Source: Bugula neritina
Taxonomy: Eukaryota; Animalia; Bryozoa
DNA length: 64,000 bases
Reading direction: 5' to 3'
Assembly: GCA_964035545.1 (NCBI GenBank)
Contig: OZ037771.1
Span: 3,793,628 to 3,857,627, forward strand
The notes beneath the pieces were generated by a model. It searched no databases. It had not been told where the DNA came from and saw only the letters and a program-made list of their open reading frames with translations. The number at the start of each line of letters is the position of its first letter. Position 1 is the stretch's first letter. Position numbers and translations under genes: made by a program. This document shows positions 1 to 64,000 of this stretch, piece after piece.

Positions 1-3000
1 CTGTCTTAATCTCATAGCATTCCAACCTACAGGTAAGTGGAGTACAAATACTTCCAGCTCACCTGTTATTTGTGTTTACCTGTCCAACCTCCTACCAACA
101 ACAAAACTCCAGCTGCTGTCCTCTGTAGCTGCTACACAACTACTACTATCACACCTAGACACACCAGTGCTAGCGTGTCATGCAATAAACATGGAGCCAT
201 CCCAGCCAATTAGTACTAAAGTTTAGACATTTCTGAATAATATTTCATACATGGCAGATGCATCGTCATGGAAACATATAGTTTGTCTTTGCCCAGCCAG
301 TATAGCAATTATAATCTATCGCCTGTAGGATCATTAGCATTACGATGGTTTCCTAAACACTGATGGAAGTATGCTTGCACTGCAAGTGCCAGAACTAGTG
401 GGCATAAACTGACACCAAGTTTATAAACATGTTCCTCAGAGCGTGGAGCTCTCGTTCAGTGGATATAAACAAAAGACGGTTCTTAAAGAAAACATCTCTA
501 ATTTAGTGTGAAAATCTGTTACCAAACAGTTTATTAAGTGCTAAAAGTACAGTCTGAAATACTACATCATTTTATTAAACACTGGTACATTTTTCAGTTC
601 AATATTTAAAGAGTAGTTTAAATGCACTTTACTTATAGATAAAAAGGAAAATATTGAAATGAGAGGAGGAAAGCTAGAACTACCATCACACTTAGCAATA
701 AACTTTCTAAACAGCTAGAGTTATATTAAACTTAAAAGAATGCAACCAGCCCCCCAGAAAAATTGTTTCAATAGTTAGAAAATTTAGTTTCCGTACCACA
801 ACCTGTTCAGTCATATAAGCAAAATAATATATGGCATGCAGTACAAGATTTTGCCCAGTACATTTAAAATATAATCTATAAAAATATTAGAAACTTTAGG
901 CAATACAATTATTATAAACACATTCTAAATAACAATCATTGTTGAGAATGGCGACACAAAATTTGATTGAACATGTTGTGTATTACACAACATGTATAAA
1001 CTTTATAACTTAGTCTTTTTTTATAGAGTCTACAGCATAAACTGGGTACCATATAAATATTATGTAATGCTGGAATAAATAGCTCCCAAATTATTTTCTG
1101 CTTAAATTTTTATTTTTACAGTTATCAGCCTTCTTTCAACTTGCAGCTGTTTGTTATTGTTATAGCTTGTAAGTCATAGCTTATTAAGTAGCTGCCATAT
1201 TAATGTTTATTGTTTTCTAGTTCACTTTATTTTCTGCTCTTTTAATAAACACCTAGTTTGTTTGTAAAAATACTTTTCACTTTACTTGTGGTCTACTGAC
1301 AAAATAATTCTAACCTGTAAGTTATACGATACTTTAAAATTTCAGTAATCATTACAAAATTGCAAATTTAATAACTATTTCTATTTCAATAATTTTGATA
1401 CAGTAATATAACTGGGTCAACAGTGCTATAATAAATAACAAGGTGAGTATATAAAGATGAGTAGTTAAAAATGCTATGCATAAAGATAACCTGTCACACA
1501 CTTGTAAGGATGTAAGACTCGCTCAATAATGTCTCAAATAACATGCAAATCAGGAATGCTAATGCTAATGGAATATTCATATCATTATGTTATATTATTT
1601 TAGATGTTAGTAGTTGTGGCTGTCTAAATATAATAACAGCAGTGAAAAAGTAGTGTTTATTCACTACAACATGCAGTGTCAACACGTTACATGAACCGCC
1701 AGTTGCTAAACAATAACACAATTAACATATTATTCTAGAAAAATTCAGTTTATCAGAAAATATTCTACTGAAAAGTAGTCATAACTAGTAACTGCTGCTG
1801 GCTCTTTAAAAAGATAGCGTTAGGCTTAAACTCCAAAACTAATATTTTTGAAAAATAAATTGAACTATTTACTTAGTTTTTAAACTGCAGTATCTAAGGA
1901 TGATCACCTGAAAGACCAAATTTATTGAACAAATCAGCAAAATAACTTTGCATTTATATAATAGCAACTTCTCTACAGGAAATACCATGCAATGATTGTC
2001 ATTTTCTTATAATTATCCTAACTATATAGGGGGGGGGGGAGGGGGGAAGTTTCTGCTGAATTATTTTTTGGCACACAGCACTTGATGACTTATAGCTTAG
2101 TAGAACAATTACCTAACTAGATAGTGTCTCAATATTCAGAATTTAGTTAAAATAGCATAAAATTAGTTTAAATTGTAAAATAAAAAGTTTGAATTGTTGA
2201 AAGTTGAAAACTTAAGGCCAGAACTTGACATGTATAACCTCTGGTTTTCATGTGCAGTTGGTCATAGGATAGGATTATTAAGTTTATTCTGTCTATAAAT
2301 AGCATAGGTCTACACATTTTTGACATATACTGAAATTATATAATAGCATTTACTTTCGAGGTAGGTGCAGAAATGGAGAAATTGAAAAAAGCCTGTGTTT
2401 TAGATCAAAAATGTAGCAAAAGATGCTATGTTCTCACAAGAACTTTAACCAGCGCCCCAAACCAAATTTTACTAATAAAATTAAAGAACTTGGACTATCT
2501 CAATTTTTCCACTACTGCTCATAAATGCATAAGCTACTACTGCGTCTACCTGGGATAAGTATATAATATAGTTCAATATTGTTGCATAGAGATAGAGAGC
2601 ACATGCAGATTTATTACTAAACTCCCATTTAAAGCCATGGATATAGTATGCATGCTTTATTCACCTTTGGGACTATCATGTTCAGTGTATGCTTATCAAA
2701 TATCAAAACTGGCTGCACACACATTATAACGTGTAGATACTAAGAAACGTCAGGCCAAATGAAGTAGTTTAGGATCTACTAAAGTCAACTTGACCTGCAG
2801 CTAAAACTATGAGCGTAAAAGAAGTGATAACAAGCCTGGGGAGTTGTGGCACATGTCACAATATAAGCTGCATGTGTAGAGCTGCTGTGGCTTAAAAATC
2901 ACCATGTTTTAGTCTAAGAAAGCATAGCTGCAATAACACGCAGTGGGGGTGAAGCCTGGAATAGCACCTAATTTTGATCAACTTTATTCTACAAGTACAG

Positions 3001-4875
3001 AGCAGCTGCTCTAATCAACCAAACATAACAAGTTTGTAAATCCTGAGAGTGCAGACGCCAGCCTAGTGGACAGGCTACAAGCTACCCCAACAATCTGCTG
3101 CTATAATGACAAGATTTTCTCATTACAAGTCAAACACATTGAAGTTGATTCTAATTTAGAATAGCATTTTACTATATAACTGAACTTGAAAGTTGAGATG
3201 TGTACAGCAACTGCAAGGCATGTTTTCTACAGATTTTAGCAACTCGTCAGGACATGGGGACACTAAATAATCAGATTTAGAGGTTTTCACTTTATCTAAA
3301 ATGGACCTCCTTTCTATCAAAATTAAACTTTAGTCTTGAAGATTATTTTCATCATTATTTTACAATAAAATTATAACTTTAGTTTCCTTGTATTCTTTAG
3401 ACTTTGAGGGATGAAAACTCACCTTGCAGTGTGCCAGCTTAGAGATCTCCTAATTTTCCTCACTTTTTCCTTAATCCTCAGTGACATAATTCACACAGGT
3501 GTATTCTGATAACTGATGAGCACAAGATGGCCAGTGAAAGAGTCCAAATATATCCTTATAGACTGGAGTGAGAGTACATCGGAGTGAGTAAGTTCAGTAG
3601 AAATAATCCCTCAGTAAATTTACTAGGTAGATGTTACATAATATCTCTAAACAAATAAATTTTCAGCTTTTACATAATCTGTCCAATTAAAGTAGCCGTT
3701 TTCAGCCCGTGTAAGCAAATATTTCGTAGAGTGCAGAAGGCAAACACAGCATTGCTTGTAGTAGTGAAAAAGCAAGGGTCAATCACAGTGACTACCTACC
3801 CACTCCTAGTACGACTTCTTTCTACATTCACTAGATAAACATTGACAAAAAGACTATCAGCACTGACCACCTTACGCCATATAATAGCTTTGTGGAATGA
3901 AATCAGAAAATACAATAATGTTTCGTGCTAATAAAGTAATTGATCCCACAACAATGGCAGCTTTTTTACTCCTCACAATTTTCAATAGACTTAGTTTTTG
4001 TTTAGCTATACAATCAGTATTGGGATGAATGAATACAATAGATTCTTATACTTGGAATAGCGTAGATAGAAACTAGCGTACATTCCCTATTAAATGCTCT
4101 TTGAAATAAAATATGGGTTATTAGGTATAGATGAATAAAGTTGGGCTATACAATCACGTCATTGCACAGCTCCTAGTTGCAGTAGCCAATATCAGACCTA
4201 TTACAGTGCCCAAACAAATTCCTGTACACAAACTCCAGTGATCAATAAATCAATAGTAAATGCAAGAGATAGTTGCTAGTATGCTGAGTACATAGTCTTG
4301 TAATCTTTGTATATCATCCATTCCATTACTGTGGTATTATAATTGCAAGCACATTTCTCTCAATATATCGGGGAAAGAGAAGATAACTACCACTAAAACA
4401 AATTTATAGTGCTGAGCTCAGTGGCTGTATAATATACTTATAGTGTTGGCTCATAGCAATAAACTATAGGATGAAGTGAAATGCAAGGAAAAGCAATAAT
4501 GCTATTGAGGAAATTTAAGTGCAATACATGGTTCATGCAACTGTATACAATCATAATTATTTATTTCCTGTAGTGCAGTTGATGAGTAGACATCAATGCA
4601 GAAATGTACATATTTAATAGATATAAATACACGTATAAGCAAGGATCTCTAAATATATATGCTACATGCTGTATTGCAGAAGGAGAGCATAATATCCTCT
4701 CACTGTAACATTTTAGTGATAAATTACACTGAGCAAATATTTCATCTTTACTTCAGATGCTGTTTCTACTACACAAAACTTCCAAGTAACTGTGGCAATA
4801 TGACTACAACTTTATGTCAAATAATCATCCAAGGTAGTTTGTTTTAATAATTAAATTATATACTCTATCATATAG

Positions 4876-5168
4876 CAGGGGTGTCCAACCTTTTCAAGTT
4901 GAGGGCCACTGAAATGGAATATTTCGATGAGGGCCGCATTGTAAACTTTAGCTTGGGCTGGGGGGCCACAGCATCAGTAATTTTCAAATTACTTTATTCC
5001 TAATTCCCATGAATCATTGCACAGTAAAGTCCTAATAACTACTTGCAGGCTGCATGTATTATTGTATGCATATAAAAAAGATGTTTTGTGCATAGCAATT
5101 CATGTGCGCAAAATATTATTTGTTATGCCTTTGAGGGCCACATAAATGTAGGCTGTTGGACAGCACTG
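4876..5168. mobile_element. Non-autonomous hAT-type DNA transposon (MITE)
   Basis: Termini CAGGGGTGTCCAAC / GTTGGACAGCACTG form imperfect TIRs of the hAT/Charlie type. Flanking 8-mers TCATATAG (4868-4875) and TTATATAG (5169-5176) match 7/8, as expected of an 8-bp TSD. Internal GAGGGCC subterminal repeats; no ORF. Confidence 0.8.
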
Positions 5169-5176
5169 TTATATAG

Positions 5177-5241
5177 TGTGTACAGCAGACGATTTAGGGT
5201 TTGTCCCCTCATCAGCACAGAATCGAGATCCATGGCCAACC
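5177..5241 (-). mobile_element. Decayed Penelope-type hammerhead-containing repeat fragment
   Basis: Homologous to 20325-20390. The minus strand reads ctgtg-CTGATGA-ggggacaaaccc-TAAA-tcgtctgctg-TA-caca, with the GAAA core and stem III mutated. Confidence 0.6.
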
Positions 5242-5708
5242 CAAGGTAGTAACTCATGCCAAGTGAAAGCATCACCTAATAATTTACCAACTATACACAT
5301 GTAGCAACTTACTGGCATTACCCTAAATTTTCACTTGCATTAAAAATTAGAAATTCAATGCTTGGGCAACATTTTTCTCAAGATAAACTTGATATTAATT
5401 TGTATTAAGATGTTTCATGAGGAAAATGTGGGATTTTAAGATCACTAGAAAGTGAGATAACTCCCTACACACAGCATTGATTTACTAACTATGCTCTGGT
5501 TTGAAGGGTATTTTTATGTTGAACAAGCATTTGTTTTATTGCCATATACAAGTTGCTAATGCTAATCCTTAGAATATAGTTTCTAGAAAATAAATATGCA
5601 AATTACAAAATTAACAACAAAAAGTTGAGCTTGTGTTAGAATATGATCTTATTTATTCTCAGTATTAAAATGCACAGCATGTCAACAAAGCATGATTGAA
5701 TTCAGTAT

Positions 5709-8222
<2,514 letters not shown>

Positions 8223-8235
8223 GATGCTGATTTTA

Positions 8236-8245
8236 GAAAGGGAAG
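8236..8245 (-). promoter_or_regulatory. 5'TOP / TCT-type initiator of RPS3
   Basis: Minus strand CTTCCCTTTC begins ~23 nt upstream of the ATG, typical of ribosomal-protein transcription starts. Confidence 0.75.
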
Positions 8246-10410
8246 CAGTACTGCATGCTGGGAAATTTTGTATTTTCTTGTTCCAATTATGCGGGCGGCC
8301 TGAACTAGTCCCGTCTTATTGAGAATGCATTTTACCGAGTTTCCAACACTATATTTCCGGTAAATTTGCAATGCAGAAAAGCAGAGAAGCTGAAAACTTT
8401 GTTTTGGGTAACATAGTCACTATAAAAATCAATCATTTTACTGGCCATGTACCAATTAGAAACTTTAATTTTATACATACATACGTGTGAGGCTTGTAGT
8501 AGGTTTGCATTTTAAATAAATAAAAATTGCATAATTAGTAATACTAATACTAATACTGAAAGTGAAAGTGAATACCCTTACTCTTAGTCCTACTGACTTA
8601 GTCTTACACTTACAGTTACAGTTCATCACTTATAGTTATATTTATAGTTATACTTATAGTGACTTAATGTTATTCAGTAACATAAACATTAACTGTTAAG
8701 TGATTAACACTTTGACTTTAACAGTATGACTATGAGTATGACTGTATGAGTAATACTAATAGTAATACTAATTATAGTTGTTGAACTTGAAGCTTACACA
8801 TTAACATTTAAGATGCAGACTGAGACTACAATTTCAATTTGAGTTATTTTTAATTTAAATTTAATGCATAATTTAAATTATAACTTGACATTAGTTTAGC
8901 GATTTGAGCATTTTGAGAATCAGCAAAATATTGTCTCATATCATGCTTTCTCATTCTGTCTTGAAGTAGTTATGCGTATATTTCGTTATCTATCTCGAAG
9001 ATTAGACTACACTAATGACTAATGAATTCGTATCATGCTTCCTGTCTTGAAGTAGTTATGTGTATATTTTGTTGATTCATGTCATGATGAAAGTGTAGCT
9101 GTGCAGGTGCAACTCCTGCAAGGACCTTACAAGTCCTTATTTCATCATTTCATGTTGTTGTTTTAATGGAGAATATTTGGAATCTGTCATTAGTTCAGCT
9201 AGTTCACTTTTTTCACTCAGCTAGTTCTCCAAATTTTCTTCCTGAAGTTCCTCACTAAACCCATGGTAACTTTTTCTCACTTAAGAAAAAAAAGTATATT
9301 TTTTAACTACCAAGTCCAATGCATTTTTTTCAAATAAGGTTTATCAGGGAAACTTTCTTGATATTGATATTGATCTTGATCGGGTTAAATCCCAAGACCT
9401 CTTGGAGAGAGTAATTGTGGTACCCTCGGATCTATCTAGGCTCAGAAATCCGTCACTATCTTCTCCGTACGGAGCTCCCGGAAACAGGAAACCCTGCAGG
9501 TACAGGCTGGAATCACATGATCTCTGCGTTGTATTTCAACAGATGAAGCCAATCAGTTTGCTGGTTTATAGGTGTAGGTTTGGCTGGAAAGATTTAAGTT
9601 TGGCTTGAATTTTAGCTGAAGTTGATGTTGGATTCTGCCAAGTATAGATCAAGAGCTTACTGTAATTAATAGAACTATTTGAGACTAAAGAGGAGATAAC
9701 TCTATACAAATGCATTATTGCACAAAAGTGGAGTTATTTCCCTACTGACTTATGTCCTGGGACATAGTTTTACTGCAGTTCAGTGGCACCGGCAGTTGTA
9801 GCTGACCTCATTTATTTTATTTACCATAACTGAGTCAAACTAGAAAAATCATGGCTAATTTAAATTTAAACTCCCACAAACACATCAATAAAGCATCTAT
9901 GCTCTACCTGAATTATCAGTATTTCAGCTGAAATCAACAATGAGTACAGCCTAGTAGCAATACTGTAAATGGTTTGCAATATCCGTGGGATAATTCACCT
10001 ATGCTGTCACAGCAATGATTTGCTATTTTTATATCTGGGTGGAATGTGTCAGAAGTCAATGTATGTTTATCTACTTTGCTGGCTATTGGGTATGTGGCTA
10101 TGGTAAGGGTGGGGTCATACATGCTACACCTCTGATGGCAGTGCTGATGCACCGAGGCTATCAATGTATACCATGTTTTAAGAGTATTTGTATATTTTAG
10201 ACAATATAACTCAAAACTTACTCTTATTCGAAATGGAGTTCCCATGAGAGCCTTTACAGTTATGGTATTTAACTACTGTTTATGTTGTGGGGCATGGCAT
10301 TGGGAATATGTTGTATTCTATATATGGAGATATTGCGTTCCTAGCAACAGTTTTTGTATATCATTTAACATATTTTGCTTGATACGGTAACACCAACTCA
10401 AGTATATAAA

Positions 10411-10620
10411 ACTCGCACGAGTTTATAGTCACCATCCTTGTGAGAAACTTCTTATAGAAAGGGTTTGTTGGAAAGGGATAAGGACTTATTAGGATGGGGC
10501 ACAGGAGTAATTATGACTGAATGCTCTGCCTAGCATTATCAATGACCTTTCCTAAAGATTGAATCCATGACCTCGGGTTTATTGGGCCAACACTCTAACC
10601 CCTAGACCATGGCTGCCCCC
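10411..10620 (-). mobile_element. tRNA-derived SINE, copy A
   Basis: Reverse complement is homologous to 21241-21452, 26899-27096 and 28131-28335. A-box TGGTCTAGGGGTTAGAG and B-box-like GATTCAATC. Confidence 0.75.
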
Positions 10621-11821
10621 TATCAACCCAAGTACGCCAGTATGTTATTAAAATCATTTGGCAGCACTTTTAGCAAATGTAAGCTTCTCTTTGTTAATAC
10701 ATTAGGCTTTGTATACAAGACCAAAGACGTTAGTTATTTTATATATGCATATTGTACTCCAAGCTAATTGTGGCACATATACTTCCATAGATATTGTTTT
10801 TATACTACATTATTCATGTAAACTTTCAGTTTTATTTCTATACCAACACTCGTTATTATACTTTTGTTAGCTAACCATATTACTGATATATTTATCAGCT
10901 AGAAACAAGCTGATAGAACACAGAGTCTAAACATTCTTTGCAAAATAAATGAGTTGCAGTTACTAATATCTCTAATTTTGTAATATTATCTTGCCAACTT
11001 GAATTTGCTGTAAACTAAGGCTATTAGCATTTCGATTATTAAACACCAATTACCTACATCAATAGATCATTTACAATGCCATTATAAATGGTTTCCATCA
11101 GATATTTAGTTTTTAAATCGTTATCAATTTTAATAACATTCTATCAGGCATGAAACGTTTATTTAAAAATTGATGAAAATATGCAGCAAATATGACTGCC
11201 ACATACATCTCATCTTTTCAAAATTGTTTACCAGTTTAATGCATTATAACATTATTGCTATAACTTAACATAACAAAAACAGTCACTTATCACTGCCATA
11301 ACACTCCACGTTTTAATCGCATCTTTATGGAAAACAATTTTCGCGGTGCAAATCCATTTATTCTTTTGGCATACATAACTTCAAGTATAATAGTTTATAA
11401 CCTAATTGTACTGCCATTACACAAAATTAATGTCTGGACAACTCATTGGGTGAATCTATATCAGTCAGCACAATGTAAATGACCCTTGACATGACCCCAA
11501 GGTCTTGTCATTAGTTTTGGAACTGAAACACTCCTATAAGTGTACAGCACATGCCCTTTCTCTCTTCATCATTCTAGAAGTCATCTGTATTACATGCTGG
11601 CAGTTTACCGGTAAAACTTCTGTTTTATTTCTGCAGATTTGCATTTCTCACCTGTTTGGTTTGATAAAACTATTTAAATATATTGTAAATAATTTCTCAG
11701 CTTTTCTCACTTTTATATTTTGTTTCTTAAAATATCAGCCATTTTCATTTTTGTTCATGTGACATTGATGTCTTTAGCAGCTACAACTTTACCTCTCAAA
11801 AACCACACATTAACTTGAGAG

Positions 11822-14800
11822 ATGCTGAGGATTATAGTCCCAGTGTTGTTACTAATAGGTACTGCATCTGCCCTTTTTACTGCATCAGAGGTAAGTCTGT
11901 ATTGCTTTATATGCTAATCCTACCTTATATCAAAATTGAGTTGGTGGGGAATATAAAATCAGCATTGGGGCACAGCTAGTTTACATACTCATATGTGACC
12001 TGTTTTTGCATGCAGTTACACCTTGAACACTTGTATATTACATATCATCAGTTTTAGTTAATATAACAAAAATTTAGTTGTATATATGGCTGTATTTTAC
12101 TCGGCATTATGCAGTTGGAGGTTGTGAAAAGATTATGCAATAATATTCTTGACCGGAAACCTGTTTTGATTGCGGGATTTGTACGACTCATATTCCACGA
12201 CTGTGTGGGCGGATGTAACGGGTGTGTGGACCTCAATGTGGCGGACTCGCATGGAGATCAGCCAAATGCAGGCAGGTTTATGCTACAAGATTACACGGAC
12301 TGCATATTATCACTACACCTATGATATGATATTATACTGTCGCTATACTTGTGATATGATTATATGTTGTATTTTCACCATATTTATAATATATGCTTTC
12401 TTTATACTTATAATATATATTTTCGTTACATCTACAATGTAATATATTATCACTATACATATGATATAGTGCATTATCATTACACATGTGACATAGTTTA
12501 TTATTATATTATAATTTGGGTATATAAAAATTATACTTGTAAGTAAAAGCTATAATGTTGATTGAGTTTATTCTTTCAAAAGCTTAATAACTAAAATTCA
12601 AAACATGAGTTGGGATAATAAAATAACTATAGCTTCTTTTTGCCGCGTTAAAGCTTGAATCAACATTGATTTGTCAAAATACGCAGATATTACAAATACG
12701 CATGTGCCACTTGTAATATATTAGTATGTGCAACTTATATGTGTTAAGTGTCAATACGCTATGATAATATTCTGCAACTCTGGTATTGTATGGTGAATTA
12801 GTTTATTTCATATTACGGCATGGTATGTAGTATTTGTTGCAGTATAATATTAATATAATTTATTATAATATGCCATGGTATATATTATAATACATTATGT
12901 TATGTTATTGTGCATTATTGTATAAAATTATAAACTTTTTAGACTTGTGCGTAGATAATTGCAATATTACGTGTATTAACGATACTAATCATTATCACTA
13001 AACTTTGTGGCATCATTCATATATTATGTGTACAAGTTAGTCCGTAAAATGGTGAATATCAAGAGGGAAAAACTCCCAACTCAATTTCCCTTTTCAGGTC
13101 TCGGTCCAAGTATTGCAGAGCTGAATAGAAACTATGTTGAGCTCCAGCAGACTGTTAACATCTCCAGGGCAGACTTCTGGGCTACCTGCTCTGTGGAGGC
13201 ATTAGAAAAGGCGAGATTTTTAGCTAGTAAGTTTTATTTTTATTCACAGTTTTCTTACCAGCTTCGATGTTTATCATTCTAATGTTATTGTAGTATGTGA
13301 TAGGAGCAGCGAGGGAATGTCTTAGTAGTATGTCACACAGATCTAAACACATTTATGATTGAACTTCATAAGTGTACATAAACATAGTAAATCATATATC
13401 CTGTTGCTGACCTGGAATGACTCTTACAGCAGGAGTAAAATAACAGCACAGATGCCAACACAGCTTTATTGTCCTGATTCACATGATTACCAAAACATTA
13501 CAATCACCAATTCGTCTTTTTTAATATTCAGAGATGTAACTACATACTCATAATATCCAAAGTTTGATAGGAAATTATTAGAACATGAAATTTGAATTTG
13601 ATTTAATTTCTAAAGTACAATACCTTTTGTTTGTAGCTAATGACACGTCAAAATCACTCAACATACCGATGTTATATGGACGTGGAGACTGCAGACCTAG
13701 ACTCACTGTTGTTAATACAGATCTCTTTCCAAACCCCCGCGCCGGTCTTACCAAGACACTCGAGTGGTGCCACAGCACTTTTAATTTTAATTCTACTTGG
13801 TGTGTTGCAATCTTAGGTAAGATAAATTAAATGTTAACATTCTTTGTTGTTTTTACTTTTAAACATGCCAACTAGTCAGTTGTGACTAAATTTTTCTTAA
13901 AATAAAACAAGCTTTAGAAATAAGACTCTGCATTCTATGTTGGTTTTGATGATAGACATTATAAATAAACAAACCTGTATTGTAGGTAGAAAGTTTCATG
14001 AAAAAATGGCTTCCACACCTGTCAAGTTTTTTGTGTTGATAGAAGAATAAATCACCATAGAGACTTTGTACTATAAAGAAAACTAAGCTATATTAGTTTT
14101 TTTTCTAATCATTTCTAGCATGTTTGCTGTGTTAGGTGCTCACACACTGGGACAGGCTAGACCTAGTGCTTCAGGATTCCGTGGGCCATGGGTTGCAGAT
14201 GCCCGTCATCTAAATAATGCTTACTTTCAGGATCTGCGAGATAAAAGATGGTTGCAAGTAAGAACAACCATCTCAACCAGAGTCTATGTTTTCGTTGAAA
14301 TAGAACAGTTACTTGGCTGCAGCTGTTTTTTTATTTCAATTATCTCAGATCTCAGTTTTTTTTCTGTATATCAACTCTTAATTTAACTTCGAGGAAAGTT
14401 TGCATTGTAAGTCATAATAATGAGATACTCCTTTAGAATTTCAAAAAATTTGAACTAATTTAGATAAATCGGAGGACGGTGACTGATCCAAGATGGCAGT
14501 TTGAAGCAGAAGGAACGTCAGTGTTTATGATGCTCAATGCAGACATGTGTCTGTATCGGGACATTCAGCCAGACTCTGCAGGACGGTGAGTGGATGTCGG
14601 TGTCTATCTGCTTGATATGTCTATCTGCTTGATATGTCTATCTGCTTGATATGTTTATCTGCTTGATATGTCTATCTGCTTGATATGTTTATCTGCTTGA
14701 TATGCTTATCTGCTTGATATGCTTATCTGCTTGATATGCTTATCTGCTTGATATGTTTATCTGCTTGATATAATTATCTGCTTGATATAATTATCTGCTT

Positions 14801-15498
14801 ATTATGCTTAGCTGCTTAATATGTCTATCTGTCTGCTTGATGTTATTGGGGTTTATGCAATCAGCATGTTGACATACTTGAACTGATTATGAGTTGTCTA
14901 TTTGCTGCTTTACAATTTCTCTGTCTCCATTAGAAAGACTTGTCTATAAGAAGGCTGTGCAACTAGACTGATCTTCTGCCATAAACAGTGCAAAAGTGAT
15001 TGAACAAAAGTTAAAAAGTTACATTTTTAATATTTTGCCAACTTATCAGTAACAGTTTTAAATTAATCTATCAAACTTGTGTAGTAAAAGTTTTACTGAA
15101 ACTAAGTACTTTATTGTACAGAGTTGTGTGCTCTTGCTATTAAAGTCAGTGTGTCTCCTCTTGCTTTGTAGGGTAGTTGATCCACTCGATACCACCCCAA
15201 AGAGCAGCACTGAAGATGATGTCATCGCCTTCGCTGATGACAATGAAGAGTGGATCCGAGTTTTTAAAGCAGTTTGTATTATTAAACCTATGAAATATAT
15301 TTCAAACTATACACTGTACAATTTAGAAATGAACATAATATCCGTCTTTTAATAGGTCATAGGTACATACCTGTAGCAATAATGAGATATATAATGCAAG
15401 AAATGAATCGTAATATACCTCTACTTTATATTCTGTAGGCTTTCAAGTCTATTATTGAAACTTTACCTGATGGAGCTGCACCTTTACAGTCTATATAA
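11822..15498 (+). CDS. Secreted non-animal heme peroxidase (APX-like/plant-type), paralog 1, 312 aa, no C-terminal tail
   Basis: Exons 11822-11890, 12115-12271, 13098-13226, 13637-13816, 14136-14257, 14464-14585, 15172-15271, 15439-15498 (939 nt). Signal peptide MLRIIVPVLLLIGTASA, distal RLIFHDC, PNAGL, SRADFW, YGRGDC, proximal GAHTLG, SGFRGPW, MLNAD. Intron 2 needs a GC donor. Confidence 0.92.
14602..14842. repeat. 17-bp minisatellite (TGTCTATCTGCTTGATA)n, ~13 copies, intron 6 of peroxidase 1
   Basis: Directly visible tandem array. Confidence 0.95.
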
Positions 15499-15947
15499 AT
15501 GCTACCATCTATCCTCTGATCTTACAAAACTAACCTGTGACCTAGCTCTGTGACCTAGCTCTGTGACCTTACATGATGACCTCGCCCGATGACCTCATTG
15601 CCAAGACCTCTGTCTGCTATTTAATTACAATTCCTTTTTTATCAACTTTGTTCATCTTTGAAGATTCTCTTTTGTTATTATTGTATTTTACTACTTGCAT
15701 GTGTGAATTCTTTTCCCCAACATTTCTTGAGTATAGACAATTACTTGCTAATACATTTTTGTGTTTACCAACAGTTGTAGCGCTAAATGCATATTCTTCT
15801 GGCCTCTTAGACCAATTTACTATATTATGTTATTTTACAGAAGTAATTGTTTTTTAAACTTGTTTCGATAATAAATACTCTGAAAATGCTTAGCATGAAA
15901 AACTCAACATACTTATAATGCTCTTTTTGCAAATTCAGCTAAAATAA

Positions 15948-16019
<72 letters not shown>

Positions 16020-16060
16020 GTATATATATAGTATATATATATATAGTATATATATATATA
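15948..16060. repeat. (TA)n microsatellite
   Basis: Directly visible. Confidence 0.95.
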
Positions 16061-16948
16061 AAAAATTATTTATGTGAGTTAATATTATTGCACTAAGAAG
16101 TCACAAATAATGTTTATTTGCAAAGATCATAAAATAAATATAACCAGAAGCCTTTTCTGTGTTTATTCAGAATATTTTCCATCCTGGATAATCTATATAT
16201 AACTTTGTACGATAACTGCATACATGTTTTATGTGGTAATTTGTGAAAATACAAAGTGAAAAATAATCTGTTTGAAAAAAGAACTTGGGCGTTAGCCATG
16301 CATGGTTAAATTTATATGCAAGCTAATAAATACAGATTACCTCTGTTATGTCAAGCAGTTGAAGAGATTTTGAATCTTGTTCTATCAATCAGATGGATCA
16401 GCTAAAATTCAACTGATCTACTTAGCCATAAAACCACATTCTTGATGTTTAGACTTAGCTTCTAGCTAGTATTATTAGCCTTTAGTGAACAACATAAAGG
16501 GGGCTATAGCACCCAAGAAACACAGACTAACTGCACCAAACATTACACTGGCAAAAAATATATTTAAGAAAAAGCTTAAGACATTTTACTTTAAACTAAC
16601 GGTGAGTGAAATTTTAAGTCTCAAACCATATAAAGCTACTTTAGCTTAGGTATGCAGTTATATTATGTTTGGCTTAAATATAATTTAATTGATTTTTGGT
16701 TTTGTATTTGAGTTTACTTTATAACATAAAACATATTATATCTAACAGTGACTATAATTATCCATAAATACAATAACCTGAATATCTGCTATTATAACCA
16801 TGATAGATTGTAATATTTTAGCTATAGATATAATATAAGCTAAAAGTTGAAACACATAGAGTGTATAATTAATATTGGGAATAACAAAGATGTATTGAAC
16901 ACTATACATCATAGCGCACAGTGTATGATAACAAGCTAATGTTGTTAG

Positions 16949-17006
16949 TCTAGATTCTAGATTCTAGATTCTAGATTCTAGATTCTAGATTCTAGATTCT
17001 AGATTC
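16949..17006. repeat. (TCTAGAT)n 7-bp tandem repeat, ~8 copies
   Basis: Directly visible. Confidence 0.95.
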
Positions 17007-17154
17007 CATACTTGTAAACGCAACAGCTTATTTTCTGTGTTTTTGTATAAGTTTTTATTTAATATATTCTATGTTATAACATTATTGTGCATGCTAGGTA
17101 AAATATATGAAATAATACAGTAATTTACAGTTCTGTAGGCATGCAATACTGAAG

Positions 17155-20100
17155 ATGTTAATTGTGGTATATACAATACTGGCAGCATGTGCGGCAGCGT
17201 CAGCCCAGGTCACCAACAGTGATGTATGTTTATATTTGATTCATTCTATTATATTACATTGCATGATTTTATATAAGAAAGTTATAGAGTCTCCATATTA
17301 TATACACTCTCAACAGCATGATATAATAGTAAATAGTAAATGTGTTAATAATCTAATAATGATTATATACCTATAGCTAAATATAAATAATCTTTTAAAA
17401 GAACAAGTTCTTGAAACTTGAAATATATACAGAAATTGTATCAAATAAATGTATATCTTTCACTGCGTGCACGTGAATAAACAGCATAGTATACTTACTA
17501 ATATAATCAAATATATTATGTAAATTTCAATGATGTTTACAAAATCATTAAATTATAAATATATCAATGATCTGTTAGAAAAGAAAAGCTATAGGGAGTA
17601 CCTATGATTATTATGAAGCAACATTTTATAACCTCATCAAATTTTCTTCAGGAAAACACTGCTAGAGGATTATGCAGAAATGCAATTGCCAGTAATGTTG
17701 AAAACATTGCTGGATTTGTTAGACTCATTTTTCATGACTGTGTGGGGCCATCTGCATCCACCCGCTGCAATGGATGTGTCAACCTCGGGCTAATTGATTC
17801 TAACACAGACGTGGCTAATGCAGGTTATTTTATAAGTGCTTATTAGCTATAGCGTATAAGTTTGGAAACTTGTATGTGCGTGTGAGTGTGTCATAGTATA
17901 TATAATGCATAATTTTAATATTGTAGTTGTAAATTTATGCTCAACTAAAGTTGTTTTCACAAGGTGTAAATATTTTATTTTTGACCTTTACTCCAAAGTT
18001 TATAAAATTATTTTTCTGTAAATAAATACTTCATTGCAGCAAACACACTCTTTCAAGATCTGCAGGTTAAAATTCATAAACTTTGTGTAAAACTGAACTC
18101 TATAAATAGCCTGCTGGTTTGTGAAACTATAATATTGATATCTGAAAACTATAATGCCAAACTTTTAGGTTTGCAAAGATATATCAATGCTCTGGAGGCA
18201 GTTGGACAGTCTAAACCCGCAAGTATCTCTAGAGCAGACTTTTGGGCACTTTGTGCAGATGAAGCTATCCAACAGGGACGTAGAAACAGAGGTTATTGGT
18301 CCATTGTATTACTCATCATTCAACCATCTCAAATATGCATACACAGTTTTGTTTCGCAGCTCTAATTTACCATAATTCTACAATTTTATATATTTATAAT
18401 TCTTTTTTCATCTCCAATGAAATTTTATAAAAAAAGTTTCAAGTTACTATGTGTGGTTATTAGCTTATTTTTTGCTCTTTTTACTATTTTTAAACTGTAA
18501 TATATGGTAACTCAAAAATACCTCTAAAAGTTAATACGTTTTTTTTCTTTTTGAACTTATTGTTTACATGATATATAACTTCAATCCATAAGCTTCTCTT
18601 CAACTTTTTAAAGAAAGAAGACTTCTGCAAAGCAATTTTGTTTATATAACTAACATAATATCACTAATAGTAACTAAAATAAATGCATTGAGCAACATCT
18701 AGGATGAGTAGTTCCAACCAGTAGCTTATGGCTGCGTCTACGCATGAGTTTTTGCTTTTTGATATCTTTTATCATTCATGTTTCTGCATCATATTCATTC
18801 AGATGGTCCCACTGCTGCCAGAGTACCAATAGATGTCAGATTTGGAAGAGTTGACTGCCCTGCAGGACCTGATGACAGATCAGACGTCTCAAACAAAGAT
18901 AAGTTCCCTAACCCTCGGCTTGGCTTGGCCCCAACCCTTGAGTGGTGTAGAGTAACATTTGGCTTTACCACCAGAGAATGTGTGGCCATAATTGGTAAGC
19001 GAGGAATTTGTTTTGCCACATCCTTCGGATATGTGTGCTCATTTCTTAAACCTACTTTGCATTGTCACTGATAAAAGGCCTGCAATTTTCCATCCGTAAA
19101 AAATACCTCATTTATCTGTTATATTATTTTACGTCATAAACTTCAGGCAAGATTAAATCAAACAGTAACTCCTTAATTGAAATGCCCTGACATCTATAAA
19201 ATACTGGAGTATAAGCTGCTGTGATGTTAGGTTTCCTTCCAGAAGTATGCATTTCTTGCCATATCTCTGATTTATACAGACATTAACGTCAACTCTGACC
19301 AATCTAATTATAACTATGCGCTCAGCCAAGAGCCACTTCTTAGGAAGAAAAGATTAATACTAAATTATCTTTTTAATACTTTAACAGTTGTGACTTTTAA
19401 CTCATCACTAGTAACTCATGACCTATAGTTTACTTTATTATATTTTTGAAGCCTCATGCTTTCCTGCAACAGAAATAATGATACATTATTGAGCTAATTG
19501 CTATAAATTTAAAATGTCTGTCTTTTCTTAATTGAGTTCATATATAGCTTGAGCTTTTTGATGAACCCAAAGTGGATTTATGCAGGGGCGCATACGTTGG
19601 GGCGAGCAAGACGAGCTGATTCTGGCTGGAGTGGGCCTTGGGTGAGAGGTAGAGGTCAGTTTATCTTTGACAACCGATACTACATCGAGATGATAGATCC
19701 TCTTAATAACTTTGTACAGGTGAGCTTTTAGTCAATTGCGACATAAGTATTGTCACATTTTTTAGATTATTATCATAAAATCATTACAAAAAGTAGATTT
19801 AACATGTGGTTTACCTTAAAAATTCTTGATTCTATCACTGACAATTTGAAACAGCATCCTGAGAGTTCAGTTTTAAATTTTGTTTCATTTTCTAAATTCG
19901 AACATTTTTTAGGTTTGGTATGAAACAAGTGTTTTAGTAGCTCAAATTCTCCAAATATTCTACAGGTAGATAGTAGAAGGCCTCCCGGACTAACTACAGA
20001 CAACAATTCTCTAAGGTTTCTGTATGAGTCGAGGCGTAACCCGGGTCAAGGACCACCTCCAGGTCAAGGACCACCTCCAGGTCAAGGTCCACCGGGTGGA

Positions 20101-21942
20101 GGCATGGGAAGAATTATCATGTTGAATGCTGATATATGCTTCTTCAAAGATATTATGCCTAATTCAATTACAGGAATGTATGTAGAGGAGACAAATCTTA
20201 ATTTCTTTTTCATTTTCTTAGCTTACCTATAAAGTAATACTAGACATGGGTGTCGGCATACTTTATACAAGTGGAAGTGTAGGTCTACATATATATATAC
20301 ACACACATATATATATATATCAATCTGTGGACAGCAGCTGTTTCGGGATTTGTCCCTTCATCAGCACAGAACAGAGTACCATGGCCCACACCTTCACAAT
20401 AGTAGAAACTTATAGTTTTACTAAAGCATATTTAAAAAGTGTGTAAACCTAAGCCAGAGTGCTCAAGTGACTCTAGGGGCCACTTAGGAGTCACGAGCAT
20501 TGCTAAATGCTAGCAGCTTGAGTTTGTGACCATGGCGAGAGTGCTCAATCATTTAATGTCATTGCTGAGCATTAAATGAGAGCATAATATTTCAATCTGT
20601 GTATACCTCTATATATCTCAATATATGTAGAGAGTCAAGACCAATAACCACAATACCAGACTCTTCAACTGCATCTATTGTAAGAGAATTTGCAAGCAAT
20701 GACCCCCAATGGATTACAGAGTTTGCAATGGTAATGATACTCTATCATGTATGTTTGATTGACAACTGTAATATGCTCAACCAATCAGCATAATTTGAAC
20801 ATGCAGAGTAAATACGCAATCAAAAAAGTCAATAAAGATCTAAATTTTAAGAAGTTGCCATCATTTAAACTAATTGGTATAATATGATTTACTATAATAT
20901 TTGTGATTATAGAAAAGTTAAAAACATTGTTTCAATCTTACTTCATAAACTAAAAGCAAATGCTTATAAACTTAAAGAATAATTGCTTTTTTCCATTCCC
21001 ATGCAAATTTTACATTTAGCATTACATAGTTGATCAGCAAGTTCTGTAAAATAGAGCATATTGTGATGTACTAAACATAACAATTTTACCTGCAGGCATT
21101 CAATAAGATGATCCGGGCTTCTGAGTTGACTGCAGCAGTAGGTGAGAGATATTCTATTAGTAACACTATCGAGTTATTTACACTTATCTAGAATAGATGT
21201 CAACAGATTTAAATACAACATTTAGTTTTAGAATATCAGAGAGCAGCCATAGTCTAGGGGTTAGAGCGTTAGGCTTTGTAAACACGAAGTCATGGGTTTG
21301 AACCCTGACAAAGGCCATTGGTGATGTTAGGAAGATCATCCAGTCAAAATTCCTCCTGTGCTACATCTGAATAAATTCTTAGCCTGTTTTAACAAAAACC
21401 TCTTTCATCAGAGGTTTTCCTACAGAAATGGCAACTATAAGCTTGCGTGAGAGAGTATCAGATTTTCATGCTCATCTCTGTTCTTACCACCATAATATAG
21501 CTATTCTAATAAACGGTACTCATTGATAACCATGTGAAACCTCTGTGTGTTTCTTATTGCATCTTTCAGTGAACTTATATACATGGTTTTAGCTGATGGA
21601 AGTGTAGCTGCTGCCGTACCTGGGCCGCTGCCTCTGACGGATGTTGTGGATACAGAAAACTCACCTGTGATCGCACCTGCACCTGTCCCCATACCTTTCA
21701 TTGTGTTGCCTTCTGCACCTGTAACTGCAGCTCCACCCACAGTTGCTCCGCCTATTGTACCAGCCGCAAACCCAATTCTACCTGCTCCAGTGTTTCCGAT
21801 AATCCCTAGACAGACATTTGGACCCAGACCCAACAGACGACAAAGGCGACGTAGAAACAGACGACAGAACCGACGGAGAGGCAACAGAAGACGGGGTAAC
21901 AGGAACCGAGGTCGTCGTAATAGAGGCCGTAGACTGAACTAG
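17155..21942 (+). CDS. Secreted non-animal heme peroxidase, paralog 2, 465 aa, with GQGPPP insert and Pro-rich linker plus poly-Arg/Asn tail
   Basis: Exons 17155-17223, 17652-17823, 18169-18291, 18803-18994, 19586-19719, 19966-20177, 20631-20730, 21096-21141, 21593-21942 (1398 nt). Signal peptide MLIVVYTILAACAAASA, RLIFHDC, ANAGL, SRADFW, FGRVDC, GAHTLG, SGWSGPW, FDNRYY, MLNAD. Confidence 0.92.
20325..20369 (-). ncRNA. Type I minimal hammerhead ribozyme (Penelope-like-element type)
   Basis: Minus strand: CTGTG-CTGATGA-a-GGGA-caaa-TCCC-GAAA-CAGCTGCTG-TC-CACAG. Stem I 5 bp, stem II 4 bp, intact core, GUC cleavage triplet, palindromic CAGCTG in stem/loop III. Abuts a (TA)n/(CA)n tract. Confidence 0.8.
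21241..21452 (+). mobile_element. tRNA-derived SINE, copy B (peroxidase 2 intron 8)
   Basis: A box TAGTCTAGGGGTTAGAGC, B box GGTTTGAACCC, shared core GGAAG-CATCCAGTCA-AATT-CTCCTGTGC. Confidence 0.8.
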
Positions 21943-24183
21943 GAAAGTTAGAATGCTGAGATAGTTTTCAAATAGCAAGTTTGATCATGAAGACCAGTAT
22001 ATATTATGTTATTTCCCTTCCTAACATTTGGTGTTTTAATGGGTTTTTTTGTAATGTTATCTTTTAGGGATATTTTTTGATTATAACATTGATAATTGAT
22101 AAATAGAAAGTTTGTATTAATGTTTCGTAAAATTACATTTCTGCTTATTAAACTATAATATTCAAGACAAGATATAAACAGTATAGATATTACTGAATAT
22201 ATATCAATGATTTAGCAATTTTAAACTTGCATATTTGTTTGCAAATGACAAAAATAACCCCAGACACTAAAAAGAAGTAACAGCTATAGTTGTAGATTAT
22301 AGCTTGGAAAAATATTAAGTATACGTGAATTTTATGCTAGCAATGTTAGTAGAAATATTCTCAAACTAGTCAAGCATAGCAGCAATCAGTGAACTGTGAA
22401 GGTTTCACTAAACGTCATCATTATACTTTATCATCATCATGCTATTATAATTTTATTATTCATTACTTTGATGCGAAAAATAACTCATAGTGCGTGTAAA
22501 TTTTAAGAAGTTTATACAAATAGGTTTATTTTTGGCATAGTTCGCTCACTGATGAGTATTGTGGTTAGACTAGAGTTAAACTCATACAACATCTATCAGT
22601 TTTATTTATAAATTAAACAGCATGATAGATTAGTAGACAAATCTTAACTCGAATGACGTATAAAATATTACCTCTAGCCAAGAAAAAGATGAAGTTCCTA
22701 ATTTTCTACGACTGATTTATTGAGTTTTATAATAGTTTTGAGCACTGATTTCGATAGCCTAAAATTTTTAATTGCTTTTGATTTGAGGGATAAGCAGTGA
22801 GAGCATAACTTCTTTTGCAAGGGTTTGAGCATCTACAACACAGGTTTTTCTGAATCTATTTATTACAGCATTTTTTGCTGAATATTGCATGCATGCTACA
22901 AGTTTTAGAAACTAAACTACAATTTGAAACACTGCATTTAAGTTGTTAGTTGACAAAAGAGTTTATAAAAATCCTTTGTTATTGTTTTACCAATTATATT
23001 ATTATAAATTATCATACAGTGTATAATGTCATGTGTTGTATATCATATGCATATGCATGTAATGTTACATGTTACATAATATTATATCATGTAATGTTAA
23101 ACGTTATATGCTATATATACATAATATAGTGTTATATGCTATATATTTTAGGACATACAACTTTATGTTATATTAAAAAATATATTGTTCTATATAATAT
23201 ATTGTACATTATATAGTATTTTACATTTTGTCTTATACAATATACAATGTTATGCATTGCAAAACATGCAATATATTATAATGCTGCGTGGTATATATTA
23301 TCATACACTGGTACAAAGGAAACTCAAAAGCATTGTGGTATATTCCTAGTTTGACAGTTTTCCGTATATGATCATGATTTTATAATGTATTAGCTTATAT
23401 GCAATGCAATAGTTTGTAAACATTATACAAAAATGCTGTGCTAGAAAATTCTAGAAAACTAACAAATGCTATAACCTGTATAACCCACACCTATAATCTT
23501 AAGCCGCTACAAATGACATTTGTTTATTGCCAGCTTTACTTAATACAGCCTGTAACAAATATTTTGTTTATTTGTGAATTGGATGCTAACAATATGAGTT
23601 TTCAATAAAAACAAATATGAAAAACATAGATATAATATTATGTTATCATATAAATAGAAAGAAATTGGAAAATAGTTTAATTTGAAAGTATTTTGAAAGA
23701 CTGGAAGTTTTATTACTTGCAATTATAATCTCATAAAGATAATTTTCTTATGGAATTTCTTTTGTAAAGATGCATGAAACATACATAAAAGAAAAATATT
23801 TACTTTTAAACTTTTTAGAAAGTATAAAACAAATAATTATTTCCAATATTTTATTTAGATAACAAGTGCATGCCCTTAGCACAGTACCCATGTAATAGTT
23901 GTTGTTCCTAAAGCTTTTATATATACTATAACTGCATATTCTAAAAATAAAAATACAACAGAATGTGATAGATGTGGTATAACCTTTTTATTATAATGAG
24001 GTATACAAACCCCTTTACCTTCAGCTTATACATCCACTCTGTACGTAATTTTACCATGTCTAACGATTAATCTACTGATTAAATTAATAAAATATAAATT
24101 ATAGGCAGCTTATGCTAACAATTTACTCTTATCTGACGCCTTCACCTCCTTGTATTAGTAGCAACTTTGTGCAACACAGAGCA

Positions 24184-24231
24184 TATAAATAAGAGCAATT
24201 CTTGCCACAAGAAGCATAGAAAGCTGGAAAG
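24184..24231 (+). promoter_or_regulatory. TATA box and short non-coding first exon of peroxidase 3
   Basis: TATAAAT at 24184 followed ~45 nt later by AAG|GTAAGA. The arrangement is conserved in the paralog 4 upstream region (29785-29832). Confidence 0.6.
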
Positions 24232-24776
24232 GTAAGACAGAGTGGAAAGTGCTGTGCATGCATCAAACTTATATATTTATTCTAAAATGATAGTAATATC
24301 TACGTATATTCAACTTTGAGATTAATTTTATTTTATAAATTCAATAACAATTGCATTATTGTTATGACCTGATGAATATTTGAAGTAGAATTTACTTGAG
24401 AAAGTTTTAATTTTGCTTTTGCATGGTTGCTTTTGTTAATCATGAAGCTCATTAAATGTAGTGAATTTTCGAATATTTCGTTCACTTGACAATTTTTGCA
24501 CCACTAAAAACATTATGACTCACTATAATTTTAAAATAACATTCTGTAAAAATAATATGCTGTATTATTTCAGAAGTCAAAAATATCTAAGAAATGTATC
24601 GCCAAGATAACTTTACCAAACTCAATCATAATAACATGCTGTTGTCTTTATATAATATATAAAGTATTATTTATTAATGCTCATACACATGTTAGATAAA
24701 TTTATTTCAAATTTTCTAGTAATATAAAAAATTGCAGTAAATACTTTTATAACTCCCTTTTAGATAATAGAGCAAG

Positions 24777-27700
24777 ATGATTTCTGCAGCCATGTATAGA
24801 CTTGGATTCATCTTACTGCTCTTATCATCAACAGCGGAGGGTGTAACAACAGCCGAGGTAAGTCATATCATAGACTGTGTCTCTTGGTAGTTCAGAATTT
24901 GCACTATGAATTATGTTCACTCTACACTTTTGTTATTTTATTACCTCTAAGCTGAGGCTTTTTCCATTCTTTTAGCAGCTCAGAGTCATCCTGTGATTTG
25001 CATAAAAAACTAAATCAGAAGTGTTTCTTAGAGGAATCTTGCATGAACAGATAATTTAGTAACTATCAGACAAGCACTTCTTACATGCCTTCACAAAATG
25101 AATGTCGTATCTCTACACTGTGACTGTAAGCTAAGCAATTATTCTCACAAACATACACAGTTTACTATTTATTTGAAGGAAGCGCAAGCAAAGGCCTCGT
25201 GTAGATCTGCATTAAGGAATAACAGAGAAAACATTCCCGGGTTTGTGAGGCTAGCTTTTCATGATTGTGTTGGTGGATGTAACGGGTGCATCAACTTGAA
25301 CCTGGTAGACCCAACAAACTTTGATCAGCCAAATGCCGGTAAGTGAGGTGTTCAGACTAAACTGTCACTGAACAAAACTCAATACCGCTGTCAGGAATTG
25401 AGTGTAGAGTGAGCTTAAACTCCTTGTCATTGATTTCAATAGAAGTTAGGATAACAACTTGCAGTTAAAATATGTCTGTGCTGCCTACAGATTGAGTTTC
25501 CTATCCTTTGAGTTGAAGTTAACATGGAAGAAAACATCTTGCCAATCTGTTTAATATAAGATCTTCCTGCCAACCAATGTCAAATGGTGGTAACTTAGTA
25601 TCCAAACTGTTATTTCTCTTTCAGGATTGAGGAGGTATGTTGACGAATTAGAAAGGCGAATAGCAGCTGGTGATAAGCCAGCCAGCATGTCTAGAGCAGA
25701 TTTCTGGATTCTTTGCTCTGTAGAAGCTCTGCAGAATGCAAGACAAGGCGCAGGTATAATTTTCTTACTACAATCTTAATGTGATGCTGACAGATTTTTG
25801 TATATTATTTTCACCTACAAACTTAATTTATCAAAAAAATTTGTAGAGAGTAAAGAAAATTAGCTTCATAGATGAGCATCTGCATGAATCAACTAGGTTA
25901 ACTGTGAATTATTGGGAATTGCTGATTTCTTATTTGGACAGGAAGAGGTCCACTGAATATTAATATGGTCTATGGACGGCAGGATTGCCCTGATGGTCCA
26001 TACACTGCATCTACAGTAAATGCGGCTAACTTTCCAGACCCCCGTCAAGGACTAGCTGTTACAGTGAAATGGTGTTTAGATACATTTGGACTAAACGACC
26101 AGTCTTGTGTAGCACTACTTGGTAAGTTTGATCGCATATCTGTAGTTTCTATTCATTCGCCAACTTTAAATGAAGCCAAAATCATAATGATAATGTGAAG
26201 TAAGATCATCAGTAATCTTCTAATTTTAAGGTTCATAAAACTTCAAACATAAAAGCAGACTTTATGTTTCACTTTAGTTCCACCGTCATAGAATTTTCAC
26301 GTGCAAACTGGTTTTATAGACTGCAGCTAACACTCTACGGCCTACGCAATGCCATACGTACTTAGCTGCAGCTTGTAAAATTAATGATAATTGACTACCC
26401 ATCTGAAAAGACTGAAGGTATGTTTTATGATGTTTATTATTATAGGAGCTCACACATTGGGAAGGGCAAGAGCAAGATCTTCTGGATTTGAAGGAGCCTG
26501 GGTTAGGGGAGCTGGAGAGTTCCACCTGAATAATGGCTACTATAGAGAGTTAGTAGATGGACCTTGGATTCAGGTATATTACTTATAAGAACTCATTTAC
26601 CAAGCTATGTTTTATAAGCTATGTCAAAAGACTTAGTTGAGAAGGGTTTAGCCTATCATGGACCAGGTTGTGTTATATCTCACATGTGTACATGATAAAC
26701 AATTCATCATGCTCAAAAGTGTTGCTGTTTGCAAATTTCCAACTTTACATTCAATCTCAGTGGTCACTGCATGGTGCTCTTGCTTAGATATTGAGGCAGT
26801 TGAGTTGTAATTTTTTCAGATTGATAGAACATTAGAACGCTTTTATTAGCCATTATTTCATTAAGCTTCAATTTATTACAAGGCTTATAAGATATAAAGG
26901 GAGCAGCTGTGGTCCAGGGGTTAGAGCGCTTGCTTAGTAAGCACGAAGTCATGGGTTCAAGCCCTAGTGATGTTGGGAAGAGCATCCAGTCATAATTGCT
27001 CCTGTGCATCATTTAAATAAGTCCTTAGCCCACTTTGACAAAAACCCTTTCTTTCAGGGGTTTCTCACAGGGATAGCGACTACAAACTTGGGTGAGATGT
27101 TTTTAACTGATAGCAAGTCCAGCATATAACTTTAAATGCCTCTCCCCTGCTCAGTTGTGGCATAAATATCATCATTTCACAATTGTTACTTGTTTTAGAA
27201 TAATAATAACCCGAGTAACAATCTTGCTGATCAGAGATGGCAGTTTGAGCAGAGGGGTGGATTCGGAGGGCCTAATCTTTTGATGCTTAATGCCGACATG
27301 TGTTTACTAAAGGACATTCAACCTGAAGCCATATCTGGAAGGTAAGTGAATGCTCTTTCAGCTACATACTATTTGATCTAACCTTATCACGGCAGCTGAA
27401 TGTACTATTTAAAAATATTAGAAAACCCTAAAGTGTTTTCCTAAAATAAATTGTTTTGGGTAGGAAAACTTTCAAATCCCAAAAAATAGGCTACTGAATT
27501 TTTATTGTCACTTCTACTAACATGGCTTAAACTTGAGAGTATTGCAACTGCTTGGTGCTATAAAAAAATTAATTTCAAAATAAAAGTATAGCGGGCAAAA
27601 ATGTGGAGTTTTATTGTATGTAATGTAACAATTTTGTCTCAGTTTTGGTTCTCTATTAACACCAAATTATTTAATTTCTTAGAGTTGTTCCATCAAACCC

Positions 27701-28968
27701 TGATAGCATGCCTGATTCACCCACTGCTACATTTGTAAGAACGTATGCTTTAGATGATGAAGCCTGGATTAGGGATTTTACAGGTGTAAGTAAAATCACA
27801 TTTTAAATTTTATTTATAGTTCTTGTATATTAAAAATTAGTAATAATGAGTTTATATATGTTATATTTTATTTTACGTTAATTTTAGGCTTTCAATGTGA
27901 CGATAAACAAACTTACTACTGCAGCTTTCCTTACAGGCCCCACAGGTAAGCTGAAATTAAAATGATTCAGAGAGAAATGTCAAATTAAATACCCACATAA
28001 AATGAAGTAAACAAAAAGCTAAACATATTTGCACTAAACAAAATCATATAATGAGCAGACAACTTCAAATAAGGAATAAAGTTCAAATGTAATGAAAGTC
28101 TCTAGTCTAGTCTGTTATAGAAAGTATTTAGGGTGCAGTGTGGTCTAAAGCACTGGATTAGTAAACACAGCGTCAGTACTGGTTCCAATACCAGACAAGG
28201 TCAATGATGTTGTTAGGTAGGGTATTCAGTCATAATTACTCCTTTTCCACAATACGAAGCAGTTTCCTAGCATGCTTCAATCAGAGCTCTTCGCACCAGA
28301 ATCTCTCACATGGGTAGCGACTATAAACTCACTTCAGGTATAGCATGTAGGCCTATAACTGATTTATTATAGTTCTAGTAATAGAAGAAACAGAAATTAT
28401 ATTGTTGTATACCAACATTGCTAGCTAAGTATTTTAATGCAGTATTAGTACCTTTATAGTCATGCTTATGTTTAAATCAGCTTTACAAAAGTTAAATACT
28501 ATTTTTTTATTCTTCATTTTAGGCCCTGTTATAAATGATGTAGATAATCGAGTTGATCCTCTTGGAGATTTTCCAATTCAAAATTCGATTCTTCAAATAG
28601 TTATGAATCCAGGTGGAGACCCACCACCTCGGGGTAGAAACCTGCCACTTCCAGGTGGAAACCTACCACCTCAGGGTAGAAACCGACCACCTCAGAGTAG
28701 AAACCTACCACCTCGGGGTAGAAACCTACCACCTCAGGGTAGAAACCTACCACCTCAGGGTAGAAACCTACCACCTCAGGGTAGAAACCTACCACCTCAG
28801 GCTAGAAACTTCCAACCTCAAAGTGGAAACCTACCACCTCAGGGTAGAAACCTGCCACTCCCAGGTAGAAACTTACAAACTCCAAGAAACTTGCCATTTC
28901 CTAGAAACCGACCACCTCGCGGAAATCCGAGATTCGGAGCTCGTCCTCGTCGACGAGGAAGGCTCTAA
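24777..28968 (+). CDS. Secreted non-animal heme peroxidase, paralog 3, 475 aa, with (RNLPPQG)n tail
   Basis: Exons 24777-24857, 25179-25338, 25625-25753, 25942-26121, 26446-26573, 27199-27341, 27683-27785, 27888-27945, 28523-28968 (1428 nt). Signal peptide, RLAFHDC, PNAGL, SRADFW, YGRQDC, GAHTLG, SGFEGAW, MLNAD. Confidence 0.92.
26899..27096 (+). mobile_element. tRNA-derived SINE, copy C (peroxidase 3 intron 5)
   Basis: A box TGGTCCAGGGGTTAGAGC, B box GGTTCAAGCCC, same core as the other copies. Absent from the equivalent paralog 4 intron. Confidence 0.8.
28131..28335 (+). mobile_element. tRNA-derived SINE, copy D, diverged (peroxidase 3 intron 8)
   Basis: TGGTCTAAAGC...GGTTCCAATACC head, core GGGTATTCAGTCATAATTACTCCT and tail GGGTAGCGACTATAAACT match the family. 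Confidence 0.65.
28621..28920 (+). repeat. Coding 21-bp tandem repeat (AGAAACCTACCACCTCAGGGT) encoding RNLPPQG heptads
   Basis: About 11 heptads plus 3 shorter units in the last exon of peroxidase 3. Confidence 0.95.
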
Positions 28969-29784
28969 AAGCACATGCTTAAGAACATCAACTAGTGTGT
29001 GACTATTATGATAGTTAGTGACAATTTGTTAGCAAATGACTAATAATTTCTTATTGTAGAAAACTTTGATATCTGTTAAAGAATGTAGTTTGTTTATGTT
29101 ACAAATGACATCAGTTTCACTGCTAAAATAAATTTAAAAGCCTCAGTTAACACTTTGTTATGTATCACATTTGTTAAGTCAGCAATAAGGCAGAGTACAT
29201 ATAGTAGTATTTGTATTTGTACACCTGCGCACTACACCTGTACATTAAATACACTAGACATCTGCACTGCAATCAATTGGTACATATGCTAATTCTACAT
29301 GGAATAAGTCAAGATGTCAAGTGAAATAAACATCTAGCAGGCAGGTATGCATTTGAACAAATAAATGAGAACAGCAATCAATAAACACCGTAATTAGCAG
29401 CAGTTGAAATAAAACTATAATATATGCATGGCATATAAACATAGTACTATATTTATATAGTTAACAAATGCATTCATTTAGCACAGCATCCATGTAAGAA
29501 ATGTTGTTTTAAAAACTTCACGTTGTATACAACTAGCTTATGAATGAAAATAATATAACAGAAATGTGGTAGATGTGGTGTAACCTTTCTGTTATAATGA
29601 GGTAGACACACCCCTTTACCTTCAGCTTATATATCAACTCTGCAGGTAATTTTACCATGTCTAACGATTAATCTACTGATTAAATTAATAAAATATAAAT
29701 TATAGGCAGCTTATGCTTAAATCTTACTCTTATATGACGCCTTCGCCTCTTTGTATTAGTAACAACTTTGCGCAACACAAAGCA

Positions 29785-29832
29785 TATAAATGCGAGCAAT
29801 TCTTGCCACAAGAAGCAAAGAAAGCTAGAAAG
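29785..29832 (+). promoter_or_regulatory. TATA box and short non-coding first exon of peroxidase 4
   Basis: TATAAAT then AAG|GTAAGG; duplicate of 24184-24231. Confidence 0.6.
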
Positions 29833-30374
29833 GTAAGGCAGAGTGAAAAGCACTGTACATGCAAAAAAATAGTAGTCAATTGATATTGTTTTATTATAAA
29901 AGAATAGTAGTATCTATATTCAACTATGAGATGAATTTTATTTTAAATTCGAGTAATTCCACAACTTACAATAATGTTATGACATGATGAATATTGGAGG
30001 TTGAGTTTTATTGGGTAAGTTTTATTATAATTATTGCTTTTTCTTCAAATTCAATTTGTTGATCATGGAGCTCTAATTCAATATTTTTGTCCCTTGGCAA
30101 CTTTTGTAGGAGTAAAAAGTTTGTGACTCACTAATTCTAAAATATTTTTTTGTAGAATATACTGTATTATTTCTAGAGTAAGAAATACCTGACAAATGTA
30201 TCACCAAAATAACTTTACATAACCAAATTGTAGTAATAGACTATTGCCTTTTTATACTATAGAATGTTTTTTTAATGCTAATACATTTATGTTAAGTAGA
30301 CACATCACAACTTTTCTAGTAATGTAAAAAATTGCAGTAAATGCTTTTAACTCCCTTTTAGATAATAGAATAAG

Positions 30375-33300
30375 ATGATTTCTTCAGCCATGTATATACT
30401 TGGATTCATCTTACTGCTCTTATCATCAACAGCGGAGGGTGTAACAACAGCCGAGGTAAATCATATCATAGACTGTGCCTCTTGGTAGTTCAGAACTTGC
30501 ACTATGAATTGTTTTCTCTCTACACTCTTGTTACTTTATTACCTCCCAGCTGAGGCTTTTCTCAGTTCTCTGGCCAGCTCAGAGTCATCCAGTGATTTAC
30601 ACGCAAAGCTGATTAAGTTTTCTAAAAGAATATATATATTGCAATGAACAGATAATGTAGTGACTGTTACTGTCAAGAATATAGCTGCTGTCCCACAAAA
30701 CATCCTAAATTTAGAAAAAACACTTTTTACATGCATTTACAAAATGAGTGTCTTATCTCTACACACTGACTGTAATTGCTAGGCAGTTATGGTCATACAA
30801 ACATACACTCACTATTGATTTGAAGGAAGCACAAGCAAGGGCATCATGTAGATCTGCATTATGGAATAACAGAGAAAACATTGCTGGGTTTGTGAGGCTA
30901 GCCTTTCATGGTTGTGTTGGTGGATGTAACGGGTGTGTCAACCTGAACCTGGTAGAACCAACAAACTTGGATCGACCAAACGCCGGTAAGTCACTAAACT
31001 GTCACTGAACAAAACTCAATAACAGTTTCAGGAATCAAGTGTAGAGTGAGCTTAAATACCTTTTACTGTTTTCTATTTGTTTTTTTAACAAACAGAAGTT
31101 AAGACATAAACTTACATGAAATATCTTTTGCTTGTAGCCTATCAATTGAATATTTTTTGTTTTTAAAAATCAAGTAAACTTGGGAGAAAACATCTCACGG
31201 GCTGTTTATTGCTACTTACTAATCAATCTAATGTTTTAAGGTGGTGGAAACTTAGTATCCAAACTGTTGTTTCAATTTTAGGACTAAAGAGGTATATTGA
31301 TAGTTTGGAAGGGCAAATAGCAGCTGGTGGTAAACCAGCCAGCATGTCTAGAGCAGATTTCTGGATTCTATGCTCTGTGGAAGCTCTGCAGACTGCAAGA
31401 CAAGGCGCAGGTATAATTTTCTTACTACAATCTTAATGTGATGCTGACAGATTTTTGTATATTATTTGCGCCTACAAACTTAATTTATCTAAAAATTAGT
31501 AGAGAGTAAAGAAAATTAGCTTTATAGATGAGCACCTGCATGAGTCAACTAGGCTAATTGTGAATTATTGTAAAATGCTGACTTCTTATTTGGACAGGAA
31601 GAGATCCTCTGAATATTAATATGGTTTACGGAAGACAGGATTGCCTTGATGGTCCATACACTGCATCTACAGTAAATGCGGCTAACTTTCCAGACCCCCG
31701 CCAAGGACTAAATGTTACATTGAAATGGTGCTTAGATACATTTGAACTCGATAGCCAGTTTTGTGTAGCACTACTTGGTAAGTTTAATCGCATATCTGTA
31801 GCTTCTATTTATTGTCAACTTTAAATGAAGTCAAAATCATAATGATAATGTGAAGTAAGGTCATCGGTAATCTACTTATTTAGTGGTTTTTAATCCTCAT
31901 AAAACTTAACAGCATAAGAACTTATTTTACACTTCCTACAAAACATACTACTATCATAGAATTTTCAAGTTCAAACTGATTTTATTGACTGCAGTCAACA
32001 CTTTAGTGTCTTTTTGTAATGTACCTAAGTACTTAGCAGCTTATAATTAATGACAGCTAAACACCCCTCCCCTTAGAAACTAAAGGTAGTTTCATAATCT
32101 TTGGTTATTATAATATAGGAGCTCACACACTGGGGAGGGCAAGGAAAGAAGCTTCGGGGTTTGAAGGAGCCTGGGTTCCAATATCTGGCGAGCTCCTATT
32201 GAATAATGCTTTCTATGAGGAGTTAGTCATAGGACCCTGGGTTCAGGTATATTAGTTATATTAAGCTAAATTATGTATGCAATTCAAGAGGCTTAGTCAA
32301 CCAATCACCTATAGGATCAGGTTGATTTATGGTACACAAGTGTTGCTGTTGAAAAACTTTCAACTTTGTATCCAATCTCATTAGTCACTGCTGTTGGTGC
32401 CTGAAGAAAACAACAGCTAAGTTTAAACTGTAAAATAATTGCCTCCACCGGGATTCGAACCACATACCTCTGGCTTGCAAACAGGTGCGATAACCAATTA
32501 CACCACAGGGGCTTCGGGATTCCTAACAACAGCAACCTTTGAGTTTAATTGAGTGTTAAAGCCACATTTTATTAGCCATTATTTATTAAGCTTCCCTTAA
32601 TCCTAAAAAGTTTATAATATAAGCTTTTAATTAATGTATAAATGCATTTAAAAGCTTGGAGTATTCTTCTCTTGCAATCCTTCTGCCTGTTAACGCTTGA
32701 AGTTTTATATTTATGAATGTTGTGGAATATTGTTTTATCATAATTGAACACCACTGTAGGTGGTGTGATTCAAACTTTGCTCACTTTTCACAATTTTTAT
32801 GCAACAAATTTCTAAACAATTAACAAGTAAGACAGCAAAGAAAAATTATATAATAACTATTTGATAGCAAGTAAAAAAATTGAAGTGGCTATGCACATTT
32901 CTGGCATATATACACCAGGTATTTATTTTAGGTTGATAAAAACCCAAGTAGCACTCAAGGTGAACAGAGATGGCAGTTTGAGAAGAGTGTTGCAGGAGAG
33001 CCGAATATTTTAATGCTGAATGTAGACATGTGTTTACTAAAAGACATTCAGCCACAAGCCAAATCTGGCATGTAAGCAAATCCTATTTTAGCTACATACA
33101 CCATCTAAATTAATCTAGGAAGTAGAATACAGCATTTTCAAAATGTAGAAAGCTTTACTGTGGTTTTATAAGATAAATTATTTTAGGTGAACACATTTTT
33201 CAAATTCAAAAGAAATAAGCTATTGAAATGTTGGTAATTTCTACTCACCATGCTTAAATTCGAGAGAGTTACAACTGCCTTATGCCATCAATAATTTTCT

Positions 33301-33979
33301 CCTAGAACCGAAAGTATAGCTAACAAAAATGTGGAATTTTATTAAATATAATAATTGTGTCCCAGTTTTGACTGGCTATAAATACTAAATTATTTAATTT
33401 CTTAGAGTTATACCACCAAACCTTATTGGCATTCCTGATTCCCCCACTGCTTCGCTTGTAAGATTGTATGCTTTAGATGATAGAGCCTGGATTAGGGATT
33501 TTACTCATGTAAGTAGTATTTCATTATAAATTTCATTAGCTCTTGTATATTTAGAGTTAATATGAGTTAATATATATTATATTTTATTTTATGTTAATTT
33601 TAGGCGTTTAATGTTATGATAAACAGGCTGAGTACTGCAGTTTTTCTCACAGGCGCCACAGGTAAGCTGAAATTAAAATGCTTCAGGTAAAAATATCGGA
33701 TTAAATTCCCACTTAAAAGAAAGAGCTGCACATGAAAACCAATCATATTAACCAAGTTTAAATAAGGAATTAAGTTAAAATATTATGGCAAGTATTCTCC
33801 CAACATTTATGACTTCAGGTAAAAATCTACCTCAAAGAAACTTATCACCACGTAGAAACTTGGCATTTCCTAGAAACCGACTACCTTTTGGGAATCAGAG
33901 AAGACGTAGTAAGCTTAAAAAATTTCAAGAAAGCAGGCTTAGGAACATCACAGCACCAACTTATAATTTCTTATTGTAG
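30375..33979 (+). CDS. Secreted non-animal heme peroxidase, paralog 4 (recent duplicate of paralog 3), 379 aa, FHGC variant with shortened tail
   Basis: Exons 30375-30455, 30826-30985, 31282-31410, 31598-31777, 32119-32246, 32932-33071, 33406-33508, 33604-33661, 33819-33979 (1140 nt, no stops). RLAFHGC, GAHTLG, SGFEGAW, MLNVD. The last-exon acceptor is inferred. Confidence 0.85.
32440..32512 (-). pseudogene. tRNA-like pseudogene or tRNA-derived SINE head
   Basis: Minus strand GCCCCTGTGGTGTAATTGGTTATCGCACCTGTTTGCAAGCCAGAGGTATGTGGTTCGAATCCCGGTGGAGGCA then TTTT. Good A/B boxes and tRNA length, but acceptor, anticodon and T stems are mismatched. Confidence 0.7.
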
Positions 33980-34404
33980 AAAACTTTGAACATCAACTAG
34001 TGTGTGACTGTTATAATTAGTGACAGGTTTTTAGCAAACAACTTATAGTTTCTCATTGCAGAAAACTTTCATACCTGTTAAAAATTGTAGTTTATTTATG
34101 TTACAAATGACATCAGTTTCACTGCTAAAATAAATTTAATGGCCTCAGGTAACACTTTGTTATGTATCACATTTGTTGAGTCAGCAATAAGGCACAGTAC
34201 TTATAGTAATATTTGTATTTGTACACTTGCACATTAAACCTGTACATTAACTACACAAGTCATCTGCACTGTAACCGTTTGGTACATGACAAAAAACAAG
34301 TAGACTGAAAGCCTAGCAGGTAGATGTGCATTTCAAAAAACATATTAATATAAGTAGCAGCAGTTGAATATTTAAGTAAAAATATATAATCATGCATGAC
34401 ATGT

Positions 34405-34406
<2 letters not shown>

Positions 34407-34462
<56 letters not shown>
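34407..34462. repeat. (TA)n microsatellite
   Basis: Directly visible; lies at the end of the paralog 3/4 duplicated unit. Confidence 0.95.
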
Positions 34463-34463
<1 letters not shown>

Positions 34464-35201
34464 ATCTTAGCCACAAATTATAGTATATAAATAACACTAC
34501 AATAATTTAATTAGGCCTTTTCAATTATAATAAAACTCATTAGCCAAGGTATATGAACCAAAAGGTTTAAAAGGGCCCACCCCCCCCCCCTAACTGAGCT
34601 CAGCGTACCAGCTGCCTAGCTAAGAATCAGTAAACTTTTCAAATCAAATGCTCATCAAAGAAAGCTTAATTTTATCATAAATAAATATTACTCGGAAATT
34701 TTTCAACTTGATTGGCAAAATTACTATTAGAAAATTACTTAAACATAAACTAATAACCATAATAAATAAAAGCATACTGGTATATCAACACCAGGTAAGG
34801 CAAACATTTACGTATACCATTAAAAAAGAAGCAAAAAGTAGTTGATAATGAACTAAAAACATATGAAGTACTCAAATGCTTATAAACCCAACGCCATCGA
34901 TGATTTGTCTCTAACTAGTAAAAGAAAATATAAATCTCAGCCTATAAAAGACATATTTAGGACTATAACATCCCATCATAGGCTAAATTGTCAGTCAGGG
35001 TTAAAATAGCAGAGACTAAAACAGTAAAGTAGAGGAGAGAGCTGTGTTAGCAAAAAAGTTCATCAATACTGATACTAAGATTCCAAGATGACTGAATATC
35101 AAGGTTATAATATTTTGTATAAAAGTGAAGTCTTTTTACCATCTAATCTATTCACGTGAATGTGACAATGTTCTCGCAGTTGGGTGAAGGTCATTGCTGG
35201 G

Positions 35202-38200
35202 TCACGACTTTCTCCCGGACCAGACTCTAGAGAACACGCTCTTTACCGTCTGTTGAATACTCTGAAAACACCAAATAAGTTATAAATGATAAAGGAAATT
35301 ACAAATAGAAAGTCCAGTTAGGATCCAATTTAGCTAAAAAAATGTAATAGAATTATTTTATATTACAGGAATTAAATAGTTAATAGAAAGAGATCAAAAT
35401 TATGTTACACATATCTAGCTATATTCTATGTTGAATACTATAAAATAATACTGATGAAGATGACAGAATGGGTAAGGATTGTTAAAACATTATGTTATGA
35501 TATAAAAACAAGTGGTGATAATTAATGAACTATAACCACAAAAATGCATTCGACAAGACAATGGGACATGCTGACTGTAGCAAACAACATGAATATTACT
35601 AAAGGCAGCGTGTTTGAGGCATTAAACTGAACTGACAATGATATCCAGTGACTGTAGGACAGAGGTAACTACTGCTAGGTTCAAGGTCGTGACAACAACA
35701 ACTAAAGCAAACAAACTGGATTGCCTTTAGATATACCCAACAGAGACTGGCTTACAGGGGTGCGTGTACAATGTAGTACATGTAGACCATTCAGTTTACC
35801 TTTTAATAGCCCAGACTTCTAATAAACCCTAGAATCTGAAACATCGTACAAACTGATAGACTAGCAGATAAACAGTGCTACCAAATATGTCATATAATCA
35901 GGCAGACAACTCCTCAAGAACTCTTTGGTTTGGGAAATCCTACAGCAGACACAATTTGCTGCCGATATAACAATACACTAGAATATGGCCGTCACCTTAT
36001 TTCCTGTAGTCGTGGGGCTGAGATTAGAGACAGCCGGCTTCTTCTCTGGCATCGAATCAAGCAGCTTCTGGTATCTCAGCTAAAAACAGACATTACATAT
36101 AATTGTGAGCTGGATATGTTTTAGCATCAACATGACTTTACTAATACTTCACACAGAGCACCTGCTAGCACCAGTCTTACAAGCCGCTATTAATTTACTC
36201 AGAGCACCTGTTGGCACCTGCTGGCACCTGCTGGCACCTACCTTACAAGCAGCTTCTATCACTTTACACAGAGCACCTGCTGAAGGCTCACAATGAAAGA
36301 CATGCACCACAAACTCATCCTCAGCTGTATGAACTATGGTGCCCATCAGTCTAAAAAATGGGGCAAACATGCTTTTTACCTGTTTTAGCCAACATCAAAA
36401 CATATTCAAATTCTAATAACAGAGCAATATTTTACTAAACACAGTCAACGTATTAGTTTGCTGGACAAATAATTGAGCTTAGTTTAGACTGGTAGTCCTA
36501 AGACCTCTTAGATAGAGGAGTTGTGGGACTTTATCCAGACTTGAGAATTTGTTACTTCTTGTTATACGTGACGCCGGCTAGTATTCTATTACTATTAATA
36601 AGAGATTCACAACACTTGGCATTTCAGCTTGACCTCTTTAGCAAAACTTACTTGACGTCTTCAGCTGATATGCCAAAGAAAGTGAGAAAGCGAAGTCTGG
36701 TGTCCAGTTTGACGTCATTTTCGTCGGCGATGTTGACTACTCTGATGTCAGCAGATGAGACGGTAACGTTAGTCAGCAACCAGTCATCTCTGAGCATAAA
36801 ATATTACGGTAATATAGTAATATAGTGTAACAGTATGACATGACAATATAAATAATAATTATATAACAATATAATGCGCAGTATAGCATAATTAATGTAT
36901 ATTATATTTAATACAGTAGTATATATCATATGTAATACAATAGTATATTATTACATGTATACAGTAGTAGTGAAGTAGCCAACCTGTTTGTGGATCTGTA
37001 AACCTTTTCTATGGCAGCATTGACCACATCCATACCAGAGTGTTTGTGAGTCTGAGTTGAGCCTAAATAGTGGCACTTCTTCGTCTTTGATGAGGCGTTC
37101 ATGGCTGCTGGCAGCACAACTAGAAACCAAAGAGTATATAGACTAAATACAAAGAGTATATAGACTACATACAAAGAGTATATAGACTATATACAAAGAG
37201 TATATAGACTACATACAAAGAGTATATAGACTACATACAAAGAGTATATAGACTATATACAAAGAGTATATAGACTACATACAAAGAGTATATAGACTAC
37301 ATACAAAGAGTATATAGACTACATACACATCATGCATACCTTTACCCTTCTCTGCTATCAGCTCCAAAGCATGAAGACTGGAGTCATTTGGTTTATCAGG
37401 ACTAGGAGTCTTGTTCTTTCTTTCCTTAGCCAGCCGAGAGCAGATCTCCTTCAAAGTATTAGCGACATGCTTGGCGGGCACTTCACACCGGAACACGTGA
37501 CACTTGTGCATTCTAGTCACTGGGTCACGCGCCACGTACGCAAAGTCACTGAAATCATACACAGAGTCTACCATAAGAAACGAATTACAACCCTAATCTA
37601 ACTATTGGTTAAAACGACAAGGCAATGAAGATATCTATTTAGGGCAGAGTCTACCATAACAAACGAGCTAAAAACTGTGATCAAATTGAAGAAGTGATGG
37701 AGATATTTACTTACAAGCATTTAAAACAGTTCGCGCTAATATCAAGTTTCCAGTTCCTTATATAAAGTAAATGGTTGGAAATACTAATTGATATGTTTTT
37801 GTAAACAAGAAATATAATTTAAGTTGTCATAGAAATGTCATGTATTCTACCCCTGAACTCAAGTATTCTAGGTAACAATCGAGCCTTCAAGTGCATATTA
37901 AGTACTACTTAAGTCAGAGTGTACTCATAACTCACCAAGTGTTCTGACTCCCAACCCCCCACACTCTAATGGTGTGTATTGGCTGTACAGAGAGCACTGT
38001 GGTGGACACTGGGTCAACTAAACACAGTTCCTTGCCATCAATTTCCAGAGAGAGTTCCTTGCCCTACAGAGAGAGGGGGACGTCGCATAGGAAATGTAGG
38101 CTATTGAAGTCAACATACTATATTACTAGCTATAAACAGTTTAGACTGAGTACCATGCCACTAAAAGTAGACTGGGCACCATACTTATACCAGAGTAGAC

Positions 38201-40590
38201 TGAATAGCATACTACTAACATATTAGACTGAGTACCATACTACTAACATATTAGACTGAATAGCATACTAGTAACACTGAAGACTACCTCGGTGTGCCAG
38301 GCCGTCCCATCATTAGCTTTGCCACTCGACAGATCCATGATGCATCTATTAATAGATCGGCAGCTGGTCTCCTGGTCCTGAAGGTCGGACTCGGTCATCG
38401 CCGCCCATCCTATAGAGTGGACTGAGAACTTAATGGGCTGCTCTGGATGATTGTAGGGCACTGTGTCACCCGCCCCTCCTCCGCCATTGATTGATCTGAA
38501 CACAAAACCACAGGAAACATAAGCTCGAATACTTAATTTTTTTCTATATATTCTCGAAACTTTAAGATACTCAGTTTTATATGCCCGGAGGTACAATACA
38601 TGTAGATAGGAGTTATGCACACTTGCTAATACTACATAAAAACAAGTAACACTGCAGCATAAAACACCAAGAAAGTCATTACCTCAACCAACTACGTGCA
38701 AGAGAAAAGATGATACACTCTGTAGTACTCTGTAGTACTCTGAAGTACTCTGAAGAGTGAGTAACTAGCAGCTACAGTTGTGGATATGAAACTCAGTGAT
38801 ACTTACAGTGATTTGATTGTTTTATCAGCCAAGTTTATTAGGCTACTCTCCATAGACTTGAGATGATCGGCTGGGGAAGACAATTCCTATAAATAGGTTG
38901 AACATGAGGGGATAATTCTCTATGAAACAGTAGAAAAACTATATCCACAGTACACTATACTCACAGTACACTATACTCACAGTATACTATACTCACAGTA
39001 CACTATACTCACAGTACACTATACTCACAGTACACTATACTCACAGTACACTATACTCACAGTACACTCTACTCACAGTACACTATACTCACAGTACACT
39101 ATACTCACAGTACACTATACTCACAGTACACTATACTCACAGTACACTATACTCACAGTACACTATACTCACAGTACACTATACTCACAGTACACTATAC
39201 TCACAGTACACTATACTCACAGTGGGTGTATTACCATCTGTATACTCAGGCCTATCTCTCTGTATTCTGCCAGTGCGGATATGCCAATAATATTCCCCTT
39301 CCTCATCTACACACCTCTTCCACCCCACAGGAAGTACTGGCTCTTCCTCTTCCTGTATCCATAGCAACGCAATAAACACTGTCCATAGCAACGCAATAAA
39401 CACTGTCCATAGCAACACAATAAACACTGTCCATAGCAACACAATAAACACTGCCCATAATAACGAAATACATTATACATAGTAACAGCAGCATACTGCT
39501 TCCAATATAGAAACAACAGCTGTGTCACCACAAGAGCAGATTAGTAAAGAGATCACATGTCATCTATACTAGCTATGTCCTGTAACAAGTCACCCCGCTG
39601 ACTACCGACGGCAGCATTCTATAGAACAGCTGTCAGCTAGACTAGCCCAGACTTGCCCACTCAGTTTTGTAATAAAAAACATCATTATTGAAACACTAGG
39701 TTGTAGGGAAAACAGCAGCACCAAACACACTAAATCCTTTATACGAAAAGTAACTATAAACTACCTTCTTTTCAAGAGTTTTCTCAGGAGACTTGCGAGA
39801 CTTATCTATGACGGCGTATATGTCCTCACTGTTGTTGAGTACCATTGACTTAGCAGGGGAACTTGTACTACCACCCGTGGGCTCTGAAGGACTTGGGGCT
39901 ACACTGCCAGAATCTAAATCGTCTCCACATGAATCGCTACAAGCAATTATACCTTATATACTCTTATAGTAAATCTGGGGGCTGGCCGACTAAGACTACC
40001 CTTCTCTCTTCCTGTGCATACACAACAGTTTTAACATGACCTTCTCGAGAAAATGCAACTTGGCAGGAAAATTTGATTTAAAATTAAATGTCTACAAGCA
40101 AAAAGAAAAAAAATTTTCTTAGTCCACCATGAAAACCTCCAAAGGCTGAGAGTATACCCTGAAAACCTTACAAACTGGTGCTAATAGAATAATAGAAAAT
40201 AGATAAATTTCTCTGTTTTAATATTTTCATGATCACCTAAAGCCACATTTTAATGTCATAACAATTAATAATAAGTTTCAAAAATAAACAAAGGTATTTC
40301 CTGAGCCAATGCACTTGTTAGTTTTGTAAAGTGCACAAAAAATGGAGCTTTCACTATAAGAATTGTCTTTTTCATGTAAAAATTTTTGTAGGGTTTCCCT
40401 AAAAGAAAAAATTAAAGCTAGTTCCATAATAAAACTACCACCAATAAGTACCATGATACCTGTTGGATGTGAGGAGGGAAACATCCTCATAAGAAAATTC
40501 TACTTTAGACTTAGCAGAGTCTGAAGTTTCCAGAACTTCATCAGCAGAGGCATAGAGTGGGTCCTCATCACTGCCACCCTCTAAAGACAT
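35202..40590 (-). CDS. APBB: Fe65/APBB family amyloid-precursor-binding adaptor (WW + PTB1 + PTB2), ~528 aa
   Basis: Exons 40590-40460, 39936-39765, 39352-39221, 38886-38807, 38495-38288, 38063-37936, 37548-37340, 37119-36984, 36789-36652, 36350-36242, 36079-35996, 35261-35202 (1587 nt). WW LPVGWKRCVDEEGEYYWHIRTGRIQRDRP; PTB1 IRVWGVG...DFAYVARD...KCHVFRC; PTB2 YLGS...RLRFLTFFGI...HVFHCEPSAGAL...LRYQK. The start codon is less certain. Confidence 0.9.
37126..37326. repeat. 22-bp minisatellite (ACAAAGAGTATATAGACTACAT)n, ~9 copies, filling an APBB intron
   Basis: Directly visible. Confidence 0.95.
38947..39223. repeat. 16-bp minisatellite (CACAGTACACTATACT)n, ~17 copies, starting at the WW-exon splice donor
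   Basis: Directly visible; on the minus strand each unit contains ACT|GTGAGT. Confidence 0.95.
39359..39465. repeat. 24-bp minisatellite (CCATAGCAACRCAATAAACACTGT)n, ~4 copies
   Basis: Directly visible, adjacent to the WW-exon acceptor. Confidence 0.9.
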
Positions 40591-41284
40591 GACTACTGCT
40601 CTAGGAAATCAGGCTAGTCGTTTCTATCTACAGACAGAGTGATAAAATATTAGTTGATGCTGTCAACAGCTTGTACAGTGCGTTGATAAACATGCTAGAG
40701 ATAACTCAAGAGCAGCAATGAGATATCATTGTACACGAATAATCTTACAACTTTATCAGATTAGATATGTTATGCGTTCAGCAAAATCTAATGTACTGTA
40801 AAAACTATACGATTGGCAAAGATAAGCTGAGAAACTAGAAACTTTGCACAGTCTAAAAATATTCTTACAAAAACTCAGCCAAAATAAATAGCCCAGCATA
40901 TTTAGTTTCTCTACTATTCCCAAATCCCATAGAAAGCTGTGAAGTAGCCATAGACTGTTGGGTAGTATTGACTATATTACTATTATAGGCTAATAGAAGA
41001 TACCCAGTACACCAGAGTATAGATTCCCTATGGCCTTCCTTTACTATTTAATAACAAATCTACATCACAAGTATCTTACATAAGTTGATATTCAATTTAT
41101 TTGAAGTCTTTGGTCTCACAGGTAAATTTAGAAGATGTTAGTAAACAGTTTCAATCAATTAGAATAAGAAAACAGAACTATTCCCACCCAAATCACCGAG
41201 TTAGAGGTTTAGCAACTCCAACTTCTAAGACTTCCTAGATCAATAAATACCGCAGCTCTTAACTACATTAAACTTTGAACAACT

Positions 41285-41541
41285 TATAGTTACAAGTACC
41301 AAATACTAATACACGTCAACCTACGAGTTGCAGGTACTAAATACTAATACATATAAACCTATGAGTTGCTGGTACTAAATACTAATACATGTTAACCTAT
41401 GAGTTGCAGGTACTAAATACTAATACATATAAACCTACAAGTTGCAGGTACCAAATACTAATACAGGTCAACCTACGAGTTGCAGGTACTAAATACTAAC
41501 ACATGTCAACCTACGAGTTGCTGGTACTAAATACTAATACA
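41285..41541. repeat. ~37-bp minisatellite (AACCTACGAGTTGCAGGTACTAAATACTAATACATGT-like), ~7 copies
   Basis: Directly visible. Confidence 0.9.
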
Positions 41542-44187
41542 ATTAAAGCAGGAATAAGACTGACACTATAATGCATATAACAGATAGAATGATACAATTG
41601 TTAAGAATACAAGATATGATGAATCATGACAGCAGCATATACCATACTATGCTATAGTATATAGCCAATTCATGTATTGATTACTAACGTCAATGCCCTA
41701 ACTACTGATAAATGCATATTAATTCAATAGTTAGTATAACACTTCTTATGCATATGCATTTAGCGTGTAATGTTGGGTGACTCATACAATACTACAACCA
41801 CTACAGTGTACTGTAGTATAGCATACCACAGGCATCCAGTACACTGTAGTATACACTGCAGTATACACTGCAGTATACACTGTAGTATACACTGTAGTAT
41901 AGTATAACAGTACACTGCAATTTATATCAAGTAGTGCACATTATTGTAGTATTTCAAGTATGCAGAACATAATGTAGTATGCGGTATATCATTATAGCAT
42001 GTAGTATAAAGTGTATCATGCAGTGCTATGTTATAGTTGAATCAATACACTAAACTAAATGCAAGAGTTACCACACAATTCAACAGACAGCATATGCTTA
42101 TGTGAATCATTAAACAAACATTTTCTCCATTAGGTATTATTGATTAGCCCTTTGTTGAACATTTACGGTGTTGAAAATGAAAGTAAAACCAGGAAGCAGT
42201 TAGGAAATGAAATAAATATAAGCTTGACAGCAAGGTAACACTGTATACGTGCTTGTTATTTTGAATTTCGGAACATTGCAATTTGAAAGGTAGTACCCCT
42301 GATGAGGAAAAAATATGTTGATTACTGTAATAATATTAGGTTAGCAGTAATTAAGTTTATTCCATTATCTTTAATGAATTCCAAATTTAATATAATGTGA
42401 TAAATCTTTAGTAACACATTTTATTAAAAATCTATATATTCGTATCTATTACTTTAAAATTAGAAACTTATTCAGTAAATATTTTACATAAAAGCAAAAA
42501 GTAACTAGTGAGAATATTATAGTACGACAATTTGTACCTAAAAAGGTGCAGATCATATAGCATCTAACAATTATTTGCTAAGAAAGTTAAGCCTTTAAAG
42601 CCTTTAAATTGCAGAAGATGACTTTTTTAAATTAGGAAAGTCAAGTGTCTTGCACATTAACACATTATTTGTACTTTCAAAACCTTAATCAGACAATATT
42701 TTATTGCTAAAGCACAGACATAGAAGGAATAAAGCATCGGCTTTCTGATAACACAAGCTAATTGTTAGAAAACTTTAATCAAGTTTAATAAGCAGACTTA
42801 AACAGTATGTCACAAGTTGCATAAAGTGAGCCTTAGTACCTCAATTAAAGTTTAAATACAGTGACTCAGTTGATAAGGCTGAGGATTTTATTAAGAAACA
42901 GAAACAAGTTGAGACTAATCAATATGGCCATTACTTTTCATTTTATCGCTAGCAATAAAACAACAAAGTTACCACTCAGTGCAATTGATAGAGCATCAGC
43001 TTAATCAATAGCTGTTGCATGAAAAAGTTGTCAAAAGCTGAAGTGAAGCTCAAAATTATTAAATACATTAAATGATAATTGAAAAATAGAACAGCTCATA
43101 CAAAATATTTGGCAGTTAGATTAGGAGTGATTGCCTCATTTAAACAACTTTGCATGTCACAAATATTGGCTGTAGCAATTGTGATTGAAGAGCAAATATA
43201 GCATTTCAACTAAGTGATGGTAGCCTAAGCCAAGAACAATGAACTCTACAAATTCAACACCCACATGAGACTGAGTAAATAATTATTTCATGAAACTATT
43301 AAAACAAATAACTACGAAAAAACTAAGACAAGTGTGTAGCAAAATATTTACCACAAATTTCAATAACTGCAGACATCGACAAACTGAAAAACATTCACCA
43401 CCGATTTAAAAATAGTGCAGTCACAATAGACTAGGTCAATGGCTGAATTATGCTATGTTACCACTTGAAGTTGATGTTAATTAAATATTACTAACCTAAG
43501 TACAAATTATCAACACTCAAAAAAATCATTTTTAAACCTACTGGCTATAAGTATAAGTATTAGTATAACTATAACTATTAGTATTATAAATTAATAAAGT
43601 AAAAGTGACTCACTCTCTACTGACTACTCTCACTCTGCTATTTCACGAGAAAAAGTTTCAAACCACAGAGTTATACGTGTTATTGCAATTGCTTTTCTAA
43701 ATTAGGTATATAAATTTTATGCTATTATAACTATATGGTATGCTTATTTTTATCAATAATTATTCTGAACCTGATTTTAAGCTTCAATTTTTGTTAGTCA
43801 AGTTATACGGAAATCAATTTGAAATGGACATTGTGCTTTTATTTAAATACTAGTAAAATAATAATAAAGGTATTTGTGCGCACATTTTAAGTTAACATTT
43901 TAATTTTTATAATAATAAATAATTTAAATTAAAACAAAATGTATAACAAAAATATTGCAGTTGCTTTTAAGCATTGCGGATTTGTTTTTATAGTCTGTGA
44001 GCTGTAGTAATACCTCGAAGTTACGTGCTCTGAGCATAATAAATGTATATATAGCATATATACTTATAACACTACACTAGCTTTATTTTATAAACTTTTG
44101 CTATCATTTTTGTGTCAAGGATAAACAGTTGGCGATGAAATGAGTTTTAATTCATTCATAAAAGTCAAGTTATAGGTGTAGAACATT

Positions 44188-47100
44188 ATGGATGGCTCTG
44201 CAACCGTAGAACAGTTGAATGCTCAAAAAGAATTAGTTCGTAAATTGAAGCAAGCAGCTAAAGAAAATAAAAACGTTTCAAAAGAAGAGGTAGGTGACAC
44301 AAACATTTAATTGTGCATGTCGACTCTTTGATCTTTGAGTTTGAGGTAAAGTAAAGTACAACTAAACTCATAAAGTTAAACTATAAAAATAATCAATAAT
44401 CATAATTAATAATTATTAAAGTTAATCATAGCTAATAATAATTATAGTTTATGATAGTATGCATATTGTTATCAATCATGTTAAATTAAATAACTAACGT
44501 TTATCATTTATGTAGTAGTACTACTACTACTACTACTAGTACTACTACTACTAGTACAGTATCATACTCAGTGAGTATCAGTACCGGTACGAGTAGTAGT
44601 GTACTAGTAGTTGTTATACCCATGATTCTGTTCAACTTCATGTTCATGACATTCACATTGTGATGGAGTGATTGTAATTGTTAGATATTACTCATTAGTC
44701 ATTACATTTATAGTTTTACTGATTGGTCATTATGATCAGACTTACTTATTGCAGATTAGTCCTCAGTCTTGAACATAGTCATAGTGATAGTGATATGCAA
44801 TGAAAATGCATTGTACCTGCTAGTGCTATGCAACAACATTCGTTGTGTCTTGAGATTTATTTACATGCAGTTTACGTAGTAATCTGATACTAGTGGCTGA
44901 TAGCTAGGTACTGTTTCATTTGTCCACAATACAGCTGTTGTGATCCTGAAGATTCATTCAAAGACGTTTTCTTATTCTCATTTCAATCACCTGTCAACTC
45001 CACAAACCGAATAATGAAATCTATTGGTCGTCTGCTGTTTGCCTCTTTGAAACAATGTGTTCACCGCCGTGTATCTGTAATGAACATGACATCTATAACA
45101 ACTGAACTACAAATTGAACAGGTGGGGAAACATGATACATTCTTTGCTGAGCCGTGATATAGTTTCAGCTATAAGCATTTTGTCACCTTGCACTATTATG
45201 GCAACCAAGTCTACTCCACTTTCAGATTGATCGGGAAGTGAAAAAGCTTCTAGAACTAAAAGCACAGTTGGAAGAAACTGTAACTTCTAAACACTTTGTT
45301 CTTAAAGCCCCTAAGGTTGGTATTATACCTACCCTAAAGTTTCTAGAAACAAGTCTACAACATCCTGATCTGCTGTTGTCCCTCCGTTCTGGTGACAGAT
45401 GCATCGCTCACATTTCAACTGTGTGTATGGGTGTTAGTGTGGCTGTGGCTGCACCATCTTTTCGTGGGATCGTATCTCATGCTAATATATTAGATAGAAG
45501 CTACTGTTTCTTTCGTTTAAAGTATTTTACTTGTGTTTTACTCAGTGTCTTTGGTATATTAAATTTAAAACCTGGTTATCTCATAATTACATATAAATAG
45601 CAAGGCCTCTAAATATCTACAACAATATTATTATATTGTATCACTTTTAATATACTATTTTATGTGTCAAGAGTTGTCTGATTTTTAATACGGTTTTGTT
45701 TTATTCTGTAGATGTAATTGTCTTTCTAATTGATTTTTTGTTTGTCGCAGGGCACTAGAGATTATGGCCCGGATAAGATGGCAATACGTGAGAAGGTGTT
45801 TGACGTAGTTGTTGGCACATTTAAACGTCATGGGGCTGAGACTATAGATACTCCAGTGTTTGAGCTAAAAGATACGCTCACCGGAAAATACGGGGAAGAC
45901 AGCAAGTTGATATACGATTTAAAAGATCAGGGAGGAGAACTCCTAGGTATGTTGTGTTGTAACTTTTTCACTTTGTAGGAGCCATGTTGAGTGCATTAGA
46001 CATGCTGTTATGGGCTTACTAATTGTATTGAACTGGCTTACCTTGTTTACAAGTCTTGTCTTTTTGATGAGTCAACGTGTTTCGCTTAATTTCACTCTAC
46101 ATAAAAATAACTAACCCTCTCTGGGGCACATCTCCCTGTGAGTCTAAGTATGAGATCAGCTTTCAAGCTGCTACTTGAGTATAGTTGAAATTATTTTTTT
46201 TCCAATTCTTCAAGTTGAGGTTTTAAGTGCGTCTTATGTTGTCAAGCTGACAAATCTTTAGTTGTGAACCCACGTCCTACAGTATTTGGTTAGAATACTC
46301 AACTAGACTACACAGTAGGGAGTTATGTGCACATGTTCAAGTGTTTGACTTTTCAATACCAAATTGATTTAGATTTAGTAGTTTCGTAACATGGAGTCAC
46401 TTGCAAAATACTTGAGATTTATCCAGTTCTTAAAATTATTTGTTAAATACAATTTAATACTATGGTTACCATGGAAACCAAATCGCAAATTAATTGTTCA
46501 CAATGTGATTTGATGAGCTTGTTTCAAAAAAGGGAGATCATTAAAAATAACTCAACGTATAACAGCTATAGTGCAGCTTCTATACAGGGTGTAGAATTTC
46601 TCTCCTAATTGATTCCCATATCTGCTTGTAGCCCTGCGCTATGATTTGACTGTTCCGTTTGCAAGATATCTTGCCATGAATAAAATAAAGAACATAAAAA
46701 GATACCATATTGCTAAGGTCTACAGGAGAGACCAGCCACAGATGACAAAGGGAAGATACAGAGAGTTCTTTCAATGCGTATGTATCTTCATGATTCTCTC
46801 TGCACTCTACATCAAGTCATTCTTCAACTTCCTTCTTTTTCTTCTGCATAACATTATTCATAACCCTTAGAAATGACAATATGAGTAGCTTATAGAAATA
46901 ACAATGTGTGTGCTAGAAGTTTTAGTTAGCCTAGCCTAAAAATAAGTTCCATATTTTCTATCTAATTGTCTTTTTTCTGGTCACTAGTGTGTATACTTGA
47001 AAAATCTGACATTAATATGTTTTTTATATTTTATAGCTTTGCTAATGTAAGTAGCAGTTTGGGGAGTTATGGCCTCTTATTTGGAATACTCCAGCTTCTC

Positions 47101-49446
47101 TGTAACCTCACCATGTGTACATATATGTAGTTAATCAACTGATATCTTATGTATGTGCACCTACACTCTTTTCTGACATTGTTATGTAGGATTTTGACAT
47201 CGCTGGCACGTATGACGCAATGATACCAGATGTGGAGTGTGTGCGCATTGTCTATGAAATTCTTTCTAAACTGGAAGTTGGAAACTTTGCTGTCAAAGTA
47301 AGTATTGAGGTGTCAGCATACCAGTAGCGGGTGTCAACATGTAACATGCTGCCTAGCAGTGTACACTATGCAGGTAAAAAGATGCTTGCCTTTCAGTATT
47401 TTTTATTTACTTTCATGATTATCATTTTTATAGTCTGTTTAAATTAGAACAGTCTGTTTTATATGTTGAAAGAGTGTAAATGAGGCATGCTCTATGAATC
47501 GAAGACTTGAAGTATACATTTAAATGCACTTTTCTTCACTGGGTGAACACCACACAGTGAACTCTGAACTGAATTTTTTCTCTCTGTAGCTAGTCTTGAG
47601 AGTTGCCTCACTTCTAGTTATAGTACTGAGCAGTTTTGTATAACCCTAAAGGTTGGAGCGTGTATTGATGAGAACATCTCATATTCTGTCTGCCATGTAC
47701 AGGTGAACCACAGGCAGATCCTGGATGGTATGTTCAGAGTATGTGGTGTGCCCAGCGATAAGTTCCGGAGTATTTGCTCCTCGGTGGATAAACTTGATAA
47801 GCTGCCGTGGGAAGAGGTCAGGCAGGAAATGGTTAATGAGAAAGGCTTAGACGACGCGGCAGCTGACCGTATCGGAGAGTACGTCAAGCTGAGTGGTAGG
47901 TGGCTCTATGAATGGTTTAATGTTCCGGGTTTTGTTTTTATATTATAAGTGAATAGAACGTGTCTAATATACTATACACTATACACATCTCTTTGCATTG
48001 TATTACCATATACATGTTCATATTGAAATGATGTGTTTGCCCTCTGTTTGCTCTAAGGTGGCATGGATCTGATAGAAACACTCAAACATGACTCTCAGAT
48101 GATGGCCGACAAAGACTGTATTTCTGGTATCAGCGATATGGAGACTCTACTTGAGTATTGTGACTTGTACGGGGTTCAAGACAAGGTAAGGTGCTCAGTC
48201 TAATTTCTACAATGAGCATTTCTAAGTTGTTGGTAAGGCTTGATTTGCTTGAGTTATCATCACTTGTCACCATTTAGACGATTATCTACTGTTATAGTCT
48301 GGTGAAGTGAAATTGTTAAGGCTTAAAGGTTGCATATATTCTGGTTTATTCACTGAAACTTTGCGTGTCGTTTCAGGTGGTATTTGATCTCAGTTTAGCC
48401 CGAGGCCTAGATTACTACACGGGAGTAATTTATGAGGCGGTACTAAAGGGTGTCCAGATAGATGGTGAAGAAGTATCCGTAGGGAGTGTGGCCGGCGGTG
48501 GGCGATATGATGGTCTCGTTGGCATGTTTGATTCTAAAAGTATGTGTCTACTTCAGCAGTAGTGTTGGGCTTGTGATTCATAGTTATGTCCAACTTGTGA
48601 AATTCGTTTATCCAAGCTTAGTAGGAGTTGCCCTTTCGTAAAAACTAAAAACCTCATTCTAAATAGCTGAGTGAACTCTTTCAGGGTTTATTAAAAGTGT
48701 CCCATGTAACTCATTTTTGTAAGCAATTAAAATTACCAATTGTATGTTATTTTCAATTAAACAAATGCTGTAGAATTGCATAAAATGTTGGTAGGTTTCC
48801 CAATAAATCAGTTGTAGTTAGCATGACACTCAATTATCTTATAAACTACATTTATACAGATGCCATAAAGTTTTTTGTTATCAGCTGCGTATACTTTGAT
48901 TCTGAACTAGAAGACAACTCCCATCGAGTTTTGAAAACGTTTCCTTCTAAGCTGTGTAATAAAACTAAGGACGTCTGCAAGTCTCATATTTGTTTCAGTT
49001 GGCGCAGCTCAGTTTTCGACTAAATGTGCTCGTGTAGTAATATGTACGTCATTTCACTGCAGATAAAGTGCCGTGTGTGGGCGTTAGTATCGGCATAGAA
49101 CGTCTCTTCTCTATTCTGGAGCAGAAGAATGCCAAGTCTTCCACTAAAATCAGATCTCGAGACACTGAGGTCTACGTGGTGTCTGCTCACAAGGGTCTTG
49201 TGCAGGAGAGGATGAAACTGGTGACCATGTTGTGGGACTCGAATATAAAGGTGAGCTTACTTGTTATATAATCACCATTACTGTCACTAGCTAGTACTAA
49301 TACTGCTACTGCTACTACTACTACTACTGCTACTAATACTACTGCTACTACTACTACTGCTGCTACTACTAATACTACTACTACTACTAGTCCTACTTCT
49401 GCTGCTACTACTACTACTACTACTACTACTAATACTACTGCTACTG

Positions 49447-49484
<38 letters not shown>

Positions 49485-49989
49485 GCTGCTACTACTACTA
49501 CTGCTACTACTACTACTACCTACTGCTACTACTACTACTAATACTGCTACTACTACTGCTGCTGCTACTACTACTATCTTTTATCCCGGCATCTAGACTG
49601 AACACTCCTATAAAAAGAACCCAAAGATACTGGTGCAACTGCAAGAGTGCGAATCTGCCGGTATACCTTTAGCAGTTGTGATTGGTGGAAACGAGATAGA
49701 AAGGGGCGTGGTTAAACTCCGAGACGTTGAGCTTCGTGAAGAGGTATGCCATGTTTGTTGGAGTAAAATAATGTCATTGCAGAAATTATAGTCATGTTTA
49801 GAGTATTATGGGCTAATCCAATAGAACTTTGACACTGTGAAGGCTAAGGTTTTCGTGGAATAATGGCGTATGTTATTTATAAGTTGATTTTATCATATTA
49901 GTTGTCATGAAAGTTAATGTTTATTTTAGGTTGAGGTTCCCAAAGACGATTTAATAGCAGAAATCCGTAAGAGATTGAATAGTTCATGA
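44188..49989 (+). CDS. HARS1: Histidyl-tRNA synthetase with N-terminal WHEP domain, 11 coding exons, 506 aa
   Basis: Exons 44188-44289, 45226-45315, 45751-45946, 46632-46777, 47190-47297, 47703-47895, 48058-48185, 48377-48539, 49063-49250, 49597-49743, 49930-49989 (1521 nt). Motifs [59 protein letters not shown]. Confidence 0.97.
45014..45121 (+). CDS. Candidate alternative first coding exon of HARS encoding a mitochondrial targeting peptide
   Basis: ATG-initiated 36-codon [39 protein letters not shown] ends at CAG|GTGGGG, in phase 0 with exon 45226. Basic, hydroxylated and free of acidic residues for 30 aa. Confidence 0.7.
49288..49576. repeat. (CTA/CTG)n trinucleotide microsatellite, HARS intron 9
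   Basis: Directly visible. Confidence 0.95.
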
Positions 49990-51383
49990 TGTTCAGGCTT
50001 CAATGTACTATTTTAGGTACTTAAATTATGTGTTATTGTATTTTATAGTAAATTTTTGTTGTCTCTATACAATATAAAGTGCATTCAAAACAAGAATAAC
50101 GTCCTGACCTTGATTTTATTATACTTACAGTAAGTGCATGTAGGTAGATATTTCAAAGTAGTTTATAACCTGCAGTTTTGGTAACATTTCTCTTGTAAAA
50201 TAATGAGTAGATAACTCTTGAGCTTGTGACAATGTAACAATATATCATTAGTGAATAGGCACATTATAACATTGAAGTCTGCTAGCATACTACATGTGTG
50301 TATATATAGTATGCTTATATTATATTACAAGATTTAGTCCAATGTAGCACTACAGCTAAATGAGGGTTTTTATTGCCAACAGAGAAAGTTGCAAGTGACC
50401 ATTCACTACAAGTGGGGTAAAATGTACAGTAAGGTAAATCTAGTATGACAACAGTAGAAATATAATAGTATGGCCACAGTGAAAGTGAAATCTGTAGAAA
50501 ATAAGTTGCCTTATTAAATCTCTCAGTGAAATCTTATGGCGGTGATGTTAGCAGAACTAAACAGTGCAGTATTTTGTATAGATTATAGAACCTATATTTA
50601 AGCCTCATGGAGGCTCAGGTTTATAAGATAATCGTTTTGTAGATTCAAATTGATTTTATTTCTTCTTCGTATAACAGTATGGCATTTGAACATTTTCTAA
50701 GCTTTCTCTTTGTGATGTTAGTATATAGCAGTTCCAGAGACTTATTATGGCACCGTAAAGTTAAAATAAGTAAAATAATGAATATTAGCAAATACTCACA
50801 CTTGTAGAAATTTTATATCTATATTATGTAAAATATAATAATTTTATAGTAGTGTATGCAAGTTTATATAGTAGACTACATAAAGTTAGAAATATTCCAT
50901 TGATTATAGATAGAATTAAGTAGGCTATGTCATGATGTATTAGTTTAGATGCAATAGCCACAGTGAAGTATAGTAGTTCTGAATGAAAATTCCCTTTATG
51001 GATATTTAATCACAAAGAGGTAAATGTTTTAAAACTAAGTGTTCATTTGAAGCTAACTCCGGTCATCTAGTATCATTAGTATCTAGTATCATTATTTATA
51101 ATTGTGTAGGCAAGCAGATGAGATAAACTATTAGCTTTTGACGAGTCTCAAATGTTACAAAAACGGCAGCCTTTATTGATATATTAAATAAAAACCCAAG
51201 CAGCAGTATCCATATCAGCAGCATGCTTGTAGGGGTCATAGTTCAATGGTAACAGTCCAAGATTCTACACCAGATCCATGGACTTTAGTAGGTGGCCAGC
51301 TTCTTAGAGTTTCATTAATATGCACAACTAATCAATATATAAAATTAAATTGTGTAAGCAGCATGTAGCAATTAGAGAGGGGT

Positions 51384-54300
51384 TCAAACTTGTGTACTTG
51401 TACTATAGTCTTTGGCAAGTCGGCAGTGAAAGTCATACATGGCGTGTTCAAGTCTTGGCGAGTATCGGCCGTCCACAAAAGTCTTGGATCTCATCCCTTT
51501 TTGTACCCTTTCACATATTTCAGTATCTTCTTCCTGAACTTTAATACTAAAATATAATATATATATAATAATAAATAATAAATATCTATATATAATAATA
51601 ATAATAATAAATATAATATATTGTTTTAATAAGTGTTGAATTTAAATCTCAACTAGTTGGTAACATTTCTAGGCAAGCGTATACAACTCCCATTATATGC
51701 AAGTAGGTTATTAAACTAGTGAGTTCAAGATTCACATTTACCACAGAGGTGTCTAGTATTATTTTAAACATTCGAGAGTTGTCTTTCACTTGTTTAGGGA
51801 ACCTATCTAGATGTTTTAGAAATCAAAAATGTGTTGGACCATGTCCAAATATGAATATAATTACATCAGAATGCCGAAAAGCCAAAACATGTCGAAGTAT
51901 AATATAGCAAAAAGTCATACAACAGTGTGGTATAATTTACAGTTTTATGCCAGAAATAACTTGTAGTTATTAATAAAAACGCTCAAAAAGTATTTTAAGC
52001 TATTCCACTGACCTATCTGCCAGGCTCTCAGCAATTAGCTTTTTTCTTTCTATTTCACCCAATCCATCGTGGAAATCAGTATCCAGAAACCAATCAAAAA
52101 GCACGTCACATGTCTGAGGCCCAGTTGGTAGCACATAGTTAATGTCAAGCCAATGACCTGCACAGAATAATATGAATGGCATTTTCACTGGAAGAGATGG
52201 CTGAAGCTATAGTCTGATAACAAACTTTAAACTTTAATGTTGAGAGAAATAAAAAATATTTCTATCTTTTCTGTTTGGGGTCAGACATGGAGACATAGTA
52301 TATAATTTAAAACTTTATTTTAAAATTACATTTCAACAAGCTTGCTATGTAATTTCAACCTTTAATATTTGCATTATTTACAAGCAAGAACACTTCTTGA
52401 TCTTAAAAGAATTTGTGTCAACACTACATATGTACAGCTTCTGCCATTTATTGTTAGTAAAACTTCTCAACAAATCAACACTTTAAACCCCAGCTAACTA
52501 GCAAACTCTTTTTTTAGTTTTAAGTGATCTAGATGATTTAGGATTCTTAAAAGCACTTTATATTTTTACAAGAAATTAAGGAAAACACTAGAAATAATAT
52601 TATTTAATTGGAATATTAATAATTGCTAGCTATATTTTTGCAAGACAATTCTGTTAAACAGTGGTTATTCTCTCTAACAATAACTTATCAAACTGAGTCC
52701 ATGACGATTCATAAGATGAAATACAATATTAAATTTTAAATGTGTAACAAATAATTTAGTTTGAAGATAATTTAAGGCACAGGCATATGACTTAACATTA
52801 CATTTTGCTTGGTACAGATATCATTACTTCATTTAATAAACTGAAACTAAGCTAAGCAGCAATCTTTATCACTGTGTCTAAATAAATACTGAAACAGACA
52901 ATCAGTTGTTCTGCTCACTCACCATATCTATTTATGAATAGGTTGGGGTAGATATGAGCATATAAGGACTGTGTGCCAACACGGCTATCAGAGTTGTTCC
53001 CTCCTGTTGTCTGGATGGAAAACCCATCATATACCTCAGTACTATAAGTACCACTTTCCAGTAGATCATTGAGTCCTGTGTGACATACTGGTACGTGGTA
53101 ACCTCCGTCCAGATAATTGTCTATGACAACCTGCAAGTACATCAATTGAAGACCACATATCGAGACAATGTAGAAAGCACCAGCACTGAATCAGGTAGAA
53201 GCCTAAGAAACAACACTCTCTCAGTCTCACAAATGCAAACTGGCATATTAGCTTATAGTTTATATATAAGCACATGTGCTTACAAGCTATAAGTCATAAA
53301 GTACAGCATGCTTTTTTTGAATACGAGTATAACTTGGCAAGAAGTAAACCGCCCTTCTGTCTCATTTCCACAAAGTCAATTCACAGCAAAAATACAAACT
53401 CATAGCAAAATTGGTTTCCTAACACAATAGATAAAAGCTCATTCCACACTGCTAAGCAGATTGATGCTACAAAGATTCAACTGAGCTACTAATGGCATGT
53501 TATTTTCTTCATCTTATGGTTACAAACCTTCCAGTTACAGTTAAGAGGAAAGGTTTTGCTGCCAACGTGTGTGAGTTTATCTTCCTCACAACCGAGCGCT
53601 TTTAGCCGCTGCCGTAATTCTTCCATCTGGTGGTGGAACTGTGAGACGTCAGCCTCAGTGTCTTGATTCAGGAACAGAGACCCGAACCAGTTGGTCCCAG
53701 AGAACTTCTTCAGTCCATAATTCCTTACTAAAACAATCCTATGGCTGTGACTAATTTGAAAGAAAATAGTAAGTTAAATATTTTGGTTAGCAAATGGCAA
53801 GTCACACATATACAGTTTGGTTTTATTTTAAGCACCATTCTTTCTGTGGCAATCAAGTAGGCCTAGCTAGTAATTACTATTTTATCCTGATTATAATAAA
53901 TACATGTATATAATACAGCACAGTACAGTAGAATATAGCATATTACAGTATATATTACAGTACAGGATAATACAGTATAAGGATGTAAATACCCTTATAC
54001 CACTGTGCTTTTTGCTATTTTATTGCCAAGCAAAGAAATACTATAATTAAAAGTATACATATACCTCGCTGAATTACTACACCGATCTAGATAATTTGTT
54101 TGCAAGAGATGACAATCTCTAATACATTGTCAATGAAATAATTATAATACAGAGTACATTAACATACTTCAAGTAAATTGACAAGTAACAGAGCTGTATT
54201 CAAATATCTAGCTAATGGCAAAGTTGAACTCACCTGAGAAATCTTCTATTCCTTTGAGTCGTTTAGCACCTGTCAACCTTCCATCCAAAGCATATTTCCA

Positions 54301-55159
54301 CGCATGGTAAGGGCAGACAAATTCTTTCGCATAACCTAAATATTCATAAATAACTAAACACTTCACTAATATACTGAGAAAATTTATCCACAGCAGTGCA
54401 GGGGCTGAGCAATTACCTTAGCAATGTGTAGTAAAACCAAACTCAATAGTGAACATGTTTTCATGTCACTCAAGTTTCAAACTCCAAGCAAATGATTAAC
54501 ATATAGAGCATCAGTTACAAATGGGCAGACGACTCTAAGTGTAATGCAACTATTTGCAGCTTGTAAATTTTTATGGTAACGAAAAAACAAGTTTTGGTAT
54601 GACAAGTGTCACTTGTGCAGAGACTGCTTGCGGGAGAGTTGGGATGTGCTATCTGCCAATATAGAAACCAACTTCCTTTACATAACAGTCATATTTAAAG
54701 TGCATTTGAACTGGTAAAGTGCATGCCATATTTTACTGACTCTTCCACATTTTAAAATAGTTTTGGCAAAAGTTGGTGGGTACTTGGCATATAAGAGCAA
54801 GAAATAAGAGCACTAGCTTGACTTTAGTTGTTCATAAATACTGGATTATCTCCCCATGTTGTACTCAACTAATAGGCTCCGTGTATAATACAGGTTAACA
54901 GCAAACCTTTTGGTGTATCACACAGCAAAGTACCATGGTGTCTGCAGATGTTATAGAAATAGTGAATTCTATCCGGGGTATCTTTCCCAATGAGATATGG
55001 TTCATCGCCAAGGAAACCTGCTCAGCATACATAAAAAGGAGAAGGTTAACATCTTAGCTTATGCTTTTGGTAGTGGAAGTGGCAGCAGCAGCAGCAGCAG
55101 CAGCAGTAGCAATGGTAGTAGTAGTTGTAGCAGTAGTAGTAGTAGCTAGTAGTAGTAGC

Positions 55160-55197
<38 letters not shown>

Positions 55198-55309
55198 CAG
55201 TAGTAGTAGTAGTAGTAGCAGCAGTAGTATCAGTGGCAGTAGTAGTAGCAGTAGTAGTAGCAGTAGTAGTAGCAGTAGTAGTAGCAGTAGTAGTAGCAGT
55301 AGTAGTAGC

Positions 55310-55356
<47 letters not shown>

Positions 55357-57944
55357 CAGTAGTAGCAGCAGTAGCAGTGGAAGTATTCGTATCAATAGCA
55401 GCAATAGGGACATGCTGGTAGGGGGTCACAGTTCAATGGTAACAATTCAAACATCAACAGCTGATAGAGAAATCATTATGCAAAGTTGCCAATAGTCTTG
55501 GGTCAGTTATAGTATTAAAATAGGTCAACACAATGCCAATATTCTTTTAATGATAAATTTAATTTAAATGCTCATCTAAGATTCCATTAGTAATAAATAA
55601 TGCATATGGCTATCGATAATGATTTATAGATTTGGCCGAAAGCCACTGCAACCACCAAGAGAAATTCTGCCCCATTTTCTGGTATGTGATTTATGTCCAC
55701 TTGTAAACCATCCTGTGGTTGAAGATTGCATCAAATTCTTGGGTCAGCTGAGGAAAGTGAGACTACTACTGCCTTTCACTGCCTACCAGTACAACTCTTT
55801 ACAGTCAGCATGATGCCATAGTCAGCCATTTTTATTGTGTCCGAGCTGAAGTTCTCAAAGTACGATCTATGACACCTCATTATACATTTATATCCAATGA
55901 ATTGACGCAAATGTCTTCCTGTCCAATAGGAGCCTGCTGCAACTTTTTTTAATCAAGCAATGCTTGATCCTAACGTATCGCAACGCCGTACAGGAAGCTC
56001 GGACATTTGTAAAAATGGCTGACATTTTACGTTAAGGCCTACAGTACGGCAAAGTGTGTCTAGGGGGTTAGAGTTTAGTTTATAACAGCAACTGTGAACC
56101 TTAGCAAAATTTGTATTTTTGGAATGAGTGACACAGTCTAAGTCCAAATATAACACAAATAAAAAAGAGATGAGGTTTGGGGTTATATATCCTTACATAT
56201 CTGTTTACTCATATGGCAGATGATATAAAATTAGGCAGATTGAACTTATAAACTTATATATGGCAGGTATGTTTCAGATTGTTTTATGCTAGTGCATTAA
56301 TTTGTAAGATTCAGCTTGCACAATTTACATAATACAATAGTGATGTATAAACAATGAGCTGTGTGCATCAAACACTATTACCTGTAATGAAGTCACCAGG
56401 TTTGTTGAGATGATGGGCTCCATTCACACTCACCCAGCTCTTAGCAAAGACAGTCGACTTTTCTAACTCATATATTCCTTCATTCACATACCTAACAGGG
56501 TACAAGTGTGAAGGTAAAGAGCACTTTACAAAATGCAAATTGCACCTTAAATCCTTGAATATTATTCTATACAATGCAATCACATAGTATAAACATGTAA
56601 TTGGTGTTATATAGTCAAAGCGCTTTAAAAAGTACAATTATTGAAAAATAAGATGGGCAAAGATTTGCCAATTCATTTAAAATATTTTTTGGCATAGGAG
56701 GGGAGTTGGTCTAAAAAAAGCAACAAATTCCAGCACTAAGTCATAAATTATACATCAGCTGACAAAAACTTATAAATAACCTGATGTCAGTAAAGCCAAC
56801 ATTGACATTCTGTCAAAAACTAGAGCTATCTATGCTATGTGCTACTATAGTGTAGCTTTATTTCTTAAGTCGGATTTATCTCTCTTGGTTCAGAGTATGT
56901 TTAAACAAACTTATTTTGAAAACCACAATCAAGCATTGTAGATATCAGACACCTAAACAACCATTTAACAAAATTCTACAATCTACAGCAAACCTTGCTG
57001 TAGTATATATTGTTTACAATCAGCTGGGTGACCTAGGCACTATAACCAGATAATTTAATTCAGCATTTCTTCAACTATTATGTTACAAAACATAACAAAA
57101 TAACTCTCCATGCATGTCGTACAACCTTTTAGATTTATAACGCAACTTATTTAAACTACCCAAATTATTGATAGTAATTGGTTTTTAGATTATATTACAG
57201 GCACATTAATTTGTGTTTTCCAACACTGGAAGGAAACAAACTTTAGCTCTGACAAATCGACTATGAAAGAGACTAGGACACATGTATGCAGATTTCCTGT
57301 AGCGTTTCATAGCATTAACCTTGACCTAAATGCTAAGTTAGAAACATAAGAGCTTTGCACCAGATAGTCTGATATATTTCAATATTCACTATAATGCAGA
57401 ATTGAAAGGCTGCAAATTAAATCTGTCTGGTATGGGTGATTTTAGGTAAAAATGGCACTGGTAATAAGGGCACAAATGGAAAAATAGGAAAAAATGGTAC
57501 ACTGTTGTTAAATGTTTCCAAACCCCAAACTCAAACACTCAATCCCACCCTAAAACCTAATATTGAAAATGTGCCATTTTTACCTACTTTGCCGTTTGTG
57601 CCATTATTACTTGTGCCATTTTTGCCGGGCAACGGGTGGCAAGGTAATGAGGTGTAACCTGTGAACAAAAGCAGATGAATTTCAAAATTATATTCATATT
57701 GATTTACAAAACCTTCATCTCCACATTTATTTTCTTTTACTTTTAGTGAATGGGTTGAAAAAATTTGGGAGACCTGACTCAAACTTAGCACTAACCATGA
57801 GCCGGGAGGTGTTCTGGCAACATTAACTCCGCAATCGCTGTCGAATCTTGCTATCTCATTGGCTAAAGTAGACAGCGAAGATAACTTAGTCCAAGAAAAA
57901 GCCGTCTGCTGCAGCAGCAGTGTCCTCACTGAGGCTAAACTCAT
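51384..57944 (-). CDS. CMO: Choline-monooxygenase-like Rieske non-heme iron oxygenase alpha subunit, 8 exons, 395 aa
   Basis: Exons 57944-57796, 56491-56382, 55017-54907, 54335-54234, 53727-53528, 53130-52923, 52157-52013, 51546-51384 (1188 nt). ARTPPGSWY, Rieske NICRHHG...FVCPYHAWKY, mononuclear Fe site NWKVVIDNYLDGGYHVPVCH...QEED, IYPNLFINRYG, GRYSPRLE...FH. Family assignment is firm; the substrate is inferred. Confidence 0.88.
55081..55380. repeat. (AGT/AGC)n trinucleotide microsatellite, CMO intron 2
   Basis: Directly visible; it explains the four overlapping homopolymer ORFs in the ORF track. Confidence 0.97.
57445..57626. mobile_element. Foldback MITE-like element with ~57-bp internally repetitive inverted arms
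   Basis: Left arm GGTAAAAATGGCACTGGTAATAAGGGCACAAATGGAAAAATAGGAAAAAATGGTACA is the near reverse complement of TGTGCCATTTTTACCTACTTTGCCGTTTGTGCCATTATTACTTGTGCCATTTTTGCC. The spacer carries ACCCTAA-like motifs. Confidence 0.75.
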
Positions 57945-60900
57945 TGTAGCTACTACGCCGGTAGCAGCCTACTTTCAGTCTCAGCGTTTGCCGCCGCTGT
58001 TAGCTGGTCCGCGTCTGGTGAGCCGACTTCAACAATTTAGTTGAAGTTAACTGCAATCTCTGCTAACAGCCTAGCACAGTTTATTCAGCCCTGGAAATAG
58101 CACAACCTTTGTACTCATCTGTACATGATAATCGCAGACAATGCGAGTATTTACACGGAGTGATGTGAAGATACATTATGACAATTGACCAATAAAAGCT
58201 TTGCTACAAAAAGATAACACTAGCATAAGGCACACGGCACGTTAATGCATAGTGACTGTCCAGTACGCGCATTGTAGTGTGCTCATGTAATCTAATACGC
58301 AGTGTAATCAAGATAACAAACCACGAGGTCAGTTTATTACTAGCAGTCGGAGCTGTAAGTTCTAAGTAGTAGAATGGTTGATATGCGGGTAGCAGCAGAT
58401 TTATGATAAAACAGTTTTTCTATCACTTTTTTATTATAAAATTCAGAACCACCTGCTCTAACCTGTCAGATATAGAAAATATTAGAAAATCACTTTTGCA
58501 GCATTATTATAAATACAATTATGTGCTGTGTCCATAATTTCACTTGGAGCTATAGTATCATTGTGGCCATTTACTATACACAAGTATACCACAATATGTA
58601 CATGAATTTATGTAATACATATTGCATTGAGTATTGTTGCATACCTAATAATGTATATATATGTTGATTGCAACCTGGTCAAAATCTTTCGATCTCAAAA
58701 TAGCGGTCAAAAAAGTCAAATGCATCATGGGAAATTTAAACAGTCCCACCCACATGGTTTAGACTTAACACCATCTTTTGGGACAGACAAGCTCAAGATT
58801 TTTAATATATGTGAACTTGGGCTACAATTTGAGTGATTACAAAAAACTATCCACAGACATTCTCATTTACCCCTATAGAAAAAGTTTAGCAGTTGAAAGA
58901 GACAACTAGGTAACCTTTGAACTCTGAGCAAACAGTATATACAAACAAAGCTGATGCAACTTGTATAAGTCATCTAGTAGCCTAGTACTAGTCTGTTCTT
59001 TTTCTCTAAGAGATGTTGTCCTGGTTTTATATTTTAATTTTTTATTGCTAACTGCCGTTTGTTCCTAAAGCCAGATGTCTGCAATCATAACTCAAGAATT
59101 GAGCCGAATGACGAATTTTGAACATTTAATTCGCCCTATTGATTAAAAGTGGCCCGCCACCCAAAAAGGACAACGTGGAGAAAGGTGAGAATAGGTGAGA
59201 GGAAACTGACTAAAAGTGGAGACTGAAGCTGTTTATTTTTACACATTTATGGCAGCTTTTAGAACATTGCAAGTTTTATGGATTTTACTACTCCGCAGCA
59301 TAACAGAATACATACAGTGAACTGGAAATACAACATGTTGCTTCTATAGACAAATTATAATAAAATATGTTTTTGAAACTTCAGAATTATAAGAAATACT
59401 TTATAAAATTGATGAAATAATTTGCCTAACTTTTGATATTTTGAGGAGTTGTGTTCTCTTAAAAAGACAACTCCAACTACATTATTCAAGCCTTTAATTT
59501 TTGATAAAATAACTTAAATTGTCGTAGTATCATATTGTTTATTACACAACGTAATAAAAAATTTGGTCAACACGAAATTTAATATGCTTCTCAGCCTATA
59601 AGTGAAGGCTGGTAGGATCATATGGGGAATCAACATCTGGTGCTACAATTTATAAGGGAAATTATGTAAAACCAGCTTTCTTAAAGCATTATAGTTTATA
59701 ACATATTCATCATTTTACTTACCTATAACCTAGATATGATGCAAACCTAATGACCACCTTAATTTATAACGTAGTTTAATTCTATAGTAAAAAATACGAC
59801 TTAAGAGGTGATTATGGCAAAAAATTCTCTACAGCTGAAGTTTTTGGTTTCTCAGTTTGTCTGTATGCCGTACATGTACATGCTTAGCTCCTTATACCTG
59901 AAAAGTTAGCTTTGACTGCAGCTTAATGTTTATTGTTGGTTTAAAAGCTTTAGGTAAAAATCATTTTAAACTTAAGCAAAGAGATTTTATTGCCATACTA
60001 TAGTAAAATTAAGTGATAATTAAATATAAGATAACAACTATTTATAATTAAATTATATAAGTATCAAGTTCTAAAATTGTTATAATTTATTATAATATAA
60101 CCAGCCATGCAGCAAATTTCTTGCTTTCACCTGACAAAAGCTATATTATAGCCCTATATTAGACAGTTGATATATTGACATCATTGGCCTGATTATGAAC
60201 AGCTATATGTTTGTATCATATAATGTAAGCTATAATCACTGCATGCATATTATATAACCTGTACTTTTTTCTTTTACAGAAGAAACAATAGGAATTTTGT
60301 TCAAACTGTAGCATTTATAAAATACGTTATATGGTTGGATTTAGTGTGTCTGCAATAGCTTGTTGCATATTTTAGGCAAACCATTAATTTTATATAGATA
60401 ACATATTTTTTGTAAGCTTGTATAATATAATATTTATATTCAGTAAAACCTGAAAATTTATAATTTTTGAAAGGGTATCGTGAGTTTGAAAGTTTTATAT
60501 AATATAAAAATGGTTATAAGTCTCAATAAAGGGTATAAATCCGTAAAGATGCAAAACATAACAATTTCGTGACTTTAGCTAGAGCATGCATGGTGCAGCC
60601 GATCTAGCTAGCAATAGTTTCTAAACTCTATAACAGTGATGAGGTAAGGGTTAATCCTATTTTTGTGTACCACAGTGTTCTGAATTTTGCATGCTTTATG
60701 AATTTTATCAATGCTCCACAGCACAATGACATTGCTCAGATATTCCCTGAGGGCTGCATTATAACAAGTACTTGCCATACTTTATAGATGTTAATATAGG
60801 TAATTATATGTAACAAATATTCAATTTTGAAACAAAAATGCACAAATACTGTCTGTATATTATCAGAAGATAAAATGTTAGTAACCTTAGAGTTGTTTTC

Positions 60901-63900
60901 TCTCTGCAAAAAACGATTCATTTTAAAAACGAAAGTGAAACTACAAGTAAACGCAACCTTGACATTTACCAGCTTACTGTTAAAACATCCGCACATTTAA
61001 CTAGTTTTTATTATAACATCAAATCTTGGTTAACTCATTTTATTTGCACTTACTTTCATGCAATATACAAAAGATAATTTTTATAAATTGTTTTCAATTT
61101 ATTTTATGTTATAAATACAAATTCTGTGTTTTAAAAGCAGTAAAACAAGTTGTTGTCTTCAAAGTGCACTTCTTTTAATGATCAACAGACAATCGTGCCG
61201 CAGATCCGGTCATGAAATGAAGATGTGAAAACAGAATATTTACAGTTGGTTGCAGTGTCAAAAATTTCAAAAGTTGTGTCAACTATACATATTGTTAGTA
61301 TCTTAATGTTATGTTGTTTGATTTGAAACATTATTGAGTAATTGATTATATGTTTAAATATACAGTGAGTGGGAATTAATTTAACTTTAAATTGTTCTTA
61401 AGTTTAAACTGTTACCAAACTCAAACTGAAACAAAGTGAAAGTCGAAGTCAGTTTGAGTTTCTAAGTCTCACGATAACTGATAACTTTGTGAAGCTCAAT
61501 AATCAAAACCAGTTGCTCAACTTTAGAGTCAGTTTTTAGTTTGAAGACCAAGTATTTGCTGATTAATATAACTAAATTATTCAATGGTTATAATCAACTG
61601 ATTATGTAAATAAACTTAAAGTCATGATAATATTAATAATATTAATTGAAATGTAAATTTAAATTGACTTGGTCACTTGCAGTTACATTAGCTCTAAGTA
61701 AGTGTAACACTTAGTTACGGTTGTGGGTTACAGTGGTTCATTACTCATATTCATATTGATATTGGTAAAGTTGAACTTGATATAAAATTAAATATACCAT
61801 TGTGAAAAGTGAATTTGATTATCATTATGATATGATTATCATTTATGACTTTGAGCAGTGGACGTAAGTAACAAGTTAAACCTAATTTTAACCGATATTT
61901 AAGCTATAAGAATAGACCATGTTATTTAAATTCAAATTGTATATTCAAATTAATGGTAATACTAACACTCATACTGAGACTCATACTAATAGTTATGTTT
62001 ATGTTACAACTAAATCCTAAAGTTGATGAAAATAAAAATTTTAGTAAAACTAAAACATCATTAACTAATATAATTATATAAATAACAGTAGCAGTAGCAC
62101 TAATACCGTAATACTAATATTAATAGACTAATACGAATGCGAATAGTGACACAAATAGTCAATTTAGATTCAAGTTTGAATACTGATTTATATTATAACT
62201 TTTTAAATTGTTAAATAAAATAATCTGGTTGTAGGTATTTATTTTAAATTTATAATTATTGTAAATATGGTTAGTCTTAAATATTTTTTGTTAATACCTT
62301 TATTTGAAATTTGCCAGTAATGCTAGTAGAAACTGTAGTAGGAAAAGTACTAGATAGGTTTTTCATTTTGTGAAAGCATACTTTCATATTAAATTTTCCA
62401 ATGTGTAATAATTATTGGAAATTAAATATACTTTATTATTTATTTCAGTTATTAACTCTAGTTAGAAACTTTATGTAAAGTTGATGAAAATTTCATCTAT
62501 TGTTTGTGGATGTTAGATATATGTTTGATATTGATAAAATTTCTGACTCTGATTTAGAAAAATAAGATAGATATATGTTAAATGATCTTTCTGTAAACAT
62601 TGTGCATCATCGTAGTACACAGCAGGCTATAACACTTGTAAATTTAGGAAAATTACAAGTTTTAGTTTGTTTTTTTAATTTGTTTCCACTACATGTGGAA
62701 AGATTGCCCTTAAATTACAACAAATGTGCTTGGATTATTACAAACATTACTAGTTGCTGAATTTAAATTATGTGTATTATCAATTATGTGTAATAAGATA
62801 TGCATATGGGGTTAACTAATCTCAAACTTCACTAAATATTTCACCTTTGATACTATTTCTGTGCACAAATATACATTTCTCGTACTGGTCACTTATCATT
62901 AAGAAATCTTCTCATCTTGTGAATGTACAATGTTTTCAGTCTCACCAGTTTGTTTGTTGATCTGTTTTGTAAACAAATAGTAATTGCAATTTTTCTTGAT
63001 CTTTAAAGATAGAGCCACAATCTAATTTAAGCTTACAAACTTGATATACAAGCATGTTTCCTGTTATTAAAGCACATTTTCAATATACTACAACCAATCA
63101 ATTGGAAAGTTGGATTTCCTACCATTATTACTGCACCAGAAATTTCAGTTTTTATTAAAATTGGTTAGTTAAAGCCTTAAAGGGTCTATAGTTGAAAAGG
63201 AGAACTTTGAGTGTTTTATACATTGTTTTAGGTGTTGATGGTTGTAATATTCATACTCAAAGTATCTGTTAAATAATATTCCAATTGAAAAACACAATAT
63301 TGGATATCATAGGAATCCGTCTGGTCATTAGTAGCCTTATTCTCTAATTTATTAGTTTAGGTACCAAATTGATTCTGATCTTACCAAAATGTTTATCCAA
63401 ATGATAAAGCTGTTGTGTTCTTTTTATGCAACTGACGAGTTTTTCGTATTACAAATATTCAACTGAACTACCAAATAATTCTAATACTCTAGTTTTGCGT
63501 AGAGACCATGGTGAAAGAGGTGTAATAAATTAGGTAGCTACTATTGATGTTTATTCTATCTACTTGATAACCAAAAATGAGGTACTGTTAATATTCTTTT
63601 TGTGAATGTTTTTTGTTAACTGAAACTTGCAGTAATTTCATGCTTAGCACTACAGCATTTGTATCATACTCTTTATATTTTATATCAGGAAATGTTTTTA
63701 CTTGTTATTCAATTGTCACTCTGTGCAATGCATACAACCTGTTTCTAAAGTTATTCAAGGTATATATATCTCTCTGTCCAGTGGGTATAATTAAAGGTGT
63801 AGTTAACACTACTTGTGCATCTTCTAAGAACATAGATTTATCGCTCTATTATTCTATAGACACTGCTAAATTACATATTTATTCAACAGTACTTTGCATC

Positions 63901-64000
63901 TTGTAAGAACATTGTTTGTGTTTCTATAGCTAATTCCACCCATTTAACTAAATTATTGAGGATATGGGTGCTTCTGGAGCTAGCTAGGGTGATGTCTAAG

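What the first reader, a model, noticed from the sequence alone, without database searches (positions are those of the whole stretch)
11822..33979. Tandem array of four secreted plant-type (non-animal superfamily) heme peroxidases embedded in an animal genome
Seen: four same-strand paralogs with signal peptides, conserved intron positions and phases, intact frames and the catalytic set (distal R..H, H-bonding Asn in NAGL, proximal His, proximal Asp in MLNAD/MLNVD). They sit between clearly metazoan-context genes (Fe65/APBB, RPS3, HARS). Established: animals mostly use the peroxidase-cyclooxygenase superfamily; peroxidase-catalase superfamily members are patchy in invertebrates (e.g. the plant-like Hydra APX, proposed to be laterally acquired). 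Inference: an old, fully intronised acquisition has expanded locally into a diversified extracellular oxidative system, e.g. for cuticle/adhesive cross-linking, pigment or defence chemistry.
Basis: partly seen in the sequence, partly recalled or inferred. Interest (0 to 1): 0.85.

Follow-up and report, generated by a model that had tools for sequence, protein, structure and literature searches.

The report
Four tandem secreted haem peroxidase genes
Four neighbouring, intact genes in a Bugula (bryozoan) genome encode secreted 'plant-type' haem peroxidases. They belong to an already described animal branch of that enzyme superfamily, so this is a real local gene expansion, not a fresh gene transfer.

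Summary
Four same-strand, intron-rich, intact genes lie at 11822-15498, 17155-21942, 24777-28968 and 30375-33979. Each has a signal peptide, the distal Arg/His, the H-bonding Asn, and the proximal His, Trp and Asp. All four share intron positions and phases, and they sit between RPS3, an APBB/Fe65-like gene and HARS.

- The genes belong to the secreted "metazoan putative ascorbate peroxidase" clade described by Zamocky et al. 2014 (PMC4232752).
- Named homologues occur in Watersipora, Lingula, Owenia, Hydra, Clytia and a copepod.
- In my ML tree all named animals form one clade (UFBoot 97). An AU test does not reject bryozoans grouping with green algae (p 0.09).
- The window array is one of several clusters: about 24 copies lie across this genome. 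The scan had already noted this family eight times elsewhere in the same genome.

Points that go beyond the known picture:
- The active site is a hybrid: the distal side resembles class III and the proximal side resembles class I.
- The ascorbate-binding Arg is absent, so the database name "ascorbate peroxidase" is doubtful.
- Three genes carry Pro-rich polybasic tails on a separate 3' exon.
- The intron-rich structure is shared by bryozoans, whereas the Hydra, Lingula and Owenia genes examined have none or one intron.

Comparison with the published B. neritina assembly gives core dN/dS of 0.26-0.30. I could obtain no RNA evidence.

The parts
11822..15498 (+). G1: secreted haem peroxidase gene, 8 exons, 312 aa, no C-terminal tail
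   Evidence: Exons: 11822-11890, 12115-12271, 13098-13226, 13637-13816, 14136-14257, 14464-14585, 15172-15271, 15439-15498. Key codons: distal Arg 12184-12186, distal His 12196-12198, proximal His 14141-14143, proximal Asp 14542-14544. The exon 2 donor is GC at 12272, or alternatively GT at 12276.
17155..21942 (+). G2: secreted haem peroxidase gene, 9 exons, 458 aa, with a Pro/Ala/Val linker and an Arg/Asn-rich end
   Evidence: Exons: 17155-17223, 17652-17823, 18169-18291, 18824-18994, 19586-19719, 19966-20177, 20631-20730, 21096-21141, 21593-21942. Key codons: distal His 17733-17735, proximal His 19591-19593. It has a 5-residue insert in the distal Cys loop and a GQGPPP insert in exon 6.
24777..28968 (+). 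G3: secreted haem peroxidase gene, 9 exons, 475 aa, with a heptad-repeat polybasic tail
   Evidence: Exons: 24777-24857, 25179-25338, 25625-25753, 25942-26121, 26446-26573, 27199-27341, 27683-27785, 27888-27945, 28523-28968. It is 88% identical to B. neritina 'APX2' P0156. The orthologue in the published assembly keeps all 8 splice sites and an intact 481-aa frame. Core dN/dS is 0.30.
30375..33979 (+). G4: secreted haem peroxidase gene, 9 exons, 379 aa. The distal motif reads HGC instead of HDC, and the basic tail is short.
   Evidence: Exons: 30375-30455, 30826-30985, 31282-31410, 31598-31777, 32119-32246, 32932-33071, 33406-33508, 33604-33661, 33819-33979. It is 90% identical to B. neritina P0297. 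P0001, the G4-like N-terminal fragment on the same B. neritina contig, reads HDC. Core dN/dS against the orthologue is 0.26.
21593..21942 (+). G2 tail exon: 116 aa, 22 Pro, 23 Arg+Lys, net charge +19
   Evidence: Joined in phase 1 behind a TTTTAG acceptor. Composition. No Pfam family at E <= 1. The tail end aligns at 82-89% amino-acid identity to L008:151-377 in the other assembly.
28523..28968 (+). G3 tail exon: 148 aa, 35 Pro, net charge +19. It contains a 21-nt (heptad) array at 28612-28876.
   Evidence: TRF reports period 21, 12.6 copies and 84% matches (family D2). The orthologue keeps the frame with one extra 21-nt unit (467 vs 446 nt). Tail dN/dS is 0.76. No Pfam family.
33819..33979 (+). 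G4 tail exon: 53 aa, net charge +13. Only the 3' part of the G3 tail exon is retained.
   Evidence: The DNA alignment to the G3 tail region shows the 5' part and most repeats are missing in G4. The phase-1 acceptor lies at 33817-33818. The orthologue has an open frame that ends earlier.
23962..34287 (+). Two copies of a ~5.6 kb tandem duplication unit (G3 with its flanks, then G4 with its flanks)
   Evidence: Direct-repeat families D3-D17 are spaced 5598-5733 nt apart at 75-93% identity, and the last one (D5) 5002 nt apart. The duplication predates the split from the published B. neritina lineage: G4+P0297 has support 100/100.

Best explanation
The region holds four functional paralogous genes for secreted haem peroxidases of the peroxidase-catalase superfamily. 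They belong to the animal clade usually annotated 'putative ascorbate peroxidase'.

Shown here:
- The frames are intact, intron positions are conserved, and all haem-catalytic residues are present.
- The core is under purifying selection.
- The arrangement is collinear in a second Bugula assembly.
- In the ML tree the four genes lie inside a well-supported bryozoan clade. That clade sits within a larger one holding every named animal sequence.
- About 24 copies lie across this genome.

Inferred mechanism:
- After signal-peptide cleavage the enzymes fold in the secretory pathway around haem. The 9 core cysteines suggest four disulfides.
- Outside the cell they use H2O2 to oxidise small aromatic or phenolic donors rather than ascorbate, because the ascorbate-binding Arg is missing.
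- This would give radical cross-linking or tanning of extracellular matrix (cuticle, adhesive), or oxidative defence.
- In G2, G3 and G4 a Pro-rich spacer ending in a strongly basic stretch, encoded by a separate 3' exon, probably tethers the enzyme to polyanionic matrix or cell surfaces. G1 would be the freely soluble form.
- G4 has lost the Asp next to the distal His. In class II/III enzymes that Asp is a calcium ligand. G4 may therefore be altered in stability or function.
For: - Gene models and catalytic residues.
- PF00141 on the distal exons.
- Nearest database proteins are Bugula neritina 'APX2' (88-90% identical), Watersipora, Owenia, Lingula, Hydra and Clytia 'putative ascorbate peroxidase', all carrying PF00141.
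- A secreted metazoan clade is described in PMC4232752.
- Careful ML tree: animal clade 97/87, bryozoan clade 100/99.
- The copepod identity of P0320 follows from TSA GFUD (PMC6105596).
- The seven intron positions and phases are identical to Watersipora P0013.
- A Clytia intron lies after 'WTQ' in phase 0, at the same aligned place as bryozoan intron 5.
- Orthologue comparison: core dN/dS 0.30 (G3) and 0.26 (G4), with dS of about 0.20 close to the intron distance of 0.15-0.18. All splice sites are kept. The tail frame is kept across an in-frame 21-nt indel.
- Hybrid site: the distal exon best matches class III plant peroxidases. The proximal exon best matches class I APX/CcP. The full-length homologue best matches class I.
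- APX Arg172 aligns to Ser in G3 in the HMMER alignment. The same fixed offset from the proximal His gives Ala, Asp and Ala in G1, G2 and G4.
- Basic Pro/Gly/Arg tails recur in transcript-derived family members.
- Genome census.
Against: - There is no transcript or protein evidence for these four genes.
- Joining the tail exons to the peroxidase is predicted. It rests on phase, acceptor quality and frame conservation in a second lineage. The NCBI gene range there also covers the tail exon.
- Tail dN/dS of 0.76 is only weak constraint.
- Substrate, calcium binding and disulfide pattern are untested.
- The deep position of the bryozoan clade is not firm: AU p 0.089 for a grouping with Mesostigma/Tetraselmis.
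- Class II, class III, hybrid B, Amphimedon and Caligus reference sequences were not in my tree.
Confidence: 0.75

Rival explanations
1. Lineage-specific horizontal transfer. An ancestor of cheilostome bryozoans took the gene from a green alga (or another protist it fed on). The gene then gained introns and multiplied. The copies in other animal phyla would be separate acquisitions.
For: - The nearest named non-animal relatives are green algae. Mesostigma is 39% identical to P0156 and Tetraselmis striata 35%, about as close as other animals.
- The AU test does not reject bryozoans plus that algal group (p 0.089).
- The Hydra gene is intronless. The Owenia gene has one intron at a different place, and so does the Lingula gene. 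A second Lingula gene is intronless. So most introns are not shared across phyla.
- Distribution among animals is patchy.
Against: - In the best ML tree all named animal sequences (five phyla) form one clade that excludes the named algae (97/87).
- One intron position and phase is shared between Clytia and the bryozoans.
- Paralogues within the bryozoan clade are only 44-50% identical and share seven introns with Watersipora. Any transfer would therefore be very old.
- Composition and intron style match the neighbouring animal genes.
- Zamocky et al. 2014 recovered a metazoan-only clade.
Confidence: 0.12
2. They are true ascorbate peroxidases, as the database names say. They would scavenge H2O2 with ascorbate as an antioxidant defence.
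For: - NCBI names for the homologues are 'putative ascorbate peroxidase' and 'APX2'.
- The proximal exon is most similar to plant APX, with an SGFEGAW stretch.
- The proximal Trp is kept.
Against: - The distal residue is Phe, not the class I Trp.
- APX Arg172, which binds ascorbate, aligns to Ser in G3. The same offset gives Ala, Asp and Ala in G1, G2 and G4.
- All four genes have signal peptides and 9 core cysteines, and three have extracellular-type tails.
- Zamocky et al. themselves say that ascorbate use is unverified.
Confidence: 0.1
3. They are non-functional relics, unexpressed copies, or an assembly or contamination artefact.
For: - No RNA evidence was obtained.
- G4 carries HGC instead of HDC.
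- G3 and G4 differ with dN/dS of 0.40.
- The assembly does contain at least one foreign contig carrying a homologue of this family (C139).
Against: - All four frames are intact across 8-9 exons.
- The orthologues in an independent assembly keep every splice site, with core dN/dS of 0.26-0.30.
- The array is collinear with its animal neighbours in both assemblies.
- The window lies inside a contig of more than 13 Mb.
Confidence: 0.03

Closest known systems
Metazoan 'putative ascorbate peroxidase' clade of the peroxidase-catalase superfamily (Zamocky et al. 2014, PMC4232752: Hydra viridis APX, Amphimedon AqAPx, Caligus CaroAPx1)
   Same: PF00141 fold signature, a signal peptide, and animal hosts. 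In my tree the window genes share a clade with Hydra, Clytia, Lingula, Owenia and copepod sequences.
   Different: The bryozoan genes are intron-rich (7-8 introns against 0-2 in the Hydra, Lingula, Owenia and Clytia genes I examined). They are multiplied to about 24 copies. Three of the four carry Pro-rich polybasic tails on a separate exon. I did not compare the Amphimedon and Caligus sequences directly.
Class I ascorbate peroxidase and cytochrome c peroxidase (including the Leishmania APX-CcP hybrid)
   Same: These are the closest solved structures by sequence for a full-length homologue and for the proximal exon. The proximal His, Trp and Asp and the NAGL Asn are kept.
   Different: The distal residue is Phe instead of Trp. 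There is no Arg172 equivalent. The proteins are secreted and Cys-rich rather than cytosolic or organellar.
Class III plant secretory peroxidases (HRP, palm and soybean peroxidases)
   Same: The distal FHDC...GC motif gives the best PDB matches for the distal exon. Both groups have a signal peptide and are extracellular.
   Different: The distal Cys loop is one residue shorter and carries a third Cys. The proximal side is class I-like, with Trp. Over the whole length the homologue is nearer to class I.
Fungal hybrid B peroxidases (peroxidase plus WSC domain; PMC5571214)
   Same: A secreted peroxidase-catalase domain with a C-terminal extension thought to anchor it to extracellular polymers.
   Different: The extension here is a low-complexity Pro/Arg tail with no Pfam domain, not a WSC domain. 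The host is an animal, not a fungus.

Membership tests
Peroxidase-catalase superfamily (Pfam PF00141) | Match to the PF00141 profile | tested here: met
   As single distal exons, G3 scores 28.2 bits (cut-off 27); G1 scores 25.2, G4 22.4 and G2 16.9. Orthologues P0156 and P0297, 88-90% identical, carry PF00141. Whole spliced products were not scanned because they have no reference.
Peroxidase-catalase superfamily (Pfam PF00141) | Distal Arg and His, H-bonding Asn, proximal His and Asp | tested here: met
   All five are present in G1-G4, with codon coordinates given. Alignments to APX/CcP and to class III enzymes place them at the catalytic positions.
Metazoan secreted 'APx' clade (Zamocky 2014) | Groups with Hydra-type animal sequences, apart from class I and algal sequences | tested here: inconclusive
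   The ML tree puts all named animals in one clade at 97/87. The AU test does not reject bryozoans plus the Mesostigma/Tetraselmis group (p 0.089). Amphimedon, Caligus, class II and class III sequences were not in the tree.
Metazoan secreted 'APx' clade (Zamocky 2014) | N-terminal signal sequence | tested here: met
   Each of the four products starts with a hydrophobic leader of 17-22 residues on its own exon. I judged this by eye because no signal-peptide predictor was on hand.
Ascorbate peroxidase sensu stricto (class I APX) | Ascorbate-binding Arg172 | tested here: not met
   APX 'KERSGFEG' aligns to G3 'RARSSGFEG', so Arg172 falls on a Ser. The same offset from the proximal His gives Ala, Asp and Ala in G1, G2 and G4.
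Ascorbate peroxidase sensu stricto (class I APX) | Distal Trp next to the distal His (R-L-x-W-H) | tested here: not met
   All four genes read VRL-x-FH. The class I-like outgroup sequences in the same searches read WH.
Class III plant secretory peroxidase | Closest overall to class III; proximal Phe rather than Trp; class III disulfide and calcium pattern | tested here: not met
   The full-length homologue P0005 is nearest to class I among solved structures. The proximal GPW/GAW Trp is kept. Only the distal exon resembles class III. Disulfides and calcium sites could not be tested.
Fungal hybrid B peroxidase | C-terminal WSC domain (PF01822) | tested here: not met
   The three tail exons give no Pfam family at E <= 1.

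The most novel reading that the evidence does not exclude
Bryozoans turned an intron-poor, low-copy animal peroxidase into an intron-rich family of about two dozen genes. These genes carry interchangeable C-terminal anchoring modules: none, Pro-rich polybasic tails, and (according to earlier scan notes) GPI-like ends and mucin stalks. Together they would form a matrix-tethered extracellular oxidation toolkit for hardening the cuticle, curing larval adhesive or surface defence. The hybrid class I/class III active site would not use ascorbate.
Probability: 0.25. Interest if true: 0.55.

Novelty: new member of a known kind. Interest (0 to 1): 0.3.

Why it matters
The result corrects a tempting reading. 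'Plant-type' peroxidases in an animal genome are not in themselves a sign of recent gene transfer. This clade is spread over at least five animal phyla and is in the literature.

What remains of interest is modest but testable:
- No member of the animal clade has been characterised biochemically, as far as I found.
- The database label 'ascorbate peroxidase' is probably wrong for these genes.
- The bryozoan expansion, with its polybasic tails, offers a natural set of soluble and putatively anchored forms to compare. That bears on how sessile marine animals harden or defend their surfaces.

Tried and rejected
- Single-exon Pfam scans of exons 3-5 gave nothing at E <= 0.01. Only the distal exon is recognisable alone.
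- The third homologue search, with B. neritina APX2 as query, found no close transcript-derived Bugula protein.
- My first exact exon-chaining script failed for four of six loci. I replaced it with tblastn anchors plus an exact junction search.
- None of the 348 proteins fetched up to one search was a class III plant peroxidase; the single FHDCF match was a 94-aa fragment with this family's own GGCDGC motif. My tree therefore lacks class II and class III references.
- Rfam (gathering thresholds) and ARAGORN found nothing in the window.
- I considered that the family replaces lost animal haem peroxidases. That is rejected as a simple story, because PF03098 genes are abundant in this genome. One paper does report that bryozoans lack the 'mantle peroxidase' orthologue (PMC9484238).
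The spliced window proteins have no reference, and a model of a 45-50% identical homologue could not settle disulfides or metal sites without coordinates.
- The joined (spliced) products were used only inside local scripts. They were never sent to a search or fold tool.
Full report
**What is there**

A frame-by-frame reading of 11.5-34.5 kb shows four runs of + strand exon-sized open stretches with peroxidase motifs. I placed splice sites using three criteria: frame continuity, GT-AG rules and agreement among the paralogues.
- G1: 11822-15498, 8 exons, 312 aa.
- G2: 17155-21942, 9 exons, 458 aa.
- G3: 24777-28968, 9 exons, 475 aa.
- G4: 30375-33979, 9 exons, 379 aa.

Every model reads through to a single terminal stop. 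Intron phases are 0,1,1,1,0,2,0, plus a phase-1 intron before the tail exon in G2-G4, and the introns fall in the same alignment columns. Two junctions are uncertain. The G1 exon 2 donor is GC at 12272 or GT at 12276. The G2 exon 4 acceptor is 18824 or 18803.

Exon 1 of each gene encodes a short hydrophobic leader. Exon 2 carries the distal Arg and His and the NAGL Asn. Exon 5 carries the proximal His and a Trp, and exon 6 the proximal Asp. G4 alone reads HGC where the others, and its own B. neritina counterpart P0001, read HDC.

The distal exon on its own matches Pfam PF00141. Each core has 9 cysteines.

**A note on method**

The joined spliced products have no reference. They were used only inside local scripts (alignment, tree, dN/dS) and were never sent to a search or fold tool.

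**Context, and whether the array is real**

The flanks are ordinary animal genes:
- RPS3 (KH_2 and Ribosomal_S3_C domains, - strand, 5.7-7.5 kb).
- An APBB/Fe65-like gene (PID and WW domains, - strand, 36-40 kb).
- HARS (+ strand, 45-50 kb).
- A Rieske / ring-hydroxylating oxygenase (- strand, 52-57 kb).

GC content is even across the window. The window lies at 3.79 Mb of contig C7, which is longer than 13 Mb, in a 216-Mb genome.

The best database matches are Bugula neritina proteins at 88-90% identity. An earlier follow-up note names the genome B. neritina. DNA identity to the published assembly GCA_010799875.2 is about 85-90% over exons, introns and spacers alike, so this is a closely related but distinct lineage.

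That independent assembly has the same order: G2 tail, G3 orthologue, G4 orthologue, then the PID gene on the opposite strand. An assembly chimera is excluded.

G3 and G4, with their flanks, are two copies of a ~5.6 kb tandem unit. The duplication is older than the split of the two Bugula lineages: G4 pairs with P0297 at 100/100 support.

**Are the genes functional?**

I used selection instead.

I projected the G3 and G4 exons onto the published assembly. All splice sites are kept and both frames are intact.
- Core dN/dS is 0.30 for G3 and 0.26 for G4.
- dS is about 0.20, close to the intron distance of 0.15-0.18.
- The G3 tail exon keeps its frame across a 21-nt (one repeat unit) length difference. 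Its dN/dS of 0.76 is typical of a disordered, composition-constrained segment.
- Between G3 and G4, dN/dS is 0.40.

**What family is this?**

A profile of the four distal exons was searched against 1.8 billion representative proteins. It found 488 matches at E-value 0.001 or better. Cluster names and word-index searches gave these named relatives:
- Bugula neritina 'APX2'.
- Watersipora subatra 'putative ascorbate peroxidase' (two).
- Owenia fusiformis (ten).
- Lingula anatina.
- Hydra vulgaris and H. sinensis.
- Clytia hemisphaerica.

There are also many unnamed marine metatranscriptome proteins.

Zamocky et al. [quoted passage not shown] It includes Hydra viridis APX, a sponge enzyme and a sea-louse enzyme.

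My careful ML tree has 80 rows and 315 columns, under LG+C20+F+G4.
- All named animal sequences fall in one clade (UFBoot 97, SH-aLRT 87). This includes the copepod Neocalanus flemingeri, identified through its TSA prefix GFUD.
- The sister group holds Mesostigma, Tetraselmis striata and unnamed sequences (97/85).
- The bryozoan sequences form a clade at 100/99.

The deep order is soft. An AU test does not reject bryozoans plus that algal group (delta lnL 3.4, p 0.089). The tree also lacks class II, class III, hybrid B, sponge and Caligus references, because none was retrievable as a referenced sequence.

**Gene structure across animals**

| Gene | Introns |
|---|---|
| Watersipora P0013 | Seven, at the same aligned positions and phases as the window genes |
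| Watersipora P0005 | Six of those seven |
| Hydra P0203 | None |
| Owenia P0146 | One, phase 2, inside the distal motif |
| Lingula P0049 | One, near the N-terminus (its neighbouring gene has none) |
| Clytia P0331 | Two |

The second Clytia intron lies directly after 'WTQ' in phase 0. That is the same column and phase as bryozoan intron 5. This is a hint of common descent, although the site (CAG|G) is also a classic proto-splice site.

The intron-rich structure is therefore a bryozoan trait, arising by gain there or by loss elsewhere.

**Size of the family in this genome**

A six-frame profile search of the genome gave 85 exon matches. About 24 of them are separate proximal-His exons, on contigs C1, C3, C4, C5, C7 and C9. 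Further clusters lie at C7:13.78-13.79 Mb, C3:14.92-14.95 Mb and C3:10.93-10.94 Mb.

Within the window the matches fall only between 12.1 and 33.1 kb, so no fifth copy or fragment is present.

The scan had already noted this family eight times on other DNA of the same genome. Those notes include variants with the distal Arg replaced by Gln, a mucin stalk with a polyarginine tail, and GPI-like ends. I did not test those claims beyond seeing matches at the corresponding places.

Animal-type haem peroxidases (PF03098) are also numerous here, so this family does not simply stand in for them.

**How the enzymes probably work**

The active site is a mosaic.
- The distal exon is most like class III plant peroxidases (palm, soybean, HRP). 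It has Phe beside the distal His and an FHDC...GC...GC cysteine loop.
- The proximal exon is most like class I APX and CcP and keeps the stacked Trp.
- A full-length homologue is nearest to Leishmania peroxidase, CcP and APX among solved structures.
- APX Arg172, which binds ascorbate, is not conserved. It aligns to Ser in G3 in the HMMER alignment. The same offset from the proximal His gives Ala, Asp and Ala in G1, G2 and G4.

Taken with the signal peptides and nine cysteines, this argues against a classical ascorbate peroxidase. It favours an extracellular peroxidase acting on other small donors. That conclusion is an inference, because no substrate was tested.

**The tails**

G2, G3 and G4 end in a separate exon encoding a Pro-rich stretch followed by a strongly basic end. 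Net charges are +19, +19 and +13.
- The G3 tail is built from 12.6 copies of a 21-nt unit.
- G4 keeps only the 3' part of that exon.
- G1 stops in exon 8 and has no tail.
- No Pfam family matches the tails.

Similar Pro/Gly/Arg-rich ends occur in transcript-derived relatives: P0006, P0157, P0131, P0344, P0319, P0200 and P0031. So such tails are a recurrent, expressed feature of the family.

The simplest reading is electrostatic tethering to anionic extracellular material. This too is an inference.

**Verdict**

The 'plant-type peroxidase in an animal' framing describes a clade that is already published and already annotated in several animal genomes. A bryozoan-specific transfer is neither needed nor firmly excluded.

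The four genes are new members of a known kind. The points worth a bench test are the likely mislabelling as ascorbate peroxidases, the hybrid site, the tails, and the scale of the bryozoan expansion.

Noticed in passing
G000:C139:26826-27809 (- strand; locus L007:1327-2310): A 28.8-kb contig of the same assembly carries an intronless homologue of this peroxidase family. It has in-frame TAA codons and no other stop type inside the match. This fits a ciliate nuclear code, so the contig is probably from an epibiont or contaminant, not from the bryozoan.
   Followed up: partly
window 52000-57000, - strand: A multi-exon gene with Rieske [2Fe-2S] and ring-hydroxylating alpha-subunit domains (Pfam hits at 54211-54417 and 52918-53190). 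It may be a Neverland-like or choline-monooxygenase-like oxygenase.
   Followed up: partly
window 14554-14865: A 17-nt minisatellite of about 18 units that starts at the end of G1 exon 6 and fills the start of intron 6.
   Followed up: no
window 49190-49600 and 55050-55490: Long trinucleotide arrays that read as poly-Thr, poly-Ser, poly-Val or poly-Leu in different frames. One lies within or next to HARS and the other within the Rieske oxygenase gene region.
   Followed up: no
window 38900-39370: A tandem repeat with an open frame in all three + frames (a 'HYTHSTLYSQYTILTV'-like unit), lying inside the APBB/Fe65-like gene on the opposite strand.
   Followed up: no
window 21184-21339, 26836-27017, 32405-32549: Intronic stretches whose translations look like tRNA-derived SINE sequence. 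ARAGORN and Rfam report nothing there.
   Followed up: partly
L006 (Watersipora subatra OY755167.1), gene at 8001-14945: Watersipora paralogue P0013 ends in a hydrophobic stretch resembling a GPI-anchor signal instead of a basic tail. Owenia P0004 is annotated as two peroxidase domains in tandem in one 599-aa product.
   Followed up: no
L002 (Lingula anatina LFEI02000069.1) 6001-8719: Two peroxidase genes of this family lie tail to tail, about 460 bp apart. One has a single intron and the other has none.
   Followed up: no
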